Virus record (IMG/VR): IMGVR_UViG_3300043543_000740
Strand: one strand, 5' to 3'
Length of the DNA stretch: 64,000 nucleotides
Source of the DNA: an uncultured virus (IMG/VR IMGVR_UViG_3300043543_000740)
Lineage: Duplodnaviria; Heunggongvirae; Uroviricota; Caudoviricetes
Part shown: in pieces, positions 1 through 64,000 of the stretch
How the letters are laid out: every line of letters starts with the position of its first letter
Position numbering within the stretch: position 1 is the stretch's first letter
Translations under genes and position numbers: made by a program
The notes under the pieces: model-generated
Seen by the model: the letters and a program-made list of their open reading frames with translations, nothing else
Databases searched by the model: none
What the model was told of the DNA's origin: nothing

Positions 1-216
1 TCAATCGGCACGCCCCATCTCCTTCAAGAGCCAGGCGGCGTAGTGGACCAGGTTGATCGTGCCGTCGGCGTTCCTGGGCGCGCCGGCCGCCACGTCTGCC
101 TGGAGCATCTCGACGGTCACCGCCTGGCCGCCCACGCGGGCCAGCAGCCTGGCGGCATCTGCCAGCGTCAGCGCGTTCGGATTGAGGCCGGTCGCCTCGC
201 GGTAATCAGTTGTCAT
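1..216 (-). CDS. Small HTH protein, putative terminase small subunit-like
   Basis: 71 aa (MTTDYRE...INLVHYAAWL); paralog of 46871-47083, which abuts the large terminase. Confidence 0.65.
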   Translation of the reverse strand: MTTDYREATGLNPNALTLADAARLLARVGGQAVTVEMLQADVAAGAPRNADGTINLVHYAAWLLKEMGRAD

Positions 217-247
217 ACCGCCTCGCAAGAATCTCGGAATTCCCGAG

Positions 248-299
248 GGATTCCGGCCAAATCGCCTTGCCTTTCTCGGCACCCCAGCGCAACTGACTG
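248..299 (+). promoter_or_regulatory. Conserved upstream motif of accessory operon (putative promoter)
   Basis: GGATTCCGGCC..TCGC..AACTGACTG resembles 47107-47156 (+) and 51671-51723 (-). Confidence 0.4.
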
Positions 300-349
300 A
301 TGTTCGCATGTACATCATTCCGCCCACACGAGTTCCGAGAGACGGCACC

Positions 350-1213
350 ATGATCGAAGCACGCCAGCTCACCTTCGGGGTCGAGATTGAAACCGTCGCC
401 CCCGACCATCTGGTCCGCCAGGAGGGCGGCCTGCGCCTCCGCATCGGCCCGCGGCACCGCGGCATCCAGGTGCCCTACCTGCCGGTCGGCTGGCGGGCGG
501 AACAGGATTGTTCCATCGCCGCCGACCACGGCGGGCACGCCTGCGAGATCGTCAGCCCCATCCTCCAGGGACCTGAAGGGCTGGCGGCGGTCACCCAGGC
601 CTTGCAGGTGCTCAAGGACAAGGGCCATTCCGTCAACGCCAGCTGCGGCGTCCACGTCCACGTCGGCTGGCCGCGCCAGCTTCCCGCCGAGGCCCTGGCC
701 CGCCTGGTGACGATGGTCGCCTACATCGAGAAGGGCCTGTACGCCATCACCGGCACCAAGAACCGCGAACGCGGCACCTATTGCCGGGGCGTCCGCCGGT
801 ACAACGACCGCACCAACGCTACTGACCAGATCGAGCGCGTCCGCTACCACGTTTTGAACCTGACCAACCTTGCCAACGGCACCAAGCGGACCATCGAGTT
901 CCGCGTCTTCTCGGGCTCCCTCAACCCCATCAAGGTCGTCGGCTGGGTCCAGGTCTGCCTGGGCCTGGTCGAACGCGCGCTCAACGGCAAGCGCACGCCG
1001 GTCTGGCATCCCAAGCCGCCGAGCGGCGGCTGGAAGAAGCCTGGCGAGGGCCAGAGCGAGGTCGAACGCCTGCTCGGCTTTCTGGCCTGGGGACTGGGCT
1101 ACGCGCGCATTCACGGCGGCCGGCAGTACGGCTGGATGCTGGACGCCGAGACCCAGGACGCGGTCAAGGCCGAGTTCCGCCGGCTGGCCAGGAAGTACGA
1201 CGAGCAGGCTTAA
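350..1213 (+). CDS. Putative amidoligase (COOH-NH2 ligase family)
   Basis: TFGVEIE, EIVSP, SCGVHVH and TIEFR motifs. Confidence 0.85.
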   Translation: MIEARQLTFGVEIETVAPDHLVRQEGGLRLRIGPRHRGIQVPYLPVGWRAEQDCSIAADHGGHACEIVSPILQGPEGLAAVTQALQVLKDKGHSVNASCGVHVHVGWPRQLPAEALARLVTMVAYIEKGLYAITGTKNRERGTYCRGVRRYNDRTNATDQIERVRYHVLNLTNLANGTKRTIEFRVFSGSLNPIKVVGWVQVCLGLVERALNGKRTPVWHPKPPSGGWKKPGEGQSEVERLLGFLAWGLGYARIHGGRQYGWMLDAETQDAVKAEFRRLARKYDEQA

Positions 1214-1226
1214 CCGGAGAAGCATC

Positions 1227-1883
1227 ATGTGCGGCATCTTTGGATTCATCACGAAAACGGGACACGGGCCAGACCTGGCCCGCCTCAAGCGCATCGCTCG
1301 GGAGACCCAGCGCCGGGGACACCACGCCTTCGGCCTGGCCTGGGTTGCGGCCGACGGCCGCTTGCACGCGTTCAAACGTCCGGGGCCGGCCACGGCGGAC
1401 CTCGACGACCTCGACCGGTGCGCGGGGGCGTGCATCGTCATCGGCCATTGCCGGTGGGCGACGCACGGGACACCGGACGACAACCGCAACAACCATCCGC
1501 ACCCGGCCGGGCGGGGCTGGTTGGTCCACAACGGCGTCGTGGTCAACCACGCCAGCCTGGTGCAGCGCTACCGCCTGACGCCAAAGACGCAATGCGACAG
1601 CGAGGTCCTCGGCGGACTGATGGCCCGGTTCGCCGGGTCGCTGGCCGCGCGAGCGGAGCACACGACCCGGCTCGCCGAGGGGCCGCTGGCACTGCTGGGC
1701 GTCTGGCGAGCGCCGCCGCGCCTCCTGATTGTGCGGCATGGCAACCCGCTCCACTTCGGCCAGACCCACGAAGGCTTCTACTTCGGCTCCCTGGCCGATG
1801 GCCTGCCGGGCCGCGTACTGCCGGTCGCCGACGACCGCGTGCGCGTGCTGGTCTACGACGCAGAGCTTCGCTTCGGGACGTAA
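1227..1883 (+). CDS. Class II glutamine amidotransferase
   Basis: N-terminal MCGIFG, GHCRWATHG, NNHP, HNG and DSE motifs. Confidence 0.9.
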   Translation: MCGIFGFITKTGHGPDLARLKRIARETQRRGHHAFGLAWVAADGRLHAFKRPGPATADLDDLDRCAGACIVIGHCRWATHGTPDDNRNNHPHPAGRGWLVHNGVVVNHASLVQRYRLTPKTQCDSEVLGGLMARFAGSLAARAEHTTRLAEGPLALLGVWRAPPRLLIVRHGNPLHFGQTHEGFYFGSLADGLPGRVLPVADDRVRVLVYDAELRFGT

Positions 1884-1884
1884 A

Positions 1885-1947
1885 GCCGAAACGCGGGCTG
1901 GCCCCGCGTCGCGGCGGGTGGTTCCCGCCGCCTGATGATGGCAGCCA
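1885..1947 (+). ncRNA. Type II hammerhead ribozyme HHR1 (predicted cleavage after 1910)
   Basis: GCC-GAAAC-GCGGG/CCCGC-GTC-GCGGCGGG/TGGTT/CCCGCCGC-CTGATGA-T-GGC-AGCCA. Confidence 0.9.
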
Positions 1948-1979
1948 GACCATCGGGAACGCCCCGGGAGAACAACGCC

Positions 1980-2138
1980 ATGACCGAGAAGGACTGGGAC
2001 CTCTTCTGCGAGCTGCTCGAAAGGCTGGTATCGCAGCCGGGCTCCTGGAAGGAGAAGAAGGAAACGGTCGAGGCCGAGGCTTCGCGCCGCGGCGCCGACA
2101 CCGCGCTGGAAGAGTTCGTTGGCTGGTTTTCGGAATGA
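1980..2138 (+). CDS. Small hypothetical protein (52 aa) between two hammerheads
   Basis: GGAG RBS; the stop codon directly precedes HHR2. Confidence 0.65.
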   Translation: MTEKDWDLFCELLERLVSQPGSWKEKKETVEAEASRRGADTALEEFVGWFSE

Positions 2139-2139
2139 A

Positions 2140-2207
2140 GCCGAAACGCCGCAGGTCCACCCTGTGGCGTCGCGGCGGGTGGTTCCCGCCGCCTGATGAT
2201 GGCAGCC
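2140..2207 (+). ncRNA. Type II hammerhead ribozyme HHR2 (predicted cleavage after 2171)
   Basis: Same core; stem III is GCCGCAGG/CCTGTGGC. Confidence 0.9.
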
Positions 2208-2240
2208 CATCCATCGCAACCTCTTTCGAGGAGATTCACC

Positions 2241-2765
2241 ATGAAGAAGGACGAGATCAAGGTCGGCGGAACGTACCTGGCCAAGGTGAGCGACAAGGTT
2301 GTTCCCGTGCGCATCGACGCCGAGAACGCGCACGGCGGCTGGGACGCGACCAATCTGCTGACCGACAAGAAGGTCCGCATCAAGAGCGCCCAGCGCCTGC
2401 GCTGCCCGGCCAACCGCGACGGTTCGCCCCAGGTCCAGCCCGAAGTCCAGGCTCCTAGCAACGACGCTAAGAAGACCGCAAAGGGCAAAGCCAAGAAGAG
2501 TGCCAAGGCCAAGTCCGACGGCGAGGCCAAGGCGAAGAAGGTCGGCTGCCTGGACGCCGCCGCCAAGGTCCTGGCCGAAAACGGGCAGGCGATGAACTGC
2601 CAGGAGATGATCGAGGCGATGGCGACCAAGGGCTATTGGACCAGCCCCGGCGGCAAGACGCCGCACGCGACGCTCTACAGCGCCATCCTCCGAGAGATCA
2701 CCACCAAGGGCCAGGAGTCCCGATTCGTCAAGAGCGAGCGCGGCAAGTTCGCGCTGGCCCGGTAG
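2241..2765 (+). CDS. Lys-rich protein with C-terminal HARE-HTH-like winged helix
   Basis: LDAAAKVL...[16 protein letters not shown]; paralogs at 48269 and 51312. Confidence 0.8.
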   Translation: MKKDEIKVGGTYLAKVSDKVVPVRIDAENAHGGWDATNLLTDKKVRIKSAQRLRCPANRDGSPQVQPEVQAPSNDAKKTAKGKAKKSAKAKSDGEAKAKKVGCLDAAAKVLAENGQAMNCQEMIEAMATKGYWTSPGGKTPHATLYSAILREITTKGQESRFVKSERGKFALAR

Positions 2766-2779
2766 AAACGGAGACCACG

Positions 2780-3139
2780 ATGGACCGCGAAATTCTGAAG
2801 CTGATGGCCCACATCGACCAGACGCGGGCCGACGTGCGGACGTCCCTCGAACGCATGGACCCTGACGACCTGGTTGTGCTGTTCCGCGATTGCACCAGCG
2901 GCCGGCTGGCCGGCATGGATGAGCCGGTGCAGCTGTTGGTCGGCATGCTGGCGGCGATGGCCATCTACGACCTCTGCCAGAGCCAGCAAGACGAGGACGA
3001 CTGGACGCCGCCCGGCCGGGCATGCCCGCACTGCGGCGAGGACGACATCGACCACCTCGTCTGGCTCGACGACGAGAAGGTGCGCTGCACGAGCTGCGGC
3101 ACCGTCTACGATCCGAAACAGCCGGACACGGAAGCGTAG
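2780..3139 (+). CDS. Hypothetical protein with C-terminal Zn ribbon
   Basis: CPHC...CTSC; GGAG RBS. Confidence 0.65.
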   Translation: MDREILKLMAHIDQTRADVRTSLERMDPDDLVVLFRDCTSGRLAGMDEPVQLLVGMLAAMAIYDLCQSQQDEDDWTPPGRACPHCGEDDIDHLVWLDDEKVRCTSCGTVYDPKQPDTEA

Positions 3140-3165
3140 CCCGTCCCGACAACCCTGTCGCCCAC

Positions 3166-3194
3166 GAGACCCCCCAGCGGGGTCTCTTCTTGTT
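3166..3194 (+). terminator. Intrinsic terminator of accessory operon A
   Basis: GAGACCCC-N5-GGGGTCTC followed by TTCTTGTT. Confidence 0.7.
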
Positions 3195-3205
3195 GGTCGC
3201 GTGAT

Positions 3206-3649
3206 TCATCCTGGCACCTCCGACGTAGCGTGGGCTAACGTGGGCGAGCGGTCGGTCCCGGTTGGCGCTGGGTCCGCCTCCGTGGAACCGGACGCGACGT
3301 GGGCGAACGTGGGCGAACCTGTGGCCAAGTCCGGGGCCAGATAGCCTACCGGCTTGCCCAACTCCCGCGCGATGCGGATTTCCGCCTGCACGCCGACACT
3401 CTCCTCCCAGCCGTCGAGCATCAGGACCAGAACCTCGTCGCACCGCTCCAGGAACGCTCGGTCGTACCGCTCCCAGAAGTGCCAGTTGCCCGGCAGGCCG
3501 TGCTGCGCCAGCGGATGGCTGTGGGCGATGGGCGAGAAGACCACCCGGCCGGCGTGGAGCAAGGCGACCGCCGCCTGGCACGCAGCGCGAAACCGCTGTT
3601 CGCGCACCGCCGGGTCCGGGTGCGAGTACGGGCTGGCCAGGTAGATCAT
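3206..3649 (-). CDS. DUF1937 / nucleoside deoxyribosyltransferase-like protein
   Basis: MIYLASPYSH...FSPIAHSH...GWEESVGVQAEI. Confidence 0.8.
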   Translation of the reverse strand: MIYLASPYSHPDPAVREQRFRAACQAAVALLHAGRVVFSPIAHSHPLAQHGLPGNWHFWERYDRAFLERCDEVLVLMLDGWEESVGVQAEIRIARELGKPVGYLAPDLATGSPTFAHVASGSTEADPAPTGTDRSPTLAHATSEVPG

Positions 3650-4032
3650 TTTTCCTCCTTCACCTCATTCGGCTGCCGAGGACCGATGTCGATGAGCGAG
3701 GCCGGCAGACGGTCAGCATCGGCCCGCGCCTCCGTCTCCAGTGCCGCCAGCAGGTTCCAGGCGGCCGCCACGAGGTGGTCCTCGTCGTCCCGGCCCGCCA
3801 GGTAAGCGAACAGGTGTCGCAGGGCCGAGTCCACGAAGCGGCTGAGCGGGATACCCTGCTCCCAGTTCCGGTCGCCGTACTTGGCTGCGCCTTTCTCGAA
3901 GTGCCGGGCCAGGCGGGTCAAAGCCAGCGCGGGAAGCAAGTCGAACCGACCCTTGCCAGCTTGCCGGTCCCGCACCGCCCCGGTCGCAAACTGCTGGCGC
4001 TCGCCCGAGTCGTGCAGCGTGTAGTCGCGCAT
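3646..4032 (-). CDS. dATP/dGTP diphosphohydrolase-domain (DUF5664-like) protein
   Basis: GKGRFDLLP, GAAKYGDRNWEQG and EDHLVAAAWN motifs. Confidence 0.8.
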   Translation of the reverse strand: MRDYTLHDSGERQQFATGAVRDRQAGKGRFDLLPALALTRLARHFEKGAAKYGDRNWEQGIPLSRFVDSALRHLFAYLAGRDDEDHLVAAAWNLLAALETEARADADRLPASLIDIGPRQPNEVKEEK

Positions 4033-5342
4033 CACGACGATCTCCTTTCTGGCCTCTTGCCCGTAAACTTCTCGAACCTCTGGACGATCACGTCGCAGTA
4101 CAGCGGGTCCAACTCCATAAGGAACGCCTTGCGGCCTGTTTGCTCCGCGCCAATGAGCGTCGAGCCGCTGCCGCCGAAGAGATCGATCACGTTCTCACCG
4201 GCCCGCGACGAATACTGCATCGCCCGCACGGCCAGCTCGACCGGCTTCTCGGTCAGGTGGACCATGCTCTGCGGGTTGACCTTCTTGACCGACCAGACAT
4301 CGACGGCATTGTTTGGTCCGAGAAAGACATGCGCCGCGCCTTCGCGCCAGCCGTAGAAGCACCACTCATGATTGCCCATGAAGTCTTTGCGCGTGAGGAC
4401 CGGATGCTCCTTGACCCAGATGATGGCCTGCGAGAAATACAGCTCGCACGCCTTCAGCACGGGCGGGTAGTTGGCCACGTTCGCGTAACCGCCCCAGATG
4501 TAGAATGCTCGGCCGGGCTGCAGCACGCGGGCGAGGTTGCCGAACCAGGCGTGCAGCATCTGGTCGAACGCTTCCTCGGAGACGAAGTCGTTGGCCAGTG
4601 GCCGGTCCTTCGGCCGCAGCTTCTTGTGCGTCGGCGCCTTTGGCCCCTGACGCGCGACATCGAAGGACTGGTGATGGTTTTGCGGCTGGGTGTTGGAGTC
4701 GCCGAACGATGACAGGCCGGCGGCGATGGCGTTGTTGGAGCGCGGTTCGACCTTCACGTTGTACGGCGGGTCGGTGTTGACCAGGTGGATCGCCGCGCCG
4801 CCGAGTAGCCGGTCCACGCCCTCCGGCTTGCCGCTGTCGCCGCACAGCAGGCGGTGGTCGCCGAGCAGCCACAGGTCGCCGGGGCGCGTGGTCGCCTCAT
4901 CGGGCGGCGCGGGCACCTCGTCGGGGTCGGTCAGCCCGTCCTTGACGCCGGGGTCGAGCAGCCGGGCCAGCTCGTCCTGGTCGAAACCGAGCAGGCCCAG
5001 GTCGAAGTCGCACGCCTTCAGCTCGCCCAGCTCGATGGGGAGCAGGTCGTAGTTCCAGTCGGACAGCTCGGCGCTCTTGTTGTCGGCGATGCGGTAGGCC
5101 CGGATCTGCTCGGGCGTCAGGTCCGTGGCGACGTGGACCGGCACCTTCTCCAGGCCCAGCTTCTGTGCGGCCTTGTAGCGCGTGTGGCCGACGACGATGA
5201 CGCCCTCGGCGTCCACCACGATGGGCTGGCGGAAGCCGAACTCGCGGAGCGACGCGGCGACGGCGTCCACCGCGTCGTCGTTGACGCGGGGGTTGTTCGG
5301 GTAGGGCTTGATCTCGGACAGCTTCCGCAGTTCGATCTTCAT
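4032..5342 (-). CDS. ParB-N domain + N6/N4 DNA methyltransferase (intact)
   Basis: PYPNNPR/VVGHTR ParB motifs; TDPPY and DLFGGSGS MTase motifs. Confidence 0.92.
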   Translation of the reverse strand: MKIELRKLSEIKPYPNNPRVNDDAVDAVAASLREFGFRQPIVVDAEGVIVVGHTRYKAAQKLGLEKVPVHVATDLTPEQIRAYRIADNKSAELSDWNYDLLPIELGELKACDFDLGLLGFDQDELARLLDPGVKDGLTDPDEVPAPPDEATTRPGDLWLLGDHRLLCGDSGKPEGVDRLLGGAAIHLVNTDPPYNVKVEPRSNNAIAAGLSSFGDSNTQPQNHHQSFDVARQGPKAPTHKKLRPKDRPLANDFVSEEAFDQMLHAWFGNLARVLQPGRAFYIWGGYANVANYPPVLKACELYFSQAIIWVKEHPVLTRKDFMGNHEWCFYGWREGAAHVFLGPNNAVDVWSVKKVNPQSMVHLTEKPVELAVRAMQYSSRAGENVIDLFGGSGSTLIGAEQTGRKAFLMELDPLYCDVIVQRFEKFTGKRPERRSS

Positions 5343-5363
5343 GGCTCTCTGCTCCGTCGAAAG

Positions 5364-5448
5364 TTCGGACCTCGAAAACAAACTCTGCTTACCTTGGCGG
5401 CTGTTCCCGCCGGGGTCAAAAAGCGCAATAAGGCCCGGAAGTACCTAT
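5364..5448. other. Conserved non-coding site, candidate cos/packaging site
   Basis: AAACTCTGC..TGTTCC..GGAAGTACCTAT has the same spacing as 61281-61365. Confidence 0.45.
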
Positions 5449-5591
5449 CCGGCAAGGGAAACGAGGGAGAGAGAGGAGAGAGAAGACTTCTTGTTGTTAT
5501 TGCCTACCCCTCTCGCAGACCATTTCCCTCTCTCCCCTCGCTCTCGTGTGTGAAGCCGCGCGCAACAACAGCAAGAAGCGCAAGAAGTCCT

Positions 5592-7727
5592 TCACGACGA
5601 ATCCTCCTCGCTCGGGCTGGTTGGAAGCAGACGATACACAGCACCGGGGCGGCCACGCGTCTGCACGACGCGGGCCTCGATGAGCCGCTGCTCCAGCAGC
5701 GTGGCCCGGACCTCCTCGTGCTCCCGGTTGGTCCACGGCAGCCGCCGGTTGATGCGCCAGAACGGCATCCACTCGTCGCCGTGCAGGTCGCGCCACTGGG
5801 CCAGCACTTCCAGGAGCCGCTTTCGTTTGGCGTCGAACTCGCTCTCGCTGGCGTGGCAGCCGGCCATGAACAACATCCGCCGGGTCTGGTGGTCCACGAA
5901 CGACCCCGCCCAGGCGACCGCCTCCGCGCCGATGACCGGATCGACGTGGTTGGCACTGCAGGCGTGGAGCAGCGCCAGGCGGCGGGCCTTCTCGTAGGCC
6001 CGCGCCCAGATCGCCATCGCCACGGTGTCGTTGCGCGTCTCGGCCAGGGCGTAGGCCGCATCGGCCTGCTCGCGGAGCTTGCGGAACTGCTCCCTGGCGT
6101 CGTCGGTCTGCGACACCAGGCGCGGCTCGGGGTGCCAGTCGCTGAGGTTGCCCGGCGCGGCCCCGGGCCGGAATTCGGCCCACCAGCGGGCGGTGTCCAG
6201 GATCGAGGCCGGCACGGGCCGGTCGCCGTCCTCGCGGCCAGTGCCGCGCCGGCGGCATTCGAGCACGACCATGCGGGCCAGGAAGCCGTTTGTCAGAAGC
6301 CGCCGCGACAGTGCCTCATAGAACTGCTTGGGCACGGCAGTGCCGAAAATCGACAAGGACGGCTGATCGATGACGGTCCGCTCCCGGCCTGCCTTGGCTC
6401 GCATCACGTAGACGCCGCTGGCGCTGGAATACATCTGCAGCAGCATCGAAACGATCTGCTCGTGCCGCGCGTCCTTGGCCTGGCTGACGCGCAGCAAGAG
6501 GCCGTCGATCTCGTCCACCTGGTAGAGGACGGCAGGCTGGACAAACAGGCGGTCCTCGATCCCCTCGCCGCTGGCGAAGCTGTTGCCAAGGCACTCGGCC
6601 AGCCCCGCCTCGTACAGGATGCGCTGGTTCACCTTGCGGGCGTGGTCCTTGCCGACGCCGGAGTTGGCCAGGCCCAGGATGTACAAGTTGGTTCGGTTGC
6701 CCATCGGGTCGCGGACCTTGCGTCCGGCCAGCACGGCCTGCAGCGCCAGCGCCCCGCAGAAAGCCATGACCCGTTCCGGGTAAGGGGCAGTGTCGAGGGT
6801 GTAGGCCATCACCTCGTCGATGAAGCCCGGCACGCGGAGCAGGTCGTCGGAAATCGGGCCGGGGTCCTTCGCATCGGCCTCCTCGTTTGGCGTTGCCTCG
6901 GCATACATCTGATCCCAGTGGTTCTCGGCCAGGGCAACTGCGACCTGGTCCGGCTCGTACCTGGCGACGCTGGCGGCGATCCGCTCGACCTCGCGCGGCG
7001 ACAGGGCCGGCACGCACCGATCCGTGTTTACGCGCAGCAGCGCGGCCGCGATCTCGGCCTGGGACATCCCCACCCGGCGCATATTCCCGCCCAGACGCGC
7101 CAGGGTCGCGTTCCGTTGGCCCTCCGGGATCGTGTTCGCCTCGGGGGGGCCGGCCGCGACGTGGGCCAACGTGGGCGTTCCGTTGGCCGACGGCGCGGCC
7201 AACCCGTCGAGTTCCTGAGCCAACCACGGCGGCGGTTCGGGGAGGCGGTCGGGCGGCTCGTCGAGTTCCAGGCCCGGTGCCCAGCGGTAGGCCTTTCCGC
7301 CCTCGACCACGGACGGCGGGGCCACGATGTAGCCGCCGTCGGCCCGCGTATCGACCTTCGGGGCCAGCCGGCCTTCTGTGCAGCGCCAGTGCTTGCCAGC
7401 CGGCTGCCGGAACAGGCGATGACTGCCGCCGCGCGGCGTCAGTGCCATCGGCCCCGCCGCCAGGTCGAGCATCCGCTCGGGATCGTCGCCGGGCCAAGGG
7501 TTGCCGCCGCCGTCGATGTCGATGACCACCAGCCCCTCGGTGGGGATGCCGATGTTGGCGCAGGGGTGCTGCGTCCACCAGCGCTCGATCTGGTCGGGGT
7601 CGCAGGTCGCGTCGTGGAAGCCGTGCTCGGTGAGCGGGACCTTCGTGCCCGGCGCGCAGGGGAACACCCGGTAGCCCAGATCGGCATAGCGGAGCGCGGT
7701 GGTCAGCAGCTCGTTCGGCGTCACCAC
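5592..7727 (-). CDS. Bifunctional primase-polymerase with PriCT and DUF3987-like helicase domain
   Basis: YRVFP, ANIGI, VIDID, DTRADGGYIVAPPS, GQRNATL and SGVGKD motifs. Confidence 0.9.
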   Translation of the reverse strand: MVTPNELLTTALRYADLGYRVFPCAPGTKVPLTEHGFHDATCDPDQIERWWTQHPCANIGIPTEGLVVIDIDGGGNPWPGDDPERMLDLAAGPMALTPRGGSHRLFRQPAGKHWRCTEGRLAPKVDTRADGGYIVAPPSVVEGGKAYRWAPGLELDEPPDRLPEPPPWLAQELDGLAAPSANGTPTLAHVAAGPPEANTIPEGQRNATLARLGGNMRRVGMSQAEIAAALLRVNTDRCVPALSPREVERIAASVARYEPDQVAVALAENHWDQMYAEATPNEEADAKDPGPISDDLLRVPGFIDEVMAYTLDTAPYPERVMAFCGALALQAVLAGRKVRDPMGNRTNLYILGLANSGVGKDHARKVNQRILYEAGLAECLGNSFASGEGIEDRLFVQPAVLYQVDEIDGLLLRVSQAKDARHEQIVSMLLQMYSSASGVYVMRAKAGRERTVIDQPSLSIFGTAVPKQFYEALSRRLLTNGFLARMVVLECRRRGTGREDGDRPVPASILDTARWWAEFRPGAAPGNLSDWHPEPRLVSQTDDAREQFRKLREQADAAYALAETRNDTVAMAIWARAYEKARRLALLHACSANHVDPVIGAEAVAWAGSFVDHQTRRMLFMAGCHASESEFDAKRKRLLEVLAQWRDLHGDEWMPFWRINRRLPWTNREHEEVRATLLEQRLIEARVVQTRGRPGAVYRLLPTSPSEEDSS

Positions 7728-9418
7728 GGAATCTCCTCCTCCGCGGCGACCGCGTTGTAACCGAAGGGGAAGTCGAGGGCATCCTCCCGCAGGTTCTGGT
7801 CGCCCAGCGGCGGCGGGATGTCGCCCAGCTCGTAGCCGATAATCCGGTCGTAGTCCTCACCCGTGACGCTGCGGACGGTGATCTCGCGCGTCGGGGCCAG
7901 GCGTCCGGCCTGAGCCAGGGAGACCGCCTCGTCCGCCGACTCCGGGACCGGCTCCCGCGACCGCCGTCTCCACCAGGCGACCGCCTTCTGCCGGGCGTAA
8001 CCGTCGTGCTCGAAGCAGACCCACTCCGACTTGTACTCGTTCCAGCCGATCTTGTAATCGACCCGCATGGTCCTCGGGGTGTTGTCCGGCGCGCCGCGCT
8101 TCTTATGGACGCTGTAAAACACGTCGCGGACCGCGTACTTGGTCGTCGTCACCTGCCCCGAGAGGATGCCCGCTTCGCTCGCCCTGGCGTCGTGCTTCTG
8201 CCGCTCCGGCGGCGGGAACTCGTGGCCGCAGTCGGGGCAGCGGGCGTAGCCGGCGGCGATGACCGAATGGCACGCGGGGCATTCCTTCGCCGGGGCCTGC
8301 CCACCGCCTGCGTCGCGCTCCGTGACCCTGATCTGGTCCACCGGCCCGTGCCGCAGCACGTTGCCGCCGAAGTCCAAGACCAGGCAGTTGGTCTTGCTCG
8401 GGTGCAGGCGGAAGCCGCGGCCGACCATCTGGTAGTAGAGGCCTGCCGACAGCGTTGGGCGGATCAACGCCACGCAGTCGATGTTCGGAGCGTCGAAGCC
8501 GGTGGTCAAGACGTTGACGTTGCACAGGTACTTCAGCCCGCCGCGCTTGAAGCGGTCAAGCAGGGAGTCGCGCCGGTCGGTCGGCGTGTCGCCGGTGACG
8601 AAGCCACAGTCGATGCCGTGCTTGGCCTTCAGCACCGAGACGATGTGTTCGCCGTGCTTGACGCCGCTGGCAAAGAGCAGCACCGCGTTGCGGCTTCGGG
8701 TCTGCTGGACGATCTCGGCGCAGGCGGCTTCGACCAGCGCGTCGTCGTCCATCAGGTCCTCGACCTCGCCAGGGACGAACTCGCCGCCCCGGACGTGCAG
8801 CCCGCTGGTGTCCGCCTTCGCGCGGCCGGCCTTGGTGACGAGCGGGCAGAGGTAGCCCTGCACGATCAGCTCGCGGACGCCGACTTCGTAGCAGACGTGG
8901 TTGAGGAACCCGTCCGGCGTGCAGATCGACCCCGTCTTCAGGCGGAAGGGTGTCGCGGTGAAGCCGACGATCCGCAGGTGGGGGTTGACCACCTTGGCGT
9001 CGGCGAGGAACTGGCGGTACATGCCGTCACCGTCGGGCGGGATCATGTGCGCCTCGTCGATGACGACGAGGTCGAAGGCGTCGAGGTCGCAAGCGCGCCT
9101 GTAGACCGACTGGATGCCGGCCACGATCACCGGGCGGGCGGTGTCGCGCCGCCGCAGGCCGGCCGAGTAGACGCCGAAGCGGACCTCCGGGCAGATCGCG
9201 TTCAGCTTCTCGGCCGCCTGCTCCAGCAGCTCCTTGACGTGCGCGAGGATCAGGACGCGGCCGTTCCAAAGCCCGACCGCGTCCTTGCACATCGAGGCCA
9301 TGACGGGCGTCTTGCCGCCGGCCGTCGGGATCACCACGCACGGGTTGTCGTCCCGCATGCGCAGGTGGTCGTAGACCGCGGCCTTGGCCGCCTCCTGGTA
9401 GGGTCGCAGTTGCAGCAT
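7721..9418 (-). CDS. SF2 DEAH-box helicase
   Basis: LRPYQ, PTAGGKT, DEAH, TATP and QMVGRG motifs; C-terminal Zn finger. Confidence 0.93.
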   Translation of the reverse strand: MLQLRPYQEAAKAAVYDHLRMRDDNPCVVIPTAGGKTPVMASMCKDAVGLWNGRVLILAHVKELLEQAAEKLNAICPEVRFGVYSAGLRRRDTARPVIVAGIQSVYRRACDLDAFDLVVIDEAHMIPPDGDGMYRQFLADAKVVNPHLRIVGFTATPFRLKTGSICTPDGFLNHVCYEVGVRELIVQGYLCPLVTKAGRAKADTSGLHVRGGEFVPGEVEDLMDDDALVEAACAEIVQQTRSRNAVLLFASGVKHGEHIVSVLKAKHGIDCGFVTGDTPTDRRDSLLDRFKRGGLKYLCNVNVLTTGFDAPNIDCVALIRPTLSAGLYYQMVGRGFRLHPSKTNCLVLDFGGNVLRHGPVDQIRVTERDAGGGQAPAKECPACHSVIAAGYARCPDCGHEFPPPERQKHDARASEAGILSGQVTTTKYAVRDVFYSVHKKRGAPDNTPRTMRVDYKIGWNEYKSEWVCFEHDGYARQKAVAWWRRRSREPVPESADEAVSLAQAGRLAPTREITVRSVTGEDYDRIIGYELGDIPPPLGDQNLREDALDFPFGYNAVAAEEEIPW

Positions 9419-9762
9419 CAGACGCACCGGATGCGGACGACGGTCTTCCCGCCTTCGACGGGCGGGCACTTGATGATCGAGAGGCGGACGACCTGGCTGT
9501 CGTCCGCGTAGGCCCCGCCGTGCTGGAGCGCATCCAGCAGGGCCTTCTGGACGTTGTTGATGTCGCGGCGGCGGTTGTCGGGCGGGTGGACCTCGACCTC
9601 GACCGCCAGCGCGCCAGAGAGCGGCTCGAGGCGGCGGGCAGCGAGGATCGCCACGACGTTGGCGCGGAACCGGCGGCCCTCGCGGCTGATCAGCGTCTTC
9701 ACCCCAACCCGCCGCCAGTAGTGGTTGATCGACGGCGGGTAGGGCAGCTCGACCTCGAACAT
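9418..9762 (-). CDS. rusA: RusA-family Holliday junction resolvase
   Basis: LPYPPSINHYW, RRRDINN and DDSQV motifs. Confidence 0.88.
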   Translation of the reverse strand: MFEVELPYPPSINHYWRRVGVKTLISREGRRFRANVVAILAARRLEPLSGALAVEVEVHPPDNRRRDINNVQKALLDALQHGGAYADDSQVVRLSIIKCPPVEGGKTVVRIRCV

Positions 9763-10223
9763 CACGAGCGCCTCCACGGCGGCGTGTTATTGGCCGACGG
9801 CTGCGCCGCGGCCGCCGGCGCGGGGCTTTCCTTCTTGGCGTAGCCCTTGATCTCGTTGGTCAGCTCGCCGGTGTCGTCGCGCTTCTTGCACTTGACGTGG
9901 ATCACCAGCGGCAGGTCGTGCAGTTCGACCGAGTCGTTCGGGGCCAGCACGCCGACCGCCCGACAGATGGCGGACAGCTCCGCCCGCGCGATCTGCACCG
10001 CCGTCGCGTTCGGGTTGTCGAGGTTGAGGCGCGCCCACAGGTTGCGGCCCTTGTACGGGCCGTCCACGACCTGGAAGGTGAGCTGGAGGTAGTGCCCGGT
10101 CCCGGCCTTGTTGGGCTTCATCTCGGACTCGGTGATGACCGCCAGGTACTTCCCCGCCGGGATCGGCTCGAAGTCGCTGGACGGTTCCACCTGATTGGCG
10201 TCGAACCCGCGCAGGTCAGCCAT
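9762..10223 (-). CDS. DUF669-like phage ssDNA-binding protein
   Basis: PIPAGKY...NEIKGY...PPW; follows the AAA_24 gene. Confidence 0.75.
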   Translation of the reverse strand: MADLRGFDANQVEPSSDFEPIPAGKYLAVITESEMKPNKAGTGHYLQLTFQVVDGPYKGRNLWARLNLDNPNATAVQIARAELSAICRAVGVLAPNDSVELHDLPLVIHVKCKKRDDTGELTNEIKGYAKKESPAPAAAAQPSANNTPPWRRS

Positions 10224-11001
10224 GTTTTTCGGCTCCTTGTTTCTGGTTGGCGGACAGGGCGGACACGAACGCCGCCCAGGACAGGGGAAGCTCTTCCGTG
10301 ATCCCGTAACGGTTCTTGGCGACGCACGACGGGCCGCCGACGGTGCGGAGGACGCGCTCGCCGCCGTCCTTGCCGATGGCGTGGGCGATGGTGCGTTTGC
10401 GGTTGAAGCCGGCGTCTTCGGTCTGCGTGCGGAACTTGCGGGTGGCGAACAGGACGGCGTCGCACCACTCGCTGACCAGCGCCGCCGCGTGCTTGTGCAG
10501 CCGGGGCGAGTAGCGGTCGTATGGCGGGGCCTCGGGGTCCTCGAACTTCTCCACCTTGGCGTGGGCGATCAACATGACGACCATGCCGCGCTGCGAGCGA
10601 AGCAGGTTCAGGTGGTCGATCACCTCGCGCCAGTGGGTCAGCGCGTGGGTGTAGCCGCGCGCGTAGCCACCGTCGGCCTTCTCGATGTTCTTGACGTTGA
10701 ACTCGGCGCACACCCGGTCCCAGATCAGCCGCTCCAGCCAGTCGAGCGAATCGAGGACGACCGTCTCGAAGTCGTGGGGTTGAGTCCGCAGGTCCGCGAG
10801 GGCGGCCGTCACCTCGTCGTAGGTCGCGGCGAGCGGGAACTTGGCGCAGTCGATCTCGTCGAGGCCGTCCTCGGTCGGCACGAACACCGGGTTGGGGGCT
10901 TGCGACCCGAAGGTGCTCTTGCCGATGCCGGGGGTGCCGTAGACGAGCAGCCGCGGCGGCCTCGGGGTGCGGCCGCGTTGGACGCGGGCCATCAGGCTCA
11001 T
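10216..11001 (-). CDS. AAA_24 / Sak4-like ATPase
   Basis: YGTPGIGKS and VVLDSLDWLE motifs. Confidence 0.85.
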   Translation of the reverse strand: MSLMARVQRGRTPRPPRLLVYGTPGIGKSTFGSQAPNPVFVPTEDGLDEIDCAKFPLAATYDEVTAALADLRTQPHDFETVVLDSLDWLERLIWDRVCAEFNVKNIEKADGGYARGYTHALTHWREVIDHLNLLRSQRGMVVMLIAHAKVEKFEDPEAPPYDRYSPRLHKHAAALVSEWCDAVLFATRKFRTQTEDAGFNRKRTIAHAIGKDGGERVLRTVGGPSCVAKNRYGITEELPLSWAAFVSALSANQKQGAEKHG

Positions 11002-11300
11002 GCGTGGGCCTCCTGGGGTTGGTGGGCGCGGGCCTCGACGCGCTCGACGCGGAAGGCGTCGTCGCCGAACTCGCGGCGGACGAAGCCGACGAACAGGCGG
11101 TTGACGTCCCGGCCGGCCGGCGTGCCCGCGTCGATGACGCAGGTCCGCCGGTCGCGGTCGAGCAGGTGGGTCGCGTCGAGCCGGACTTGGCTCTCGCCGT
11201 GCAGGCTCTCCGCGCCCCAGATGGCCAGCAGCAGGGTCGCCTCGACCTCGTCCAGCGGGACGAGGTCGGGGAACGAGTAGCGGTAGATGTCCTTGGTCAT
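10998..11300 (-). CDS. Hypothetical protein
   Basis: 100-aa ORF translationally coupled to the AAA_24 gene. Confidence 0.7.
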   Translation of the reverse strand: MTKDIYRYSFPDLVPLDEVEATLLLAIWGAESLHGESQVRLDATHLLDRDRRTCVIDAGTPAGRDVNRLFVGFVRREFGDDAFRVERVEARAHQPQEAHA

Positions 11301-11374
11301 GTCGGTCCCCCGCGAAACGGTTCAGGGCTCCTACAAGAAGGCCTTTGCCGTTCGCGGGGGAACTGACGCGGCGA

Positions 11375-11920
11375 TCACAGGTAAATCCGCAGGCCGGCGT
11401 CCTCGAAGCAGCGCCGCAGGCGCTCGACCTGGCGCAGCAGCGTGGTGCGTGGCACGTTCAGGTCGCGGGCCGCCTGCGAGACGGTCTGCACCTTGAGCCG
11501 CTCGGCCAGGTCGCGCAGCTCCGCCGGCAGCCCGGCCAGGACCTCGGCCAGGTCGTGGGCCAGGTCGAACCGCTCCGCGTCCCGGCCGCCGTCGCGGAGG
11601 TCGGGCAGGTCGGTCGCCCCGCCGCCGTCGGCGGCCGGCGTGTCCAGCGACCGGATGCCGGTGGTGTCGCGCTTCTTGGCCCAGCGCTCGCGGAGCAGCA
11701 TGGCCACCGACCGCTCGACCACGGTCGTGATGAACACGTTGATGTGGCCCTGCTCGGGGTCGAACTGGGCCAGGCCCTGCAGCAGGCGCAGGAACAGCTC
11801 CTGCTCGATGTCGCGCAGGTCCCGCGCGGTGAACCCGTCGCAGCGGGCGATGAGTCGGGCCTTGCGGCGGATGATGGAACGGGCGAAGCCCTGGAGAACG
11901 ATCTTGTTGTCGTGAACCAC
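11375..11920 (-). CDS. Sigma-70/ECF-like factor
   Basis: DIEQELFLRLL..FDP region 2 and a C-terminal HTH; GTG start inferred. Confidence 0.75.
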   Translation of the reverse strand: MVHDNKIVLQGFARSIIRRKARLIARCDGFTARDLRDIEQELFLRLLQGLAQFDPEQGHINVFITTVVERSVAMLLRERWAKKRDTTGIRSLDTPAADGGGATDLPDLRDGGRDAERFDLAHDLAEVLAGLPAELRDLAERLKVQTVSQAARDLNVPRTTLLRQVERLRRCFEDAGLRIYL

Positions 11921-12116
11921 TTGGGATCTCCTCCGGCCGCGGAGGAGCAGGCGTGGGCCACGACGACAGGCGTGAAGGTGCAGGCCAACGCGAAGCGAAG
12001 GCGATGCGAGGAGCGCCATGATCGGCGTCGCCCACATTCGCCTCCGCTGCGCGGCCGGCAAAAAGTCGGGTGAGTTGGAAACCGGGTTGTTGTTCGCGTG
12101 CGGGTGTGGCCCGCGA

Positions 12117-12446
12117 TTACGCGGCGACGTCCGCCACGAGCAGGCGGAACGGCAGTCCGTGCTTGACCTCGAGGACCGCGACCGTGCCGTCGCGGAGGTG
12201 GTCGAGGTGGTGGAGCAGCTCGACCACCTGGTCCTTGAGCAGGAAGTTGGCGGCGTCGCGCTCGGGGCGCGGGCCGTTGTCGCCGCCGATCTTGATCTCG
12301 CGGACGACGCGCGGCGGCGGGTCGAAAACCGGGTTGCCGCCGCGCACGGCCAGGCCCTCGATGCGCCCGAAGTTGATGGTCTGCATCAACTCGACCAGTC
12401 GCTGCCGGGGTTCGGGCAGCGCGGCCTTCGTCAGGCCAGGTTTCAT
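12117..12446 (-). CDS. Hypothetical protein, first gene of replication operon
   Basis: GGAGGTG RBS; coherent 109-aa ORF. Confidence 0.7.
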   Translation of the reverse strand: MKPGLTKAALPEPRQRLVELMQTINFGRIEGLAVRGGNPVFDPPPRVVREIKIGGDNGPRPERDAANFLLKDQVVELLHHLDHLRDGTVAVLEVKHGLPFRLLVADVAA

Positions 12447-12582
12447 GGAGTCACCTCCTGCGCGGGTCGGCGCAAAGAAACACCCCGCGAAGCAGGCCCG
12501 GCGAAAGGCTGTTCACGGGGTGTTTTGCCGCCCTTGACGGCGGCTGGCTGTTTGGCTCGCCGGGCCATGCCTTCGCAGGGAA

Positions 12583-12624
12583 GGCGCTACATCCGGCGTA
12601 GCGGGCGCTACATTTGGCGTAGCG
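12583..12624. promoter_or_regulatory. Tandem palindromic operators CGCTAC-N7-GTAGCG x2
   Basis: GGCGCTACATCCGGCGTAGCG followed directly by GGCGCTACATTTGGCGTAGCG. Confidence 0.55.
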
Positions 12625-12645
12625 CTGTCTTTTCTGCGGCGGGGA

Positions 12646-14688
12646 TCAGGTCTCCCAGGTCACGTCCTGGGCGGGCGAGTAGCAGGGATTGAGGCCGCAA
12701 CACAGGCATGGTGATTTGAGGTGGTCCGCGAGGCGCTTATCGAACTGGCCAATGTCCTTGACCGCACGCCGAATGGCGTTCCCGACGGCCTTCCGGACTC
12801 GATCACGATCATCCGCATCCTTCCGTATCCGCCCACCAAGCCCCTTGGCTTTGCGAATCTCCTCCATGAACGACTCCATCTCGCCTTGGATGCGACTAAT
12901 GGCGGCGTCATCGCGGTTGGACTTGGCCTCTTCCAGTTCCTCCTTTAATTCCGCGTACCGCGCCTGATACGCGAAAAGAGCGTCTTGATCGATCTTGTCG
13001 CCGGCGCTACCGAGAGAGTAGTTGTCCCTGTTTTGGGAAAGTCGGCATGCCATGACGATTGCAGAGACGGGTGTCCGGGGCTGAGAGAGCAGCATGTGTA
13101 GGTACGCTGCTCCCTTGCTGGGGAGCAAGATGTTCTCGGCGCCCCCGGCAAAGCGGATTTGCCAGACCTGGCCCTTCTTGCGGAAGATGTTGTCACTCGG
13201 CGCCACAGCGGGTTTGGACGGCGGTGGCTTCTTGGGGCCGTTGCCGGAAGCGCTCGCGTCGCAGACGAGTCGCACCAGGCAACTCGGAGGCAGCTCTCGT
13301 TTCCTGATGGCCGGGGCGTACCTGACGATGGCCTGATCAATGACGCCGGTGACTTGCTTGGCGTGCAGCTTGTACAGATCGAATATCTTGATCGCCGTAG
13401 CGTCTGGGCTTCCGTCGAACTGCCGCAGCACGCGCGTCGCTTCGCCGAACCGGCTGAAGAACTTCAAGGCCGTCATCGAGTTGATTTCGTTGGCGGTCTC
13501 CAGATAAGCCGCCAGCATAGTTTTTGGGTCGCCGTCGTTGCGCTCGCCGACGAGCAAATCTACCTTGTATGCTTCAGCCGGGTCATGGGCCTCCACGCCG
13601 GCAGCCAAGACAGCGAACCGACGGTCGATGCACTGCGAGCAGACGCCGCAGTGGGTGTGCTGCTGGGTGATCTCCCATGTGTGGGTGCAGCTCGTCGAAA
13701 ACTTAATCAGGTCGCCACAGCCGGCGTCTCCGATCAGCTTGACCACCTCGGTCTTGGTCTTCCAAAGGAATGGATTCTCGACGATGAATGGCTTCGCGGC
13801 CAAGCTGCTGAAGAGCCTGGCGAACCCATTGAGCACTTGCGGGTGCGTGGTGCGCGTTGCCCGCGCACCGACAACTTGCGCGGAGGGCGGTAGGTTGAGG
13901 CTGACGACGCCGTTCTCGTAGAACCTTATCCGGTTCAGCCCGATCATCGTGGCGATGGTCGCGGCAAGCGATGCGTAAACGAAGGATCGGGATCGCTGCG
14001 TGTATTCCCGCCCGAGGCCTTTCTCCTTGTTGATCCGCACAGGGATGTGAAGAGGGTCGTGGCCTTTCGCGTGGCCGTCGAGCAAGTTCAAGAGGTGCCT
14101 GTGGCGCGGCGTGAGTTTCTCGGTGGATCGGTGATTCACCAATAGCACCTTGCGTTTGTCCACGACCGATTCCTTCACGGCCCCGGCTACGGAATCCAGG
14201 CCGCCCGAAAACAACGCGACCTCTTCGACGACGCCGTCGAAAGGTGTGGAGTTGAAATCGAGGTATCCCTGAAGCGAGATGTCCTTCTTCAGGTGCTCGA
14301 ATTCGAAATGGTATTCGTCCTCCGACAAGAAGCTCAACGTGGAGATCAACTCGGACAGCACCGACCTGCTCTTCCAAATATCTGGATTCCGCACAGGAAT
14401 GCGGAAGAACAGCGTTCGCCGCCAGTTCTGGCCGATCTCCCCGCCGCTTTGAATCCCCCCGCCGCCTCGGGTTATCGCTTGGTCCGCGCAGTAGACGTAA
14501 ACCGCAATGTCGATGAGGTCGAGGAAGGCGGTCGGCACGGCCTTGTACATCGCCTTCCGCACGTCCTCGATCTTCAGGTGGACGTTGCTGTGCGGCCCCC
14601 ACATCCGGAGGCGCACCGGATCCTTGTCCCCAACCGAAAGGGAGGCGTCGCCGACGGAACCGCACAGGATGGCGCGTTCATTTGCCAT
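12646..14688 (-). CDS. QueC/QatC-like PP-loop ATPase with C-terminal putative DNA-binding extension
   Basis: LFSGGLDS, QRSRSF, TRTTHP, ENPF and SC..HCGVCSQCIDRR motifs. Confidence 0.85.
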   Translation of the reverse strand: MANERAILCGSVGDASLSVGDKDPVRLRMWGPHSNVHLKIEDVRKAMYKAVPTAFLDLIDIAVYVYCADQAITRGGGGIQSGGEIGQNWRRTLFFRIPVRNPDIWKSRSVLSELISTLSFLSEDEYHFEFEHLKKDISLQGYLDFNSTPFDGVVEEVALFSGGLDSVAGAVKESVVDKRKVLLVNHRSTEKLTPRHRHLLNLLDGHAKGHDPLHIPVRINKEKGLGREYTQRSRSFVYASLAATIATMIGLNRIRFYENGVVSLNLPPSAQVVGARATRTTHPQVLNGFARLFSSLAAKPFIVENPFLWKTKTEVVKLIGDAGCGDLIKFSTSCTHTWEITQQHTHCGVCSQCIDRRFAVLAAGVEAHDPAEAYKVDLLVGERNDGDPKTMLAAYLETANEINSMTALKFFSRFGEATRVLRQFDGSPDATAIKIFDLYKLHAKQVTGVIDQAIVRYAPAIRKRELPPSCLVRLVCDASASGNGPKKPPPSKPAVAPSDNIFRKKGQVWQIRFAGGAENILLPSKGAAYLHMLLSQPRTPVSAIVMACRLSQNRDNYSLGSAGDKIDQDALFAYQARYAELKEELEEAKSNRDDAAISRIQGEMESFMEEIRKAKGLGGRIRKDADDRDRVRKAVGNAIRRAVKDIGQFDKRLADHLKSPCLCCGLNPCYSPAQDVTWET

Positions 14689-15466
14689 CGGCAGCCGCCC
14701 CCTCCTTCAGTTCCGAGGTGAGTTTCGTCATCGCGTAGCTGGTGAAGTCCCTCACGTCTTTCCGGGTGATCTCACCGCCCGTCTCCCAGTTCTTTTTCGA
14801 GAACCAGCCGCCGGAGTAAGTCTCGATGATCTTGGCTGCCTCCTTGCAGTGCGTCTCCATTGCTTGTGTGAACTCGGCTTGTTCCGCGAGGGTGCTGAAC
14901 CGCTGGCCTTCGCCGAGGTGATGAGACACCGCTTTGCTGAGGAAGTAGTCGAGACACTTGTTGGTGAATCGGGCGAAGAAGTCCTTGGCGAAGACGCTGA
15001 ACTGCTTGGTGGTCGCCAACTTGGAGAAGGCTTGTTGCACGTCCTCGGGCGTCGTGCCGAAGAGGCTATGCACTCGCCCGCCGATCACCTCGGTCAGCGT
15101 TTCGACGGCTGCCATCTGGGCCATCTCGCCCAGGTCCGTCCTGCCCTTGCAGTTCGGCATCTTCGCGTCGATGGCTTCCGTCACCGCACTCACAATTTCC
15201 ATGAGCCCTGGCGAGTCGGAGACGTTTAGGCCGTGCTGGCGAAGGGCCTCAGCGAACTGGTCGGTTCTGGCGGCCAGTGGGAGGTGGATGAGCAGGTAGA
15301 TCGTTTCTACAACGCCGTGGTCCTTGGCCGCAAAACTCAGCCCGCTCTCGGCCGCGTTGATCGTGGCGTTCGCAACCTGGACCGTGCCCGCGCCGCCTGC
15401 GATCAGCCCCACGACCTGGGACCACTTCCGTGTGCGTGGCAAATCGCCAAGTCGGATGTGGCCCAT
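14678..15466 (-). CDS. Helical protein coupled to the QueC-like gene (QatB-like position)
   Basis: Starts MGHIRLG; overlaps the QueC-like start. Confidence 0.7.
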   Translation of the reverse strand: MGHIRLGDLPRTRKWSQVVGLIAGGAGTVQVANATINAAESGLSFAAKDHGVVETIYLLIHLPLAARTDQFAEALRQHGLNVSDSPGLMEIVSAVTEAIDAKMPNCKGRTDLGEMAQMAAVETLTEVIGGRVHSLFGTTPEDVQQAFSKLATTKQFSVFAKDFFARFTNKCLDYFLSKAVSHHLGEGQRFSTLAEQAEFTQAMETHCKEAAKIIETYSGGWFSKKNWETGGEITRKDVRDFTSYAMTKLTSELKEGAAADGK

Positions 15467-15601
15467 AGCCGGTGGCTCCTGGGGACACCTGGGGGTTGAT
15501 GAGTTTGGACGCAAATCCGGAGATTATCGCATCTCCGTTCAGTTTTTCTAGCTCAGCAGCAGAGCAGCGGGTAGCGCGACAAGGCATTTCTGAGCAATGT
15601 C

Positions 15602-16009
15602 TTACGTCGAGACCAGTTCCTGCCACATCCGCCGCTGCTTCCGCCAGTCGGGCGTGGAGGCGATCGGTTGCAGCTGCGCGAGGATGATCGGAGCGCGGCC
15701 GGCCTCGATCCGGGGCAGGTTCAGAATCGCCTCCTGGATGTCCGGGGCCAGGTTCAGCAGGTTCATAATCTGGCTAACGCGGGCTCGGGTGACGTGCCCC
15801 AGCCGGCCAAGCTCCGTGTAGCTCTCGATCACCCCGTCGCGGAGCAGCCCGTCGCAACGGATTGCGAGTGCCATCAGCCGCGCCACGCGGGACACCCGTC
15901 CCGGCGCGGCCGGGCGGAACGGCTTCGGGCCGGTCTCCAGCACCTTGCGGCTGCCGCGCCCCTTGCGGTTGAAGTGGACCTCGCACTCGATGGTCAGTGG
16001 CGTCTTCAT
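15602..16009 (-). CDS. Recombinase-associated HTH protein
   Basis: VTRARVSQIMNLLNLAPDIQ; coupled to the recombinase gene. Confidence 0.75.
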   Translation of the reverse strand: MKTPLTIECEVHFNRKGRGSRKVLETGPKPFRPAAPGRVSRVARLMALAIRCDGLLRDGVIESYTELGRLGHVTRARVSQIMNLLNLAPDIQEAILNLPRIEAGRAPIILAQLQPIASTPDWRKQRRMWQELVST

Positions 16010-17598
16010 GCCCGTCTCTCCTCACGCTTGTCGGCCAGCTCGCGGGCCAGCGTCTTGATGCCGGCGGGCCGGAAGGCGATGGCGACCTTCCCCTTCGACC
16101 CGTCGTAGTCCACCTGCTCGACCAGCAGATGCACCACGCGCACCTGCTCGTGCGGCGTCAGCGACCCCCACACCGGGTCGAAGATCGACATCGCCAGGGC
16201 CGCCTCGTCCTCGTCCAAAAGCTGGTGGTGGACGGCGTGGATCTGCTCGCGCAGCTTCCGGACCCGTCCCTCGACCGTGCCGATGCGCTCCTGCAAGTCG
16301 GCGAGGCGGGCGATCACCGAGCCGGTGTCGTCGCCCGGCTTGATCTGGCCCGACAGCGACCGCATCTCGGCGTGCCAGGCGCGGAGGTCCTTCTCCAAAG
16401 CGTGCTGCTCGGTCCCCAGTTCGGCGGCCCGCGCCTCGTCCTGGCGGCGGGCCTCGGCGAGGACTTCTTGCAGCACGCGGGGGTCCTGGCCGATGGTCTT
16501 GATCTGCTTGACGACGAGGTCTTCGATCTGGGCGGCCGGGACCGACTTCGACGGGCAGGTGTGCCAGCCCCGCTTCTGGGCCGACGAGCAGACGTAGTAG
16601 CGGTAGCGCTTGGTCCCCTCGCGCGTCGAGTGCGACGGCGTCATGGCGCAGCCGCAGGGGACGCAGCGGATGATCCCCTTGAGCAAGGCCCCGAACTTGT
16701 TGCGGACGGGTGCGCCGCCGGTGCGCCCGTTCCGCTCCAGCAGCGCCTGGACCTTCTGCCAGACGACCGGATCGACGATGGCCGGGTGCTCGCCGTCGTG
16801 GACCTCGTCCTTGTAGCGCACCTTGCCGATGTACGCGACGTTGGTCAGCAGCTTGTAAAGACTGGTGCGGGTGAACGGCTTGCCGCCCTTCCGCGGCCCC
16901 TTCCGCGTGGCCCACTCCTTGTTCTTCCAGCCGCGCTTTTCGAGTTCCAGCACCACCGGCAACAGCGACTCGTGGTCCAGGTAGAGCTTGAAGATGGCGC
17001 GGACACGCTCGGCCTCGGCCGGGTTGACGACCAGGCGGAATCCCTGCGGGTCCACGTCGTAGCCGAGGATGGGCCAGCCGCCTGCCCACTTCCCCTTGCG
17101 GCGCGTGGCGGCGATCTTGTCCCGCGTCCGTTCGCTGATGATCTCACGCTCGAACTGGGCGAACGAGAGCAGCACGTTCAGCACCAGCCGGCCCATGCTG
17201 GTCGCGGTGTTGAACTGTTGCGTCACGGAGACGAACGACACCTTGTGCTTCTCGAACGTCTGCATCATCTGGGCGAAGTCGAGCAGGCTGCGGCTGAGGC
17301 GGTCCACCTTGTAGACCACGACCGCGTCGATCTTGCCCGCCTCGATGTCGGCCATCAGGCGCTGGAGCGCCGGCCGCTCCATGTTGCCGCCCGTGAAGCC
17401 GCCATCGTCGTAGCGTTCGGCCAGCACCGTCCACCCCTCGCCGGCCTGGCTGCGGACGAAAAGCTCGCCCGCCTCCCGTTGGGCGTCAAGGCTGTTGAAC
17501 TCCTGCTCCAGGCCCTCCTCGGTGGACTTGCGGGTGTAGACCGCGCACCGGACCAGCGGCACGGTCGCCGGCGTCGCGGTCCTCGCCTTCCTCTTCAT
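16006..17598 (-). CDS. Large serine recombinase
   Basis: YTRKS, DRLSR, recombinase domain and a CVPC..C Zn ribbon. Confidence 0.95.
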   Translation of the reverse strand: MKRKARTATPATVPLVRCAVYTRKSTEEGLEQEFNSLDAQREAGELFVRSQAGEGWTVLAERYDDGGFTGGNMERPALQRLMADIEAGKIDAVVVYKVDRLSRSLLDFAQMMQTFEKHKVSFVSVTQQFNTATSMGRLVLNVLLSFAQFEREIISERTRDKIAATRRKGKWAGGWPILGYDVDPQGFRLVVNPAEAERVRAIFKLYLDHESLLPVVLELEKRGWKNKEWATRKGPRKGGKPFTRTSLYKLLTNVAYIGKVRYKDEVHDGEHPAIVDPVVWQKVQALLERNGRTGGAPVRNKFGALLKGIIRCVPCGCAMTPSHSTREGTKRYRYYVCSSAQKRGWHTCPSKSVPAAQIEDLVVKQIKTIGQDPRVLQEVLAEARRQDEARAAELGTEQHALEKDLRAWHAEMRSLSGQIKPGDDTGSVIARLADLQERIGTVEGRVRKLREQIHAVHHQLLDEDEAALAMSIFDPVWGSLTPHEQVRVVHLLVEQVDYDGSKGKVAIAFRPAGIKTLARELADKREERRA

Positions 17599-18092
17599 GC
17601 GTCACCCCCTTTGCCGCCCAGGCGGAAGAAGAGGAAGCCGTTGCAGTGCGACCCGGTGATCTGCTTCGCCACGGCGCTGAGCGAGGTGAAGACCACGCCC
17701 TCGTACTCGAACCCGTCCGGCCGGACCTTCACCTGCTGCACTTCGCCCTTGTACTTGCGGGTGATGACCGTGCCCGGCGGCGGCAGCCGGTCGTCGGCCT
17801 GGAACTTCAGCACCCGCACAGGAACGTCGTCCTCGACCGGCGGGGCCGCCTTCATCGGCGGCGGGTTCAGGCGCAGGTCGGCGTCGTCCGCCAGTTCGGC
17901 GGCCCGCCGGAGGGCGCGGTCGGACAGGCCGCCCTCGGCCCGCGCCTGGAGCCGCCAGGCGATCCGCTTGACCAGCCACGCCTTGTTGTGGCCGTTGGTC
18001 TCCTCGCCGAAGACCTCGGCGTACCTCTGCCGCAATTGCTTCACGGTCATCCGCTGCAAGGCGGCGACCTCGCGTCCGACGTTCATCTCCAT
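17595..18092 (-). CDS. DUF2924-like protein
   Basis: RIAWRLQ..GGL, PGTVITR and SLSAVAKQITGSHCNG motifs. Confidence 0.85.
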   Translation of the reverse strand: MEMNVGREVAALQRMTVKQLRQRYAEVFGEETNGHNKAWLVKRIAWRLQARAEGGLSDRALRRAAELADDADLRLNPPPMKAAPPVEDDVPVRVLKFQADDRLPPPGTVITRKYKGEVQQVKVRPDGFEYEGVVFTSLSAVAKQITGSHCNGFLFFRLGGKGGDA

Positions 18093-18126
18093 CGTTGGCT
18101 CCCTTGTCTCAGGGTCTCGGAAATCG

Positions 18127-18327
18127 TCAACCGACGTGGACACTGAGCGGGTTTTCGGGAACAGCTTCAAGGGGCTTTTCCGCTGTGTCGGGCAGGATTT
18201 CCGGGGCGGGAGCGGACGCGAGCGCGGCGCGGTCGCGGAGCCGCCGCAGGCCGGCGGCCAGGATCGCCGCGACCTCGCGGCGGCGCTCGTCGGGGGTCAA
18301 CAGGGAGGGGTCGAGATCGGGTCGCAT
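18127..18327 (-). CDS. Small hypothetical protein
   Basis: LTPDERRREVAAILAAGL; upstream of the DUF2924 gene. Confidence 0.55.
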   Translation of the reverse strand: MRPDLDPSLLTPDERRREVAAILAAGLRRLRDRAALASAPAPEILPDTAEKPLEAVPENPLSVHVG

Positions 18328-18528
18328 GGCGGGCCATCTCCGAGGTGCCCACAGCGACCTACGCGGCGCGGCCGGTCGGCTGTCTGGCGGGAACGGAACG
18401 GGACGCACTACCCATAGGCCTTTGCGGACGCCGTTCGAGATGACGCATCGGGGTCCGAGAGGAAACGGGTTGGTAACTTTTCGGGGGGTGGTAACCAGAG
18501 ACTCTGAGAGTTTTGGCGGGAGAGTTTC

Positions 18529-18565
18529 GGGTCCGACAGGAACCTTCAAGGTTCCTGTCGGACCC
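18529..18565. repeat. Perfect 18-bp inverted repeat
   Basis: GGGTCCGACAGGAACCTT-C-AAGGTTCCTGTCGGACCC. Confidence 0.85.
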
Positions 18566-19153
18566 CGATGGCTCTCTCTCGGAACGGAGAGCGCGGGGCC
18601 AGGGGATGGGTCGTCGGAAACCGTGCGGGAAAGGCGGAAAACGCGAAACGCCGAGAGCAGCCGCTCTCGGCGTTTCCTGGTAACTCCTGTGTCCCCTTCG
18701 CTCGAAGGCGAAGGGGCAAGCTCCCCGTGCGGAACACTCTTCGTAACAAACCTCACCCTGACGCGCGCGAGAGCATCGCTTCTGCACGCAGCAAACGCAG
18801 TAATTTCTAGGGCTTGGTCGATCTGACCGAAGGAAGAGTCTGACTGACCCGATATGCGACCGTGTTCCTCTCGTGTCCCAAGATCACGTCTTGCGAACAC
18901 TCCAGCGCGCGCGACCTGTCAACCAGTCGGTGTTCGTTCCGCAGATGTGCAACGACCGCACTGACTGATCCGATGCTGCTCAGCCGCTCCGCGCCTCACG
19001 TCGGGCGCATCCCGCACCACGCGCGCTCCGCACCCATGTCCCCGCCGACACCCCCGAAAACCGCTCTCTCCCCGAGGCTGTCAGCGCTGTACGGAAACTA
19101 TGTCCCACCCCCGAAATGTTGGCGTTCCACCGCACTCAGACAGTTGTCACTCC

Positions 19154-20236
19154 ATGAAGCGATTCCTCCAGCCGCTTTGGCTTCTTCTCACCACCAGCAA
19201 GGATTCCGACCTCCGGCAGATGATCGAGTACCTCAAGGAGGAGAACAAGATCCTCCGCTCCAAGCTACCAGACCGCATTACCGTCACCGCCCGCGAACGC
19301 AATCGACTCATTAAGTTCGGTACGAGGATCGGCGGCGCGATCCGCGAACTCATCTCAATCGTTTCCTACCGCACGTTCTGCCGCTGGCGCGCCGACGCCG
19401 AGCCGAGCAAGGACAAGAAGAAAGCACCGAAGCGCAAGCCGGGCCGGCCGAAGACCAAGGAAGAGATCCGCGAGCTGATCCTGAAGCTGGCGCGAGAGAA
19501 CAACGGCTGGGGTTCGACCCGCGTGCTCGGCGAGCTGAAGAAGCTCGGGATCACGACCGTCGGCCGCACCACCGTGGCCGAGATCATGCGCGAGGCGGGG
19601 CTCGACCCCGGCCCCAAGCGCGGCGAGGGGAGTTGGGACGAGTTCGTGAAGCGCCACGCGGCGACGCTCTGGGCCGCGGACTTCCTCACGGTCAAGTCAC
19701 TGACGCTGGCGGGCTTCGTGGACCTGCACCTGTTGTTCTTCATCCACATCGGCAGCCGCCGCGTGTTCGTCTCCAGCCCGACCGCCAACCCCGACTCGGC
19801 GTGGGTGGCGCAGCAAGCGCGGAACGTCTCGATGCAGATGGAGGACTGGGGCCTGACTGCCAGCCGGGTCATCATCGACCACGACACCAAGTTCGCCCAG
19901 TCATTCGACACGGTGTTCGCGGCCAACGACACCGAGGTGCAGCGCGTCGGCCCGCGCAGTCCGAACATGAACGCTTATTCAGAGCGGTTCGCGCAGACCT
20001 TGCGGAAGGAGTGCTTGGACCACTTCGTTGTCTGCGGCGAGAAGCACCTGAACCACATCGTCCGTGAGTTCCTGACCCATTACCTCGAAGAACGCCCACA
20101 CCAATCGCGCGGGAACGTGCCACTCTGCGAGGCCGACGCGGAGGAACCGCGCATCCTGAAGTTCCCCTCTGGCGAGGTGAAGTGCCGCGAGCGCCTCGGC
20201 GGGCTCCTCAAGCACTATTACCACGAGGCGGCGTGA
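19154..20236 (+). CDS. DDE (rve) integrase-core transposase
   Basis: LARENNGWG, AADF, DHDTKF, SPNMNAYSERF and RLGGLLKHY motifs; IS ends not identified. Confidence 0.88.
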   Translation: MKRFLQPLWLLLTTSKDSDLRQMIEYLKEENKILRSKLPDRITVTARERNRLIKFGTRIGGAIRELISIVSYRTFCRWRADAEPSKDKKKAPKRKPGRPKTKEEIRELILKLARENNGWGSTRVLGELKKLGITTVGRTTVAEIMREAGLDPGPKRGEGSWDEFVKRHAATLWAADFLTVKSLTLAGFVDLHLLFFIHIGSRRVFVSSPTANPDSAWVAQQARNVSMQMEDWGLTASRVIIDHDTKFAQSFDTVFAANDTEVQRVGPRSPNMNAYSERFAQTLRKECLDHFVVCGEKHLNHIVREFLTHYLEERPHQSRGNVPLCEADAEEPRILKFPSGEVKCRERLGGLLKHYYHEAA

Positions 20237-20437
20237 GCCGGTTCCCGACTGCCGCAACTCGGTGGCAATCCACTGTCACTTGCCGCGGTGACCGGCCCCC
20301 GCGTAACCGAGCTACGCCCAACCGCATTTCTGCGCGACGCCGGCCCGATTATGGGACATCCACCCGTCGCTCCGACACCGCGCACCGCCCATTGCCGAAG
20401 CCGTTTCCTTGAGGACACACTTTCTGCACATGACGGA

Positions 20438-21544
20438 TCATGGCTTTGCCAGCTTGAGAATGTCCTCGACATTCCAAACTTTGATTTGCCCGTTGCGGCC
20501 ACTGGTGACCAGTTGCTTACCGTCTGGTGTGAAGACCATCTTCCGCATCCCACCGCTGCCACCCGTGAACGGGGGGTAGGCCTTGAAGGCGGCGAGCTCG
20601 TGCTTGGCTTGCGCATCCCAGAGTCGAACCGAACCATCGTCCTCGTCACCGAAGGCCATGAGACGTCCGTCGTGCGAGACGGCAGGTTCCGTGAGCATAC
20701 TCTTGCGGTCCACCTTAAACAGCACCTTGCCCGCTCTCCAGTCGTAGACCTCCAGAACGTCCTTCTCAGCCAGATACTTACTCCATTTCACCACCAACCG
20801 GTCCTTGTCGAGGAAGACGAGGGATTCGATCGCCCCCTTGTAATCATCCTCACCCTTGAACTCAGGTTGCACCAGATGCCATGTCTTCTTCTCCATATCC
20901 CAGACCTGAACCAGTCCGCCAAAGAAGCCAAAGGCAAGGAAGCAGCCGGACGGATCGATTACCATCCGTTTCATCTCGATCCAGGAATCTTTTTCTCTTA
21001 TTTTGAGCGACAGTTCCTTGACGAGATCAATTTCTGCAACCTTTTTCAAGGACACGCGGTCCCAGAAGCAAACCGTATGATCATCAAATTTGTCACCGGC
21101 CGTGACGAGCCAGTTCTGCTTGGGAATGACGGCGAGCGCCGCAGCATGGTCCTTGTGCGCCGCCCAGTCGGCCTTGATCGTCTCCGTGGCGAAGTCGAAC
21201 AGGACATAGCGGGTGTGGTAGCCATCCTCCTTGATCCAGAAGAGGGGACGGCTAATGGCCAGCAGCCAGACATCCTTTTCGACGTGGACGCCGCGGTAGA
21301 TTTTCTCCCCGCGGAGTTTCTGCGGCAGGGGGAGCACCTTGCCAGTCTTCAGGTCGATCCGATGCACCGTACAGAAGTCGAAGCAATAGACCTGCTTGCC
21401 ATCCGGGCTGAGGCCGATGGACGCAGCGGCCTCGCAACTCGCGTCGATCACCCGGACCGGCTTGATCACCATGTCCTCGGCCGGTAGGTAGTTACCGGGA
21501 AATAGAGACACGGCAACTCCGAGTACCGTGAAATAGGTAGTCAC
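20438..21544 (-). CDS. WD40-repeat protein, possibly exported
   Basis: Repeated WD/WN-ending units; hydrophobic N-terminus. Confidence 0.8.
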   Translation of the reverse strand: MTTYFTVLGVAVSLFPGNYLPAEDMVIKPVRVIDASCEAAASIGLSPDGKQVYCFDFCTVHRIDLKTGKVLPLPQKLRGEKIYRGVHVEKDVWLLAISRPLFWIKEDGYHTRYVLFDFATETIKADWAAHKDHAAALAVIPKQNWLVTAGDKFDDHTVCFWDRVSLKKVAEIDLVKELSLKIREKDSWIEMKRMVIDPSGCFLAFGFFGGLVQVWDMEKKTWHLVQPEFKGEDDYKGAIESLVFLDKDRLVVKWSKYLAEKDVLEVYDWRAGKVLFKVDRKSMLTEPAVSHDGRLMAFGDEDDGSVRLWDAQAKHELAAFKAYPPFTGGSGGMRKMVFTPDGKQLVTSGRNGQIKVWNVEDILKLAKP

Positions 21545-24500
21545 TGGATCCCCTTATGGTCTTTGAGAATCTTTTCGACGCTGGGTGGATTGCCGGTCAG
21601 AGCCCAATTCGTGTCCTCGGGCGCAAGCTCGATTTGCGGCAACTTCCGAAGCACTTTCTGGACAGCGGGCGGGGCGAGCGGGGGAATCAGCGTCTTATCC
21701 GTACCCCAGAAGATCCCGGTGGTGGAGAAGACATTCTTCCCGGCCTTGATCCGGTCGGCCGATTGGGCATAACTGCCGAGGCAGGCGTAAATGATCCCCA
21801 CGCCGAGTTTGTACTTCTGGGCGTCCTGCCAAGCGTCGTACTTGATGAAGTACTTCTCCGCCTCCTTCTCGCCATTGACGGAAGCGTTGAGGAGGAACCC
21901 GTCCTTGCCGCCGTGACCCCAGACAACGACTCCCTGCAGGGATTTGTTCGCCGTGCCGTCGGCCAACATCTTCTCGAACTGCGCCGCCGTCCACGGCTCG
22001 TCCTTCCACCCGTTTTTCTTGCCGGATTCCCACTGTGCCTTCGCCAATTTCGCCTGATAGTCGGCGTAGTTTTTGGCATCCGTGTCCTCGTTGCCGGTCA
22101 GCTCTGGCACGGGGATGTTGACAGCGACTTTGGGTGTGTATCCCGCGTAGAGGACTTTATACCCCTTCGGGAACTTCTGCAACGCCGACATGTCGGCGTC
22201 CCAATTCACCCAGTAGCGCCCCAACGACCCACCCTCCCCACCCCAGTAGGCGACGATGCGGTTGGGCACCCACAACGTGTAATTCTTGCCAAAGATGTCC
22301 GCCACCGTCTTCGTCGGATCGCTTAACGCGTCGATAATCGCTTGGTTCTGTTGAGCATTCAACTTGCCCGGCTTCGTGGGGTCTTCCCACGAAAGCCATT
22401 TCGCAGCCTCCTTCGGCTCCAAACCAGCCGTCTTCGCGAGCCCGGCGATCGTGGCCTTCGTCGGATCCACCGCGAATACCGGTGCCCAATCGCGGTTCGC
22501 CCGACGGACGATCAACCACTGTGCCTCGACCTTATCCTGTGCGGCGACCCGGAACAGGGTCATGGCGTAGGCACCCGTGAGACCGCCCACGCCACTCCCC
22601 CCAACGAGCGGGTTGTACGTGGTATTGCCGTGGTGGGTGACCCCGACGTAATAGGCCCCCTCGGCAGGTGCGGTAAACGAGACGCGATCGCTCACTTGGA
22701 GCCCGGTGCCCACCCCGGCGTGAAGCAATTCGGTGCCCGAAGCATCGAAGACCCGGAGCGCGAGTTTGAAATTGGGGTCGTTGGACAACCCAGCGGCCAA
22801 GGCCTGGAACATCACGGTTAGCGAATCGCCTGCGCCCAGTTGTACGCGATACAGGTCCACGTCCAAACTGCCGAAGCTGTTGTCGCCAATCATCGCGGCA
22901 ACGGGCGACATGCCGGATGCATCAAATGAAATCGGCTGGGCGGTCGCGAGGATTTCGCCCGGGACGTCCATTTGTGCTGCGCTCTGCGTCACCCGCCACA
23001 TGAACGTCTGGCTCGCGGTGTTCGTCCCGTCGGAGACGGCCACCGCCACCTGGTAAGGCGTGTCGCTCGCGGCGTTCGCCGCGATTGTCCCCGAGATCAG
23101 CCCTGTGGAGGAGTTGAGGCTCAGCCCCGTCGGCAGGCCCGAGGCGGAATACGAGATCGAACCGCCGGTCGCGCTCGTCGCGACCAACTGTAACGAAACC
23201 ACGTCACCCACGGCGTTGACTCGATCGCCGGGTGCGTCCAGCGCGATCGCGACTCGGGGCGAGACGTTCCAACTGAAGGACTCGCGGTCGCTGCGCATGC
23301 CGTCCGAGGCCGTCACGGTCACGACGTAGGGGCTCCCGGCGCTCGCGTTCGTCGTTAGCGTCCCAGAGATCAGGCCCGTTGAGGAATTGATACTCAAACC
23401 GGGTGGCAAGCCCGCGGCGCTGTAGGTCACCGAGCGGCCGGACGCATTATGTGTCCCAAGTTGGAGGGACACCGAGTCCCCGTCGTCATTAAACTGGTCG
23501 CCGGGGTTGGTGAGGCTGACGAAGTTGACCGTCCACCAGAACGTCTGGCTGACCGTATTCGTCCCGTCTGAGACGGTCACGGTCACTTGGTAAGGAGTGC
23601 TGCTCGCCGCGGCATCAGCGATCGTGCCCGTGATCACGCCGTCGCTCGGATCGATGCTCAGCCCGATCGGGAGACCCGCTGCCGAATAGACGAGCGTAGC
23701 TGTGGACGGACCGACGGCGGAAAGGCCCAATGCGATGTCGTCCCCAGCCGCACTGACCTGATCACCCGGTGGGTCAAGAGAGAGTGCGGGTTGAGGGGTC
23801 ACATACCACTCGAAGGACTCGCTGTCGCTGTGCGTGCCAGTGGAGGCCGTCACGGTGACCGTGTAGGGACTGCCCGTCCCCGCTCCGACCGCGATCGTCC
23901 CGAAAATCACTCCGGTGAGGGAATCGATGCTCAGCCCGGGGGGCAGACCGGTGGCGCTGTAAGTCAGCGATCCAGAGGAGGCATGGCCTTGGAGGGCCAA
24001 TGACACCTCTTCGCCGGCATTGTTGAACTGGGAACCGGGGGATTCGAGGCCGACGAAATTGACGGTCCAAGCGAACGTCTGGCTGACGGTGTTGGTGCCA
24101 TCGGAGACGGTTGCCGTAACCTGGTAAGGCGTCGCGCTGGCCGCCGTGTCGGAGATAGTCCCCGAGATGAGGCCGGTGCTCGAGTCGATATTCAGTCCGG
24201 TCGGAAGGCCCGATGCCGAGTAGGTCAGCAGGGGCGTGTCCCAATCCGTCGCCACCAACTGGAGCGAAACGGCGTCGCCCGCAGCGTTCACTTGATCGCC
24301 CGGCGCGTCGAGCGACAGGACGGGCAGCGCGCCGACGTACCAGGTGAAAGATTGGTTGGTACTGTGGGTGCCGTCGGACGCTGTGACGGTGACGGTGTAC
24401 GGGCTGCCTTGACTGGCCGAGGTTGCGAGAGTGCCCGAGATGACCCCGGTGTTCTGATCGATGCTCAGACCGACGGGCAAACCTGTGGCACCGAACGTTA

Positions 24501-26409
24501 ACGTCCCGGATGCCGAATGGGCTTGGAGCGGCAACGAGACCTCGTCTTCGTCGTCGTTGTACTGCGTGCCGGGCGATTCGAGACTGACGAAGTTGACGAT
24601 CCAAGAGAGCGACTGGCTGACGGTGTTGACCCCGTCGGTCACGGTCGCCGTGACATCATAAGGTGTGGCGCTCGCGGCACTGTTGGCGATCGTGCCGGAA
24701 ATGAGGCCGGTGTTCGAGTTGATGCTCAGGCCGGAGGGTAAGCCGGTCGCGGAGTAGGTCAGAGTCGCGGCCGAGGCGCTCGTTGCAGACAGTTGTAGAA
24801 GTACCTGATCGCCGGCCGCACCGACTTGATCGCCGGGATTCGCCAACGCAGGGACGGCCGGTCGGCTGACGTACCAGGTGAAACCCAGGCTGGCCTGGAG
24901 CGTACCATCCGTCGCAGAGATGGTGACCGCGTAGGGGCTGTTCGTGTCGGCCGTGATCGAGATGGTGCCGGAGATGACACCGGTCTGCGAATCGATACTC
25001 AACCCTGCAGGCAAGTTCGACGCACTGAACTGCGGTGCTCCGGAGGCTCCACGAACCTGGATCGCGAGCGATATGGGATCGCCGCTGCGATTGTGCTGTG
25101 CACCTGGGTTGGTGAGATCGAGGGCAGTGACGACCCACGAGAACGTTTGGCCGGTGCTAACCGTTCCGTCTGAAGCGGTCACAGTGACAGTGTACGGAGA
25201 GTTACTGGCGGCACCGCTCTGGACAGTCCCAGAAATGTAGCCAGTCGCGGGATTGATGCTCAAGCCGGGCGGCAGGCCAGTCGCCCCGTAGGTGAGAGGG
25301 TCGTCATCCGGATCGGTGGCGAAAATCTGCAAGCCGATTGCTTCACCAACCACATCGATCTGAGCGCCTGGGTTTTGGACGACGGGGGTCTGATTGGCGA
25401 CAGTGTCGGTGATGCGCACGTCGGCAGTGGTTGCCGACCCACCACTCCCACCAGAGCCACCGCTCCCGCCGGAGCCGAAGCCGGCCAGGTAGTTACTTCC
25501 GCCCGGTTGGAGGGTCACCCGGAAACCCTCGGTCCCCTCCGTTTGGTTGTCCGACAACGCCATCAGGTACAGGTAGACGGCGCTCTGGCCCGCCCCGAAC
25601 GTCACCGTCCCGCCGCTCGCGGACAGCGACGCCGACGACCCGCCTGACGGCCCGGTCAGAGTGTAGTCAACGCCCCACGTCGCCAGCGGGTCGCCGTACC
25701 CGTCCTGCCCGAACAGCACATTCACGGTCAGCGCCGAGCCGATGTCCCCGCCGCTCCGCAGCACCCAAATGCCCTCACCCTGGCTGCCCTCGGCCACCGT
25801 TTGCGTCTGCGGGCTGAGCCACGCCACCGGCGCGTCGTCGGTGATCCGAATGTCGGCCACGGTCCCCATTCCACCGGACCCGCCACTGCCGCCCGAGCCG
25901 CCGCTCCCCCCGCTGCCATACCCGGGCGTGTAGCCCGTTCCGTTCTGGACCGTCAGCCGGAACCCTTCGGTCCCCTCCACGATGTTGTCCGGCAGCGCCG
26001 GCAGGGTCAGGTAAAGCTGTGTCTGGTTCGCCCCGAACGTCACCGTGCCGCCGCTAGAGGAAAGCGAGTACTGACCGGACGGGCCGGTCAGCGTGTAGTC
26101 GGTGTTCCACGCGGCCAGTGGGTCGCCGTAGCCGTTCTGGCTGATCCCCAGGTTCACAACGAGCGATGACGAAGTGTCGCCGCTGCGGTACACGTACACG
26201 CCGGCGGTCACGCCCTCCGAAAGGCTCTGGGCGATGGGGTCCAGCCAGACCTGCGCGACCGGGACCACCCGGTCCTCCATCGCCTCCACCGCAAGCTGGG
26301 TCGTCCGCGCCGTATGTGCCGGGCCGCCGAGGGAGCGGAGCCAGTCCCACAGGGCGAGCAACCGATCTACGAGGGTGTAACGAGACGGGAGGCGGGCAGG
26401 ACGGCTCAT
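21541..26409 (-). CDS. Large secreted protein: Calx-beta-like domains, He_PIG Ig repeats, variable C-terminal domain
   Basis: VEAMEDRVVP planctomycete motif; about 9 GLPxGLSI..TGxISGT repeats. The start could be 26538. Confidence 0.85.
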   Translation of the reverse strand: MSRPARLPSRYTLVDRLLALWDWLRSLGGPAHTARTTQLAVEAMEDRVVPVAQVWLDPIAQSLSEGVTAGVYVYRSGDTSSSLVVNLGISQNGYGDPLAAWNTDYTLTGPSGQYSLSSSGGTVTFGANQTQLYLTLPALPDNIVEGTEGFRLTVQNGTGYTPGYGSGGSGGSGGSGGSGGMGTVADIRITDDAPVAWLSPQTQTVAEGSQGEGIWVLRSGGDIGSALTVNVLFGQDGYGDPLATWGVDYTLTGPSGGSSASLSASGGTVTFGAGQSAVYLYLMALSDNQTEGTEGFRVTLQPGGSNYLAGFGSGGSGGSGGSGGSATTADVRITDTVANQTPVVQNPGAQIDVVGEAIGLQIFATDPDDDPLTYGATGLPPGLSINPATGYISGTVQSGAASNSPYTVTVTASDGTVSTGQTFSWVVTALDLTNPGAQHNRSGDPISLAIQVRGASGAPQFSASNLPAGLSIDSQTGVISGTISITADTNSPYAVTISATDGTLQASLGFTWYVSRPAVPALANPGDQVGAAGDQVLLQLSATSASAATLTYSATGLPSGLSINSNTGLISGTIANSAASATPYDVTATVTDGVNTVSQSLSWIVNFVSLESPGTQYNDDEDEVSLPLQAHSASGTLTFGATGLPVGLSIDQNTGVISGTLATSASQGSPYTVTVTASDGTHSTNQSFTWYVGALPVLSLDAPGDQVNAAGDAVSLQLVATDWDTPLLTYSASGLPTGLNIDSSTGLISGTISDTAASATPYQVTATVSDGTNTVSQTFAWTVNFVGLESPGSQFNNAGEEVSLALQGHASSGSLTYSATGLPPGLSIDSLTGVIFGTIAVGAGTGSPYTVTVTASTGTHSDSESFEWYVTPQPALSLDPPGDQVSAAGDDIALGLSAVGPSTATLVYSAAGLPIGLSIDPSDGVITGTIADAAASSTPYQVTVTVSDGTNTVSQTFWWTVNFVSLTNPGDQFNDDGDSVSLQLGTHNASGRSVTYSAAGLPPGLSINSSTGLISGTLTTNASAGSPYVVTVTASDGMRSDRESFSWNVSPRVAIALDAPGDRVNAVGDVVSLQLVATSATGGSISYSASGLPTGLSLNSSTGLISGTIAANAASDTPYQVAVAVSDGTNTASQTFMWRVTQSAAQMDVPGEILATAQPISFDASGMSPVAAMIGDNSFGSLDVDLYRVQLGAGDSLTVMFQALAAGLSNDPNFKLALRVFDASGTELLHAGVGTGLQVSDRVSFTAPAEGAYYVGVTHHGNTTYNPLVGGSGVGGLTGAYAMTLFRVAAQDKVEAQWLIVRRANRDWAPVFAVDPTKATIAGLAKTAGLEPKEAAKWLSWEDPTKPGKLNAQQNQAIIDALSDPTKTVADIFGKNYTLWVPNRIVAYWGGEGGSLGRYWVNWDADMSALQKFPKGYKVLYAGYTPKVAVNIPVPELTGNEDTDAKNYADYQAKLAKAQWESGKKNGWKDEPWTAAQFEKMLADGTANKSLQGVVVWGHGGKDGFLLNASVNGEKEAEKYFIKYDAWQDAQKYKLGVGIIYACLGSYAQSADRIKAGKNVFSTTGIFWGTDKTLIPPLAPPAVQKVLRKLPQIELAPEDTNWALTGNPPSVEKILKDHKGIQ

Positions 26410-26571
26410 GGGTGCGATCCTCGGCACGCGACGAACCGGAGGCGACGTGCGGTTCGGTATCGGGTCAACGAAGGTTGGATTTTGTGGCGCGACCTGCCCA
26501 CTGTCAACACCCTCGTGGCGATTTTCAGGGTTCTTCACGATACGCCCACACGGGCGTTGGACCGAAGCCGG

Positions 26572-27777
26572 TCAGCGCTCAACTGCGAGGGACGCCAGGA
26601 ACTCCTCCCACCGCGGCACCACCTCCTCCGGGTGCCACGCTACCGATGCCGATTTCGCGGCTGCGGAGGCCGCTTCGTATCGCATTCCGTCCTCCCACAG
26701 ACCGATCACCGTCTCGACCCACGGGATGACTTCCTCAGCCGACGGTGGGGTTCGGGTCTCCGGTGTGATGTGCGCGGGGATCGACAAGCATGTCCCGCCG
26801 GTTCCGACCACCTCCGGCAGCGCACCGCGGTCGCTGGCGAGGACTGGGATGCCGTTGAACATCGCCTCCGCCGCCACCCGCCCGAACGACTCGCGCCACA
26901 ACGACGGGATCACGACGAGCCGCGTCTGCTGGTAGAACGCCCGCGGGTCCGGCGTGTTGGCCATCCGGTGGAGTGATGTCACGCCGCGAAGGTCAACACC
27001 ACATCGCCCCAGCCAGTCAGCACGGCCACGACCCTCGACCACCAGGAGCGGGGTGTCGGGTCGCTGCCGCCCAAGCACCTCAGCCAGCCGAGCAAACCAG
27101 AACACGCCCTTCTCCGGGATCGGGTTCACGAACGTCACGAATCGTCCGCCGCCCGGACGTTCGCATGCCACCCGGGTCACGTCGATCACCGGTGGCAATG
27201 CAACACATTCGATCCCGAGCGTCTTGCGGTGGTACTCGCGGCTGAACTGCGACGGCACGATCACCGCGTCGCAACCGGCGAACGCCGCCGCGTCCGGGTA
27301 CGCGAAGTTGTGCAGCAAGAACGCCACCTTCGCCCCGGCATTCCTCGCCACCTGCACGACGCCCCGGCTCGCCGCGTCGCCGCCGTAGGTCAGCACGACT
27401 TCTGGGCGGAACCGCCGCATCGCCTCGGCGAGGATGGCCAGGAACCCGACGGTCTCTTCCGGTGAGGGGAGTTTGGCCGGCGCGGGCGGGTCGGGGGCGA
27501 ACACCGTGACCGGGAAGCCGCCCGGCCCCGGAACCGTGTGGACGGCAAACTTGCTCGCCCCGGCCGTGCCGGGAGCACTCGTGACCCCGGGCTGATCAAG
27601 GAGTGTAACGCCGATCGGCGTGGCGGCCGGGTCGTCGAGGAACGGGCCGGTGAACGCCCCGCACCGCCACCCCCGCGCCGCCAGCGCCGCGAACAGGTCG
27701 CGGGTGCAGACCGCCGCCCCGCTCGCCGGGTCGTGGTAGCAGTGATAGGACGCGAACATCACACGCGGTGGCATCAT
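26572..27777 (-). CDS. GT4 glycosyltransferase
   Basis: PSLWRESFGRVAAEAM..G.PV. Confidence 0.9.
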   Translation of the reverse strand: MMPPRVMFASYHCYHDPASGAAVCTRDLFAALAARGWRCGAFTGPFLDDPAATPIGVTLLDQPGVTSAPGTAGASKFAVHTVPGPGGFPVTVFAPDPPAPAKLPSPEETVGFLAILAEAMRRFRPEVVLTYGGDAASRGVVQVARNAGAKVAFLLHNFAYPDAAAFAGCDAVIVPSQFSREYHRKTLGIECVALPPVIDVTRVACERPGGGRFVTFVNPIPEKGVFWFARLAEVLGRQRPDTPLLVVEGRGRADWLGRCGVDLRGVTSLHRMANTPDPRAFYQQTRLVVIPSLWRESFGRVAAEAMFNGIPVLASDRGALPEVVGTGGTCLSIPAHITPETRTPPSAEEVIPWVETVIGLWEDGMRYEAASAAAKSASVAWHPEEVVPRWEEFLASLAVER

Positions 27778-27796
27778 CGGCTCGCTGGCGAGGGGT

Positions 27797-29200
27797 TCAA
27801 GATGGGGTGGACGAAGAGGCGAGGTCGGCCCGGACGTACTTGAGCGTCCCAACTCGGGGCGAGTGGATCACCGCCCCGAACAGCAAGTGCCCAGTAAGGA
27901 GTCCGTCCACCTGACGCCGGTCGTCGGGCGTGTGGTACTCCACCAGCACGACTCGCGTCCGGGCCAGCCGCGGCCCGAGGGCCGCCAGAATCTCAGCTTC
28001 CATCCCCTCGGCGTCCACCTTCAGCACATCCACCTCGCCCAACTCCAGTTCGTCCCACGCGACGGCGGCGTCCCGGATCGCCACAGGGACGCGGGCAGCT
28101 GGCTTCGGAACCAGGGAGGGAACGGTCGAATGTCCGGCCCCGGACCCCGAGTCCAGTAGCAACTCGGCCGTCCCGTCGGTTCGCCCCAAACCAACGGGGT
28201 GAACTGTCACCCCGGCGAGCGACGCGACGTTGCCGCGGAGCAGTTCGACGTGCGGCGGGTACGGCTCGAAGCAGTGGACGGCTGCCGGACGGATGGTCAA
28301 CTTGGCGTATAGGGCGAACGCCCCGCAGTGCGCACCGATGTCCACGACGACCGGAGCTGCGGTCAGCCACTCCGGTCGGACCCCTGCGTACTCGCCCCGC
28401 TCGAACAGTTGGCGGACGACCCAGGCGTCAACTGCCGGCATCCGCAGGACGTGCCGATCCGTCCCCCGGGCGACCTCGATGGCGACCACGCCGGGCGCGG
28501 CCGGTGCGGGTGCCGGCTTCTCGGTCGGCGCGGGCGGCCGGACGCGGGCGAAGCTGTCGGCGCGGACGTGGTAGCGGCCGCTCTTGGCCGGGACTGGCAG
28601 GAACCGGGCACCGGCTCGGGCGAACCGCCGCCACAGGTCGCCGTCCTCGTCCTGGCCCCGGTACTTCCCGAGCGACTCGTCGAAGAGTCCCGTTCGGTCG
28701 AGCAGGTCGCGCCGGTGGACGACCCCGAGCGGGACGGCGATGGTCTCAACGGCCATGCAGGACAGCCGGTGGGCGGGGTCGTAGGTGGTCACCCCGCCCA
28801 GCCCCGGGTGTCCCGTTCGCTCCTCGACGAGGTCGTACTGGAACAGAAAAACGTCAGCGTGGTTGCGGAGGCCCCACGCCCGCTCCAAGTGGTTGGGGTA
28901 GAACTCGTCGTCTTGGTCGAGGTAGGCGACTAGTTCGCCTCGGGCCGCCCGCAGGGCCGTGTTCCGGGCGGCTGCCTGTCCCCGGTTGACCGGGTGGCGA
29001 AACACGCGGACACGGGCGTCGAACGCGGCGAAGGCGTCGAGCCGGGCCTGGGAGTCATCCGTCGAGGCGTCGTCCACGGCGAGCAGTTCCCAGTCGGGGC
29101 AGGTCTGGGCGCAGAGGGAGGCGAAGGCCCGGTCGAGGAACCGAGCACCGTCGAAGACGGGCATGATGACCGAGACGAGAGTCCCGCCGGACACGGACAT
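27797..29200 (-). CDS. GT2 glycosyltransferase fused to FkbM-type methyltransferase
   Basis: VSVIMP, VDDASTD, LDQDD; DIGAHCG, FEP, LKVDAEG. Confidence 0.9.
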   Translation of the reverse strand: MSVSGGTLVSVIMPVFDGARFLDRAFASLCAQTCPDWELLAVDDASTDDSQARLDAFAAFDARVRVFRHPVNRGQAAARNTALRAARGELVAYLDQDDEFYPNHLERAWGLRNHADVFLFQYDLVEERTGHPGLGGVTTYDPAHRLSCMAVETIAVPLGVVHRRDLLDRTGLFDESLGKYRGQDEDGDLWRRFARAGARFLPVPAKSGRYHVRADSFARVRPPAPTEKPAPAPAAPGVVAIEVARGTDRHVLRMPAVDAWVVRQLFERGEYAGVRPEWLTAAPVVVDIGAHCGAFALYAKLTIRPAAVHCFEPYPPHVELLRGNVASLAGVTVHPVGLGRTDGTAELLLDSGSGAGHSTVPSLVPKPAARVPVAIRDAAVAWDELELGEVDVLKVDAEGMEAEILAALGPRLARTRVVLVEYHTPDDRRQVDGLLTGHLLFGAVIHSPRVGTLKYVRADLASSSTPS

Positions 29201-29302
29201 GGGGCCGAGCCGTTGTGGTGTCTTGGGGCCAAGCGATGCCGCAGGAGACAGTCTATCGGCGCCTCCTCGCCTGGAGAATGGACGATTGGGCGGTGTACGC
29301 GG

Positions 29303-30940
29303 TCAAGATGCCAGGCCGCGAGCTGTGTCGAGGTGCGCGAGAACTGTATCGGCGATTCTCTCGGTGGTGAACTCCTGGGCCGCGGCGGCACGGACGGATC
29401 GACGGTCCAACTCCATCGCGCGACGGACGGATTTGAAGTAGGCATCCAAGGCCACCGCATCCAAGTCGCTCGCCACACACCGCGCTCCAGGCGGCAGGCG
29501 ATCGACCCGGATGCCGGTCACACCGTCGCGGACGAACGAGGCCCCCGTGCGGACGCCGACGACCGGACAGCCGGCGAGCAGGATCTCCTGCAGCGCGAGC
29601 GGGCCGTGGTCGTCGTCGGCCAGGTAGGCGCACGCCCGCGACCGCCGCGCGGCCTCGAACAACTCCTCGCGGTGGTAGCGGCCGTAGTGGATCTGGACGT
29701 GGCGCGGGAACACCTCGGCCAGGTGCTCGAGCAGCTGCGGACGGTGGCCGTTCTTGCCGTAGATCAGCAAGTCGTACTCGTCGGGCAGCGGCTCGCCGGG
29801 CCACGGGTCGATGGGGTACGGCCACAGGACGATCGGCGACTGGTTCGCGGGGCCGCGGTGCCGGGCGATCAGGTCGCGATACCACCCGCTGTGACAGAAC
29901 ATCGCCCGGCAGTTGGCCGCGTCGAGCAGGCCGCACTCCTCGGCGTCGATCCGGGGCGACCCGGAGTGCGTGAAGAGCAGGTTCGGGCCCTGCACGAACG
30001 GCAGCCCCTCCGAGTCCCACCAGACCGCGTAGCGCCGGTCGTCCCAGTGCCAGAACCACGGCACCGCGCCCCGGCTCACCGGGAGCGGCCGGATCGACAG
30101 CCAGTCCAGTCCGGCGTCGATGCGCTTCCGCAGCGCCTTCTGGAGCGCGAACATGCCGTTCGTCGGCCCGTTGCGGCCGGGCGCGGTGACGGGGCCGATC
30201 AGCTCGACGGGCAGCTTGCCGTCGCGGGACGAGGCGGGCGGTCCGAACGTGAAGCGGCGGACCACCGGCAGCTTGTCGAACTCGCGAGGCCAGCCGGGAG
30301 TGATGGTCCCGGTCGTCACCGTCTGGCGGCCCAGGTCGGCGTAGCCGCGGTCGTCGAGGTAGCTGACGTGGTAGCTGCCGTTGTCGGTGCGGTAGTGGTA
30401 GAACGGCGGCGCGAACGCGCACGGGTCGCAGACGCTCACCTTCGCCTCGACCAGCCGGCCGGCGAGTTCCTGGTCCTCGCCGTTGTTCATCGCCGCGTAG
30501 CCCCGCACCCGGTCGAACGCGGACCGGCGCAACGCCCACCCGCCGTGGTAGAGGCCGCCGGTGTCTATCTCCTTGAGTCCACCGCCGTGTTCGAGCAGCA
30601 CCAGACCGGGGCGCGACCATTCGGCACGACGCAACGCCTCGGCCTGCGTCCGGAACCAGTGCGGCAGGTAGATGTCGTCGTCGTCCGCGACCAGGAGCCC
30701 CTCGGCGTCGGGCGAGGCCAGCGCGGCGCAGGCGTTCCGCTTCTCACCGAGCGTGCGGACCCGGGCCGGGATCGAGACCAGCCGCCAGCCGTCGCCGGTC
30801 TGGTTGGCGTACTGCCCGGCGTCGTCGAGGATGACCAGCTCGCGGAGCTCACGTGGGTGGTCCTGGCGCAGGAACGACTCGATCAACTGCCCGAGCAGGT
30901 GCGGGCGGTGGAACGTGCAGCACAGCGCGGCCAGTCTCAT
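29303..30940 (-). CDS. Two-domain glycosyltransferase (GT2-like + GT-B-like)
   Basis: ILDD, LGEKRN, DDDD, GED; LALQEILLAGCPVV. Confidence 0.75.
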   Translation of the reverse strand: MRLAALCCTFHRPHLLGQLIESFLRQDHPRELRELVILDDAGQYANQTGDGWRLVSIPARVRTLGEKRNACAALASPDAEGLLVADDDDIYLPHWFRTQAEALRRAEWSRPGLVLLEHGGGLKEIDTGGLYHGGWALRRSAFDRVRGYAAMNNGEDQELAGRLVEAKVSVCDPCAFAPPFYHYRTDNGSYHVSYLDDRGYADLGRQTVTTGTITPGWPREFDKLPVVRRFTFGPPASSRDGKLPVELIGPVTAPGRNGPTNGMFALQKALRKRIDAGLDWLSIRPLPVSRGAVPWFWHWDDRRYAVWWDSEGLPFVQGPNLLFTHSGSPRIDAEECGLLDAANCRAMFCHSGWYRDLIARHRGPANQSPIVLWPYPIDPWPGEPLPDEYDLLIYGKNGHRPQLLEHLAEVFPRHVQIHYGRYHREELFEAARRSRACAYLADDDHGPLALQEILLAGCPVVGVRTGASFVRDGVTGIRVDRLPPGARCVASDLDAVALDAYFKSVRRAMELDRRSVRAAAAQEFTTERIADTVLAHLDTARGLAS

Positions 30941-30945
30941 GGGGT

Positions 30946-31452
30946 TCACCACAGGGGGCGGAGGGCCGCGTCGAGCCAGTCGAGCGGGTCGGTGTCGCTG
31001 ACGACCGTCGTCCAGGGCACGAGGCGGTCGAACGTGTAGCGGTACTTGAAGCGCCCGAACGCGGGGCCGTACCCGTAGGCGTCGTGCTGGGAGTCGTGGG
31101 CGATCAGCAACCGGCACTTGCCGTGGAGGCGCGCGACCTCGACCCCGCGGCGGTGCGGCGGCTCGTGGTCGATCAGCACGACCGACCAGTCGTGGTCGTG
31201 AATCGGGGCGTGCTGATAGTCGGGCACGAACACGATCTGGTGGTTGTGCTTCGTCACCGGCTGCTCGGTGCAGACGGATGACACGACCGAGAACCAGCGC
31301 GGGTCGGCCTCGACCGTGCGGGCCACGCGACCGGCCGCGAAGGCGCTCAGGATCGGCGTGCTGAACCAGCCGGACCCGAACCCCAGGACCGGGCCGGTCG
31401 TGCGCCGGATGCACGCCAACAGAACGGGGATGTGGGTGGCGAACGGGTTCAT
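30946..31452 (-). CDS. Small methyltransferase-like protein
   Basis: VLGFGSG..ST, LIDH and AHD motifs. Confidence 0.55.
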   Translation of the reverse strand: MNPFATHIPVLLACIRRTTGPVLGFGSGWFSTPILSAFAAGRVARTVEADPRWFSVVSSVCTEQPVTKHNHQIVFVPDYQHAPIHDHDWSVVLIDHEPPHRRGVEVARLHGKCRLLIAHDSQHDAYGYGPAFGRFKYRYTFDRLVPWTTVVSDTDPLDWLDAALRPLW

Positions 31453-32513
31453 GCGACCTCCGCGAGCGCCGGCTCGGCACGTCGCCCGATCCCGGCGAAC
31501 AGCCGCCGCCACCCAGCCCAGATCACGTCCGGGTTGGCGAACTCGTTGACGAGCCGCTCGCGGGCGGCGTGCGCGATCCGCAGGCGCAGTTCCTCGTCGT
31601 AGGCGAGCGTCGCGGCGTAGTGGGCCAGTTCCTCGTCGCACGAGCCGAGGAACCCGGTCACGGCGTGGTCGATCATCTCCCGCCAGCCCCACTCGTTCTG
31701 GGCGACCACGGGGACGCCGGCGGCCATCGCCTCCAGGCCGGCGCGGGGCCAGTTCTCGCGGGCCCCGCCGTTGACCGGCAGCAGGCAGTGCAGTGTGGCG
31801 AAGAACTGCTGCGGGGTGATCGCCATCGGTTTCAGGCAGTCGGCCCACGCCGGCGGCTTGCCGAGCTTCGCGTGGGTGCGGTCGTCCATCCCGAGCATGA
31901 AGGCCCGCTTGTTGCGGACCTGGATGCGCTCGTAGATCGGCCAGGTGTTGCTCGACCACTTGTCGGCGTCGGGACGTGCCACCCGCCCGACGAAGAACGG
32001 CTCGCCCTTCGCGTGCGGGCGCGGGCGGAACTCCCACTCGGTGAGGTCGAACGCACCCCGGATCAGGTGCCCGGTCGCCGGGTCGTACCCGAACTCCGCA
32101 AGCTTCGGCTCGATCTCCACTCGCTGGAACTCGGACTGGTAGACCATCGCGTCGGCCGGTCCGTGCTTTGCGAAGAACCGCCTCTCGTGCTCGAACAGGA
32201 AGGTCATGCAGTTGACCCAGACGATGGGGCAGCCCAGCGCGCGGAAGCGGTGGGCGTGCGCCATGAACTCGGCGTTGCAGAACGAGACCACGGGCGAACC
32301 CGCCAGGCCGGGCACGCGCTCCAGCTCCTCGGGGCGGACCTGGTGGGTCGTGCAACCCAGCGCGTCGAGCCGCGCCCGCCAGCGGTCGTTCGCCCACCAC
32401 GTCGGGATCAGGCGGACCTCGACGCCGTAGCGCCGCCACAGCTTGACCGTGTGCCAGGCCTCGGTGTTGGCCCCGCCCATCTCGCCGGGGTAGCCGATCA
32501 GGAAGACACGCAT
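31449..32513 (-). CDS. GT4 glycosyltransferase
   Basis: GGANTE and LEAMAAGVPVV motifs. Confidence 0.85.
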   Translation of the reverse strand: MRVFLIGYPGEMGGANTEAWHTVKLWRRYGVEVRLIPTWWANDRWRARLDALGCTTHQVRPEELERVPGLAGSPVVSFCNAEFMAHAHRFRALGCPIVWVNCMTFLFEHERRFFAKHGPADAMVYQSEFQRVEIEPKLAEFGYDPATGHLIRGAFDLTEWEFRPRPHAKGEPFFVGRVARPDADKWSSNTWPIYERIQVRNKRAFMLGMDDRTHAKLGKPPAWADCLKPMAITPQQFFATLHCLLPVNGGARENWPRAGLEAMAAGVPVVAQNEWGWREMIDHAVTGFLGSCDEELAHYAATLAYDEELRLRIAHAARERLVNEFANPDVIWAGWRRLFAGIGRRAEPALAEVA

Positions 32514-32518
32514 CGCGT

Positions 32519-34165
32519 TCAGACCTCCACCACACTGGATGACGGACCCGGCAGCCCGTCACCGGAGGACGAACCCGAGTCGCCGTCGCTCCCGCTACTC
32601 CCGTCCGAGGAGCTTCCGCTCGACCCCGAGGATGATCCACTGTCGCTCGACGATGACACATCGATCGCGCTGGACGACGGGTCGCCACTGCCGCTCGGCG
32701 TGTCCGCCGCGCTGGAGGTCGGCAGGTCGATCCCGCTGGACGAGTGGACGACCCACGAAGACGTGTCGTCCGCCGCGCTCGACGACGGGAGCGGGGCGCT
32801 GGAGGACGCCTCGTCCCCACTGCCGCTCGGCCCGCTGGACGTGTCGATCCCGCTCGAGGAGTGGGTCACGCCGGACGAGCCGTCGTCCACGGCGCTCGAC
32901 GAGGGGAGCGGGCCGCCGGACGATGAGTCGTCGGCGCTACTGCTCGGCGGCGGGAGTGAGGAGCTGCTCTCGTATCCGGACGAGCTGCTGTCGTAACCGC
33001 TCGATGATCCGCTCGACGAGACACCGGATGAGCCGCTGCTCGACCCGCTGGTGCAACCCTCGCAGCAGCAACACCCGGCCGGGTGGCTGAACTGCCACGC
33101 GCCTTCTTCCTTGGTCAGCGCCCCGTTTTCGATCCGCAGCGTGATCGTCCGTGTGTAGACGTTGAGCTTGCCGGCCTCGCACCGGACGTCGGTCTCGGTG
33201 ACCGTGACGCCGGGCGGGCCGCTCGACGACCCGCCGCTCGAACTGCCGGAGGAACTGCCCGAGGAGGAACCCGACGACGATCCGGACGAAGATCCCGAGG
33301 ACGAATCCGAGGAGGATCCCGACGACGAGGAATCGCAGCACCCCTCGCCGAGGGCCAGGACTTCCCACTTGCGGCTGTCCGCGTAGTACTTGGCGACGCC
33401 GTAGGTGCCGGCCGGGACCGAGGTCGCCGGCGGGCAGCCGCAGCCGCTCCCCGACGAACCCATCGCCTTGCAGAGTTCCGGGCAGACGACGCCGATGGCG
33501 TCGTGGACGGTGATCGTCGCCTCGACGGGGCACCACTTGCCGTCCCGGAACACGACCAGCTTCGCCGGCGCGGAGCCGCACCGCGCCAGCGACCCGGTCA
33601 GCCGGAACCGGACGTGGTCCTCCCCGTCCCCCAGCCGCACGACGGCCCACCGCTCGACCGACCCGGTCTCCTCGACCCACAGCACCCGCGCGGACCCCGC
33701 CGGAGCGTTGCGGAGCGATTGCGTGCCGCCCGGCCCGACCTCGGCGAACTCGTATCGGTAACTGGGATCGACCCCCAACCGCACCGGCGTTACCCCCGCG
33801 ACGACCCCCCGGCCGATGGCACCGGCGTCGAGCGGGTCGAGCAGTACCGCGAACCGACCGACGGCCGGTGGGTCTTCGGGTACGCCGCCGTCGAACGTGA
33901 CGCGGGTCTGGAACTCCGACAGGTTGTCCAGCGGCCCGACGATCGGGCCGGATAGCGCGAGGACCGCGAACCGGGAGAGCGCCACGCCGGTCGTGTTCCG
34001 CACCTTCACGATGCCCGTCTGGCGGAACAGGTCGGCCTCGTCGCGGTCGGTCTCGTGCAGCCGGCCGCGAGTTTTCCGGGCGGCCTCGAGGAACGCGTTG
34101 TACGCCGCCGCCGGGATCTCCAGCCGCTGGCCGGGCGTGACGCTCTTGAACGGGTCGCCGGGCAC
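32519..34165 (-). CDS. Tail-associated protein with Cys clusters and long Ser/Gly-rich tail
   Basis: Second gene after the tape measure; SSSG repeats. Confidence 0.7.
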   Translation of the reverse strand: MPGDPFKSVTPGQRLEIPAAAYNAFLEAARKTRGRLHETDRDEADLFRQTGIVKVRNTTGVALSRFAVLALSGPIVGPLDNLSEFQTRVTFDGGVPEDPPAVGRFAVLLDPLDAGAIGRGVVAGVTPVRLGVDPSYRYEFAEVGPGGTQSLRNAPAGSARVLWVEETGSVERWAVVRLGDGEDHVRFRLTGSLARCGSAPAKLVVFRDGKWCPVEATITVHDAIGVVCPELCKAMGSSGSGCGCPPATSVPAGTYGVAKYYADSRKWEVLALGEGCCDSSSSGSSSDSSSGSSSGSSSGSSSGSSSGSSSGGSSSGPPGVTVTETDVRCEAGKLNVYTRTITLRIENGALTKEEGAWQFSHPAGCCCCEGCTSGSSSGSSGVSSSGSSSGYDSSSSGYESSSSLPPPSSSADDSSSGGPLPSSSAVDDGSSGVTHSSSGIDTSSGPSGSGDEASSSAPLPSSSAADDTSSWVVHSSSGIDLPTSSAADTPSGSGDPSSSAIDVSSSSDSGSSSGSSGSSSDGSSGSDGDSGSSSGDGLPGPSSSVVEV

Positions 34166-34166
34166 G

Positions 34167-35000
34167 TCAGCCTCCGATCCCGAGGAGCGCGAAGTTGCCC
34201 GGCTCGTACACCCGCTCGATGTAGACCGACTCCGGCTGCTTCACGAGGACCTTCTGGTCCTCGACGTCCCCGTAGCGGACCCAGAGGTACTCCCACCCCT
34301 TCTTGTTGATGTTCTGGATGTCGCCGACCTGAAGGTTGACCGCGTTCGGGCTGGCGGCGAACTGGTAGGTAAGCTCCCACTTCTCGAGGCCGCGGCGCGA
34401 GCCCGACGCGCCGAGGAACAGCACCTCGCCCGCCGCGAACCCCCTGAACGGGGCGTTGTTGACCCGCCCGGTGAGCTGGAAGAGCGTGATCTTGTAGCCG
34501 TGCGTGACCAGCGCCACCGGGATCGAGTAGGTCTCGGAGAACCGGAACACCGGCACGGTGATGTCGGTCCCCTCGACGGAGTCGTTGTTGAACCCGATCG
34601 CGCCCTTGAGGTCGGGCGGGATCTTCCCCGGCTTGCCGTGCTTGGCGACGGTCTGGAGCGACTGGGTGATGTGCTGCGTGCCGCCCGAGGTCTCGAACGT
34701 GTAGCTCGGGCCGAGCGGGGCGTTGGGCTGGGGCGGGTCGTTGCCGGGCGGGGCGTCGTCCGCCTGCGTGTCCTCGCGGCCGTACCGGACCGACACGTCC
34801 CAGACCCCGCCGCCCTTGTGGTCGATGCGGTAGTTCTGGAAGATCATGCCGCGGAAGATCGCCGGGATCGTCGCCTCGACCAGCGCCCGCACGTCGAGGT
34901 CGCTCTCGGTGCCGAGGACGGCGAACAGCAGGTCGACGGACGGGCTGTCCGGCCCGACCGTCGCCCCGCCGCTGTCGAACTTCTCGACGATGATCGCCAC
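34167..35000 (-). CDS. Putative tail/baseplate protein
   Basis: Directly follows the tape measure gene. Confidence 0.6.
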   Translation of the reverse strand: MAIIVEKFDSGGATVGPDSPSVDLLFAVLGTESDLDVRALVEATIPAIFRGMIFQNYRIDHKGGGVWDVSVRYGREDTQADDAPPGNDPPQPNAPLGPSYTFETSGGTQHITQSLQTVAKHGKPGKIPPDLKGAIGFNNDSVEGTDITVPVFRFSETYSIPVALVTHGYKITLFQLTGRVNNAPFRGFAAGEVLFLGASGSRRGLEKWELTYQFAASPNAVNLQVGDIQNINKKGWEYLWVRYGDVEDQKVLVKQPESVYIERVYEPGNFALLGIGG

Positions 35001-35012
35001 CGGGTGGAGCCC

Positions 35013-36845
35013 TCACACGAAGACCAGTCCGCCGTGGACGGCCGCGACCGCGATCTTCTTGACGTTGTCGTTGATCTGGTCGACCGCCTTGGCGGCGCGC
35101 TCGTTGAGCGACTCGCCGCCCAGCCCACGAACGGCCAGGGCGTTGAACGTCCCCTGGACGTCCACCTTCTTGGAGAGGTCGATCACCTCGTCGAGTGAGG
35201 ACATCGACCCGGACTTGGCCTTCGGCGGGACGCGGTCGCCCATGCCGGCGCGCTTGCGTTCCGCCTCCTTCACCGCGTCGCGGAGCTCATCGGCCGCCTT
35301 CCGCACGTCGTCCATCGCCTCGGCCGCGTTCGCCTTGCGGGCCGCGTCGGCCTCGCGCTGCCGGCGGAGCCGCTCGTCGAGGATCTGGTTCTTGATCCGG
35401 TCGCGGTTGCGGTTGATGTTCTCGTCCGAGAAGTCGAAGTTCTCGCGGAGCTTCCGGGCGAACGTCTCGAACCCGAGCTTGTCCGCGACCCAGGCGGCGG
35501 CCTTGAAGAGCTTCTCGATGGCGAACGCGAAGGTGCGGGCGATCCAGGCGGTGAAGTCCCAGAACATGAGCTTCAACCCGGCCACCGCGTCGTGCCAGCC
35601 GTCGACGAAGATGCCCTTGAAGGCGTTCCACTTCTCGGTCCACCACAGCACCGCCTTGGCCCACTCCAGGTTGATGGCCGCGAGTGCGATCTTGGCCGCC
35701 AGTTCCAGGTCGCCGGCCTGGATCGCGGCGACGATCCCGCCCCAGGCGGTCTTCGCCGTCTCCGCGAAGCTCATGAACCCCGCGCTCAACTCGTCCGTCA
35801 TCCGCTTCCCGGCGTCGGTCTGCGTGGCGAACAGGTAGCCGAGGCCGACCAGGGCCGCGACCACCAGGCCGATGGGCGACAGGAGCGCGCCGAGGACCGA
35901 GCCGATCACCCCGATGACCGTGCCGAGCATCGAGAAGACGGTGACCAGTCCGCTGATCGCGAAGCCCGCCAGACTGACGAACGCGCCGAGCGCGACCAGT
36001 GCCGCGCCGACCCCGAGGACGACCGCGACAATCTTGGCGATCGAGACGACCAGGCCGCGGTTGCGGTCGATCCACTCGGAGACGTCCCGCGAGGTCGTGA
36101 TGATCCAGTTGGCCAGTTCCACGAGCGACGGCACGAGCGCCGCCCCGACGGAGAACGCGCCGCGCTTGATCACCTTCCAGAGCACGTCGAGCGTGTCGCC
36201 GAACTCCTCGGCGGCGGCCGCGTCCTCGGTCGAAATGGTGAGTCCCAACCGCCGCGCCTTCTCCTGGAGCGCCTCGATCCCGGCCGCCCCGTCGTTCATC
36301 AGGGGCAGGAGCTTCGTCCCCGACTTGCCGAACACGTCCATCGCCAGCGCCGCCCGCAGGGTCGGGTTCTCGACCTTGCTGAGCCGCTCGGCGATCAGTT
36401 TGAACTGCTCGTCGGGCGCGAGCGCCTTCAGGTCGGCCACCGTGAGGCCGAGCTTTTCCAGGGCGGCGCGCGCCGCTTTGGAGCCGTCCGCGGCCTCGAC
36501 GACGAACTTCTGAATCTTCCGCAGGCCCGCCTCGAGCGTTTCCATGTCCGCGCCCGACTGCTCGGCCGCGAACCCCAACTCCGAGAGCGCCTCGACCGAG
36601 ACGCCGGTCCGCTGGCTCATGTCGATCAGGTCGCTGCCCAGCTCGGTGAAGACCTTCGTGGCCAGCACGAACGGCGCGGCGAAGGCGGCACCGACGCCGA
36701 GCAGTTGCGTGCCGAGGCCCGTGATCCCGGCGCCGAACGCCTTCAGCTTGGCGGCCGCGGCGGCGAGCCCCTTCGTCAGCCGGTTGTCCTTGACGAACAA
36801 CTCGACGTAGGCGGCCCCCGCGCGAATCCCCGCAGCCGACGCCAT
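35013..36845 (-). CDS. Tape measure protein
   Basis: Ala-rich helical protein with SQRTGVSVEALS and FGKSG..LLP; follows the tail chaperones. Confidence 0.88.
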   Translation of the reverse strand: MASAAGIRAGAAYVELFVKDNRLTKGLAAAAAKLKAFGAGITGLGTQLLGVGAAFAAPFVLATKVFTELGSDLIDMSQRTGVSVEALSELGFAAEQSGADMETLEAGLRKIQKFVVEAADGSKAARAALEKLGLTVADLKALAPDEQFKLIAERLSKVENPTLRAALAMDVFGKSGTKLLPLMNDGAAGIEALQEKARRLGLTISTEDAAAAEEFGDTLDVLWKVIKRGAFSVGAALVPSLVELANWIITTSRDVSEWIDRNRGLVVSIAKIVAVVLGVGAALVALGAFVSLAGFAISGLVTVFSMLGTVIGVIGSVLGALLSPIGLVVAALVGLGYLFATQTDAGKRMTDELSAGFMSFAETAKTAWGGIVAAIQAGDLELAAKIALAAINLEWAKAVLWWTEKWNAFKGIFVDGWHDAVAGLKLMFWDFTAWIARTFAFAIEKLFKAAAWVADKLGFETFARKLRENFDFSDENINRNRDRIKNQILDERLRRQREADAARKANAAEAMDDVRKAADELRDAVKEAERKRAGMGDRVPPKAKSGSMSSLDEVIDLSKKVDVQGTFNALAVRGLGGESLNERAAKAVDQINDNVKKIAVAAVHGGLVFV

Positions 36846-36848
36846 CGC

Positions 36849-37265
36849 TCACGCCCCCCTGGGTCGGTCCACGAACACCTGCTTCAGGACGGCGACGCCG
36901 ACCCTGGCCGCGACCGGCTCCTTCCGCCGCAGGTGCGGGTTGAAGTCGGCCGGCTGGAACGGGCGGGTCTTCTTCGGGTCGCGGTGCGCGTTGGCGAGCA
37001 GGGCCAGTACGGCGGACGTGTGCGCCCACCGCTGGCGGCCGGCCGCCTCGGCCATCGTCAGGAGTTCGCGGAGGGTGAAGGGTCCGGGGTCGATCCCGAG
37101 GACGCCGGCGAGTTCCCAAACGAGGCGATCAACCTGCTCGCTTCCGCCGCCGGGTCGAGGCGGTCGATCACCACCTCGGCGTGGTCCAGGAGCTTGTCCC
37201 GCACCTTCCGCCCGGCCGAGAGCACCTTCGTCAGGCTCGCCCGCGCCCGGGCGTCGGGGAAAAAA
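36849..37265 (-). CDS. Tail assembly chaperone T portion (via -1 frameshift)
   Basis: The -1 frame is open from the slippery T TTT TTC at 37265-37259. Confidence 0.65.
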   Translation of the reverse strand, partial: FFPRRPGAGEPDEGALGRAEGAGQAPGPRRGGDRPPRPGGGSEQVDRLVWELAGVLGIDPGPFTLRELLTMAEAAGRQRWAHTSAVLALLANAHRDPKKTRPFQPADFNPHLRRKEPVAARVGVAVLKQVFVDRPRGA

Positions 37266-37555
37266 TCGATCAGCTCCTCGACGAACGCGTCCGCGGCGAG
37301 CGTGATCGCGTCGCCGGCCAGCGCCCGCCCGAAGTCCTCGTCGGTGACCTGCTTGGCGTCTGCCTCGTCCTTGCACAGGCAGTACAGGACGTCGGCCAGT
37401 TGCACCGGGTCGGACACGAGCGCCCCGAGCGGCTTGAACCCCTCGTCGATGAGCTTGTAGAGGTCGATGCCGACGAGCCCGCGGACCCGCTTGACGGCGG
37501 CCACGTTGATGGCCACCGTCCACGCCCGCCCGGCGTTGTCGCGGAAGCTGTGCAC
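37058..37555 (-). CDS. Tail assembly chaperone G
   Basis: Position before the tape measure; contains the slippery site. Confidence 0.75.
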   Translation of the reverse strand: MHSFRDNAGRAWTVAINVAAVKRVRGLVGIDLYKLIDEGFKPLGALVSDPVQLADVLYCLCKDEADAKQVTDEDFGRALAGDAITLAADAFVEELIDFFPDARARASLTKVLSAGRKVRDKLLDHAEVVIDRLDPAAEASRLIASFGNSPASSGSTPDPSPSANS

Positions 37556-37556
37556 G

Positions 37557-38576
37557 TCACTTCCTCCGGATGAGGGGGATGTCGATCGGCTCCCAGTCCG
37601 CGTCGGTCCGCTTGGCGACGCAGACCGGTATCGCGAGCGGCTCCCAGGCGTCCGCGTCGGTCTTCGCGACGGGCCGCAGCCGGCCCGCCCGCTCGGCGCT
37701 GCCGCCGAACATGAGCGTCTTGCGGCCGCGCTCGGTGGTGCAGCAGACGACGGCGACCAGCTCGTCGGTGTCGGCCCGGAAGATGCCGCCGCCCGAGTCG
37801 CCGGAGGAAACGCTCAGCTCCATCTGCAACTGCCCGTCGTGCGTCTCCGCGCCGGTGACGCGGCCGGTCTCGCGGTTACCCGGCTTGTCGATGCCGTAGC
37901 CCATGTGCCAGACCTCGGTCCCGACGGGCGGATTCCTCGCGGCGAGGTTGGCGAACGGCAGGTCTTCGATGGCCGCGTCGGTGACGAGCCAGGTCAGGTC
38001 GGCGTCGGCGTTCCGCGCCGCGACCGTGACGGCGAGGGTGCGGCCGTCCTTGAGCGTGAAGCTCCCCCGGCTGCCGACCCCGCCGGTGCAGTGCGAAGCG
38101 GTCAGGACGTCCCACTTCCCGTCGGGACGGCGCGGGCCGATCACCGTCGCGGTGCAACCGGCGCTGCCGAAGCGGAGCTTGCCGATGGCCTGCTCGGCGT
38201 TGGCCTTCCCCGGCGGCTTCGGCTCGGGCTTGGGCGGCACCGGCCCGCACCCCTCGACGACGACCGTGACCTGGCTCTCCTCGACGACCAGCCCGCCCTC
38301 GGCCTGCCGGATCACCAGCAGTTCGACCTCGTAGGTGCCGGGGTGGGCGGCGAACTCCAGCACGCCTCGCGGTGTGGTCGCCCGCTGCACGTCCTTCGCC
38401 GGGTGAACGCGCCACAGGATCGCGGCCTTCGGGTCCACCCCCTCGGCACGCAGCTGGACCAGCGAGTGCGGTTTGTACTTCGTCTCGCCCGTGATGCGGA
38501 CGGGCGGGTTCGGGTCCGCGCGGACCGACGCGGCGACGGACAGCAGAATCGAGAACCCGACAACGAAAACGCGCAT
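37557..38576 (-). CDS. Secreted trypsin-like serine protease
   Basis: Signal peptide; LTASHC, D and GDSGG triad motifs. Confidence 0.88.
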   Translation of the reverse strand: MRVFVVGFSILLSVAASVRADPNPPVRITGETKYKPHSLVQLRAEGVDPKAAILWRVHPAKDVQRATTPRGVLEFAAHPGTYEVELLVIRQAEGGLVVEESQVTVVVEGCGPVPPKPEPKPPGKANAEQAIGKLRFGSAGCTATVIGPRRPDGKWDVLTASHCTGGVGSRGSFTLKDGRTLAVTVAARNADADLTWLVTDAAIEDLPFANLAARNPPVGTEVWHMGYGIDKPGNRETGRVTGAETHDGQLQMELSVSSGDSGGGIFRADTDELVAVVCCTTERGRKTLMFGGSAERAGRLRPVAKTDADAWEPLAIPVCVAKRTDADWEPIDIPLIRRK

Positions 38577-38593
38577 GGTGCTCCTCGGGGTGA

Positions 38594-39034
38594 TCAGGGA
38601 ACCGTCATCCAGGTGGGCGGGTTGGCGGAGAACGTCGGCTTCACGGTCACGCTCACGGTGATCGCCTCTTCGAGCGCCTCGTTGCGGCTGAAGTTGGTGA
38701 CCGCGCAGGTGGCCCGCAGCCCCTGCGAGCCGGCCGTGGCAATGTCGCCGTCCATGACCGCGAACTCGAGCGCGGTGTGGTTCAGGAACGCATCGCGGAT
38801 CGCGGCGAAGTCGTCGTCCTCGGTGTCCCACACCATGTCGAACTCGATGGAGCCGTCCTTGAGCGTCGCCACGGTCGCGCGCCAGCCGGCGTTGCCGCGG
38901 GTGGTCACGTCGGCCTCGCCGGCCTCGAGGTTGAGCGTCACGTCCTTGACGTTCTTGATCTCGTTCCAGACCGGGGCGGCCTGGGTGCCCGTGTTGCGGT
39001 AGAGCTTGGCGTCGAGCCCGAGTTTCACACCCAC
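38594..39034 (-). CDS. Tail tube protein
   Basis: EADVTTR..GWR motif and position. Confidence 0.75.
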   Translation of the reverse strand: MGVKLGLDAKLYRNTGTQAAPVWNEIKNVKDVTLNLEAGEADVTTRGNAGWRATVATLKDGSIEFDMVWDTEDDDFAAIRDAFLNHTALEFAVMDGDIATAGSQGLRATCAVTNFSRNEALEEAITVSVTVKPTFSANPPTWMTVP

Positions 39035-39046
39035 GCGACACCTCCG

Positions 39047-39478
39047 TCAGCGAACCGAGTTCTTCCACAGGGCCGGCAGTTGCGGCTTCTCGGCCTCGAA
39101 CGCCGGACCCATGTACGGGCGCGGGCGATAGTGCGCCCGCTTCGGTCCTTCGCGTGTCTCCAGCGTCGTGTCGCCGCCGTGTTCCAAGAGGCGCGGGGCT
39201 TCGGACCCCTCCTTCGTCAGCGTCGGCCCGATCACCACCGACTTGCGGTCGGGGTCGTAGGCGAACAGGATGAACTTCCGCAAGAGGCCGACGTGCGAGA
39301 AGGGCGGGCCGCCCGGCGGGCTGGTCCCCTTCCGCTTGCGGATCGAGGTCTTCGCCCGCTGCCGGACGAAGGCCCCGAAACGGGACAGCACCCTGCGGGT
39401 GCCGGCGTCCACCGACCGCTTCACCTTCTCGCGGTCGAAGAAGCCGCGCTTGGCGGCGGCGAACGTCAGCCCAACCAC
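39047..39478 (-). CDS. Tail completion / neck protein
   Basis: Basic protein with LLEHGG and RPYMGPAF. Confidence 0.65.
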   Translation of the reverse strand: MVGLTFAAAKRGFFDREKVKRSVDAGTRRVLSRFGAFVRQRAKTSIRKRKGTSPPGGPPFSHVGLLRKFILFAYDPDRKSVVIGPTLTKEGSEAPRLLEHGGDTTLETREGPKRAHYRPRPYMGPAFEAEKPQLPALWKNSVR

Positions 39479-39481
39479 CCG

Positions 39482-39910
39482 TCACCTCCACACCCGGAAG
39501 GTCAGCGTCAGGACGCTCGTGAACTGGCGGAACTCGTCCAGGTGCTCCGGCGCGTAAACCGGCACGTTCTCGACCTCGGTGCAGCGGGCCTGCGGGTAAC
39601 CCGCCAGCGGCTCCGACCGGAAGTGGTCGGCGATCTCCTCCACCAGCACCATGAGCGCATCGAGGTTCCCCGGCGTCGGGTCGAGCTTCTGCTGCACCGC
39701 GACGTCGATGCGGCAGTCGAAGCTGTCGCGGTTGCGGTCGAGCCCCTTGCTCGCCACCGACCGGGGGACCACGCTCACGCGGAGCGTCGTCATGTCCGCG
39801 AGCTCGAACTGCGGCAGGTAGTGCCGCTCGGCCGTCAGCGGTTGGCTGAACGCGGTCGCGTTCAACTGGGCGACCACGGCGTCGGCGATGGCCAGGATCG
39901 TGGCCGGCAT
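39482..39910 (-). CDS. Putative tail terminator
   Basis: Size and position. Confidence 0.55.
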   Translation of the reverse strand: MPATILAIADAVVAQLNATAFSQPLTAERHYLPQFELADMTTLRVSVVPRSVASKGLDRNRDSFDCRIDVAVQQKLDPTPGNLDALMVLVEEIADHFRSEPLAGYPQARCTEVENVPVYAPEHLDEFRQFTSVLTLTFRVWR

Positions 39911-39913
39911 TCG

Positions 39914-40099
39914 TCACCCCGGCGGGACGAGGGCCCGCACGACCCGGAGGACGAGGTCGTCCACCGGCGACTTCGTGGCGCGGACGGCCTCGGTCAGCGC
40001 GTCGCTGTGCAGGATCGCCTTGACGAGCGGCAACACGTCGCGGAAGCCGGCCGGGTTTTGGCCGTGCAGGCCGATCAGTTGACGGAACAGGTCGAGCAT
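39914..40099 (-). CDS. Small hypothetical protein
   Basis: 61 aa, coupled ORF (TKSPVDDLVL). Confidence 0.55.
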   Translation of the reverse strand: MLDLFRQLIGLHGQNPAGFRDVLPLVKAILHSDALTEAVRATKSPVDDLVLRVVRALVPPG

Positions 40100-40479
40100 T
40101 ACTCCACCCCCACTTGCTTGGTGTGAATCCGCAGCACCTTGCGATACACGTCCGACCAGCGCCACGGCGGTTCCTTGCCGGGGGCCATCACCTCGTACAC
40201 GAAGGTCGTCGTGCCGACCGTCTCCCGGACCGTGTCGCCGCGTTCGGGCAGCACCGCGACCGCCCCCAGCACCAAGTCCGCGGCGTGGATCAGGAAGTCG
40301 CGGTCGGTCCACTCCATCCGCACGCCGCCGTACCCGTCGTCGAGCTTCAGGAGCGTCCGGCCGGCCGTGGCCTGAACCCCGACCTCGGCCGCCCCGCGGC
40401 GGTACACGACCGGCCGCGACGCGTGCTCCTTGAGCATGTCGGCCAGCCAGTCCGAGCCGGTGCGGAGCAGGTCGGGCAT
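40099..40479 (-). CDS. Head-tail joining protein
   Basis: Size and position after the capsid cement gene. Confidence 0.6.
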   Translation of the reverse strand: MPDLLRTGSDWLADMLKEHASRPVVYRRGAAEVGVQATAGRTLLKLDDGYGGVRMEWTDRDFLIHAADLVLGAVAVLPERGDTVRETVGTTTFVYEVMAPGKEPPWRWSDVYRKVLRIHTKQVGVE

Positions 40480-40486
40480 CGCGGTC

Positions 40487-40816
40487 TCACGGGCTCAGGC
40501 GGGCGCGGACGGTGGCGTCGGCCGCGGCCGCGGCACGGACGACCTTGCCGATCAGCTTGTTGCCGGCCGACACGTTGGTGGCGACGTTAGCCGCGTCGTC
40601 CCAGTAGATGAGCGTGCCGACTGCCAGCACGAGGCCGGCGAGCTTGGCGAAGTCGAACACCCCGCTGACCGCCAGCGCACCGGGCGTGTTGGCCGCGATC
40701 GGCTGCTTGGCGACGCCGATGAGGTCGCCCTGCACGACCACGTCACCGGCCGCCACCGCCGCCCCGGGCGTGTAGTCGATGCACTCGCCGTCGTGAACGA
40801 ACACTGCCTGTGCCAT
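40487..40816 (-). CDS. DUF2190-like capsid cement protein
   Basis: G..IDYT, VAAGDVV, GVFDF and YWD motifs. Confidence 0.8.
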   Translation of the reverse strand: MAQAVFVHDGECIDYTPGAAVAAGDVVVQGDLIGVAKQPIAANTPGALAVSGVFDFAKLAGLVLAVGTLIYWDDAANVATNVSAGNKLIGKVVRAAAAADATVRARLSP

Positions 40817-40834
40817 CGGTGAAACTCCGTGGGA

Positions 40835-42790
40835 TTACGCCTCGCCCTTGACCTTGACCCCCGCGAGCCACTCGGCGAAGTCGACGCCGAAGTCGTGGTA
40901 GCCGCGGAACTGCACGCCCAACTGGTTGAAGTCGGCCTCGGCCATGTCCACCGTCGGCGTCTGCACCCCGTCGAGGAAGCTGACCACGACCGGCGCGAGC
41001 ACGGACGGCGCGCGGAACAAGTACCACGCCTTCGCCGACTGGCCGGTGAAGGCCGCGTCGGAGAGCCAGTCGCACACCACCGGGCGGTACTTGCCGGCGT
41101 GGATGTTGTCGCTCGGCACGGAATCCTTCGTGGAGGCACCGCCGGTGTTGACCGTCGTGCTCTGATAGAGCCGCTGCGCGACGAACTGGAGTTCCGGCGG
41201 CACGAGCAGGATGACCGGCACGCCGCCGACGCGCTTGCCGTCGGGCGACTTCAGCTTGCGGAAGGCGAGGACGCCCGCCTGCAAACCCGCGCCATCGACA
41301 TCGAGTGCGGTGCCGGCCCCGGCGATGAAGTTGCCCCGCGCAGCCGTAAAGAACGCCGCGTTGTCGAGGAACCGGGTCCAGAAGACGGTGTTGAACTTGC
41401 GGGCCGCCCCGCCGCCGAGCCGGGTGCGGATGTCCTCGAAGGCGCTCAGGTCGTCGTTGATCAGGTCCTCGCGGGTCAGCGCGAACATCTTGGCGTAGGT
41501 CCGGGCCTGCCGGGTGTACGACTCCTCGGACACCTTGCCGTGCTTGATCTCGCCGCCCGGCGGGAGTTCCTCGTACTCCATGTCGTCGAGCAGCCGGTAG
41601 CTGGTGACCTGCTTGAAGTCGCTGACCGACTTCACGGCCGCGACCTCGCGCCAGGTCTGGTCCTCCTCCTGGAAGCCGGCGAGCAGTTCCTTGTTGGCGA
41701 CGTTCGAGAAGAGGCCCGGCAAGGACAGGGTGCTGAACGCGGCCTGCACCGAACCGAATGCGGCGCGGAAGATCGCCGGCAGCGTGTCGCGGCGGACCGC
41801 CGTGCGGCCGGTGTAGCCGTTGGCCTGGGCCGCCATCACGACCAGTTCCTGCAGGCCGAGCCCCTTGAACTGCCGATCGGCGGCGTCGAGCGTCTCCGCG
41901 GAGAAGAGCCTCTCGCGGTTCGGGGTGCGGAGCGTCTTGCACAGCGCCGCCTCGATCACCTCCGCGCCAGGCAGGCCGCCCTGGCCGCCCGCGACGGCGG
42001 GCGGGGCCGGCCGCTTGCGGCGCAGCAGTTCCAACTCGGCCCGGGTCACGTCCCAGCCTTCCTCGATGGCCCGCGCCTCCACGTCGGGGAGCTTGCCGTC
42101 GTACAGCGTGCGGATGGCGGCGATCCGCTTCGCCTCGTTCGCCGTCGCCGTCCGCACGGCGGTCACGGCGTCGGCCGCCGCGGTCGCGGCCAGCGCGTCC
42201 GTCGAACTGGTGGCCGTCGGCATGATCGAACTCTCCTGGGCGTGGGCGGCCACGCTCGCACTGGTGTTCCCGTCCGCGCCGAGGTCGACGAAGCTGATCT
42301 CGCCGAGCGTGGACTTGCGGACGACGACGACCGGGCCGGTGAACTCCCGGCCGTTGGCCGACGCCACTTGGCCGTCCTTGATGAACTCGAACTGCTCGAC
42401 CCGCGCCCCGATGCTCGCCTGCCACGGGAAGCCGTTGCGCGACCCGGCGACGACCCGATCGGTGTCGGGACCGGGGATGCTCAGCACGCCCGAGGCGATC
42501 AACCGCCCCGCGTCCTGCGCGATGGCGTCGGTGTGGCCGACGAGCCGGTCGGTGTTGTGGCCGACGCGGATCGGGCGGTTCTGCGAGGGGATCGCCATCC
42601 CCGCCAAGTCGACGACGACCGGGTACTTCCACCCCTCCAGCCGCATCGCCCCGCCGGTGTAGGCGACCATGTGGAAGCGCGGCAGCTTCGGTGTGCCGTC
42701 GCCGGCGGCCGCACTCTCGGCGGCCGCGATCTGCATGGTCGCGGTCAGCCAGAGCTTCTCAGGCAGCGGCTCGGGACTGTTCGTCCTCAT
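40835..42790 (-). CDS. Prohead protease-major capsid fusion
   Basis: AYTGG, H..VGH, QASIG, EISFV; SDFK, GGEIKHG, LINDDL. Confidence 0.9.
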   Translation of the reverse strand: MRTNSPEPLPEKLWLTATMQIAAAESAAAGDGTPKLPRFHMVAYTGGAMRLEGWKYPVVVDLAGMAIPSQNRPIRVGHNTDRLVGHTDAIAQDAGRLIASGVLSIPGPDTDRVVAGSRNGFPWQASIGARVEQFEFIKDGQVASANGREFTGPVVVVRKSTLGEISFVDLGADGNTSASVAAHAQESSIMPTATSSTDALAATAAADAVTAVRTATANEAKRIAAIRTLYDGKLPDVEARAIEEGWDVTRAELELLRRKRPAPPAVAGGQGGLPGAEVIEAALCKTLRTPNRERLFSAETLDAADRQFKGLGLQELVVMAAQANGYTGRTAVRRDTLPAIFRAAFGSVQAAFSTLSLPGLFSNVANKELLAGFQEEDQTWREVAAVKSVSDFKQVTSYRLLDDMEYEELPPGGEIKHGKVSEESYTRQARTYAKMFALTREDLINDDLSAFEDIRTRLGGGAARKFNTVFWTRFLDNAAFFTAARGNFIAGAGTALDVDGAGLQAGVLAFRKLKSPDGKRVGGVPVILLVPPELQFVAQRLYQSTTVNTGGASTKDSVPSDNIHAGKYRPVVCDWLSDAAFTGQSAKAWYLFRAPSVLAPVVVSFLDGVQTPTVDMAEADFNQLGVQFRGYHDFGVDFAEWLAGVKVKGEA

Positions 42791-44216
42791 GCTCGGAGTC
42801 CTCGTTCGGGTCGTTGCGGACGGGTGGAACGGCCGCCGCCGGCGCGAGGCCCAACTCGGCCATGAACGCGACCTCTTTGGCCCGCTGGCGCAGGGCGTCC
42901 TCCCAGTCCCGCCCCTGGCGGGCGTACTCGTGCGCGAGGGTGGTCGTGTGGTTGGCGAGCCGCGTCGCCTGGGCGGTCGCTTCCTTCGCGGGATCGACGT
43001 GCTCCCGGCCGTCCCAGAACCAGGCGTGGTCGAGCGTGAAGAACGGACCCAGACCCGCCGGCAGCAGGCCCGGAATGAGGGCCGCCTCGTCGAACCAGGC
43101 GGCGAGGAGGCGGTCGAGGATCGTCTCCTCGATCTGGGCCTGCTCGACCCGCATCGCCTGGAAGTAGGTCTGGTGGTCGAGCCGGCCGGAGGCGTAGTTG
43201 TAAGACGCCGAGTTGCCCGCCGCGACGTTGAACGGCATGTTCAGGCAGCGGGCGATCTCGTTGAGAATCTCCCGCTTGAACTCGGCGTAAGTCGTCGCCG
43301 GTTGTTCCGCCTGCAACTGGCTCATCTTCCAGCCGCCGGGCATGGTGACGAGCGCCCGCTTCTCCAACTCGATCGGCTCGAACGGCTCGGCCGCGTCCGC
43401 CTCGCCGCTGGCCGGCGCGTCCGTGTAGAGAATGCCCGCGAAGTCGGCGGCGGTCTCGGCGGCCGCCAGCACCGCCAGCGTGAACCGCCGCAGTTGCGCG
43501 AACAGCGGCAGCGCGGGCGTGATGTCCGGGATGCCGCGGGCCTGCCCCGGTCGGTCCACGCGGAACCAGTGCAGCATCGACTCGGCGGGGATGCGGTCGA
43601 AGGCCAGCGCCCGGCGGAACGCCACGTCGCCCGGATGCTCCCGGAGGACGTGGTACTCGACCGGGTTACCCGCCGCGTCGAAGACGATCCCGTCCACGGT
43701 CGCGTCGAGGCGCGGGTCGGGCGTCGTCACCTGTTCGGCCTCGACGAGCTTCAGGTCGAGTTGCACGGCGTGCGGCAACTTCGGGTTGCTCGTCAGCACC
43801 GCGAAGGACTCGCCGTCCGTGGCGCGGGCCGAGCGCATCGTGCGGAGCTTCTCGGCGAGGCGGATCGCGGTCGTCCAGCGCCCGAACTCGCGTTCGATCC
43901 GCCGGTTGGCGTCGGCGTCGTCGGTGAGCAACTGGAGCCGCGGCCCGGTGCCGACGACGTCGTTGGCGAGCGTCAGCACGATCCCGCGGGCGTAGCTGTT
44001 GTTGGCGACCTCGTGCCGGGCGCGGTTCCGCAGCACCCGGCGGACTTCCGGGTTGTTGGCGGCGTTGGCGGACAGGCCGTCGGCGTTGGCCCAGTGGCGG
44101 CGGTTGTCGTCGGTCGTCGCCGCCGCGTCGTAGCGGCCGCGGACGACGCGAACGACCCGCTCGCGACCGGGTCGCGTCGGCTTGGTGCTCCAGAAGTTGG
44201 CGAGCCAGCGCAGCAC
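42759..44216 (-). CDS. Lambda-family portal protein
   Basis: LRNRAR..NN.YA, RPGQARG and NYASGR motifs. Confidence 0.92.
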   Translation of the reverse strand: MLRWLANFWSTKPTRPGRERVVRVVRGRYDAAATTDDNRRHWANADGLSANAANNPEVRRVLRNRARHEVANNSYARGIVLTLANDVVGTGPRLQLLTDDADANRRIEREFGRWTTAIRLAEKLRTMRSARATDGESFAVLTSNPKLPHAVQLDLKLVEAEQVTTPDPRLDATVDGIVFDAAGNPVEYHVLREHPGDVAFRRALAFDRIPAESMLHWFRVDRPGQARGIPDITPALPLFAQLRRFTLAVLAAAETAADFAGILYTDAPASGEADAAEPFEPIELEKRALVTMPGGWKMSQLQAEQPATTYAEFKREILNEIARCLNMPFNVAAGNSASYNYASGRLDHQTYFQAMRVEQAQIEETILDRLLAAWFDEAALIPGLLPAGLGPFFTLDHAWFWDGREHVDPAKEATAQATRLANHTTTLAHEYARQGRDWEDALRQRAKEVAFMAELGLAPAAAVPPVRNDPNEDSEHEDEQSRAAA

Positions 44217-44414
44217 TCAGTCGGCCCCCGGCGGAACGAGCTTGTTGAACCGCAGCCCGCGCTGCGGCTTCTTGGCGGCTTCCTTGGACGCGAGGTAGCG
44301 GTCGGCCTCGATCTGCTCGGAGAGCGGGTGCTGCTCGACGGAGCCGGCGTCGCCCGAGGCCTTGGCCGGTCCCTTCGCGTTCTCTGCGATGGTGTCGTCG
44401 AGTTCGTCCGGCAT
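44217..44414 (-). CDS. gpW-like head completion protein
   Basis: 65 aa between terminase and portal. Confidence 0.65.
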   Translation of the reverse strand: MPDELDDTIAENAKGPAKASGDAGSVEQHPLSEQIEADRYLASKEAAKKPQRGLRFNKLVPPGAD

Positions 44415-44613
44415 CGCTGCGCCGATCCGAAACTGGTGAATGGCCGCCTACTTTAGACCCTTGCCGGAGGGCGACCAAACTACGCAGAAATCTGGTAAAA
44501 CGGCGATGCGCAGAAGTGACCGTTGCCCGAGACGGGGAAGGGAATCGTAGTGGGCTCGGGAGATCACGCCGGAATTCGGCGTGTTGCCAAGCGCCCGGAT
44601 CACACGATTGGAA

Positions 44614-46881
44614 TCAGCGTCGTTTCGCCTTCTGGAGTTCTGCGAAGCTCACCCGCTCGCGTTTGGGCGCGGGCTTCACGTCCGTGCCCGGCAGGGAGCA
44701 GCCCTGCATCGACGCGGCCACGGCGCAGCCGACGACGCCGTCGAGCCAGTGGTTGTCGCTCCGCTCGGGCCGCATCTTCCACTCGTCCACCGTGCGCCCG
44801 CGCCCCTCGGTCTTCACGCGGTACTCGGCGGTCAGGTGGTCCGCGAAGAGCCGGTGCGTCTCGGCCCGGTCGCCGAAGAGCGACAGGCACCCGCGGTCGC
44901 CCAGCACCACCGCCAGCCGCGCCTGCACGAACGACTTCCAGTAGTTGGTGTCGAACAGGACGTGCCGGACGGCCCGCTTCCCCTGCACGTTCGGGACGCG
45001 CCAGTGGTGGCCGACGCGGTCGCCCGGCCGCCGCTTGTACTCGCTGAACGGCTGGCTCGACGCGCCGACAAACCGTCCGTGGGCCGGCGTCACGACGGAG
45101 GCGTGGGCGGACTCGCGGCAGAACTGGTACACGACGTCCGTTGAGGTGCCCCAGTTGGCGTCGATCAGGCAGCGCTCGATTCGCAGGACCGCGCCGTCGT
45201 CGCGCGGCCAGTCGCGGCCGAGGAGCGCGGCCGTCAACTTCTCCAGCCCCTGGTAGATTGCCCCCTCGATCCCCGCCGCGCCGGTCGCGACGGCCAGCGT
45301 CGGGTTCGCCTCGCGGAGAGTGAAGTACGGCCGCCGCTGGTCGGGCCAGGTGCCGTAATCCAGGACGTAGCCGGTGAAATCGTCCTCCCAGCCGCACGCG
45401 ACCCAGAACAGCAGGCTCCCCTGCACGTCCACGAACGCGGTCAGCCGCCCGCAGCCGATCGGCACCTCGCCGCGGCCGCGCCGGTTGAACTTACCCGCGA
45501 TCTGGTCGGCGGTGAGCTCGTCGTCGCCGGCGACCTCCTCGAGGAGTGGCTCGTTCTGGTACTCGGCGAAGAAGGCGGCCTCGTCCTGGAGCCGCAGGTT
45601 CATCGCGTGCTGGATGGCCGACAGTTCGTCGTGGTTGAACCGGGCCGGCCAGGCGACGCGCGACCCGGCGTCCATCGCCTCCCGATGGGCGCGGTAGAAC
45701 TCGGTCGCCTCGACGCCCTCACGCCCCTCCCGCAGGCTCTCGGCGCGGATCTCGGCGTAGCGCTGCCAGAGCTTCTCGTCGGCCGGGAACGAGTAGACCA
45801 TCTTGGTCCGCTCGCCGTTCCACTCCGGGTGTTTGTCGCGCGAGAGGATGTTGTCCGCCATGTCGCCGGGGCGGATGACCGTACACGGCATGATCCCGGA
45901 GATCTTCCGCCCCGGCCCAGCCAGCCCCAGCACCGCGCCGGCGAGGATGCTCTCGCGGGTGGCGCACTGGGACAGCGACCGCGCCGACTCGTCGGTCTGC
46001 GGGTCGTCGAGCACGACGAGCGACGGCCGCACGGTCTTGCCGTCGGCCCGCTTGTACTTCATGCCACGGATGCGGCCGGTGATCCCCGCCACCTTGACGA
46101 TCGCGCCGCTGGCGGTGCTGCCGGGGATCGTCGGCAGCACGACTTCACGCGCCGTCCAGCCGATGTGGGTCCGCTCGCCCTTGTAGAGCTGGCCGTTGCA
46201 GCGGTTGGCGATCCCGTCGAGGCAGTGGATCGGGTAGACGACCTCCGGGAAGTCTTCGAGCAGCAGGTCGTTGCCGTCGAGCTCCATCTTGATGGCGTCG
46301 AGCATGTCCATCGCGTGCCCCTCGTCCGACCCGATCAGGCAGACGAACTCGCGGTGCCCGTAGAGCACCGCCCAGATGCACGCGCACTCCGAGATCGAAC
46401 TCTTCCCCGAGCCCCGCGGCATCGCCATCGCGAACAGGCCGCCGCGCAGGACTGCCTGCTCGATCCGGGCAATCACCTTCAGGTGGTCGTCGGACCACGG
46501 CAGCGAGAACGTCAGCGGGAAGTAGCTGTCGCAGAAGAACCGGAAGTCCGACGCGGCCCGCTCCTTCCGCTCGCGGTTCACCACGTCCGGTAGCTCACCA
46601 ATATCCCGCCCCGCCAGCGACAGCGCGAGGTTCCGCGCCCTCGACCGGGTCTTCAGCTCCTCGTAGGGGTCGCCGGCCGGTTCCGGTTTCGGGGCGTGGC
46701 GCTGCGAGACGAGCCACGCGACGTAGCGGACGAGGTCGACGTGCTTGCCGTCGCCGACCCGCATGCCGGCGCGGGAGCGGTGACGGTAGAGCTGCCGCTC
46801 GCTGATGACCTCGCCGAGCGGAGTCGAGTTCAGCAACCGGCAGAGCTCCGAGGGCTTCAGCCGCCGCGGGTCAGTCGCCAT
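44614..46881 (-). CDS. Terminase large subunit (GpA-like) with N-terminal HTH extension
   Basis: MPRGSGKS, VVLDDPQ, EYQNEP, VDVQ and NHWLD motifs. Confidence 0.92.
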   Translation of the reverse strand: MATDPRRLKPSELCRLLNSTPLGEVISERQLYRHRSRAGMRVGDGKHVDLVRYVAWLVSQRHAPKPEPAGDPYEELKTRSRARNLALSLAGRDIGELPDVVNRERKERAASDFRFFCDSYFPLTFSLPWSDDHLKVIARIEQAVLRGGLFAMAMPRGSGKSSISECACIWAVLYGHREFVCLIGSDEGHAMDMLDAIKMELDGNDLLLEDFPEVVYPIHCLDGIANRCNGQLYKGERTHIGWTAREVVLPTIPGSTASGAIVKVAGITGRIRGMKYKRADGKTVRPSLVVLDDPQTDESARSLSQCATRESILAGAVLGLAGPGRKISGIMPCTVIRPGDMADNILSRDKHPEWNGERTKMVYSFPADEKLWQRYAEIRAESLREGREGVEATEFYRAHREAMDAGSRVAWPARFNHDELSAIQHAMNLRLQDEAAFFAEYQNEPLLEEVAGDDELTADQIAGKFNRRGRGEVPIGCGRLTAFVDVQGSLLFWVACGWEDDFTGYVLDYGTWPDQRRPYFTLREANPTLAVATGAAGIEGAIYQGLEKLTAALLGRDWPRDDGAVLRIERCLIDANWGTSTDVVYQFCRESAHASVVTPAHGRFVGASSQPFSEYKRRPGDRVGHHWRVPNVQGKRAVRHVLFDTNYWKSFVQARLAVVLGDRGCLSLFGDRAETHRLFADHLTAEYRVKTEGRGRTVDEWKMRPERSDNHWLDGVVGCAVAASMQGCSLPGTDVKPAPKRERVSFAELQKAKRR

Positions 46882-47083
46882 GCGCGTCCTCCGCCACCAG
46901 CCACGCCGCGTAGTGAACCAGGTTGATCGTCCCGTCCGCATTGGTCGGCGCACCGGCGTCGATGTCCGCCCGGATCATCGCCTCCGTCACGCCGAACCCG
47001 CCCACCCGCGCGAGCATGCGCGCGGCGTCCGCGACGGGCATCGCGGCGGGGTTGAGCACGGGCTTCGCCTCGTCGGGCGGCAT
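46871..47083 (-). CDS. Small HTH protein, terminase small subunit-like
   Basis: Overlaps the terL start; paralog of 1-216. Confidence 0.65.
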   Translation of the reverse strand: MPPDEAKPVLNPAAMPVADAARMLARVGGFGVTEAMIRADIDAGAPTNADGTINLVHYAAWLVAEDAHGD

Positions 47084-47106
47084 GTCGGAAACCTCGAAAA
47101 CTCTCA

Positions 47107-47156
47107 GGAATTCGGGCCGGATTCGCTTCCCTGTCCCGCGAACCGGCTGTAACTGT
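47107..47156 (+). promoter_or_regulatory. Conserved upstream motif (putative promoter)
   Basis: GGAATTCGGGCCGGA..GCGAACCGGCTGTAACTG, shared with 51671-51723. Confidence 0.45.
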
Positions 47157-47206
47157 CATCACACGTTCGCGGGGTGCGGACGCGACGCAAACCATTACGG
47201 GAGAAC

Positions 47207-47530
47207 ATGATGCGCACCGAAGATGCGGAGTTCGGCGACGACCTGAGTTTCACCCACCTCAACCCCCGCCCCGGCTGCGCGGGCACCTGGATCGCCGGCC
47301 GGGTCGCGGGGCACCGGTTCGAGGCGCTGGTCTTCCGCGACCACGCCGAGAACCCGGCCTGGGAGTTGGGCGACAGCGGCATCTCGAAGCTGTGGGTGCA
47401 GCGCCTGGCCGACCGGGCGGTGGTGTTCAACTGGGACCGCGGCCCCGACGTACCCGCGGCCGACGCGGCTGCGGCGCGGGTGGTGGACTTCCTCGCCGCG
47501 GGCCTGGCCGAACACGTCTTCGGGTGCTGA
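47207..47530 (+). CDS. Hypothetical protein
   Basis: GGAG RBS; ISKLWV..FNWDRG; the stop abuts HHR3. Confidence 0.75.
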   Translation: MMRTEDAEFGDDLSFTHLNPRPGCAGTWIAGRVAGHRFEALVFRDHAENPAWELGDSGISKLWVQRLADRAVVFNWDRGPDVPAADAAAARVVDFLAAGLAEHVFGC

Positions 47531-47531
47531 A

Positions 47532-47600
47532 GCCGAAACGCCTTCCCCACGCGGGAAGGTGTCGCGGCGGGTGGTTCCCGCCGCCTGATGACGGCAGCCA
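47532..47600 (+). ncRNA. Type II hammerhead ribozyme HHR3 (predicted cleavage after 47563)
   Basis: Intact core; stem III is GCCTTCCC/GGGAAGGT. Confidence 0.9.
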
Positions 47601-47617
47601 AACAACGGGGGACGAGC

Positions 47618-47869
47618 ATGTCGGCACAAACGGAGCGCAAGGTGACGGACGCGGCCGCGGCGATGCTGGTCGGCCGGCGGGTGGTGCGGGTCGGGTACAT
47701 GCCGGCCGCGGAGGCGGCGGACCTGGGGTGGTCGCACCGGCCGGCCGTGCTGGAGTTCGACGACGGGACCGTCGCCTACGCCGCCTGCGACGAGGAGGGG
47801 AACGACGCGGGCGTGCTGTTCGTGGAGGCGGGGCGAGGCGACCTCTGCCTCGGGCGGTTCCCGACCTGA
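47618..47869 (+). CDS. Hypothetical protein
   Basis: 83 aa with DEEGNDAG; the stop abuts HHR4. Confidence 0.7.
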   Translation: MSAQTERKVTDAAAAMLVGRRVVRVGYMPAAEAADLGWSHRPAVLEFDDGTVAYAACDEEGNDAGVLFVEAGRGDLCLGRFPT

Positions 47870-47933
47870 GCCGAAACGCGGGACGTCCCGCGTCGCCCGG
47901 CCGTGGCGGGCCGGGCCTGATGACGGCAGCCAC
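47870..47933 (+). ncRNA. Type II hammerhead ribozyme HHR4 (predicted cleavage after 47894)
   Basis: Intact core; divergent but paired stem I GCCCGGCC/GGCCGGGC; loop GTGGC pairs with tail GCCAC. Confidence 0.9.
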
Positions 47934-47954
47934 CGAACCCCGAGGAGCGGAACG

Positions 47955-48182
47955 ATGAACCCGCCGAAGCCGGTGACGATCGAGTTGGAGGTGACCGAGT
48001 TCCCCACCGCCCGCGAGGCGATCGAGCACGCCCGCGCGCACGGCGGCCGGGCGATCCGGCTGGGCGGCCGGAGCCTGGTGGTCCGCGACCAGGACGCGGA
48101 GTGGTTGGCGACCGCCCGGGTGGAGTTCGCGTACCTGTGCGACCACCACGGGCAGATCGTGACGGTCCCGGTCAACGATTGA
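47955..48182 (+). CDS. Hypothetical protein
   Basis: GAGGAG RBS; the stop abuts HHR5. Confidence 0.7.
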
Positions 48183-48183
48183 A

Positions 48184-48243
48184 GCCGAAACGCCCCCGCG
48201 GGCGTCGCGGCGGGTGGCTCCCGCCGCCTGATGATGGCAGCCA
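48184..48243 (+). ncRNA. Type II hammerhead ribozyme HHR5 (predicted cleavage after 48206)
   Basis: Intact core; stem III GCCC/GGGC; loop TGGCT pairs with tail AGCCA. Confidence 0.9.
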
Positions 48244-48268
48244 ACCCCATCGACCCGGAGCGACGACC

Positions 48269-48697
48269 ATGACCGCGAAGAAGACCACGAAGAGTTCCCC
48301 CGCCCCGAAGAAGGCCACCGGGGGCAAGAAGCCGAAGGCCGCCAAGAACGCGACGCCCGCCGTCGAGGAGCCCGCGAAGACCCCGGAGGCGACCACCCCG
48401 CCGGCCGAGGCCGCGGATGCCAAGCCCGCCAAGACCAGGAAGGCCCGCGCCGAGAAGCCGAAGAAGATGAGCGCCCTCGACGCCGCCGCCAAGGTCCTCG
48501 GCGAGGCGGGCAGCGCGATGAACGCCAAGGAGATGATCGAGGCGATGGCGAGCAAGGGGTACTGGACGACCCCCGGCGGGAAGACCCCGCACGCGACCCT
48601 CTACGCCGCCATCCTGCGCGAGATCACCGCCAAGGGGAAGGAGGCCCGGTTCGCCAAGACGGAGCGTGGCAAGTTCGCCCTCAACGGGGAGGCCTGA
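48269..48697 (+). CDS. Lys-rich HARE-HTH-like protein
   Basis: Paralog of 2241-2765. Confidence 0.8.
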
Positions 48698-48722
48698 CCC
48701 CGGACGCCGCCCGTTCGCCCAC

Positions 48723-48746
48723 GAGGCCCCCACGCGGGGCCTCTTC
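48723..48746 (+). terminator. Terminator-like hairpin
   Basis: GAGGCCCC-N5-GGGGCCTC-TTC, homologous to 3166; weak U-tract. Confidence 0.55.
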
Positions 48747-48765
48747 CCGCTTGCCGTCGTTCCGT

Positions 48766-49137
48766 TCAACGTGCGCCCTCCGACGCGACGTGGGCCGACG
48801 TGGGCGAACGGGCGGCCTCCGGGGCGAGGAACCGGACCGGCTTGCCCAGCGCGCGGGCCATCGCGATCTCCTCCCGCACCCCGATGCTCTCCCGCCACCC
48901 GTCGAGCATCAGCACCGCGACCTCGTCGCACCGCTCCAGGTGGACCCGGTCGATGCGTTCCCAATACGACCATGCGGTCGGCAACTCGAACTCGATGAGC
49001 GAGTGGCTGTGGACGATCGGCGAGAACACGACCTCGCCGGCGCGGAGCAGCGCGGCGGTCGCCCGGCAGGCGGCGCGGAACCGCTCTTCGCGGACCGCGG
49101 GGTCGGGATGCGAGTATGGACTGGCGAGGTAGATCAC
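48766..49137 (-). CDS. DUF1937-like protein
   Basis: Paralog of 3206-3649. Confidence 0.8.
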   Translation of the reverse strand: MIYLASPYSHPDPAVREERFRAACRATAALLRAGEVVFSPIVHSHSLIEFELPTAWSYWERIDRVHLERCDEVAVLMLDGWRESIGVREEIAMARALGKPVRFLAPEAARSPTSAHVASEGAR

Positions 49138-49499
49138 GCGGACACCTCCGCGCCGGTCCGCTCGGCCTTGCGGCCGGTGAACTTCTCCCACCGCTGGACG
49201 ATGACGTCGCAGTACAGCGGGTCCAACTCCATCAGGTACGCCTTCCGTCCGGTCTGCTCGGCGGCGATGAGCGTGCTGCCGGAGCCGCCGAACAAGTCGA
49301 GAACATGCTCACCCTCGCGGGACGAGTACTGCATCGCCCGCACGGCCAACTCGACCGGCTTCTCGGTGAGATGCACCATCGACTGCGGGTTGACCTTCTT
49401 CACGCTCCACACGTCCGTGGCGTTGTTCGGCCCGAGGTAGACGTGCGCCGCGCCCTCGCGCCAGCCGTAGAAGCACCACTCGTGGTTGCCCATGAAGTC
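49134..49499 (-). pseudogene. 3' part of the interrupted ParB-DNA methyltransferase
   Basis: DFMGNHEW...DLFGGSGS matches the C-terminus of 4032-5342. Confidence 0.9.
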
Positions 49500-51245
49500 C
49501 CCTCCGGGTAGCCGTGTGGAGCCATCGGCGAACGCACGCTCCAGGCCCGCGTGTAGGTAGACTGTGCCCGTCTTGTCGTCGGGGTTGACCTCGATCTTCT
49601 CGACGAACGCGGCGAGCATCTGCCGGTCCGCGAGGTCGATGTCCGTCCGCGTCGCCAGGGCGTCGAGTTTGGCGAACTGCTCCATCGCCCAGGCCCGCAG
49701 ATCGGCCTCGGTGATGATCGGTGTGGCAGGTTCATCGGTGGGCTTCAAGCGGGCCTCCAGCACGTCGCGCTTGGCCTTCAGGTCGGCCAGGGTGGTCCGC
49801 AGTTCGTCCAGACCGTCGAACGTCGGGTCGGCCAGCATCGACACGGTCGCCTTGATCTTGCGGTTCAGCAGGTCGAGCTCGCGCTCGTCGCCCCGCGTCG
49901 GCTTGGCCTTCGCTCGCGGGGCCAGCACCGCTTTGACGAACGCATCGACCGCCTTCTCGACCGTGGCGTGGTCGCCCAGCAGCACCTTCCGCACAGCATC
50001 CAGCACGAACCGGTCGAGGGCCGGGCCGGGGACGTTCACCACCCGGCAGACCGTCTTGCCGTAGCGGTGGTAGCCCGAGCAGGCGTAGACGCGATAGCCC
50101 TCGCCGGTCGGGCCGGGCCAGCGGCGGTCGCGGATCGTGGTGAACGGGTTGCCACACCGCTTGCACACCAGCAGGCCAGCCAGCAGGGTGCGTTTGGTCG
50201 GCCGGGCGTTGCCGTGCTCGGCCCGCCGCTTGGCCACGGCCCGCTGGGCGGCCGCCCAGGTATCCTTGCTGACCAACGCCTCGTGAACGTCCTCGCTGAT
50301 GATCCAGTCGGCCTCGGTGTTGCGCTGCCACATCTTCTTCCGCTTCGGCTTCAGCACGCCCTGGCCGTCGAGGCCGAACAGGCTGCCCATCGTGTGGCGG
50401 TTCCAGACGACCGCCCCGCGATAGACCGGGTTGCGGATCAGCTTGGCGATGCGGGCCGTGTTCCACTTCTGCCCGCCGGGCGACGGGATGCCCTCGGCGT
50501 TGAACGTCTGCGCGATGTGGTGGAAGCCGTAGCCCTGCACGCACAGGTCGAACATCCGCTTCACCACCGCTACCCGCTCGGGCAGGCTCGGGACGTAGCG
50601 GATGATGTCGCTCTTGGCCTTCTTCAGGTTGACGCCCACCGGGACCACTCGCAGCAGTCGGCCATCCGGCCCGAACTCCTGCTTACTACCGTCGGGCATC
50701 CACCGCAGCGTGCGGAGCAGTTGCCCGTCGCCGGTCAAGTGCTGCTTGTCGTAGCCGTACGGGGCCATGCCGCCGGGCGCGGACTTGCGTTCGCGGATGT
50801 TCGAGATCTGGCCCCGGATGCTGTCGCGGGCGAGCTTGACCGAGTACTGGCGGGCCTGCCAGGATTTGACGCCCTGGATCAGTTCGCCCTCGTCGCCCTC
50901 GGGGATGCCGTCGGCAGTGAAGACCACGCCGACGCCGGCCAGGTGCAGGCGGTGCAGGTAGAAGCCGGTCTCGTTGGTGCCGCCCCGCGAGAAGCGGGAG
51001 ATGTCGTAGCACAGCACCGCCTCGAAGTCGCGGCCGTTCTCGGCGGCCTTCATCATCTGCTCGAAGGCGTCGCGGCCGCGGGCACTGGTGCCGGACACCG
51101 CGTCGTCGATGTACCAGCGCAGCACGCGGTAGCCGTGCTCGGCCGCCCAGCGTTCGACGGCGGCCTGCTGGTCGGGGATCGAGCGTTCCTGCATGTCGGT
51201 GCTGCGGCGCGCGTAGCCGACGGCCGGGATCAAGGTCTTGGTCAT
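49134..51245 (-). CDS. Large serine integrase of the satellite, reading in-frame into the MTase C-terminus
   Basis: YARRS, DISRFSR and CKRC Zn ribbon; junction STRLPGG-DFMGNHEW. Confidence 0.9.
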   Translation of the reverse strand: MTKTLIPAVGYARRSTDMQERSIPDQQAAVERWAAEHGYRVLRWYIDDAVSGTSARGRDAFEQMMKAAENGRDFEAVLCYDISRFSRGGTNETGFYLHRLHLAGVGVVFTADGIPEGDEGELIQGVKSWQARQYSVKLARDSIRGQISNIRERKSAPGGMAPYGYDKQHLTGDGQLLRTLRWMPDGSKQEFGPDGRLLRVVPVGVNLKKAKSDIIRYVPSLPERVAVVKRMFDLCVQGYGFHHIAQTFNAEGIPSPGGQKWNTARIAKLIRNPVYRGAVVWNRHTMGSLFGLDGQGVLKPKRKKMWQRNTEADWIISEDVHEALVSKDTWAAAQRAVAKRRAEHGNARPTKRTLLAGLLVCKRCGNPFTTIRDRRWPGPTGEGYRVYACSGYHRYGKTVCRVVNVPGPALDRFVLDAVRKVLLGDHATVEKAVDAFVKAVLAPRAKAKPTRGDERELDLLNRKIKATVSMLADPTFDGLDELRTTLADLKAKRDVLEARLKPTDEPATPIITEADLRAWAMEQFAKLDALATRTDIDLADRQMLAAFVEKIEVNPDDKTGTVYLHAGLERAFADGSTRLPGGDFMGNHEWCFYGWREGAAHVYLGPNNATDVWSVKKVNPQSMVHLTEKPVELAVRAMQYSSREGEHVLDLFGGSGSTLIAAEQTGRKAYLMELDPLYCDVIVQRWEKFTGRKAERTGAEVSA
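49498..49520. other. att junction (integrase-proximal)
   Basis: TC-N6-GGGTAGCCGTGTGGA, inverted relative to 60093-60115. Confidence 0.85.
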
Positions 51246-51311
51246 GGGTTCGTCTCCGGGTTGCGCACCGACGCCCCGCATGGGCGGGGCGTGGCGGCGG
51301 GTTGTTTGGAA

Positions 51312-51611
51312 TCAGGCCAGCGTGAACCGGCCGCGGGCGACCTTGTGGAACTTGGCATCCTTGCCCTTGGCCCGGATCTGTCGCAGTAGGGAGGCGTACA
51401 GGGTCGCGGCCGGGGTCTTGCCCGCCGGGCTGCTCCAGAGCCCCTTGGCCATCATCGCCTCGACCATCTCACCGCAGGTCATCGGCTCGCCGGCGTCGGC
51501 CAGGACGCGCTCGGCGGCGGCGATCTGGCTCAGCTTCTCGGCCGGGGCCGGTTGCGGTTCAGGCTTCTTCTTCGGGGCTGCCTTCTTCTTCGTGGTCGTC
51601 TTCGTCGCCAT
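51312..51611 (-). CDS. HARE-HTH-like protein
   Basis: GKTPAATLYASLLRQI; third paralog. Confidence 0.8.
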   Translation of the reverse strand: MATKTTTKKKAAPKKKPEPQPAPAEKLSQIAAAERVLADAGEPMTCGEMVEAMMAKGLWSSPAGKTPAATLYASLLRQIRAKGKDAKFHKVARGRFTLA

Positions 51612-51942
51612 CGTGGTTCTCCCGCATCGGGTCGTCGTGGTCGCGGGGCGACGATCCCTCCGCGTCAGGACAGTCAGTTACAAGCCGGTTCGCCCCGGTT
51701 CCAGCGACTTCCGGCCCGATTCCGGGAGATTCTTCCGGGGCCAGCAGGTGCTTCCGACCCGCCCGGATGTCGGCCTCGAGTTGTTTGAAGAACCGCCACT
51801 CCCACAACGGCACCAGCACCACGTCCGCCTTGCCGTAGCGGGTGATGACGACCGGCTCGTCGGTGCGGGCGACGTGCAGGCAGACCATGCCCAGCCCGTC
51901 GCGCAGCAGCGACACCGCCATCTTGTGCTCGGTCGGCTTCAT
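51559..51942 (-). CDS. Phd/YefM-like antitoxin or regulator
   Basis: EPVVITRYGK..VVLVP; the C-terminal tail is doubtful. Confidence 0.6.
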   Translation of the reverse strand: MKPTEHKMAVSLLRDGLGMVCLHVARTDEPVVITRYGKADVVLVPLWEWRFFKQLEADIRAGRKHLLAPEESPGIGPEVAGTGANRLVTDCPDAEGSSPRDHDDPMRENHDGDEDDHEEEGSPEEEA

Positions 51943-52027
51943 GGTTCCTTTCCGGGTTTGGCTCCCCGCGATGAGGTCGGGCGGAACAGGCACGGGGAAC
52001 AAGACACACATCTTGTGACCAACAAAA

Positions 52028-52120
52028 TCCGGACCTGTACAAGAAGGAAACTGTGCTTACCCCGGTCGGTGTTCCGCGTGCCAATTTTTCTTTTCGATCC
52101 GGCCGGGAAGGAACCATTGG
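52028..52120. other. Satellite copy of the cos-like conserved site
   Basis: TCCGGAC..AAACTGTGC..TGTTCC..GGCCGGGAAGGAACCATTGG. Confidence 0.45.
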
Positions 52121-52178
52121 CCAGTTGTTGCGTGTGCAACACCTGATCCATTTGAATCACCCGGTCCGGCGGGTTGTC

Positions 52179-52368
52179 TTCCACACGGCTACCCCGCGAC
52201 CTCTCATCGTGCCGCGCGTGCTTGTGCGCGCTTCCTATACCCGCCCCCCGGGGTGCGTTCACGCACCCACGGGGGGTATAAGGGGGGTGCGCGCACACAC
52301 ACACAGACACCCGAGGCGGGTCAGCAAGACGCCGGGAGGAAGTTTCCACACGGCTACCCCGCGACCTC
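52179..52368. repeat. Two 25-bp direct repeats containing the att arm, flanking a long imperfect palindrome (candidate ori)
   Basis: TTCCACACGGCTACCCCGCGACCTC at 52179 and 52344. Confidence 0.75.
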
Positions 52369-52381
52369 ATGAACGCGGTCA

Positions 52382-53971
52382 TCACTCATCCTCCGGCTGG
52401 GGTCGCGTGGCGAACTGGACCGGCTGGTTGGCTCCGAACTTCCAGCGGTGGACGAGCCCGGCGGCCTCGGCCTGCTTGAGCAGCTTCTTGGCCAGCGGTT
52501 CGGGCACATCCGCCTCCGTGGCCCGGTGGACGATGCGCGCCGTCATGGCGGGCGTCTTGGTCACGAACGCCGCCACGAACGAAGGGACGGTCCACTCCGG
52601 CTTCGACGGCTTGGCCGGCTCGGGCTGCGGGGTCGGCTTCGGCTTGCGGCGGAGCTTCTCGGACTTGAGGTCGGACGGGTCGAGCGCGTCCTCGACGGTC
52701 CAGACCGGGAACGACCAGCGCAGACACCTGGGTTCGATCGGCGGCCACGAGCGGACGGCGGCGTCGAGGACGGCCACTCCGGGCTCCTCGTGCGGACGCA
52801 GGACGAGGTGCGTGTCCGCCGCACGCGACTGCGCCCCGGCCCCCGCGCCGACATCCGTGACCGCCTTGCCCGACTGGTTCCCCTTGGTGCTGTGGTGGAT
52901 CAGCACGAACGCGCACTGCAACTTCGCGGCATAGGCGTCCAGCACGTTGTACACCTGGGCCATCGTGCCGTTGTCGTTCTCGTCCGTGTCCCTCGGCATC
53001 GCCCGGTAGAAGGCGTCGATCACGACTAGCTTGTACCTGCCCGGCTCGATCCGGCTGAAGCACGGCCCCAGGCCGAAGATGTCTTTCAGCTTGCCACGCA
53101 GGTTCACGATGTCGATGCGGTCGCCGCACTCGGCGAGCGTGATGCCGCGGGCCTCCATGACCTTCGGGATGCGGCCGGCCGACGTTTCCTTGTGCAACTC
53201 GTTGTCGATGAGCAGCACCCGGCCCTGTTCGCACGGGAACAGATCGAGCCACGGGCGGCCGGTCGCCACGGCCAGGGCGAGGTCGCTCACCAGCCAGGAC
53301 TTGCCGACCTTGGGCGAAGCGATGACGTTCAGCGTCTCGCCTTCGCGGAGCAGCCCATGCACGACCGGCGGTCGCAGGTGCGGATACCGCATGACGAGTT
53401 CGCGGAGCGACTGGATGGGAAACTCGTCCGGCTCCGACTTGGCGGGTGTCGGCACCGGCTTGGTCCCGGTGCGAAGCCACTCCAAGTTGCCGGGCTTCTT
53501 GGTGAGCGGTGCCGGCTCGGGTTCCGGCGGTTCGTCCCAATCGTCGTCGGGACGGGGTGGTTCGGTGGGTTGGTCGAAGTCGATCGGCTCGGCCGCCCAG
53601 CGTTCGACTCGAGTGAGCCAGCGTTCCAGTTCCACGCCGAAGTCGCGCTCCTCGGCATCGGGGTTGAACCACGCCTGCTCGACGAACGCCAGCGCGTGAT
53701 GCCGACCGCGCAGTTGAGCCGCCAGAACCTCGTGGCCCGGCGTGTACCACTCCGCGCCGTCACGCTCGACCCGCGCGTTCTCCCGGGCGATCTGCCGCTG
53801 CTCCTCGACGAACTGGATCACCTCGATGTCCGGCCGGAGCCACTGCGACGCCTCGCGGGCACCGAGGAGAAATCCCTCCCGATAGGCATGCTCGGCCTGC
53901 TCCCGATGCGGATGGCCCTCGGGCAGCACGGAATCGCCGTAGTAGGGCACCATTTCAGTTGCGTTCGACAC
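52382..53971 (-). CDS. AAA_25 / RepA-like helicase
   Basis: ASPKVGKS, LIDNE, VVIDAFY and LIHHSTKG motifs. Confidence 0.85.
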   Translation of the reverse strand: MSNATEMVPYYGDSVLPEGHPHREQAEHAYREGFLLGAREASQWLRPDIEVIQFVEEQRQIARENARVERDGAEWYTPGHEVLAAQLRGRHHALAFVEQAWFNPDAEERDFGVELERWLTRVERWAAEPIDFDQPTEPPRPDDDWDEPPEPEPAPLTKKPGNLEWLRTGTKPVPTPAKSEPDEFPIQSLRELVMRYPHLRPPVVHGLLREGETLNVIASPKVGKSWLVSDLALAVATGRPWLDLFPCEQGRVLLIDNELHKETSAGRIPKVMEARGITLAECGDRIDIVNLRGKLKDIFGLGPCFSRIEPGRYKLVVIDAFYRAMPRDTDENDNGTMAQVYNVLDAYAAKLQCAFVLIHHSTKGNQSGKAVTDVGAGAGAQSRAADTHLVLRPHEEPGVAVLDAAVRSWPPIEPRCLRWSFPVWTVEDALDPSDLKSEKLRRKPKPTPQPEPAKPSKPEWTVPSFVAAFVTKTPAMTARIVHRATEADVPEPLAKKLLKQAEAAGLVHRWKFGANQPVQFATRPQPEDE

Positions 53972-54125
53972 GTTGCACCTCCTCCCGGCCGCGGAGCCAC
54001 TGGGCCAGGAGCCATGCCGCCAACGCCTCGGCGCGCCGCTCGACGCGGGCCTGGGCCTCGGGCGCGGGGTCGCTGAACGCCACGGTGAACGTGAACGAGC
54101 CGATCTGCGGGTTGGTGTCGGACAT
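53955..54125 (-). CDS. Small hypothetical protein (56 aa)
   Basis: GAGAGG RBS, MSDTNPQIG; overlaps the helicase start. Confidence 0.5.
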   Translation of the reverse strand: MSDTNPQIGSFTFTVAFSDPAPEAQARVERRAEALAAWLLAQWLRGREEVQRVERN

Positions 54126-54259
54126 GGCCCCTCTCCTGTGCCGGTCCTGCCGAGGCAGGGATGAACCCCACGGCGGGGTTCGGCGACGGCTTGCCGGGTC
54201 GGCAAGTCGCGTTCGCCAGAGGCGAAGAGGGTCGGTCGATAGGTTGTGTCAGTGGGCTG

Positions 54260-56102
54260 TCAGTTCTCCCCTTTGGCCTTGTACGCGGCCCGGTGGTCGG
54301 CCAGCGCGGCCCCGTAGTCGAAGTAGACCCGCCAGGACACGGCCAGCTTATTCGGCTCCGCATCCATGCCGAAGAACTCGACGTTCGGCGACTGAACACC
54401 TTGCAGGAAGGCGACGATCAGCGGGGTGTCGGCCGGCCCGGCGAACAGGTACCACGCCTTCGCCGAGGTGCCGCTGAACCGCCCCGCGTTCGACAGTCGC
54501 GGCTCCACTTCCAGCGTCACGGCGTTCTTGAGGGCGTTGCCGGTGGGCACGTCGTTGTTGGCCCGCTGCAGAAAGTCGCTCATGAGCAACTCCTTGGCGG
54601 TCTGCTGCAACTCCGGCGGCACCAGCAGCACGCGCGGCCGGATGTCCAGATCGCGGCCCTCGCCGTCGCGCTGGCTCATCATCTTGGCGATGCCCGCCCC
54701 CAGCGACGCGCTGGACAACGCCGTGGCCGTCCCGGTGTCGTAGTTGGCGTGGCCGCCGCTGAAGAAGTTCCCGGCGTTGGCCAGCAGCACCTGGTACACG
54801 AGGTCGCTCAAGGACCGCATCGCCGCCCGGCCGAGGTTCCGGGCCGTCTCGTCGAACAACGATAAATCGTCGTTCACAACATCCCTGCGGTCGATGCTGA
54901 GCATCTTGGCGAAGGTGTCGATGCGGAACGGGTAGGTCATCTCCTTGATGGAGCCGTGCTTGATCTCGCCGCCGGGGGCCAGCTGGGTGAGGTCCCCCAC
55001 GTCACTACCCCGCACCCCGGTGTGCGGCTTGAAGTCCGTCGCCGACTTGATGCCCGCGAACGACCGCCACGTCGCCGGCGTCTCGGTGTAGGCGTCCATC
55101 AGCAGCTTGTTGGCCGCGTCACCCAACGCCACCGGCAGTGAGTAGGTGGACAGCGCGGCGCGGATCAGGGCGTCCCGGCTGCTGGGAATGTCCCGGCCGT
55201 CGAGTTGCAACGCCGCCCGGCACAGGTCGATCAGGTTCGTGGCCCGGAGGTCGCGGGCCTGCTGGGCTGCCGTGGCCCCGAGGTGCCGTTCGGCGAGGTG
55301 TTCGTAGCCCATGTGGCTCAGCACCGCCGCCTCCAGCGTCTGTCGGGTCGTGGTGAACGTCCGGCTGTGGATCGTCGTCACCTGCGGCCGGCTGGCACGC
55401 AGGACTTCGAGCCGCGTGCGGCGGACATCCCAGCCTTCCACGATGGCGCGGGCCTCGATGTCGCCGAACTGCCCGCCGCACGCGGTGCGGATGGCGTGGA
55501 CCCGCTCCGTCTCGGCCAGGGCCGCCGCTCGGATGTCATCGGCCGTCTGCGTCTCGTTCATGGTGCTCTCCTTCCCTTGGGCCGCGATGGCGACCGACGT
55601 GTTCGCATCGGCCCCGATGGCGACGATGCTCACCTCCCGCAGCACGCCGGCCTTGACCAGCGTGAACCCACTCCGTCCGGCGGTGATCGCCCGGCCGTTC
55701 ACCTGCACGGATTCGCCGCCACGAACCCGCTCGTAATCGGTAGGCATCACGCCGACCGATGCTTGGAACTTGAACCCGCCCCGAGCGAGTTCAACCACCT
55801 GCCGGGCCGCCTCGGTCACGCCGGTAAGCGTGCCGTGGACGAGCAGCTTGCCGTCGATCACCTGCGCGCGGCCGTGCCCGACGATGCCGTCGAGTGTGGC
55901 GTCGTGGTCCGCCAAGAGGCTGATCTGCTCGGCTCCGGCATCAAGCCCCGCGAGGTCGATGGCAACCGGCCCCCAGCCCGGCACCGTCATCAGCCCGCCC
56001 GTGTACGCCACGATGGAAACGCTCGGCGGTTTGCCGGACGCGGCTTGAATCTCGACCTCGGCGGATGACAGCAGGATTTCTTGAGACGCAGTGGAACGCA
56101 TG
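54260..56102 (-). CDS. Satellite protease-major capsid fusion
   Basis: Homologous to 40835-42790 (AYTGG, QASVG, GGEIKHG, NDDL). Confidence 0.88.
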
Positions 56103-56392
56103 AGGTGACCGACCTCCCCGGAACGACGGAACGGAAGCAACCGGTCGGGCACGGTGCCCGCCGGTCGAGGGGTGGTTGGATGGGTGGGTCGTTGGGTTGG
56201 GTCGGTCGGTCGATGGGTTCGTTCGGGTCGTCAGGGTGGGAAGGTTTGCTCCCGGTCCTTGGCCGTCATGGCGCGACCGTTCCCCGACTGGAAGAATTGT
56301 AGCGGATGTACACCTTGACGACAAGCCCGGGAGATGATTTTCTTTCGTATAACAATGTTCTCATCGAGAAAGGCATCCCGAGAGTACTTGCC

Positions 56393-59300
56393 ATGCGTCG
56401 TTCCCTATCGTCCTGGGCCAAGAGCATCTTCCCGACCGCCCCGACTCGGCCGATCCGTAAGCCTCGTTCCTTGACCCTGGAACAGTTGGAAACGCGCGAC
56501 TGCCCGACCGTCCTGCCGCCGGGCGGCCCCGAACCGCAGCCGCCCGGCCCCGGCTTCCCGCCGGTAGCCAACCCGGACCACTTCGCCTTCGCTCCCGACG
56601 CGCCGATCCGCATCAGCGTCGCCGACCTGCTGGCCAACGACACGGCCGCGCCCGGCGTGCCGCTGACGGTCGAACTGCTCGATAGCCCCGCCGGCGGGCA
56701 ACTCGACCTGATCGACGTGGGCCTGTGGGAGTACACGCCCGGCACCGGTTTCAGCGGCAGCGACGCTTTCAGCTACCGCCTCTTCGACGGCACCGATTAC
56801 AGCCTGCCCGCCCTCGTGACCTTCGAGCAGCAGCCCACCCCGCCAAGCACACCAGCCACACCCACCGTCACCGACGTGACCGAGGCGTGGCTGACCGGCT
56901 TCGAGGATGAGGCCCTCGGCAGTGTCACCGTCGCGGTGTTCGAGACGGCCGAGGCGGACGTGCTCGACTGGACCGCCAGCATCGACTGGGGCGACGGCAC
57001 CACAACCACCGGGCAGATCGTGGCCGACGGCGACGGCCGGTTTCGCGTCGTGGGCGAACACACCTACGACGCGTGGGGCCTGTACCTCGTGCAGGTCACG
57101 CTGACCGACACGGTCGAGGAGACGCACGACCTCTACAACCTGGCGAGCATCCAGTTCCGCAACTACACTTACACGTTTACCGACCCGATCGGCAACAGCA
57201 CGCAGTTCGTCTTCGCCGAGGGCTGGCAACTCACGCAGGAGATCGACCCGCTCGGGAATTCGACCTTCTACAGCTACACCACCGACGGCCTGCTCGCCAG
57301 CCGCACCGACCGGCTGGGCCGGGCCATCACCTTCGACTACGGCACCGACGGCGTGCTCCTGAGCCAGACGTGGCTGGCCGCCGACCTGACCACCGTGGTG
57401 GACACGCTGTCGTTCAGCTACACCAGCGACGGCCTTTTGCTCAGTGCGAGCAACGGCGTCGGGGCGTACACATTCAGTTGGGCCGACGGGGTGCTGACCG
57501 GCGTGACCAACCCGTTCGGGGTGACGCTGACGTTCGGCTACGACACCGACGGCCGACGGACCTCGGTGGCCGACTCGTTCGGCGGGCTGATCACCTCGAC
57601 CTACACCGACGGCCTGCTCAGCAGCCGGACGCTCGTGGCCGGGGCGTTGAACCTGCGGGTCGATCTGGGCTACGACGCCGACGGGGTGCCGACCCAGATC
57701 AGCCGGTTCGCCGGGCCGCTGCAGGAGTTGGTGTCGCAGACGGAGTACGCCTTCGCGCAGGGCTTGCTCGCCTCGATCACGCATCGCGGCGCGGGCGGGG
57801 TGATCCTCGACCAGTTCCTCTACCAGTTCGACGAGGACGGCTTCCTCTCGCAGATCACCTCCGACTTCGTGGGCGAGACCGACTACGCCTACGACGCCGA
57901 CGGGCAGTTGACCGGCGAATCGTCAATCTTGGTGTCCAGCACGTTCAGCTACGACGCCAACGGGAACCGGGTGGGCGGCGGGTACGTCGTCGGGCCGGGC
58001 AACCGCCTGCTGGCCGACGGCACGTGGAGCTACAGCTACGACGCCGAGGGGAACCTCGTCGGCAAGACGCACCTCGTGACCGGCGATAGTTGGACCTACA
58101 GCTACGACCACCGCAACCAGATGACCCTGGCCGAGAAGCGTGACGCGAGCGGGTCGGTGGTGCTCTACGCAGTCTACAAGTACGACGTGTTCGGCAACCG
58201 CATCGAGAAGGCGGTGGACTGGGACGGTGATGGACCAAACACGCCAGTCATGACGCGGTACGTGCTTGACGGCTGGAACAACATGAAGCCGACGCCGGTC
58301 GGCAACGAGCACTTCGACGTGTACGCCGAGTTGGACGGCACGAATCAGTTGATCGCCCGGTATCTGCACGGCGACGAGTTCGACCAGACGTTCGCGCGGG
58401 TGTTGGTGGACGGCAGCACGCCCGAGGTCCACTGGCTGTTGGCCGACCACCTGAACTCGGTGCGTTTGGTGCTGGACGAGAGCGGCGCGGTACTCGACCA
58501 GATCGCCTATGATGCCTTCGGCAATATCGTGGCGCAGCTGAACCCGCTGCTCGTTAACCCGATCCTGTTCGCCTCGCGCGAGTTCGACGCCGAGACGGGC
58601 CTCTACTACAACCGCGCCCGCTACCTCGACCCCACCACCGGCTGCTGGACCACGCAAGACCCGCTCGGCTTCGCCGCCGGCGACGCCAACCTCTATCGCT
58701 ACCTGAACAACAGCCCGACCCTTGCCACCGACCCGAGTGGCTTGATCTGGTATCCGGGGAAGTATCTGTACCAGATGTACAGCGAATACCGACGGGGTCA
58801 GGAACTGGATCGCCAGATTAACCAGCATCGTGCCACGCAAAACTTACCGCCACTCCCGCCGCCGCCTCACTGGGCACGAGTGGCTGTCACGGAGTTTGGT
58901 GATGGTCTGCGGATCGGGTTTCAAGCCAACGTGAATGCGGTAGCGACGGCCGGACGTTCGTTGGTCACCTTGGGTATCTGGGCCGAGCCGTGGGAAGTGT
59001 GGGCAGTGGATGACGTCGATCGGCCGTTCTACGAGGATGGGTTTTTGGCTGCACGCTTCGGCTGGGAGTTGCTGCCGACGGCGGGGATTGGCAAGCTGAC
59101 GCAAGTGCCGGGTCAGATGGGTCGCTGGGGCCGGTACGCTCTGTACTGGGACGCTGGCCAGAATGTTGTCCAGGTCGGTCGGGGTGGTTATGATATCTAC
59201 GAAAACGGCCTGACCTGGACGAATGGCCTGCAAGTCGGCGGCCTGCTCGGACTGGGCGGCAACTACACCACTTGGCGGAGGCTGCCGAGTGTAGCTCCAG

Positions 59301-59602
59301 CAGGTAAGGGGGGAAGAGGGGACATCATGCGGATGGCCCCGTCTGATGCCCCTCGGTCTGCCGCCGAGGCCGCCTTGCGACGGGAAGCAGAATTGCGACA
59401 GCGAATCCTGGCAGATCGTCTTGCTGAGTTAGGTCACGGTGAGGGTGGTGCTGTCGGAAAGGGAGCGACCCGCCTTCCTCCTGAAGCAGCGAATGATCCC
59501 ACGGCCCGAGGTATGTGGGAAGAGTTGCAAAGGATTCGTCGCCAGATTGCTGACCTTCGCCGTAACCCGCCTTCTGGCCCCCGTGAAATGCTGGAACCTT
59601 GA
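56393..59602 (+). CDS. Rhs/YD-repeat polymorphic toxin with planctomycete export motif
   Basis: LEQLETRDCP, Ig-like domains, YD repeats, GLYYNRARY..DPLG..NLYRY..DPSGL. Confidence 0.92.
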   Translation: MRRSLSSWAKSIFPTAPTRPIRKPRSLTLEQLETRDCPTVLPPGGPEPQPPGPGFPPVANPDHFAFAPDAPIRISVADLLANDTAAPGVPLTVELLDSPAGGQLDLIDVGLWEYTPGTGFSGSDAFSYRLFDGTDYSLPALVTFEQQPTPPSTPATPTVTDVTEAWLTGFEDEALGSVTVAVFETAEADVLDWTASIDWGDGTTTTGQIVADGDGRFRVVGEHTYDAWGLYLVQVTLTDTVEETHDLYNLASIQFRNYTYTFTDPIGNSTQFVFAEGWQLTQEIDPLGNSTFYSYTTDGLLASRTDRLGRAITFDYGTDGVLLSQTWLAADLTTVVDTLSFSYTSDGLLLSASNGVGAYTFSWADGVLTGVTNPFGVTLTFGYDTDGRRTSVADSFGGLITSTYTDGLLSSRTLVAGALNLRVDLGYDADGVPTQISRFAGPLQELVSQTEYAFAQGLLASITHRGAGGVILDQFLYQFDEDGFLSQITSDFVGETDYAYDADGQLTGESSILVSSTFSYDANGNRVGGGYVVGPGNRLLADGTWSYSYDAEGNLVGKTHLVTGDSWTYSYDHRNQMTLAEKRDASGSVVLYAVYKYDVFGNRIEKAVDWDGDGPNTPVMTRYVLDGWNNMKPTPVGNEHFDVYAELDGTNQLIARYLHGDEFDQTFARVLVDGSTPEVHWLLADHLNSVRLVLDESGAVLDQIAYDAFGNIVAQLNPLLVNPILFASREFDAETGLYYNRARYLDPTTGCWTTQDPLGFAAGDANLYRYLNNSPTLATDPSGLIWYPGKYLYQMYSEYRRGQELDRQINQHRATQNLPPLPPPPHWARVAVTEFGDGLRIGFQANVNAVATAGRSLVTLGIWAEPWEVWAVDDVDRPFYEDGFLAARFGWELLPTAGIGKLTQVPGQMGRWGRYALYWDAGQNVVQVGRGGYDIYENGLTWTNGLQVGGLLGLGGNYTTWRRLPSVAPAGKGGRGDIMRMAPSDAPRSAAEAALRREAELRQRILADRLAELGHGEGGAVGKGATRLPPEAANDPTARGMWEELQRIRRQIADLRRNPPSGPREMLEP

Positions 59603-59610
59603 GGAAGATC

Positions 59611-59943
59611 ATGATGGAAAGAAAGAACGGTCGAATCGTCGGCGGCTCTTTCGATGAGCTTGTGGCGATGCTATCTTCGTCCAATCACTTCGACCGGGCT
59701 GAGGCGGCCAGGCTGCTCGTCAACATGCGGAAGGAGGCCATCAAGGCATTACCCGCACTTCTGGCTCTGCACAATGACCCCTGTGATCTGGTTCGCATTC
59801 AAGTACCCCGTGCGATTATTCACATGGAAGCTCGCCCTGATGAGGCTGCTGAGGTTCTACGCTGCCTTTTGAATGACAAGAACAAGATCGTCAGGCTGTA
59901 TGCTGAAGAAGCGCAGCAGTTTCTCACCCAGCGAACGTCATAG
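59611..59943 (+). CDS. HEAT-repeat protein, putative immunity protein
   Basis: Directly after Rhs; LHNDPCDLVR / LLNDKNKIVR; lower GC. Confidence 0.65.
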   Translation: MMERKNGRIVGGSFDELVAMLSSSNHFDRAEAARLLVNMRKEAIKALPALLALHNDPCDLVRIQVPRAIIHMEARPDEAAEVLRCLLNDKNKIVRLYAEEAQQFLTQRTS

Positions 59944-60092
59944 CTCTTTGTGTGCTGCTCGTCCCGAAGTACGCCGCCGCCTTTTCACCCCCCGGAGTCC
60001 CAATCAAGAACACAGGCCGGGGTAGCTACCAGCCTAGCCTGAAAAATGTTCACATCCACACGTTTCCCCGTTCCCACTCGAACCCGACCCGT

Positions 60093-60115
60093 TCCACACG
60101 GCTACCCCGTGAATC
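60093..60115. other. att junction (distal)
   Basis: TCCACACGGCTACCC-N6-TC. Confidence 0.85.
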
Positions 60116-61060
60116 CTTGCGGGTGAGCACCGGGTGCTCCTTCACCCAGATGATCGCCTGCGAAAAGTACAACTCGCAGGCCTTCAGCACCGGCGGGTAG
60201 TTGGCGCAGTTGGCGTAGCCGCCCCAGATGTAGAAGCCGCGGCCGGGCTCCAGCACGCGGGCGAGGTTCCCGAACCACGCGGCCAAGAGCCGGTCGAACT
60301 CGGCGTCGGAGACGAAGTCGTTGGCGAGCGGCCGGTCCTTGGCGCGGAGCTTCTTCCCCGTCGGTTTGGCCTTCTCGGGGTGGCGCTCGACGTCGAGCTT
60401 CTGGTGGTGGGTGGTGCCGGCGAACGAGGAGAGGCCGGCGGCGATGGCGTTGTTGGAACGCGGCTCGACCTTCACGTTGTACGGCGGGTCGGTGTTCACC
60501 AGGTGGATGCCCGCGCCGCCGAGCAACCGGTCCACGTCCGCCGGCTTGCTGCTGTCGCCGCACAGGAGGCGGTGGTCGCCCAGCACCCACAGGTCGCCCG
60601 GTTTGGTCGTCGCCTCGTCCGGCGGTTCGGGCACCTCGTCCGGGTCGGTCAACCCGTCCTTCAGGGTCGGGTCGAGCAGCTTCGCCAGCTCGTCCGCGTC
60701 GAAGCCGAGGAGCGCGAGGTCGTAGTTGGCCTCCTTCAGCCCGGCCAGTTCGATCGGGAGCAGGTCGTAGTCCCACGTCGCCAGCGACGCCGTCTGGTTG
60801 TCGGCGATCCGGTAGGCGCGGATCTGCTCGGGGGTCAGGTCCGTGGCGACGTGGACCGGCACCTTCTCCAGGCCCAGCTTCAGTGCCGCCTTGTAGCGCG
60901 TGTGGCCGACGACGATGACGCCCTCGGCATCGACGACGATCGGCTGGCGGAACCCGAACTCGCGGAGCGACGCCGCGACCGCATCGACCGCGTCGGCGTT
61001 ATCCCGCGGGTTGCCGGGGTACGGCTTCACGTCGGTGATCTTCCAGAGTTCGATCTTCAC
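60114..61060 (-). pseudogene. 5' part of the interrupted ParB-DNA methyltransferase
   Basis: Matches 4032-5342 up to HPVLTRKD, then diverges. Confidence 0.9.
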
Positions 61061-61280
61061 AGGTCGTCCCTCCAGGTTTCGCCGTGGTACAGCTCGATGG
61101 CGGTCAGCTCGTGGGCAGGTCGCCTCTCGACTCCGAACGGCTCGGTCGGCACGGGGCGGGCGCGGCGCGTCCCGGCCTCGCTGAGCTAGGCCGGGCGGCC
61201 GACGCATCGAAGGCAATAGGGGCCGTGCGGCGTGTCCCGACCGCACCCCTCACATCAGCGCATGGAGCACCTCTCCGAAG

Positions 61281-61365
61281 TCCGGACAGCGAAAACAAAC
61301 TGTGTCCTGTAGCGCGGCTGTTCCCCCTGGCGTCGCGGGCGAAACATGCGGCCGGGAGTACCTAT
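61281..61365. other. Candidate cos/packaging site of prophage B
   Basis: Same blocks and spacing as 5364-5448. Confidence 0.45.
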
Positions 61366-61487
61366 TGGACCGATCGACCTTCGGGGCGTAGCGGCATCGG
61401 CCACGCCGATGTTCGGATCTCACCACGAACCAGAAACGATGGATCGGCACCTCCAACACGATGAAGAACAAGAAGAGAATCCGAGGG

Positions 61488-61627
61488 GGAGGTAGTTCGT
61501 AGTTTTTGGTAGCCACCCTTTCTCTCCTCCAGCGCCGATCGCGCACACACGAGGTGGGTGCGAAAAACGACGAACTACCTCCTTCACGCGGAGACAAGGC
61601 GGGTACGAAAAACTACGAACTACCTCC
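61488..61627. repeat. Iteron-like repeats (candidate ori)
   Basis: AAAAAC(T/G)ACGAACTACCTCC at 61563 and 61608; inverted copy at 61488. Confidence 0.7.
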
Positions 61628-63721
61628 CGCGACCGCCGTCGCCACGTAGCGCACCCCGGGTGCCCCACCCTGGCGGCCGGATGGCTGGGTCACCTCGCGG
61701 ATGTCGCCGCACGCGACCAGGGCTTCGAGAATCTCGGCGCGTTCGCGGTTGGTGAACGCCCGCGTCTTGCCGTAGAGGTCGGAGCGGGTGATGCCGTGTT
61801 CGCCGGCGTCCGCCACCAGCCGGAGGACGCGCTTGCGGCGCGCGTCGAAGGGGTTCTCCGCGACCCAGCGGCCGGCGAGGAAGACCAGCCGTCGGGTCAG
61901 GTAGCGGCTGAGGTCGCACGCCCAGGTCGCGGCCGGCTCGTCGATGGCGGGGTTGCGGGCGTCGCGGCTGCACGCGTACAGCAAGGCCAACTTGCGGGCC
62001 TTCTCGGTCGCCCGCGTCCAGAGCGAGCCGAGCGGCTCGCCCAGGTCGCGCTGGGCCGCGTCCGCTTCCGCGTCCAGCGCGTCGAAGATGCCTTCTGCGG
62101 CCGTCGTTGCCGCAATCACGACCGGCTCGGGGTGCTCCTGGTTCAGGTTGCCCGACGGGTTGAACTCGGCCCAGTACTTCGCGGCACCGATCACGCCCTG
62201 CGGGATCGGCAGCCGCGCCGGCTTGCGTTTGGGCGGCAGCTCTTGAGCACACTCGAAGATCATGACCCGCGACAGGAAGCCGTCGGTGACGTTCTCGGCG
62301 GTGAACCCCTCGTAGAGCGACTGCGGCACGGTGGTCCCCCAGAGGCACGCGTGCGGCTGGTGGATGACCTTGTTCCGCTTGGCGTCCGCGTAGGCGTCGC
62401 CGAGGTAGACCGACGCCGAGCTGGTGAACAGCTTCATCAGGTTGGTCGCGATGTGGTACAGGTGCGGCGACCGACCCGGGTCCGCCAGCGTGCGCAGGAG
62501 ACGCCCCACCTCGTCGAGTTGGAACAGGATCGCCGGCTGCTGCTCGACGGCGGTAATGAGGCCCGCGTGCGACGCCAGCCCCTCGGGACCGGCGAGCTTC
62601 TCCGCGCCGGCGAGGAAGAGGATCTCCTTGTTGACCAGGCGGGCGCGTTCCTTGCCGCCGCCGGTCGGGCAGACGCCGAGGCAGTAGACGTTGGTGCGGG
62701 TATCGACCTCGTCGCGGACCTTGCGGCCGGTCAGCGTGCCCAAGAGCGCGAGTGCACCGGCCAGTGCCAGGACCGGCTGCCGGCGGAAGGCGGTGGCCAG
62801 GGTGTAATCCGTGACCTCGCCGACGAAGCCGGGGACGGCCAGAAGCGCTCCTGGGAACGGCCCCGGATCGGGCGGGCCGGCCGCGGCCGTGGGACACTGG
62901 AACGTCTGGTCGTAGTGGTTCTCGACCAGCGCGACCGACACTTCGTCGGGGCGGTAGCGGGCGACGCTCTCCGCGATCCGGTCCACTTCGCGTTCGGCCA
63001 GCGGCGGAACGCAGCGGACGCGGTTGGTCTGGTGCAAGGCGGCCGCGATCTCCACCCGGCCCATTCCGACGCGGCGCATGGTGCCGGCGAGTTTCGCCAG
63101 GGTCGCGTTGCGTTGGCCGGACGGGATCGGGTTGGCGTCCGGTACGCCCTGGCCCGCCGTCGGCGAACGTGGGGCCAACGGGGGCGTTCCTGTGGCCAAA
63201 CGGTCGAGTTGGGCGACGAGCCACGGCGGCGGTTCGGGCAACTGCTCCAGGCGGTCGTCGAGTTCGAGCGTGTCGGCCCAGCGGTACGGCCCTTCTTTGA
63301 TCTCGGACGGCGGGGCCACGATGTAGCCGCCGTCGGTGCGGACATCGACGCCGCAGGCGAGCTGGCCCGTCGAACACTTCCAGTTCTTGTCCGCGAGCCG
63401 CCGGAACAGGTAGTGCCGGCCGCCTCTTGGCGTCTGCGCGACCGCCCCGGCACCGGCCAGATCAGCGGCACGTTCGGGATCGCCGGGCCAGGGGTTGTCC
63501 GCTCCATCGATGTCAACGACGAGCATCCCCTCGGCCGCGATGCCGATGTTCGCGGTCGGGTGCCTCGACCACCACTTCTCGATCTGCGCGGCGTCGGTCG
63601 AGGCATCATGGAAACCGTGTTCAGTCACCGGCTTCTTGCTGCCGGGCCAACATGGGAACACGCGATAGCCAAGCTCGGCGTAGCGCAGTGCGGCGGTCAG
63701 CAGTTCGCCGGGTGTCACCAC
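61613..63721 (-). CDS. Bifunctional primase-polymerase / DUF3987-like protein
   Basis: Paralog of 5592-7727. Confidence 0.9.
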   Translation of the reverse strand: MVTPGELLTAALRYAELGYRVFPCWPGSKKPVTEHGFHDASTDAAQIEKWWSRHPTANIGIAAEGMLVVDIDGADNPWPGDPERAADLAGAGAVAQTPRGGRHYLFRRLADKNWKCSTGQLACGVDVRTDGGYIVAPPSEIKEGPYRWADTLELDDRLEQLPEPPPWLVAQLDRLATGTPPLAPRSPTAGQGVPDANPIPSGQRNATLAKLAGTMRRVGMGRVEIAAALHQTNRVRCVPPLAEREVDRIAESVARYRPDEVSVALVENHYDQTFQCPTAAAGPPDPGPFPGALLAVPGFVGEVTDYTLATAFRRQPVLALAGALALLGTLTGRKVRDEVDTRTNVYCLGVCPTGGGKERARLVNKEILFLAGAEKLAGPEGLASHAGLITAVEQQPAILFQLDEVGRLLRTLADPGRSPHLYHIATNLMKLFTSSASVYLGDAYADAKRNKVIHQPHACLWGTTVPQSLYEGFTAENVTDGFLSRVMIFECAQELPPKRKPARLPIPQGVIGAAKYWAEFNPSGNLNQEHPEPVVIAATTAAEGIFDALDAEADAAQRDLGEPLGSLWTRATEKARKLALLYACSRDARNPAIDEPAATWACDLSRYLTRRLVFLAGRWVAENPFDARRKRVLRLVADAGEHGITRSDLYGKTRAFTNRERAEILEALVACGDIREVTQPSGRQGGAPGVRYVATAVAGGSS

Positions 63722-64000
63722 GGAATTTTCTCCTCCGTGGGCGCCACGTTGTACCCGAACGGGAAGAGTTCTTCTTCCGGTGCCGCGGGCTCGACCGCTT
63801 CGGGGATCGGCCCGAGCTGGTGATCGGTGATGCGGTCGTAGTCCTCGCCGCTGACCGAGCGCACGGTGATCGACTTCGTGTCGGCCAGCCCGCCGGCTTT
63901 GGCAATCTCGACCGCCTCGGCTGCCGTCGCCGGCACCGGCATCTTCGACCGCTTCCTCCACCACGCGACCGCCTTGCCCCGCGCGTAGCCGGTGTGTTCG
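63715..64000 (-). CDS. SF2 helicase, C-terminal part (truncated by window edge)
   Basis: ITVRSVSGEDYDRI..FPFGYN..IPW, as in 7721-9418. Confidence 0.85.
   Translation of the reverse strand, partial: EHTGYARGKAVAWWRKRSKMPVPATAAEAVEIAKAGGLADTKSITVRSVSGEDYDRITDHQLGPIPEAVEPAAPEEELFPFGYNVAPTEEKIPW

What the first reader, a model, noticed from the sequence alone, without database searches (positions are those of the whole stretch)
1885..48243. Five hammerhead ribozymes punctuate the prophage accessory operons gene by gene
Seen: five intergenic elements (1885, 2140, 47532, 47870, 48184) all read GCC-GAAAC-[stem III]-GTC-[stem I]-CTGATGA-N-GGC. Stem III differs between copies in length and sequence but always pairs. 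Each element starts 0-1 nt after a stop codon and ends shortly before the next RBS. Established: CUGAUGA, GAAA and GUC form the hammerhead core, and this permutation with open stem II is type II. Inference: the polycistronic mRNA cuts itself into single-gene units with 5'-OH hairpin-protected ends, a protein-free processing system for phage accessory genes. Bacterial and phage hammerheads are known; this stop-codon-coupled array in two prophages is the unusual part.
Basis: partly seen in the sequence, partly recalled or inferred. Interest (0 to 1): 0.95.

Follow-up and report, generated by a model that had tools for sequence, protein, structure and literature searches.

The report
Hammerhead ribozymes between prophage genes
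Five genuine-looking self-cutting hammerhead RNAs sit between the small accessory genes of two related prophages, most likely cutting one long message into separately protected single-gene messages, a layout already described and tested in other prophages in 2011.

Summary
Rfam's Hammerhead_II model (RF02276, cut-off 37 bits) matches at 1884-1950, 2139-2211, 47531-47603, 47869-47935 and 48183-48246, all on the + strand, at 46-61 bits. All five have an intact core, paired stems I and III, and a 4-5 bp pseudoknot between loop I and the 3' tail. Each starts 0-1 nt after a stop codon.

- Clustered hammerheads flanking single prophage genes, read as mRNA processing, were reported and cleaved in vitro and in vivo by Perreault et al. 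2011 (PMC3088659, passages read).
- Stop-codon abutment is a family trait. In 70 of 107 unique phage copies from IMG/VR, an ORF of at least 50 codons ends within 1 nt, against 2-3% at control sites.
- This scan has noted the same layout before on other DNA.

What is added here:
- The host is a planctomycete, and the two prophages are syntenic relatives.
- A hammerhead directly precedes a conserved HARE-HTH gene in 25 of 31 related IMG/VR contigs.
- A relative lacks two [gene + ribozyme] units, with the breakpoints inside the ribozyme.

No RNA data were available, so cleavage is inferred. This is a new member of a known kind, of modest interest.

The parts
1884..1950 (+). Hammerhead 1 (type II). 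Cleavage predicted after C1910. Stem III 7 bp, stem I 8 bp, pseudoknot UGGUU/AGCCA.
   Evidence: Rfam RF02276 48.1 bits; parse
2139..2211 (+). Hammerhead 2 (type II). Cleavage predicted after C2171. Stem III 10 bp. Directly precedes the HARE-HTH gene.
   Evidence: Rfam 46.0 bits; parse
47531..47603 (+). Hammerhead 3 (type II). Cleavage predicted after C47563. Stem III 10 bp. The extra nucleotide after CUGAUGA is C.
   Evidence: Rfam 48.6 bits. The minimum-energy fold is the three-way junction.
47869..47935 (+). Hammerhead 4 (type II). Carries a second stem I allele (GCCCGGCC/GGCCGGGC) and the pseudoknot GUGGC/GCCAC. Cleavage predicted after C47894. The A of the stop codon is model position 1.
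   Evidence: Rfam 61.0 bits. The minimum-energy fold is the three-way junction.
48183..48246 (+). Hammerhead 5 (type II). Cleavage predicted after C48206. Stem III 6 bp. Directly precedes the HARE-HTH gene.
   Evidence: Rfam 53.0 bits; parse
308..1213 (+). Amidoligase_2 gene, first gene of operon 1 that lies whole in the window. An ORF open at its 5' end, 1-300, lies before it.
   Evidence: Pfam PF12224 E 1e-21; PHROG amidoligase
1227..1883 (+). Glutamine amidotransferase gene. Its TAA stop lies 1 nt before hammerhead 1's stem II.
   Evidence: Pfam GATase_6 E 2e-15
1980..2138 (+). 52-aa gene of no known family, flanked by hammerheads 1 and 2. The predicted excised RNA is 1911-2171, 261 nt.
   Evidence: ORF and start. 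GC3 is 0.81 for the longer ORF 1935-2138 in this frame. No Pfam or PHROG match.
2241..2765 (+). HARE-HTH protein, 174 aa, with a Lys/Ala-rich middle part
   Evidence: Pfam PF05066 E 6e-11. 59% identical over 121 aa to the 142-aa protein of operon 2.
2780..3139 (+). 119-aa gene, last of operon 1
   Evidence: ORF. Homologues stand after HARE-HTH in relatives.
3166..3186 (+). Terminator-like hairpin that ends operon 1, in the gap where it converges with the minus-strand replication genes
   Evidence: 1 site found; shuffles give 2.1, so weak on its own. The region is homologous to 48715-48815.
47207..47530 (+). DUF7678 gene, 107 aa, first gene of operon 2. It diverges from the terminase gene.
   Evidence: Pfam PF24726 E 4e-10
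47618..47869 (+). 83-aa gene of no known family, between hammerheads 3 and 4. Absent from relative L120.
47955..48182 (+). 75-aa gene of no known family, between hammerheads 4 and 5. Absent from L120. Homologues occur in L136, L139 and L153.
48269..48697 (+). HARE-HTH protein, 142 aa, last gene of operon 2
   Evidence: Pfam PF05066 E 2e-10
48723..48743 (+). G+C-rich 8-bp hairpin followed by a T-rich run, after operon 2. It faces the convergent DUF1937 gene (48766-49191, minus strand).
   Evidence: Read by eye. DUF1937 gene, Pfam E 7e-23.

Best explanation
The five elements are functional type II hammerhead ribozymes of the pseudoknot kind. They are built into the intergenic spacers of the + strand accessory operons of two related planctomycete prophages. 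Both operons sit in the same syntenic slot, between the terminase gene and the end of the replication module.

As the operon is transcribed, each ribozyme folds and cuts itself after C17.
- The upstream piece keeps its stop codon. It ends 27-35 nt later in the G+C-rich stem III hairpin, with a 2',3'-cyclic phosphate.
- The downstream piece begins with a 5'-hydroxyl directly on the stem I hairpin. It carries its own ribosome site 22-37 nt further on.
- Only the 3-bp stem II holds the two pieces together, so they part and the cut is final.

The result is a set of single-gene messages. Their stability and translation no longer depend on their neighbours. In particular, the conserved HARE-HTH gene is insulated from whatever variable cargo lies upstream.

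Shown here: the family membership, the anatomy, and the conservation of the ribozyme-HARE-HTH unit. Inferred: co-transcription, cleavage, end protection and insulation.
For: - Family. All five score above Rfam's cut-off. They have intact core nucleotides, paired stems and a 4-5 bp pseudoknot. The count far exceeds chance: 5 against 0.39 expected.
- Structure kept under change. Among 26 unique planctomycete copies, stem III is 5-11 bp and pairs in all of them, and is almost never the same sequence. The pseudoknot changes on both sides: UGGUU/AGCCA, UGGCU/AGCCA, GUGGC/GCCAC, UUGGCU/AGCCAA and UGGUU/AACCA.
- Operon context. The flanking + strand ORFs have coding composition and ribosome sites. 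Both operons end in a hairpin.
- Conservation. A hammerhead stands directly before a HARE-HTH homologue in 25 of 31 related IMG/VR contigs, while the gene upstream varies. Rfam finds one upstream of the HARE-HTH homologue in 6 of 14 planctomycete genome loci chosen by that protein alone.
- Precedent. Three such prophage arrays cleaved in vitro at all sites, and one also in vivo (PMC3088659). Three type II copies next to phage-like genes were active in vivo in D. vulgaris (PMC8782182).
Against: - There is no RNA evidence, so neither transcription nor cleavage is shown.
- All five carry an extra nucleotide (U or C) between A9 and G10.1. The same kind of insertion moderately lowers the rate constant in the CChMVd (+) hammerhead (PMC1636495, passage).
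- For hammerheads 1, 2 and 5, the plain minimum-energy fold is not the hammerhead fold. That program cannot see the pseudoknot.
- Three copies have a downstream CCAUC that could pair with G8-A9-U-G10.1-G10.2 and hide stem II.
- No sigma-70-like promoter was found. This says little for a planctomycete.
Confidence: 0.75

Rival explanations
1. Translation-coupled or otherwise conditional cleavage. The stop codon overlaps or touches the ribozyme's first nucleotide. A terminating ribosome therefore covers stem II's 5' strand, G12-A14 and the start of stem III. Under this reading, translation of the upstream gene sets when, or whether, the ribozyme folds and cuts.
For: - Abutment is strong and general. 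In IMG/VR, 70 of 107 unique copies lie within 1 nt of an ORF end, against 2-3% at control sites. In planctomycete copies it is 17 of 26.
- In 58 of the 107, the stop codon shares a base with the ribozyme.
- The A before stem II is kept even where no stop is near: 29 of 37.
- A possible core-hiding hairpin occurs in 13 of 17 copies with the extra U.
Against: - Plain genome compaction explains the same spacing, because the 3' side is equally tight. Start codons peak 17-26 nt after stem II.
- No compaction control on ribozyme-free gene junctions was run.
- The CCAUC hairpin shows no covariation. None of the 5 copies with extra A or C has the matching complement. It may simply be shared ancestry.
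- The 2011 arrays cleaved in vitro without ribosomes.
Confidence: 0.1
2. The elements matter chiefly at the DNA level. Their near-identical 45-nt halves are repeats at which recombination adds, removes or swaps [gene + ribozyme] units. The RNA activity is secondary, or simply travels along.
For: - Relative L120 is collinear with the window at 87-88% identity but lacks 47600-48180. Its single hammerhead has hammerhead 3's stem III and hammerhead 5's 3' tail and ribosome site.
- Stem I plus core is letter-identical in 11 of 26 planctomycete copies. It is also present in 35 IMG/VR stretches whose flanking proteins are only 50-90% identical.
- The cargo upstream of the ribozyme differs from phage to phage.
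- Prophage A encodes an AAA_24 protein, a DUF669 protein and RusA. Reading these as a recombination set is from recall.
Against: - Only one clean breakpoint was mapped. The second comparison (L122/L129 against prophage A) is too diverged to place the joints.
- An intact core in 26 of 26 copies, with compensatory changes in stem III and the pseudoknot, shows selection on the RNA and not only on a DNA repeat.
- Recombination at any repeat is expected and need not be a function.
Confidence: 0.1
3. Circular messages. A gene flanked by two ribozymes is released with a 5'-OH and a 2',3'-cyclic phosphate. Its two ends can re-form one hammerhead through stem II, which would allow self-ligation or ligation by RtcB into a circular mRNA that exonucleases cannot attack.
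For: - The geometry allows it. The excised 261-, 331- and 312-nt pieces carry complementary ribozyme halves with the same stem II.
Against: - Perreault et al. looked for spliced or circular products and found none.
- A 3-bp stem II favours release over ligation.
- No ligase gene was seen in the window.
Confidence: 0.03
4. Inactive relics: repeats that still look like hammerheads but no longer cut.
For: - The extra core nucleotide is present in all five.
- Three of the five have non-hammerhead minimum-energy folds.
Against: - All conserved core positions are intact in all five copies and in 21 further planctomycete copies.
- The extra nucleotide is itself the common state: 21 of 26 here, and more than 116 IMG/VR stretches match a pattern that requires it.
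Confidence: 0.02

Closest known systems
Clustered hammerhead ribozymes flanking prophage genes: the triple arrays of Agrobacterium tumefaciens, Azorhizobium caulinodans and Clostridium scindens (Perreault et al. 2011, PMC3088659; passages read)
   Same: Several hammerheads, type II among them, flank single genes or short gene blocks in prophages. They have the loop I / 3' tail pseudoknot. The proposed role is to cut long phage transcripts into single-gene mRNAs. The flanked genes are variable.
   Different: - The host phylum here is Planctomycetota, by the relatives' record titles.
- The last ribozyme always leads a HARE-HTH gene.
- That paper does not mention stop codons (0 occurrences).
- Nothing was assayed here.
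Type II hammerheads loc 1-3 of Desulfovibrio vulgaris (Olzog et al. 2021, PMC8782182; passages read)
   Same: Type II copies lie next to hypothetical and phage-like genes. Two of them are about 310 nt apart, beside a helix-turn-helix gene. All were shown to cut in vivo and in vitro.
   Different: A different host and different genes. That work was an activity survey, not an analysis of layout.
CChMVd (+) viroid hammerhead with an extra A between A9 and G10.1 (PMC1636495 passage, which cites De la Pena and Flores 2001; the 2001 paper itself was not read)
   Same: One extra nucleotide at the same place in the core, in a natural and active ribozyme.
   Different: That is a type III viroid ribozyme. 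Here the extra base is U or C, in a type II phage ribozyme with a 3-bp stem II.
RiboJ, a synthetic ribozyme insulator (recalled, from no call)
   Same: It works like this. A self-cutting hammerhead placed before a gene removes the variable upstream RNA, so that expression no longer depends on context.
   Different: RiboJ is engineered from a satellite RNA ribozyme. The present elements are natural, and their insulating effect is untested.
Integron gene cassettes (as a likeness only)
   Same: There is a variable run of small, promoterless genes, each with a conserved folded repeat at its boundary. Units are gained and lost at that repeat.
   Different: There is no integron integrase or attC site here. 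The repeat is a ribozyme. Exchange would be by ordinary homologous recombination and has been seen at one joint only.

Membership tests
Hammerhead ribozyme, type II (Rfam RF02276) | Score at or above the curated gathering score (37 bits) over the full model | tested here: met
   46.0-61.0 bits, model positions 1-66 of 66, for all 5
Hammerhead ribozyme, type II (Rfam RF02276) | Core nucleotides C3 U4 G5 A6 N7 G8 A9, G12 A13 A14, the pair A15.1-U16.1, and H17 at the cleavage site | tested here: met
   CUGAUGA, GAAA, an A...U closing pair and GUC in 5 of 5
Hammerhead ribozyme, type II (Rfam RF02276) | Three helices around the core, with stems I and III closed by loops and stem II open | tested here: met
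   Stem I is 8 bp, stem III 6-10 bp, stem II GCC/GGC with open ends. Hammerheads 3 and 4 give this junction as the minimum-energy fold.
Hammerhead ribozyme, type II (Rfam RF02276) | Pseudoknot of four or more pairs between loop I and the tail 3' of stem II (said of the majority of type II copies in PMC3088659) | tested here: met
   5, 4, 5, 5 and 5 pairs in the window. Changes on both sides occur among 26 planctomycete copies.
Hammerhead ribozyme, type II (Rfam RF02276) | G10.1 follows A9 directly | tested here: not met
   One extra U (3 copies) or C (2 copies) lies between them. This is a common natural variant: 21 of 26 planctomycete copies, and more than 116 IMG/VR stretches matched a pattern that requires it. 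There is an active precedent in CChMVd.
Hammerhead ribozyme, type II (Rfam RF02276) | Mg2+-dependent self-cleavage after position 17 | not testable with these tools
Clustered prophage hammerheads (Perreault et al. 2011) | Two or more hammerheads on one strand that flank single genes or short gene blocks within a prophage | tested here: met
   There are 2 copies 255 nt apart and 3 copies within 716 nt. Phage replication, packaging and integrase genes surround them.
Clustered prophage hammerheads (Perreault et al. 2011) | All ribozymes lie on one transcript that is cut at each site | not testable with these tools
   Same strand, tight spacing, no terminator-like site between copies on the + strand, and a hairpin after each operon. 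There are no RNA data.

The most novel reading that the evidence does not exclude
The hammerheads double as the joints of a cassette system in a hypervariable slot of a planctomycete phage family. Recombination between their near-identical 45-nt halves would add or remove [gene + ribozyme] units in front of a fixed HARE-HTH gene. Each unit would bring its own RNA cut and end-hairpins, so any newly acquired cargo is expressed without disturbing its neighbours.
Probability: 0.25. Interest if true: 0.6.

Novelty: new member of a known kind. Interest (0 to 1): 0.3.

Why it matters
The biological purpose of bacterial and phage hammerheads is still called open in a 2019 review (PMC6765202, passage). 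This window does not settle it, but it gives a clean natural test bed.
- Two related prophages in one genome hold two- and three-ribozyme arrays.
- One gene, HARE-HTH, is led by a ribozyme across a whole phage family.
- A relative differs by exactly two units.

Two regularities seen here did not turn up in the papers searched.
- The stop codon touches or overlaps the ribozyme.
- Cargo changes at the ribozyme.

Both are directly testable, but earlier notes of this scan already report them for other phages.

Tried and rejected
- The window's own genome is not held. The nearest record, G001, is the same prophage B, so it is not independent.
- Expression. No RNA holder was listed for 47100-48800. 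Four metatranscriptome runs from the holders' studies laid nothing on it. This says nothing either way.
- Other ribozymes. No other self-cleaving ribozyme, and no other Rfam family, was found in the window at E<=1.
- Promoters. The scans found no sigma-70-like site, which is uninformative for this phylum.
- Small genes. The 52-, 83- and 75-aa genes and both HARE-HTH proteins have no PHROG match. The three small genes have no Pfam match either.
- A general link between hammerheads and HARE-HTH was rejected. None of 75 genes downstream of hammerheads in mostly A+T-rich IMG/VR phages has that domain. They are mostly small unknowns, plus Mu transposase, HTH proteins, a MazF-like toxin, an AcrIC5-like protein and a C5 methylase.
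- Arrays in the sampled family. In 101 genomes of L120's taxonomic family, 12 had a hit and none of the listed hits lay in tandem. Only 45 candidates per genome were scored, so this is a lower bound.
- Second breakpoint. The attempt to place one (L122/L129 against prophage A) failed for divergence.
- Literature. Searches for the stop-codon rule and for ribozyme-bounded cassettes found nothing on phage hammerheads. The library lacks most subscription journals, and no supplements were read.
- Failed calls. Searches failed on term format, and on a handle format. Each was corrected and re-sent.

Full report
**1. The observation**

Rfam's covariance model for the type II hammerhead (RF02276, gathering score 37 bits) matches five places on the + strand, each over the whole model:
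- 1884-1950 (48.1 bits)
- 2139-2211 (46.0 bits)
- 47531-47603 (48.6 bits)
- 47869-47935 (61.0 bits)
- 48183-48246 (53.0 bits)

A permissive search of the whole window (E up to 1) adds nothing, neither further hammerheads nor any other RNA family. A loose core pattern finds exactly these five. Shuffles expect 0.39, and none of 100 shuffles reaches five.

My own parse gives, for every copy, A-GCC-GAAA-[stem III]-GUC-[stem I]-CUGAUGA-N-GGC-AGCC.
- Stem III is 7, 10, 10, 7 and 6 pairs.
- Stem I is 8 pairs.
- The pseudoknot between loop I and the tail after stem II is 5, 4, 5, 5 and 5 pairs.

The upstream stop codons end 1, 1, 1, 0 and 1 nt before stem II. The predicted cleavage sites are after 1910, 2171, 47563, 47894 and 48206. 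The next start codons follow 22-37 nt after stem II, each behind a GGAG-like site.

**2. Context**

The window is 62-71% G+C.

*Operon 1 (+ strand):*
- Amidoligase_2 (308-1213)
- GATase_6 (1227-1883)
- hammerhead 1
- a 52-aa gene (1980-2138)
- hammerhead 2
- a 174-aa HARE-HTH protein (2241-2765)
- a 119-aa gene (2780-3139)
- a terminator-like hairpin (3166-3186)

It converges on a minus-strand phage replication module. That module holds DUF1937, a dGTP diphosphohydrolase-like protein, ParB-methylase, Prim-Pol, a helicase, RusA, DUF669, AAA_24 and a sigma factor. A large serine recombinase follows at 16009-17598.

*Operon 2 (+ strand):*
- it diverges from the large terminase gene (44617-46953, minus strand)
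- DUF7678 (47207-47530)
- hammerhead 3
- an 83-aa gene
- hammerhead 4
- a 75-aa gene
- hammerhead 5
- a 142-aa HARE-HTH protein (48269-48697)
- a hairpin at 48723-48743
- a convergent DUF1937 gene

The two regions are syntenic relatives at 70-82% nucleotide identity. The two HARE-HTH proteins are 59% identical over 121 residues. 'Two prophages' is therefore right.

All 14 relatives of the HARE-HTH protein found in genome contigs are Planctomycetota assemblies, by their record titles. The IMG/VR record G001 holds the same three hammerheads. It is prophage B itself and not an independent witness.

**3. What is already known**

Perreault et al. 2011 (PMC3088659; passages read) first described natural type II hammerheads and their pseudoknot. 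[quoted passage not shown] They showed cleavage at all sites for three arrays in vitro, and for one in vivo.

Olzog et al. 2021 (PMC8782182; passages) showed three type II copies next to phage-like genes to be active in Desulfovibrio vulgaris. Two of those lie close together.

A 2019 review (PMC6765202; passage) still calls the purpose undefined.

The kind of element and its interpretation are therefore in print.

**4. The stop-codon rule is general**

| Measure | Result |
|---|---|
| Unique copies with at least 160 nt upstream | 107 |
| ORF of 50+ codons ending 1 nt inside the ribozyme (TAG sharing the G of stem II) | 30 |
| Ending flush | 28 |
| Ending 1 nt before | 12 |
| Total within 1 nt | 70 of 107 |
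| Same measure at random positions | 2.2% |
| Same measure at A\|GC sites | 3.2% |
| Copies with both stems of 4+ pairs | 104 of 107 |
| Within 1 nt among those | 68 of 104 |
| A before stem II, all copies | 94 of 107 |
| A before stem II where no stop is near | 29 of 37 |

The A before stem II therefore belongs to the ribozyme. The downstream start codon peaks 17-26 nt after stem II. Among 26 unique planctomycete copies, 17 lie within 1 nt and 25 within 8 nt of an ORF end.

Caveats:
- Many IMG/VR loci come from one metagenome. They were de-duplicated only by exact identity, so they are not independent.
- I ran no control on ribozyme-free gene junctions, so plain compaction is not excluded.

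The papers read do not mention the rule: 'stop codon' occurs 0 times in PMC3088659 and in PMC8782182. Two library searches found nothing on it. Earlier notes of this scan report the same layout in other phages.

**5. What is particular to this lineage**

(a) *Core variant.* All five copies carry an extra U or C between A9 and G10.1, as do 21 of the 26 planctomycete copies. A viroid precedent shows such a ribozyme active but somewhat slower.

(b) *Stem I is frozen, stem III is free.* Stem I with its loop is letter-identical in 11 of 26 copies from different assemblies, while stem III almost never repeats. A 31-letter pattern over stem I and the core finds 35 IMG/VR stretches.

(c) *A fixed ribozyme-HARE-HTH unit.* Those 35 stretches fall on 33 contigs. 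One of them is G001 and one stretch could not be parsed, which leaves 31 contigs.
- In 25, the last hammerhead stands directly before a HARE-HTH homologue.
- In 5, another gene follows.
- 1 is cut off by the contig end.
- The gene upstream varies: amidotransferase, DUF7678 or assorted unknowns.
- Only 7 of the 31 have two hammerheads. Three occur only in prophage B and its copy G001.

Starting instead from the protein, Rfam finds a hammerhead upstream of the HARE-HTH homologue in 6 of 14 genome loci, and my parse finds 7.

(d) *A unit-sized indel.* Relative L120 is collinear with the window at 87-88% identity on both sides but lacks 47600-48180, which holds the 83-aa and 75-aa genes. Its one hammerhead has hammerhead 3's upstream gene end and stem III. 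It has hammerhead 5's extra U, tail, ribosome site and HARE-HTH start. The joint therefore lies within the shared stem I and core.

**6. Mechanism**

The best-supported reading is the published one. The ribozymes cut the operon transcript after C17.
- The upstream message keeps its stop codon and ends in the stem III hairpin with a cyclic phosphate.
- The downstream message starts with a 5'-OH on the stem I hairpin.
- The 3-bp stem II lets the products part.

That such ends protect against exonucleases and against 5'-end-dependent RNases follows from general knowledge of bacterial RNA decay. It is inference here. The conserved ribozyme-HARE-HTH unit behind variable cargo suggests insulation of that gene from its upstream context.

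Points against:
- There are no RNA data (no holder).
- The core carries an insertion.
- Three of the five copies have non-hammerhead minimum-energy folds.
- A downstream CCAUC could pair with G8-A9-U-G10.1-G10.2. It is present in 13 of 17 copies with the extra U. None of the 5 copies with extra A or C has the matching complement. This is no covariation, so it may be shared ancestry.

**7. Verdict**

These are real hammerheads in a known arrangement. The planctomycete host, the family-wide ribozyme leader of the HARE-HTH gene and the ribozyme-bounded indel are modest additions. This is a new member of a known kind, with interest of about 0.3.

Noticed in passing
window 49137-61246: Prophage B's ParB-methylase gene appears split by an insert of about 10.6 kb (roughly 49500-60105). 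Prophage A's intact gene matches 49173-49499 and 60106-61059 on either side. The insert carries several genes:
- a large serine recombinase, read in frame into the methylase C-terminus (ORF 49137-51281, minus strand)
- a third HARE-HTH gene (51315-51611)
- an AAA_25 protein
- a second Phage_capsid_4 protein (54263-56152)
- an RHS-repeat protein (56306-59599)

It looks like an integrative, perhaps satellite-like, element lodged inside a prophage gene.
   Followed up: partly
window 1946-1960, 2205-2215, 48241-48252 and related loci: In planctomycete hammerheads with an extra U after CUGAUGA, 13 of 17 have CCAUC starting 2-8 nt into the 3' tail. It is complementary to G8-A9-U-G10.1-G10.2. The pairing would give a 5-bp hairpin that competes with stem II and the pseudoknot. 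None of the 5 copies with extra A or C has the matching complement, and only 4 of 115 IMG/VR copies do. It could be a switch, a post-cleavage refold or just shared ancestry. This is undecided.
   Followed up: partly
window 1908-1942 and loci L120-L188: Stem I, its loop and the core are identical letter for letter across phages whose proteins are only 50-90% identical, while stem III is free to vary. A second stem I allele (hammerhead 4, L122, L129) is found with other neighbouring genes. Base pairing alone does not explain conservation at the sequence level.
   Followed up: partly
window 308-1883, 3209-5381, 12649-14688: Prophage A carries a set of genes with a DNA-modification flavour:
- Amidoligase_2 plus glutamine amidotransferase, inside the ribozyme operon
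- a DUF1937 / nucleoside deoxyribosyltransferase-like protein
- a dATP/dGTP diphosphohydrolase N-terminal domain
- ParB-N6/N4 methylase
- a 680-aa protein with a QueC-like stretch

The HARE-HTH domain has been linked to modified DNA in the literature (recalled, not checked).
   Followed up: no
window 18100-33400: Between the two prophages lie apparent host genes: an rve_3 transposase (19100-20236), a WD40 protein, a 1665-aa protein with nine He_PIG Ig-like repeats (21544-26538) and four glycosyltransferases. G+C drops to 59-65% over 12-26 kb.
   Followed up: no
IMG/VR loci L004-L083: Genes directly downstream of type II hammerheads in other phages are mostly small unknowns. They also include Mu-type transposases (4 of 75), Cro/C1-type HTH proteins, a MazF-like toxin, an AcrIC5-like anti-CRISPR domain, a C5 DNA methylase and LPD25 proteins. 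This fits early or counter-defence cargo.
   Followed up: no

Follow-up and report, generated by a model that had tools for sequence, protein, structure and literature searches.

A 10,616-bp integrative element interrupts the ParB-methylase gene of a prophage in virus record IMGVR_UViG_3300043543_000740, analyzed here as one stretch of 64,000 nt (the window). The attP of the element lies within the ORF of its own serine integrase. On balance, we lean toward the reading that the element is a helper-embedded satellite, and that the conserved C-terminal tail of the integrase would give an enzyme specific to the state of the DNA.

Insertion into a prophage methylase gene

The host of the element is a lambda-like-head prophage of a Gemmataceae-type planctomycete, in which the methylase sits between a prim-pol primase gene and the DUF1937, terminase, portal and capsid genes. 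A near-identical virus record with an uninterrupted methylase (G001) served as the reference for comparison. It matches the window at 99.87% identity over 22488-49512 and at 99.95% over 60106-64000, its methylase is intact at 498 aa and reads ...PVLTRKDFMGNHEW..., and its empty attB is cacccgcaagGActtcatgggc. The left and right matches overlap by 3 bp, GGA, which stands at both junctions, and the inserted element is thus 10,616 bp long; across 11 loci of relatives the lengths are 9.8-11.4 kb. Contigs from two other metagenome runs (X3 and X5) join 49497 to 60114 and skip the same 10,616 bases, evidence that consists of one contig each with sides of 22 and 45 and 3 shared letters. No circle junction was found among the joints listed, which come from assembled contigs rather than raw reads. 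Natural filled and empty sites are both observed, and the predicted integrase would carry out attP x attB recombination. The preliminary description did not go as far as to recognize the interrupted gene as a prophage gene or the element as satellite-like.

The two parts of the methylase are preserved on either side. The 5' part (60113..61246, minus strand; ParB_N, methylase profile positions 1-91, DPPY) is 100% identical to G001 over 317 aa, and the ORF that contains it (60050..61246, minus strand) ends ...TRKD-SRGSRVERVGFEWERGNVWM, with TGA at 60052..60050. The 3' part (49134..49496, minus strand) comprises 120 codons plus a stop, includes FGGSG, is identical to residues 379-498 of the G001 methylase, and forms the C terminus of the integrated integrase. 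Downstream lies the prophage DUF1937 gene (48766..49137, minus strand; Pfam DUF1937 7.3e-23 from residue 18 of a long ORF). The methylase stop TGA (49136..49134) overlaps the likely GTG start (49137..49135) that opens this gene as VIYLASPY, so the coupling of the two genes is kept.

An integrase ORF that reads into its target

The ORF at 49134..51281 (minus strand) encodes 715 aa. Residues 1-595 show the domain order of a large serine recombinase, i.e., resolvase catalytic, recombinase and zinc-ribbon domains (Resolvase PF00239, 3.5e-24; Recombinase PF07508, 5.7e-27; Zn_ribbon_recom PF13408, 4e-13). This integrase body (49497..51245, minus strand) is 583 aa long from MTKTL, where homologues begin MTKTLIPAVGYARRS, or 595 aa if counted from an ATG farther upstream, at 51281, and it ends ...STRLPGGD. 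In the AlphaFold2 model of the homologue P0026, the zinc-ribbon strands are followed by long helices (451-471 and 479-500) and only then by the final strands (548-565), which places a predicted coiled-coil insertion in the zinc-ribbon domain. No stop codon precedes the junction; after Asp595 (49499..49497) the frame continues into the methylase codons, and residues 620-695 match positions 139-220 of the 221 in the N6_N4_Mtase profile, including LDLFGGSGS. The GC content at the three codon positions 3' of the junction is 0.61/0.52/0.91, so the in-frame reading past the junction is coding and not a chance GC-rich open frame.

The integrated copy therefore encodes Int(1-595)+methylase(379-498) and methylase(1-378)+tail, with the junction peptides ...LPGGDFMGNHEW... 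and ...TRKDSRGSRVER..., and the excised circle, as reconstructed, encodes Int+tail while the phage methylase becomes intact again. The preliminary description had placed attP inside the integrase ORF and proposed that integration exchanges protein C termini, that the integrated integrase has no stop before the att site and gains about 120 aa of methylase including FGGSG, and that all frames, including the coupling to DUF1937, are preserved. These claims hold against the G001 empty site, both junctions, the tails of attP-form relatives, the Pfam match and the TGA/GTG overlap at 49137..49134.

Attachment sites within coding sequence

As rebuilt from the two junctions, attP is a textbook large-serine-recombinase site of 44 bp, consisting of a 15-bp arm, a 6-bp spacer, a central GA, a second 6-bp spacer and a second 15-bp arm, the arms being perfect inverted repeats. 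It spans the final 8 codons of the integrase body (STRLPGGD) together with codons 1-8 of the 20-aa tail. Around the same central GA, attB is symmetric at 9 of 15 positions; as in serine-integrase sites, attP and attB share little identity, with only GGA overlapping at the junctions. The attB and attP half-sites stand in different registers. On the integrase side and on the target side alike, the crossover GA supplies bases 1-2 of an Asp codon, so that strand exchange swaps all downstream sequence in frame.

Both hybrid sites (minus strand) were located from sequence, the G001 breakpoint and an arm motif search, which gave 4 matches in the window vs. 0.26 expected. In attR (49477..49520) the P arm occupies 49506-49520, the spacer 49500-49505, GA 49498-49499 and the B' half 49477-49497; in attL (60093..60136) the B half occupies 60116-60136, GA 60114-60115, the spacer 60108-60113 and the P' arm 60093-60107. 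A recurring "GSRVE" coding motif was considered as a tRNA fragment and rejected: ARAGORN found 0 tRNA genes, and the motif is the P' arm.

Conservation of the native integrase tail

The native integrase tail, SRGSRVERVGFEWERGNVWM plus a stop, is now fused to the N-half of the methylase (60050..60112, minus strand), as had been proposed for the circle form with its stop at 60050. The predicted tail was found in public proteins and contigs: it is carried behind an intact attP by P0026 (35 members), P0038, P0027, P0034 and P0021 and by contigs L019 and L111. In the tree, P0038 is sister to P0039, a terminase fusion. A protein search with the C-terminal 69 aa of P0026 returned only P0026 and P0038 and no further attP forms. 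The exact attP pattern with the arms of this element had 0 matches in metagenome contigs, and a relaxed pattern identified 3 loci in metagenome contigs and 0 in viral contigs, among which only L111 combines an integrase with attP (L110 and L112 are without integrase). L111 was rejected as a clean excised circle; its attP is intact, but its far end is rearranged and abuts a terminase fragment.

If the tail were a by-product of where attP happens to lie, its sequence would be expected to drift. All 15 of the 15 DNA tails contain the motif RVERVGFxWERGK. For codons 9-19 the pN/pS is 0.39, and for the 8 conserved codons it is 0.24, at a pS of 0.50-0.52, compared with 0.88 for the spacer codons. 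These low ratios at a pS of ~0.5 mark the tail as a selected peptide. Past the attP arm, purifying selection acts on it, with many synonymous changes, and this lends some indirect support to the preliminary suggestion that the integrase isoforms matter. The internal motif is conserved but the extreme C-terminal residues vary among the 15 tails, which would make a classical terminal degradation tag less likely.

In the AlphaFold2 model of P0026, a linker of low confidence (578-586) leads into the tail block (pLDDT 71-76), where strands are predicted at 589-597 and 600-602. Docking of the P0026 tail (570-603) against the body (1-569) gave weak support, with a score of 0.32 vs. 0.01 for the best of 3 controls; runs agreed in at least 68% of contacts, with a partner pLDDT of at least 47. 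Among reference pairs, 116 of the 157 solved complexes attain this docking mark, as do 2 of the 215 mismatched pairs; with a score of 0.60 or under, only 18 of those 157 complexes attain it, along with both mismatched pairs that passed. This docking is given little weight because the cut falls within a helix whose natural packing partner is the body.

Gene content and control region of the element

The core genes of the element lie on the same strand as the methylase target, and their synteny is conserved in L023, L093 and L108. Besides the integrase, they encode a HARE-HTH protein (51312..51611, minus strand; Pfam 1.3e-14; same position in L023 and L093), an AAA_25 helicase/primase-like replication protein (52382..54205, minus strand; Pfam 1.6e-29; PHROG 2597 "DNA primase," 6.6e-40), and a protease-major capsid fusion protein (54260..56152, minus strand; Phage_capsid_4 2e-41; PHROG 4523, 1.6e-78), which is 35% identical to the prophage's own capsid protein (40835-42790). 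A further core protein, small and Phd/YefM-like (51559..51942, minus strand; weak Pfam match of 2e-5, below the cutoff) is kept across elements, with 52-61% identity in L023, L093 and L016, and is a candidate regulator or directionality factor. No PHROGs match was found for the HARE-HTH, Phd-like and other small ORFs, and AlpA was not found among the element ORFs in Pfam or PHROGs. The cargo, on the strand opposite to the core genes (56306..59943, plus strand; Pfam), comprises an RHS-repeat toxin (56306-59602) and a HEAT-repeat putative immunity protein (59599-59943), and it varies among relatives. Portal, terminase and tail genes are absent from the 10.6-kb element by Pfam and PHROGs; the element would thus depend on a helper for induction, packaging and transfer.

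In an intergenic control region (52179..52368, plus strand), the P'-arm motif occurs twice in direct orientation (52179-52203 and 52344-52368), on either side of a strong hairpin (motif search; repeat family D7; fold z = -3.96). Internal P'-arm pairs are also present in L012, L023 and L085, and single copies in L021 and L033. Within 49000-52500, a sigma-70 promoter scan, uninformative for this phylum, found 0 sites, and 1 terminator-like site was found vs. 2.0 expected; Rfam gave no match at E <= 0.1 within 49000-61300.

In-frame targeting across the integrase family

Related integrases were found in Planctomycetota MAGs and viral contigs. Among the 120 protein clusters listed, 114 reach the C terminus; of these, the frame runs into a methylase at F/YMG in 24, into terminase gpA at DPQTDES in 8, and into xRGxxKxKGE[AV]* in ~23. 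The terminase is hit at its Walker B motif. The target of L108 is the capsid 3' end: the integrase reads into the last 11 codons of the major capsid gene, the cement gene starts 10 nt past the integrase stop, and the helper capsid (aa 491-643) lies ~11 kb upstream. Other relatives use a second methylase position (L098), and Pfam identifies in-frame terminase, methylase, DUF899, Sel1, GH2 and Terminase_6C domains in fused integrases. The integrase clade thus repeatedly hits prophage genes, and its subclades follow the targets, with 38 label changes vs. a shuffled mean of 61.9 and 0 of 200 shuffles as low. Frame preservation, whose lack of conservation among relatives would have spoken against the preliminary description, recurs in fusions at methylase, terminase, capsid and other genes.

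Five targets persist in evolution, and at four of them (methylase, terminase, capsid 3' end and a probable tail tube) the junction is in sense orientation and in frame; an antisense target persists in Phycisphaerae. From codon-position counts in the genes of this window, the null expectation for GA at codon positions 1-2 of a sense junction is 0.289. When junction types are defined from loci, 8 of the 15 that could be classified are in frame (P = 0.04), and with protein matches added, 12 of 20 are (P = 0.004), where the classification is approximate and the protein matches were noticed partly through their fused domains. The excess of in-frame junctions over the codon-composition null is modest.

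These counts also bear on a neutral explanation, to which we assign a lesser but appreciable chance, i.e., that attP just happens to border a compact integrase gene at its 3' end, any C-terminal extension is tolerated, and the isoforms are equivalent. GA is mostly the start of an Asp or Glu codon in GC-rich genes, and half-sites resembling a coding attP are most easily found in the same phase, so half-site similarity and codon periodicity could favor same-frame targets without selection; the composition null is already 0.289 and not 1/6. Such an explanation would also fit the off-target relatives nested in the tree with antisense or unclassifiable tails (e.g., P0025/L015 and L020), the additions in integrated copies, which are mutually unrelated and range from 11 to 464 aa, and the reported activity of engineered C-terminal fusions of serine integrases (PMC5737554). 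However, the conserved tail peptide and the four sense, in-frame persistent targets stand against it. Given their heterogeneity, the added parts can have no specific role, and only the loss of the tail could matter.

A proposed state-specific integrase

In the reading we prefer, the element would be a helper-embedded satellite that can be read through from the helper operon, and the tail a module that serves a function in the integrase of the free state, probably folded as a small beta-hairpin beside the zinc-ribbon/coiled-coil base. The tail would be present when integration is needed and absent when the element is resident, and translation ending at the target's own stop would keep the coupling to downstream helper genes. 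The design itself, with attP inside the integrase gene, is used by the whole integrase clade at conserved phage-gene sites: in the methylase, at Walker B of the terminase and at the 3' end of the capsid gene. A further step, which we regard as unlikely, is that the DNA state sets the direction of recombination. The tail hairpin, at the coiled-coil base where directionality factors act, would lock the integration mode; the tail-less, target-fused form would excise attL x attR after helper read-through, with no or less need of a directionality factor; and the paired P'-arm half-sites would permit autoregulation by the integrase.

The preliminary description also suggested that the methylase halves complement each other, the N-half (ParB, DPPY) and the integrase-fused C-half (FGGSG) assembling in trans to keep helper methylation. 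The split does lie between the catalytic and SAM-binding halves, and both halves are open and in frame. The same integrase design nevertheless operates at terminase Walker B and at the last 11 capsid codons, where such a rationale is implausible, and relatives also use the second methylase position; as a general rationale complementation therefore fails, and we consider it very improbable for this element. It is just as hard to credit that the fusion ORF is a dead, now inactive integrase left behind in a degraded prophage: the integrase of the closest genomic relative (L012, 92% identity) is frameshifted, and helper prophages of embedded satellites are often truncated (PMC10111431), but here the ORF is intact with a GC3 of 0.93, the empty site is precise in a 99.9%-identical phage record and in contigs of two other metagenomes, and many related fusion ORFs are intact.

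Relation to known systems and implications

No description of a serine-integrase attP overlapping the integrase 3' coding end was found in a literature search, which covered papers other than subscription-only ones. Serine-integrase prophages and "regulated gene integrity" elements include A118 in comK, SPbeta in spsM and skin in sigK. The present element resembles these classical prophages in its simple att sites of ~40-50 bp, 2-bp crossover, within-gene insertion and precise restoration on excision; those hit chromosomal genes, whereas here a prophage gene is hit. The use of comK as an integration target is also named in PMC3556126.

The closest parallel may be the helper-embedded PICIs (HE-PICIs; Tommasini, Mageeney and Williams 2023, PMC10111431), described in Enterobacteriaceae, whose tyrosine integrases come with AlpA, arm-type motifs and identity blocks. 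The likeness extends to a position inside, and co-oriented with, a gene of the presumed helper prophage that is disrupted without a replacement being carried, to an integrase clade that acts repeatedly on prophage genes (terminase, capsid and others) with subclades by site, and to the presence of own capsid and replication genes with variable cargo. The element differs in having a large serine recombinase and residing in Planctomycetota phages, with no tyrosine integrase, AlpA or four-zone PICI organization; in one main target that is a replication-module methylase and not a late gene; and in an attP inside the integrase ORF with exchange of C termini, "in-frame" having 0 occurrences in the text of PMC10111431. 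By this analogy, the element appears to be a serine-integrase counterpart of helper-embedded satellites.

Two other systems share the coding location of the site. In mycobacteriophage BPs and its relatives, attP lies in the repressor gene, a tyrosine integrase acts, and integration removes a C-terminal degradation tag, so that free and integrated genomes encode different C termini and integration is the switch (PMC3694055). The gene concerned here is instead the serine integrase itself; it loses a conserved internal motif and not a conserved terminal tag, and it gains an extension derived from the host. In SSV-type "suicidal" archaeal integrases, the recombination site also lies within the integrase's own ORF, and integration splits the tyrosine integrase gene in two (PMC7253208); here only the 20-aa tail is exchanged and the three recombinase domains stay on the 715-aa ORF.

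If the isoforms differ, the direction or level of recombination would be set by the side of the crossover that holds the gene end. The principle of a gene end supplied by integration is known for a phage repressor, in integration-dependent immunity, and not for a serine integrase; the isoform difference, if true, would be useful for designing self-limiting integrases. Natural attP/attB pairs are supplied for dozens of related integrases. The elements constitute a large, apparently undescribed serine-integrase family in Planctomycetota that homes to the most conserved motifs of phage genes (methylase, terminase Walker B, capsid 3' end), and extend the idea of helper-embedded satellites beyond the tyrosine-integrase PICIs of enterobacteria.

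Insertion Site and In-Frame Fusions

The element interrupts the ParB-methylase gene of a prophage, and the uninterrupted gene was found in a near-identical 49.5-kb virus record (G001), which matches the window at 22488-49512 (99.87%) and 60106-64000 (99.95%). In G001 the ParB-methylase is a single gene of 498 aa, reading ...IIWVKEHPVLTRKDFMGNHEWCFYGW..., and the DNA at the empty site (attB) is cacccgcaagGActtcatgggc. Since both matches share three G001 bases, GGA, the insert is 10,616 bp, from GA 60115-60114 to GA 49499-49498. When contigs at ≥90% likeness were compared, one contig from each of two further metagenome runs belonging to different studies (X3 and X5) joined 49497 to 60114, leaving out 10,616 bases, with 3 letters common to both sides. 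These contigs show that the empty form exists, not that excision occurs within one population.

At one junction the integrase, a large serine recombinase, is fused to the end of the methylase in a 715-aa ORF (49134..51281, minus strand). Pfam places Resolvase, Recombinase and Zn_ribbon_recom at residues 20-431, and positions 139-220 of the 221-position N6_N4_Mtase profile (its last third, LDLFGGSGS included) at residues 620-695. At the other junction, an ORF with ParB_N and the first 91 methylase profile positions by Pfam (60050..61246, minus strand) acquires the conserved 20-aa integrase end (the tail), terminating as ...PVLTRKD SRGSRVERVGFEWERGNVWM and a stop. The sequence read across the junction is genuine coding sequence, because codon-position GC in the integrase frame is 0.61/0.52/0.91 over the 450 nt past it. 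The methylase stop TGA (49136-49134) overlaps the GTG opening DUF1937 as VIYLASPY, and therefore the fusion ORF still terminates at the methylase stop.

The attP Site Within the Integrase Gene

The element contributes tccacacggctaccc-ggaggg-GA to attR and GA-ttcacg-gggtagccgtgtgga to attL (minus-strand reading). Its 15-nt arms, perfect reverse complements of each other, are separated from the GA by 6 nt apiece, so that the whole is a dyad of 44 bp with the build of a large-serine-recombinase attP. By our own count, attB is symmetrical about the same GA at 9/15 flanking positions. Four occurrences of the arm motif were counted in the window, where 0.26 would be expected. Read in the integrase frame, the P arm gives S-T-R-L-P-G-G-D, with the Asp codon opening on GA, and S-R-G-S-R-V-E comes from the P' arm; in the methylase frame GA opens the Asp of TRKD-FMG. 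As GA stands at the start of an Asp codon in both genes, exchange there swaps the downstream parts in frame. Excision would yield an integrase ending in GGDSRGSRVERVGFEWERGNVWM and a stop, together with an intact methylase.

The preliminary description had placed attP inside the integrase ORF and proposed that integration exchanges C-termini. The empty site in G001, the junction DNA and the family-wide fusions bear this out, and the swap is in frame as proposed, with GA beginning an Asp codon in integrase and methylase alike and the DUF1937-coupled stop retained. The interpretation it built on this is borne out in part. The description's suggestion that the methylase halves complement each other in trans is without support and fails to explain terminase and capsid targets.

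Between the helicase and Phd-like genes the P'-arm motif occurs twice in direct orientation (52179-52203 and 52344-52368), at a distance of 165 bp. The 140-nt hairpin between them has a folding energy of -114.6 kcal/mol (z = -3.96, matched by 0/200 shuffles), and the half-site/hairpin region has no match in Rfam. Related loci have such pairs too: they lie at -2.5 to -3.1 kb relative to the crossover in L012, L023 and terminase-targeting L085, the internal copies of L012 and L023 matching the arm of their own element. L021 and L033 have one copy each. These copies may serve the integrase as operators or belong to an origin.

Host Prophage and Element Content

The interrupted methylase is a prophage gene. 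Near it lie a prim-pol/PriCT primase gene (61613-63964) and the DUF1937 gene, and the prophage also carries terminase gpA (44614-46953), a lambda-family portal gene, a protease-capsid fusion (40835-42790), and genes for cement and head-tail joining proteins. The same phage type is present a second time, as a tandem prophage (4059-18672) of 76-85% identity, with an intact methylase (4032-5381, minus strand; 83% identical to the split one) and a serine integrase unrelated to that of the element (16006-17598). The attB-like site in this second methylase (4385-4384; ccggtcctcacgcgcaaaGActtcatgggcaatcatgag) is unoccupied; 5 of its ~40 positions are unlike those of the occupied site.

Other features of the region were also observed. 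Between the prophage copies (19100-26538) are an rve_3 transposase gene (19100-20236), a stretch of lower GC (0.59-0.61), and a gene (21541-26538) inside which G001 terminates at 22488 and whose 1665-aa product has nine He_PIG Ig-like stretches. Between terminase and DUF1937, a 44-nt GC-rich hairpin-containing repeat occurs three times (47558-48244; GGCGGGTGG.TCCCGCCGCC...GATGACGGCAGCCA), each copy upstream of one of successive small plus-strand genes. Nested inverted and direct repeats (61487-61628; GGAGGTAGTTCGTAG...), with arms 87% complementary, lie between the prophage primase and methylase and may be an operator or origin.

Five core genes of the element share the methylase orientation (minus strand): a protease-major-capsid fusion (PHROG 4523, 1.6e-78; 35% identical to the prophage capsid), an AAA_25 helicase/primase-like gene, a small Phd/YefM-like gene, a HARE-HTH gene and the integrase. 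The cargo, an RHS toxin and a HEAT-repeat protein, is on the plus strand. Searches with Pfam and PHROGs found no portal, terminase or tail genes within the element. The core order is kept in relatives while the cargo varies (transglutaminase-like in L023, Eco57I-like methylase in L093), and element length, as inferred from the attL arm, is 9.8-11.4 kb at 11 loci.

Integrase Family and Its Targets

The exchange of C-termini recurs over many targets. The homologue search gave 202 protein matches at E ≤ 1e-20, the best 120 of which were examined; the C-terminal region was reached in 114 of these 120 clusters, all 114 with ...STRxxxG[DE] at the junction. Among the 120 listed of 202, at least 24 clusters read on into a methylase as F/YMG(N/A)..., at least 8 into terminase gpA as DPQTDES..., and one into a Terminase_6C terminase; ~23 terminate in xRGxxKxKGE[AV] and a stop, at least 3 read on P[AV]D[AT]GF.../GFDAV... 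(weak tail-tube match, E = 0.0037), and Sel1, GH2 and F5/8-like domain fusions are single clusters. One cluster, P0033 (locus L098), joins the methylase ~25 codons further along.

Three phage targets are borne out by their genomic surroundings. The L093 fusion contains GpA_nuclease, with a portal gene after it, and the attL side reads ...LVV[IL]D up to the junction, which is the terminase Walker B motif. In L108 the cement gene lies 10 nt past the integrase stop, and ~11 kb upstream is the helper capsid (residues 491-643 of its 651); the target is therefore the final 11 codons of that gene. L082 has a second entry point within terminase gpA, and L035 is fused to a DUF899 gene. The junction codon starts with GA in 36/36 loci with alignment to the last residue, because its Asp/Glu residue is conserved. 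In a FastTree phylogeny of 113 integrase bodies, methylase (33 rows), terminase (15 rows) and capsid-3' (43 rows) clades each have support of at least 96, and off-target tails are nested within target clades. Target labels change 38 times on this tree versus a shuffled mean of 61.9, with 0/200 shuffles as low.

Two family members have unusual coding sequences. In P0014 (L089) an intein-like insertion of ~270 aa lies in the integrase-fused methylase C-half, 8 codons past attB (FMGAHEW-C...HN-CFYGW), thus two kinds of mobile element home to one conserved motif. In L012, a Gemmataceae MAG and the closest genomic relative (92% identity), the integrase is in two frames (9624-11361); its split near residue 505 indicates a frameshift or sequencing error.

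Frame Preservation Compared With Chance

The preliminary description had looked to relatives for preserved frames, and in-frame fusions do recur at methylase, terminase, capsid and other targets. As a null, GA on the integrase strand was counted in window genes other than the integrase fusion and split methylase: 28.9% fall at a sense codon start, 24.8% at another sense phase and 46.3% in antisense genes. Junction types were classed by Pfam, context or codon-phase GC, with ~10 further types unclassifiable. Counting loci alone, 8 of the 15 types that could be classed read sense and in frame (P = 0.04 against 0.289; P = 0.001 against 1/6). With protein-only types included the count is 12/20 (P = 0.004), a biased figure as these were noticed partly through their fused domains. 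The Phycisphaerae target, with tails SS[IS]HS..., is persistent and antisense. Codon periodicity alone could favor same-phase targets, since attB half-sites must resemble a coding attP. Frame preservation is thus conserved and enriched, which falls short of establishing selection for it.

The Tail of the Free-State Integrase

Both isoforms of the integrase exist. The predicted tail type ends five clusters (P0026, P0038, P0034, P0027 and P0021), P0026 (35 members) terminating in SRGSRVERVGFGWERGGVAS and a stop and P0038, sister of the terminase-fused P0039 in the tree, in SRGSRVERVKFAWDRGRVRNAE and a stop. An intact attP lies downstream of an integrase in contigs L019 and L111. In L111 (1-3526) the integrase (75.8% identity) and attP are followed by an RHS fragment abutting terminase residues 122-602, which may be a rearranged or tandem form, not a simple circle. 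L112 (4110-4260) has a full attP-like dyad and conserved tail, but of the integrase just the last 8 codons stand before them, behind a truncated sulfatase gene; a methylase cargo gene and then a capsid gene follow. Possible causes are a deletion, an event at a secondary site or a chimeric assembly.

The tail is constrained. We compared 15 DNA tails (12 taken at attL junctions, from elements that target the methylase, the terminase or other genes, plus those of the two attP contigs and L112), and all 15 have RVERVGFxWERGK(V/I)-like sequence. Beyond the 15-nt arm, tail codons 9-19 have pS 0.52, pN 0.20 and pN/pS 0.39; pN/pS is 0.24 at the eight conserved codons (pS 0.50, pN 0.12) and 0.88 at four spacer codons. 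Across the 15 tails Arg16 uses four different codons and Gly17 all four third-position bases. This is, judged from a small sample of sequences, the pattern of a translated, constrained peptide, and the integrase of the un-integrated element is the sole constant protein context of the tail across targets.

An AlphaFold2 model of P0026 (53-row alignment, mean pLDDT 79.8) has a low-confidence linker (578-586), then strands 589-597 and 600-602 (block pLDDT 71-76). Docking of the P0026 tail against the body gave weak support, with a score of 0.32 (best control 0.01), runs agreeing at ≥68% and partner pLDDT ≥47. The docking mark is reached by 116/157 solved complexes and 2/215 mismatched pairs, and at ≤0.60 by only 18/157 solved complexes and both passing mismatches. 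Little weight is placed on this result because the cut lies in a helix packing on the body. The tail may be a functional module of the free-state integrase, making the resident copy a different enzyme, a reading that we place slightly below even. That tail loss itself switches the enzyme toward excision, a state-encoded directionality, seems unlikely.

Related Systems and Biological Meaning

SSV-type integrases also have attP within their own ORF, yet integration splits the gene (PMC7253208). In ICEKp1, integrase expression is reported to depend on integration state through promoter switching (PMC13023037). In principle, integration-dependent immunity comes closest: there the repressor ORF contains attP, and the protein loses a C-terminal tag upon integration (PMC3694055). 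The closest system, helper-embedded PICI, is likewise embedded and co-oriented, hits prophage genes repeatedly and has site-specific subclades (PMC10111431); it differs in its tyrosine integrases with AlpA and its Enterobacteriaceae hosts, and its text is silent on in-frame junctions. In the openly accessible literature searched, no serine-integrase attP was reported within the 3' coding end of the integrase.

The find is a serine-integrase, helper-embedded, satellite-like family with attP within the integrase ORF. Stopping at the target's own stop might keep coupling to downstream helper genes, which we consider somewhat short of an even chance. The element itself is probably a helper-embedded satellite, read through from the helper operon and restoring the helper gene upon excision.

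Follow-up and report, generated by a model that had tools for sequence, protein, structure and literature searches.

The segment at positions 49498-60115 of the 64,000-nucleotide stretch of viral DNA analysed here (the window) is most probably a helper-embedded satellite. Its carrier would be a temperate phage that infects a planctomycete (Gemmataceae-like), and its own large serine integrase would have inserted it at a GA in codon 378 of a methyltransferase gene. The insertion, read on the minus strand, is discrete and comprises 10,616 bp with one copy of the GA counted; the interrupted gene encodes a ParB-N6/N4 methyltransferase. The whole element is missing from a 99.9%-identical virus record (G001), which matches the window at 99.87% over 22488-49512 and at 99.95% over 60106-64000 and lacks the 10.6-kb insert. 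The junction in this record reads ...CGCAAGGACTTCATGGGC..., exactly the predicted attB, and the two methyltransferase halves of the window differ from its intact gene at 0 of 1497 nt. In addition, a contig from one of four runs (X3) connects 49497 to 60114, so that exactly 10,616 nt are missing from it; on its short side it extends for just 22 nt. Both empty sites may stem from phages that were never occupied. An exact search for the attP of this copy gave zero matches in viral contigs or metagenome contigs, and among the 15 of 41 joints listed there was no 'goes back' joint at the element ends.

The interrupted gene can be read on either side of the element. Its 5' part (60050-61246, minus strand; 377 codons) carries the Pfam ParB_N domain and positions 1-91 of the 221 of N6_N4_Mtase, and terminates in a tail encoded by the element, SRGSRVERVGFEWERGNVWM, the native C-terminus of the integrase. 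The 3' part (49134-49497, minus strand; 121 codons, containing FGGSGS) is in frame with the integrase and covers N6_N4_Mtase positions 139-220, at residues 620-695 of a 715-aa open reading frame. When the flanks are joined in silico, the result is a frame of 498 aa with zero internal stops. The rejoined protein is 83% identical over 438 aa to that of an intact paralog at 4032-5444 (minus strand), with no gap at the junction, and both read ...EHPVLTRK|DFMGNHEW... across it. The original prediction that the gene would be rebuilt by precise excision at GA is supported by the natural empty site in G001. The defining feature of skin/SPbeta-type elements, an interrupted reading frame rebuilt by precise excision, is thus present both in the in silico rejoin and in the same natural sequence in G001.

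The ends of the element are serine-integrase-type att sites, as had been proposed, and the adjoining reading frame has Resolvase, Recombinase and Zn_ribbon_recom domains. On the minus strand, attL (60093-60115) reads ...CGC AAG GA|TTCACG-GGGTAGCCGTGTGGA, with the GA crossover at 60115-60114, the 6-nt spacer TTCACG and the P' arm at 60107-60093. Likewise, attR (49498-49520, minus strand) reads TCCACACGGCTACCC-GGAGGG-GA|C TTC ATG, with the P arm at 49520-49506, the spacer GGAGGG and the GA crossover at 49499-49498. The two 15-mer arms are exact reverse complements of each other and GA lies 6 nt away from each, giving a predicted attP of 15-nt arm, 6 nt, GA, 6 nt and 15-nt arm with perfect arms; a fixed perfect 15-nt match has a chance probability of about 4^-15. 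As attL and attR have only 3 nt (GGA) in common, sequence alone allows a crossover at either GG or GA, and it is the symmetry of the arms that places GA at the centre. The same arrangement of arms, spacers and GA occurs in four relatives (L006, L010, L020 and L033). The earlier claim of exact att sites holds, with perfect, GA-centred 15-bp arms. A correction concerns the number of arm copies: the 15-mer occurs exactly four times in the window rather than twice, the extra two lying inside the element at 52180-52194 and 52345-52359.

Prophage A has an intact methyltransferase gene (4032-5444) with a homologous site that is unoccupied. This site (4344-4423, minus strand) has its GA at 4385-4384, where the original prediction had placed it, and is identical to the reconstructed attB at 73 of 80 nt, so that 7 of 80 positions differ from the occupied attB. 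Every difference in the prophage A core recurs among the sites that relatives occupy, for example AAA|GA in L026.

The integrase is a large serine integrase of which 594 aa are encoded within the element (49500-51281, minus strand; Pfam Resolvase 3.5e-24, Recombinase 5.7e-27, Zn_ribbon_recom 4e-13; phrog_95 integrase 3e-96). Pfam places the Resolvase domain, the N-terminal catalytic domain with the nucleophilic serine, at residues 20-157. Among 30 aligned family members, R25, R26, S27, D29, Q31, C373, C376 and C412 are invariant, and we saw no int frameshifts or loss of catalytic residues. The insertion splits not one gene but two, for int of the satellite is divided as well as the helper methyltransferase gene; the last 21 int codons are found at the element's far end. 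The integrated state therefore contains two chimeric reading frames, one joining the N-terminal part of the methyltransferase to the integrase tail (398 aa) and the other joining the integrase to the C-terminal part of the methyltransferase (715 aa). Because int spans attP, integration swaps C-termini between the integrase and its target gene; recombination at GA would restore both int and the methyltransferase gene, with a predicted integrase of 615 aa in the excised form. The predicted closed-form C-terminus, ...SRVERVGFxWERG, is kept in five independent elements, and attP-type junctions, in which a tail-closed integrase is followed by the far end of the element, occur in L015, L090 and L091. 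Some attP-type contigs are not clean: in L090 the sequence changes suddenly to that of a terminase gene, and all that L092 has of int is a remnant. We identified no directionality factor for the element; a HARE-HTH protein and a small Phd-like reading frame are candidates for excision factors.

These two candidates belong to a compact set of core genes, all on the minus strand and thus on the strand of the target gene. The HARE-HTH protein (99 aa; 51312-51611, minus strand; Pfam 1.3e-14) is encoded directly upstream of int and is a short homolog of proteins from both helper prophages, to which it is 54% and 41% identical. HARE-HTH is a domain proposed to read modified DNA. The small conserved reading frame (51559-52011, minus strand) is 87% identical in L010 and has a weak Phd/YefM-like match that lies below threshold (Pfam 2e-05; 24.7 bits against a cut-off of 29.8). 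Upstream lies a non-coding control region (52179-52368, minus strand), in which a near-invariant hairpin of about 60 nt (DNA fold z = -4.0) lies between two exact direct repeats of 25 nt (52344-52368 and 52179-52203) that both contain the 15-mer of the P' arm. Extra half-site copies thus lie inside the element, about 2.7-2.9 kb away from the att site. The conserved hairpin was not found in the helper DNA available for comparison. Next comes a primase/helicase-like AAA_25 ATPase (52382-54205, minus strand; Pfam AAA_25 1.6e-29; phrog_2597 DNA primase 6.6e-40), the presumed replication initiator of the satellite. It is followed by a head-maturation protease fused to a major capsid protein (54260-56152, minus strand; Pfam Phage_capsid_4 2e-41; phrog_4523 'major head and protease protein' 1.6e-78), which is 35% identical over 626 aa to the product of the helper capsid gene. 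The cargo, on the plus strand, consists of a 1098-aa RHS-repeat protein with an N-terminal Big_9/cadherin-like domain (56306-59602; Pfam RHS_repeat 7.5e-23, Big_9 1.2e-12) and, directly downstream, a 114-aa HEAT_2 repeat protein (59599-59943; Pfam HEAT_2 2.3e-07). All reading frames of the element are open. Searches of all of them with Pfam and PHROGs gave no terminase, portal or tail genes, and neither a small terminase nor a packaging signal was identified in the element. From this gene content alone we infer that the satellite would depend on its helper.

The surrounding prophage B encodes terminase, portal, capsid and tail genes. Its split methyltransferase gene comes after a primase gene, in the replication module, and has an N-terminal part that ends in 21 foreign codons, with no replacement sequence. 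A helper HARE-HTH gene (48101-48697, plus strand; 198 aa; Pfam 6e-10) is separated from the methyltransferase gene's end by about 440 nt and has 75% nucleotide identity to the satellite copy; nucleotide similarity between satellite and helper is confined to the capsid and HARE-HTH genes. The large terminase gene of the helper (44614-46953, minus strand; Pfam GpA_nuclease 6.8e-22) is intact, and its codon D316 (about 46008-46006, ...LVVLDDPQT...) is the insertion point of related satellites (L007, L008, L030, L033 and L076). In the mechanism that we propose, helper induction would lead the integrase and a directionality factor to excise the satellite, which would then replicate from the hairpin region by means of the AAA_25 protein. 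Its heads would be built from its own protease-capsid protein, and portal, terminase and tail would be taken from the helper. The helper methyltransferase, or the terminase in relatives, would be off until the satellite leaves, and the timing of the gene's return would be set by the satellite and not by the phage or the cell.

The element is one of a family, which we examined as a set of 84 related loci, mostly from Planctomycetota. The integrase adjoins the C-terminal part of a methyltransferase in 13 loci and that of a large terminase in seven, and these junctions are co-oriented and in frame in 20 of 20 cases; other relatives split an SU10-type capsid gene or DUF899. Both halves of the target are visible for the methyltransferase in L006, L010, L020, L026 and L087 and for the terminase in L033 and L081. 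Where enough sequence was available, int is preceded by a capsid gene (36 of 44 loci), AAA_25 (45 of 60) and HARE-HTH (56 of 71 relatives), and none of the 84 loci has a terminase match within 9 kb upstream of int. In 41 loci the satellite capsid genes show 31-36% identity to the capsid of helper B, and therefore form a lineage of their own. GA follows the aligned end of the integrase in all 28 assessable loci. In a quick IQ-TREE analysis of 73 integrases, subclades track the target site: there is a terminase clade of five rows with support 98, and a 19-row clade with support 99 contains all those targeting methyltransferase codon 354. One relative (L061) adjoins a portal/scaffold remnant and chromosomal genes, with no obvious intact prophage around it.

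The original prediction had taken the element for a reversible switch of helper DNA methylation. That it is chiefly such a switch, kept because toggling benefits the phage or the cell as with skin/sigK and SPbeta/spsM, seems to us doubtful. The exact restoration of the methyltransferase gene by excision, its undecayed halves (0 of 1497 differences) and the HARE-HTH proteins encoded by both helper and satellite at or near methyltransferase genes are consistent with it. However, the capsid and replication genes of the element, together with a variable cargo, fit a selfish mobile element; we therefore regard it as a mobile satellite rather than a dedicated switch. Since close relatives with the same module split the large terminase (seven loci), the SU10-type capsid gene or DUF899, the methyltransferase is one of several targets, and the varied phage-gene targets of the family argue against excision timing that serves the host. 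Moreover, an intact, 83%-identical paralog is present in the same window, so that the cell need not lose methylation. Regulation of this kind is seen by the authors of the helper-embedded PICI study as serving the satellite (PMC10111431). A methylation switch would be one consequence of the insertion only.

An extension of the satellite reading seems equally doubtful. It proposes a hitherto undescribed lineage of serine-integrase satellites in helper prophage genes of Planctomycetota in which three features, the C-terminus swap, the extra half-sites and the HARE-HTH protein, would all be functional. The in-frame chimera of the integrase with methyltransferase or terminase would help to set directionality or to sense the state of the helper, recombination would be linked to replication of the satellite or to expression of int through the extra half-sites at the hairpin, and the HARE-HTH protein, which the satellite would have copied from its helper, would make excision respond to induction of the helper.

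It is improbable that the element is a passive integrative cargo or defence island, packaged with the composite phage genome and forming no particles of its own. The lack of an identified small terminase or packaging signal, the restriction of helper similarity to the capsid and HARE-HTH genes and the variable cargo of relatives, which includes restriction-modification and other conflict-type genes, would suit such an island, but it does not account for a complete protease-capsid fusion in those 36 of 44 relatives. As this gene is kept and yet only 31-36% identical to the helper capsid, it is under selection of its own. The dedicated replication protein, the near-invariant hairpin and the attP-type junctions of relatives also speak against it. 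A decaying remnant of a nested prophage that has lost mobility would explain why most virion genes are missing, but is very unlikely given that every reading frame is open and the att arms match perfectly, that dozens of loci from several planctomycete families share this compact gene set, and that relatives occupy several target sites with matching integrase clades. An assembly chimera of unrelated contigs is barely conceivable: the window is apparently metagenomic and the Logan contigs across it are fragmentary, but the junctions fall at symmetric att arms, precisely where gene homology breaks, and seven independent records have the same architecture with both gene halves.

The satellite reading implies that lodging in helper genes, so far described only for tyrosine-integrase PICIs of enterics, has arisen again, with another class of recombinase, another set of satellite genes and in a distant phylum with hardly known phages. 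The large serine integrases of the family are closely related and form a natural series, with differing, precisely mapped attB sites in conserved coding motifs, among them methyltransferase codon 378 and terminase D316; this series helps the study of specificity change and could supply orthogonal integrases. The split int, the in-frame chimeras and the internal half-sites offer concrete hypotheses for the control of directionality. Furthermore, prophage genes of planctomycete genomes that seem broken may be occupied by satellites.

Among known systems, P4, PLE, PICMI and VEIMEs are likewise small helper-dependent integrative elements with a replication gene and some head genes, and PLEs and some marine satellites have serine recombinases. 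The cf-PICIs have a full head and packaging module of capsid, portal, protease, connectors and small terminase. In contrast, the head genes of the window element consist of the protease-capsid fusion gene alone, with no full module of the cf-PICI type. To our knowledge, none of these families has been described as helper-embedded. The cf-PICIs resemble the window element in being small and integrative, in having a replication gene of their own along with some head genes, and in taking the rest from a helper (PMC9618062). The 'suicidal' SSV-type integrases, tyrosine recombinases described in the cited text as exclusive to archaea, also have an att site within the integrase gene, so that int is partitioned by integration (PMC8371274). 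Unlike them, the window element exchanges only the last 21 codons and its catalytic domains stay intact.

Large serine integrases such as those of phiC31, Bxb1 and A118 recombine at a short attP, whose inverted half-sites flank a central dinucleotide that is not palindromic; attP and attB have little in common beyond that dinucleotide, and excision requires a recombination directionality factor. The window integrase resembles them in domain order (resolvase, recombinase, zinc ribbon), in attP layout and in having attP and attB nearly unrelated beyond the dinucleotide; it differs in that attP lies inside the int coding sequence and in the distant extra half-sites. In a search outside subscription journals, we found no paper on either feature for serine integrases. 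The skin (SpoIVCA/sigK) and SPbeta (SprA-SprB/spsM) elements of Bacillus subtilis interrupt host genes and are excised under host developmental control, and skin is immobile. The window element is similar to them as a large serine recombinase element interrupting a coding gene that precise excision rebuilds, but it targets a phage gene and belongs to a mobile, diversifying family.

Closest of all known systems is the helper-embedded PICI (HE-PICI) of Tommasini, Mageeney and Williams (2023; PMC10111431), an element of enterics with tyrosine integrases, AlpA and the Gram-negative PICI layout, its helper targets mapping to lambda-like late genes. As described there, the likeness includes a satellite size of about 11 kb, a position within a helper prophage gene and in the orientation of that gene, the satellite's own capsid and replication genes, an attP without replacement sequence, with 'regulated gene integrity' serving the satellite, and related integrases that hit several prophage genes, including the large terminase, with subclades that follow the sites. 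In both systems, the target stays broken until excision because attP brings no replacement sequence. Unlike HE-PICIs, the window element has a large serine integrase whose crossover spans 2 nt, planctomycete hosts, a gene set of protease-capsid fusion, AAA_25 and HARE-HTH, a replication-module methyltransferase as target and an int that spans attP. It has neither a tyrosine integrase of the HE-PICI clade with AlpA nor the four-zone Gram-negative PICI layout, and Pfam shows no AlpA or Bro domain in it. The window element is thus a serine-integrase, planctomycete variant of the helper-embedded PICI.

The 10,616-bp element at 49498-60115 has exact ends. On the minus strand, the methyltransferase frame of prophage B, the surrounding helper phage, runs as ...ACC CGC AAG GA before it gives way to TTCACG-GGGTAGCCGTGTGGA at 60115 (attL), while positions 49520-49497 at the other end (attR) read TCCACACGGCTACCC-GGAGGG-GA-C TTC ATG GGC. 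The 15-mers are perfect reverse complements of one another and both stand 6 nt from GA, so that the circular junction would be a 44-nt site with perfect arms and GA at its centre. In recombination by large serine integrases, strand exchange takes place at a central dinucleotide, and the reaction between attL and attR requires a directionality factor. Joining the flanks in silico at GA gave a 498-aa open frame with 83% identity over 438 aa to the intact paralog in prophage A (4032-5444, minus strand) and no gap at the junction. In Pfam, the upstream part corresponds to ParB_N and the start of N6_N4_Mtase, and the downstream part to profile positions 139-220. With both ends read directly and both arms perfect, the original prediction of exact att ends with 15-nt arms around a central GA is borne out.

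That excision would rebuild the methyltransferase gene, as had also been proposed, agrees with the open in-silico frame and with a natural sequence. The virus record nearest to the window (G001, 49.5 kb) matches 22488-49512 at 99.87% and 60106-64000 at 99.95%, and the intervening 10.6 kb is absent from it. Its junction is exactly the predicted attB, within a 499-codon open frame, and the two gene halves of the window differ from this intact gene at 0 of 1497 positions. Four public metagenome runs were also compared with the region, all as Logan contigs, which give no basis for depth, strand or rare junctions and whose uncovered parts carry no meaning. In one run (X3), a contig links 49497 to 60114 and leaves out 10,616 nt, with an ambiguity of 3 nt; as it extends just 22 nt on its short side, it is weak on its own. 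Together, the G001 and X3 data confirm the observation of a discrete, att-bounded insert with exact ends, and do not thereby establish that the empty sites arose by excision.

A second gene is split by the same event. The large serine integrase (start at 51281, minus strand; Resolvase, Recombinase and Zn_ribbon_recom domains; phrog_95, 3e-96) has no stop codon within the element, and in the integrated state it reads via attR into the C-terminal part of the methyltransferase to give 715 aa. In the predicted excised form, the frame closes on 21 codons from the opposite end of the element, giving 615 aa and ending DSRGSRVERVGFEWERGNVWM. This closing tail is conserved in the four other elements for which attL is available, L010 (DSRGSRVERVGFIWERGK...), L020 (DGRGSRVERVGFAWERGKIS), L006 (DRMGSRVERVGFLWERGK...) and L033 (DRTDSRVERVGFAWKWGK...), all related loci found through the integrase, and so the tail is real coding sequence. 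Integration, as read from these two configurations, gives the integrase and the target protein each other's C-terminus. At the level of DNA, then, the ends are exact, two genes are split, the ORFs across the ends are chimeric, and recombination from GA to GA would restore both genes.

The exact attP of this element had no match in viral or metagenome contigs (0 in each), and a degenerate family attP pattern had none in viral contigs and three in metagenome contigs. One of these (L091, a 14,951-bp contig) carries AAA_25, the small ORF, HARE-HTH and an integrase gene that is closed at 595 aa (82% identity); attP comes next, ahead of an Eco57I-like methylase as cargo. Another (L090) has a closed integrase (75% identity) and attP, followed by sequence colinear with the attL-proximal end of the window, including an RHS segment 87% identical to that of the window; as it then abruptly becomes a terminase gene, this contig is possibly rearranged or chimeric. 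In the third (L092), attP is adjoined only by a 3' remnant of int. A closed integrase is also found in L015. Because closed integrases stand beside attP in relatives, circular or concatemeric forms of these are likely to exist, and we infer that the copy in the window can excise as well.

The core genes of the element all lie on the minus strand, the orientation of the target gene. Upstream of the integrase are a 99-aa HARE-HTH protein (51312-51611, Pfam), a small conserved ORF (51559-52011), an AAA_25 primase/helicase-like protein (52382-54205, Pfam and PHROGs) and a protease-major capsid fusion (54260-56152; Phage_capsid_4, 2e-41; phrog_4523, 1.6e-78). Pfam and PHROGs revealed no terminase, portal or tail gene among its ORFs. 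The genes of prophage B include those for a large terminase of gpA type, a portal of lambda type, a protease-capsid protein of its own, a cement protein, a tail tube and a head-tail joining protein. The capsid proteins of the two are 35% identical over 626 aa, and the HARE-HTH protein of the element has longer homologs in both prophages, encoded beside the methyltransferase genes there, with 54% identity to that of prophage B and 41% to that of prophage A. This gene content and a size about one fifth that of the helper fit a phage satellite, which would depend on its helper. A complex prediction of integrase residues 160-594 with HARE-HTH scored zero, gives no verdict and is informative in neither direction.

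Near attL, the plus strand carries cargo (56306-59943): the gene for an RHS-repeat protein that also has Big_9/cadherin-like domains, and after it one for a HEAT_2 protein. Such an arrangement recalls a polymorphic toxin and its immunity protein; no toxin domain was detected in this cargo. Relatives or remnants of the RHS gene occupy the equivalent place in L006, L020 and L090. The guess, made from repeats, that three long minus-strand ORFs were paralogous recombinases was ruled out by Pfam. A 592-aa minus-strand ORF between terminase and methyltransferase (47195-48973) belongs to no Pfam or PHROGs family, overlaps a plus-strand HARE-HTH gene and is probably spurious; the plus-strand cluster that it overlaps (47153-48998) comprises DUF7678 and HARE-HTH genes.

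Integrase searches recovered 4 viral contigs and 80 genome loci, the latter nearly all in Planctomycetota MAGs, with the closest (92%) in a Gemmataceae MAG. Where enough upstream sequence was present, the capsid gene preceded int in 36 of 44 loci, AAA_25 in 45 of 60 and HARE-HTH in 56 of 71. The satellite family is widespread and apparently undescribed. The integrase end adjoins the C-terminal part of a methyltransferase in 13 loci and of a large terminase in 7, and all 20 of these junctions are co-oriented and in frame. A neutral cause, instead of selection, is possible for this regularity, since attP is itself coding and third codon positions are G+C-rich (mostly 80-95% in the ORFs of this genome), so that a look-alike attB is likelier in the same frame. 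Both halves of the target are visible for methyltransferases in L006, L010, L020, L026 and L087 and for terminases in L033 and L081. Most terminase insertions hit the codon for the first Asp in ...LVVLDDPQT... (D316), a sequence present in the intact terminase of the window, and that in L081 at about codon 363.

Pfam identified 8 of 30 read-through tails, adding an SU10-type capsid gene (L042), DUF899 (L037) and an intein-bearing methyltransferase (L087) to the targets; PHROGs matched none of 25 tails, which included the 22 without a Pfam family. In the last of these loci (L087:11744-12910), the methyltransferase part after the integrase bears an Intein_splicing domain directly ahead of its last methylase motif, so that mobile elements of two kinds are lodged in one conserved stretch of the gene. 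GA directly follows the last aligned residue in 28 of 28 loci whose integrase aligned to its end, a count confined to these assessable loci, with the other 57 rows outside it. A quick tree built from 73 integrases sets a terminase clade of 5 rows (support 98) apart from a 19-row clade (support 99) that contains all codon-354 methyltransferase targeters. Phycisphaerae loci, among them L052, L053, L057, L061 and L089, form a large integrase subclade with a conserved 37-aa read-through tail (PRDTCSALQSAFVRRDTSASS...) that matched no target. Contexts also vary within the family: the neighbours of L061 are chromosomal genes and a portal/scaffold remnant.

The cargo that lies between attL and the capsid gene differs from element to element. 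Among it are restriction-modification genes, a transglutaminase-like protein and a SUKH immunity protein, and an ECF-type sigma factor is frequent. Restriction-modification cargo occurs at L016:921-3172, L081:910-3483, L091:1088-2359 and L061:762-2489, as a SacI-type endonuclease with methylase or as Eco57I-like methylases. Satellites with such cargo may double as defence carriers.

The 15-mer arm occurs four times exactly in the window, the two extra copies lying inside exact 25-nt direct repeats (52344-52368 and 52179-52203) just past the AAA_25 stop codon. Allowing up to one mismatch, the 12-mer TAGCCGTGTGGA has 31 matches in 856 kb of family loci against about 3.8 expected by chance, nearly all at the P' arm of attL, the inverted P arm of attR or internal sites. 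The internal sites lie 2.5-3.1 kb upstream of attR, always in P' orientation; they are paired in the window (52179-52368), L010 (8385-8610), L020 (7890-8095) and L076 (5575-5795), single in L023 and L031, and absent in L006. Terminase-type elements have GGATAG... at the P' arm (L033) as well as at internal sites (L076). Between the paired sites, downstream of the replication gene, lie a (TG)n tract and a hairpin of about 60 nt (DNA fold z = -4.0) that is near-invariant across five elements, although the integrases of these share just 62-92% identity. The hairpin was rejected as a mimic of a packaging signal, its core having no second copy in the window at up to 3 mismatches; no exact copy of the core was found in the G001 pieces, the available helper DNA, and Rfam gave no match across the whole element at E up to 1. 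The region may serve the satellite as its origin or for control, with integrase half-sites on either side. To our knowledge, distant accessory half-sites are not described for large serine integrases.

Prophage A offers a plausible further target for this integrase. Its site, with GA at 4385-4384, agrees with the occupied attB at 73 of 80 nt, and sites occupied in relatives share its differences near the core: ...CCTCACGCGCAAG stands immediately before GA in L006 and in L010, whose integrase is 92% identical and whose arms are the same, L026 has ...AAA before GA, and the right halves of used sites vary freely past +10. The two related prophages stand in tandem (1-22487 and 22488-64000). Prophage A has 76-85% nucleotide identity over 4059-18672 to the part of G001 matching the replication and integration module of prophage B. 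It encodes a large serine recombinase of its own (16006-17601), whose partner (17595-18296) is a DUF2924 protein, and an rve-type IS element (18965-20236) separates the two prophages. In prophage B, four minus-strand glycosyltransferase genes (26572-32558), with GT1, GT2, GT4 and FkbM-type methyltransferase domains, are apparently phage-carried, as they fall within the region 99.9% identical to G001.

In the proposed cycle, induction of the helper would trigger excision of the satellite, the AAA_25 protein would drive its replication, heads would be built from its own protease-capsid protein, and portal, terminase and tail would be borrowed from the helper, whose methyltransferase would stay off until the satellite departs. 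With an intact paralog present in prophage A, any effect on methylation may be hidden in this cell. The att sites and the rebuilding of the gene stand, and the dedicated methylation switch originally attached to them is doubtful.

The description that fits the element best is that of a helper-embedded satellite, with a serine integrase, of a planctomycete prophage. We found no description of such satellites, or of a serine-integrase attP inside int, in literature whose coverage left out subscription journals. The skin element and SPbeta likewise restore a gene on excision; the genes that they interrupt belong to the host. A review (PMC8371274) gives attachment sites within int as characteristic of the 'suicidal' tyrosine integrases of archaea. 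Titles and abstract openings of papers using the term 'helper-embedded' mention neither serine integrases nor Planctomycetota. Helper-embedded PICIs are 11-kb satellites with their own capsid gene, lie inside lambda-like late genes including terminase, and are stated to involve tyrosine integrases only (PMC10111431). They are the nearest described system, with no replacement sequence, a co-oriented target and integrase subclades that follow the sites.
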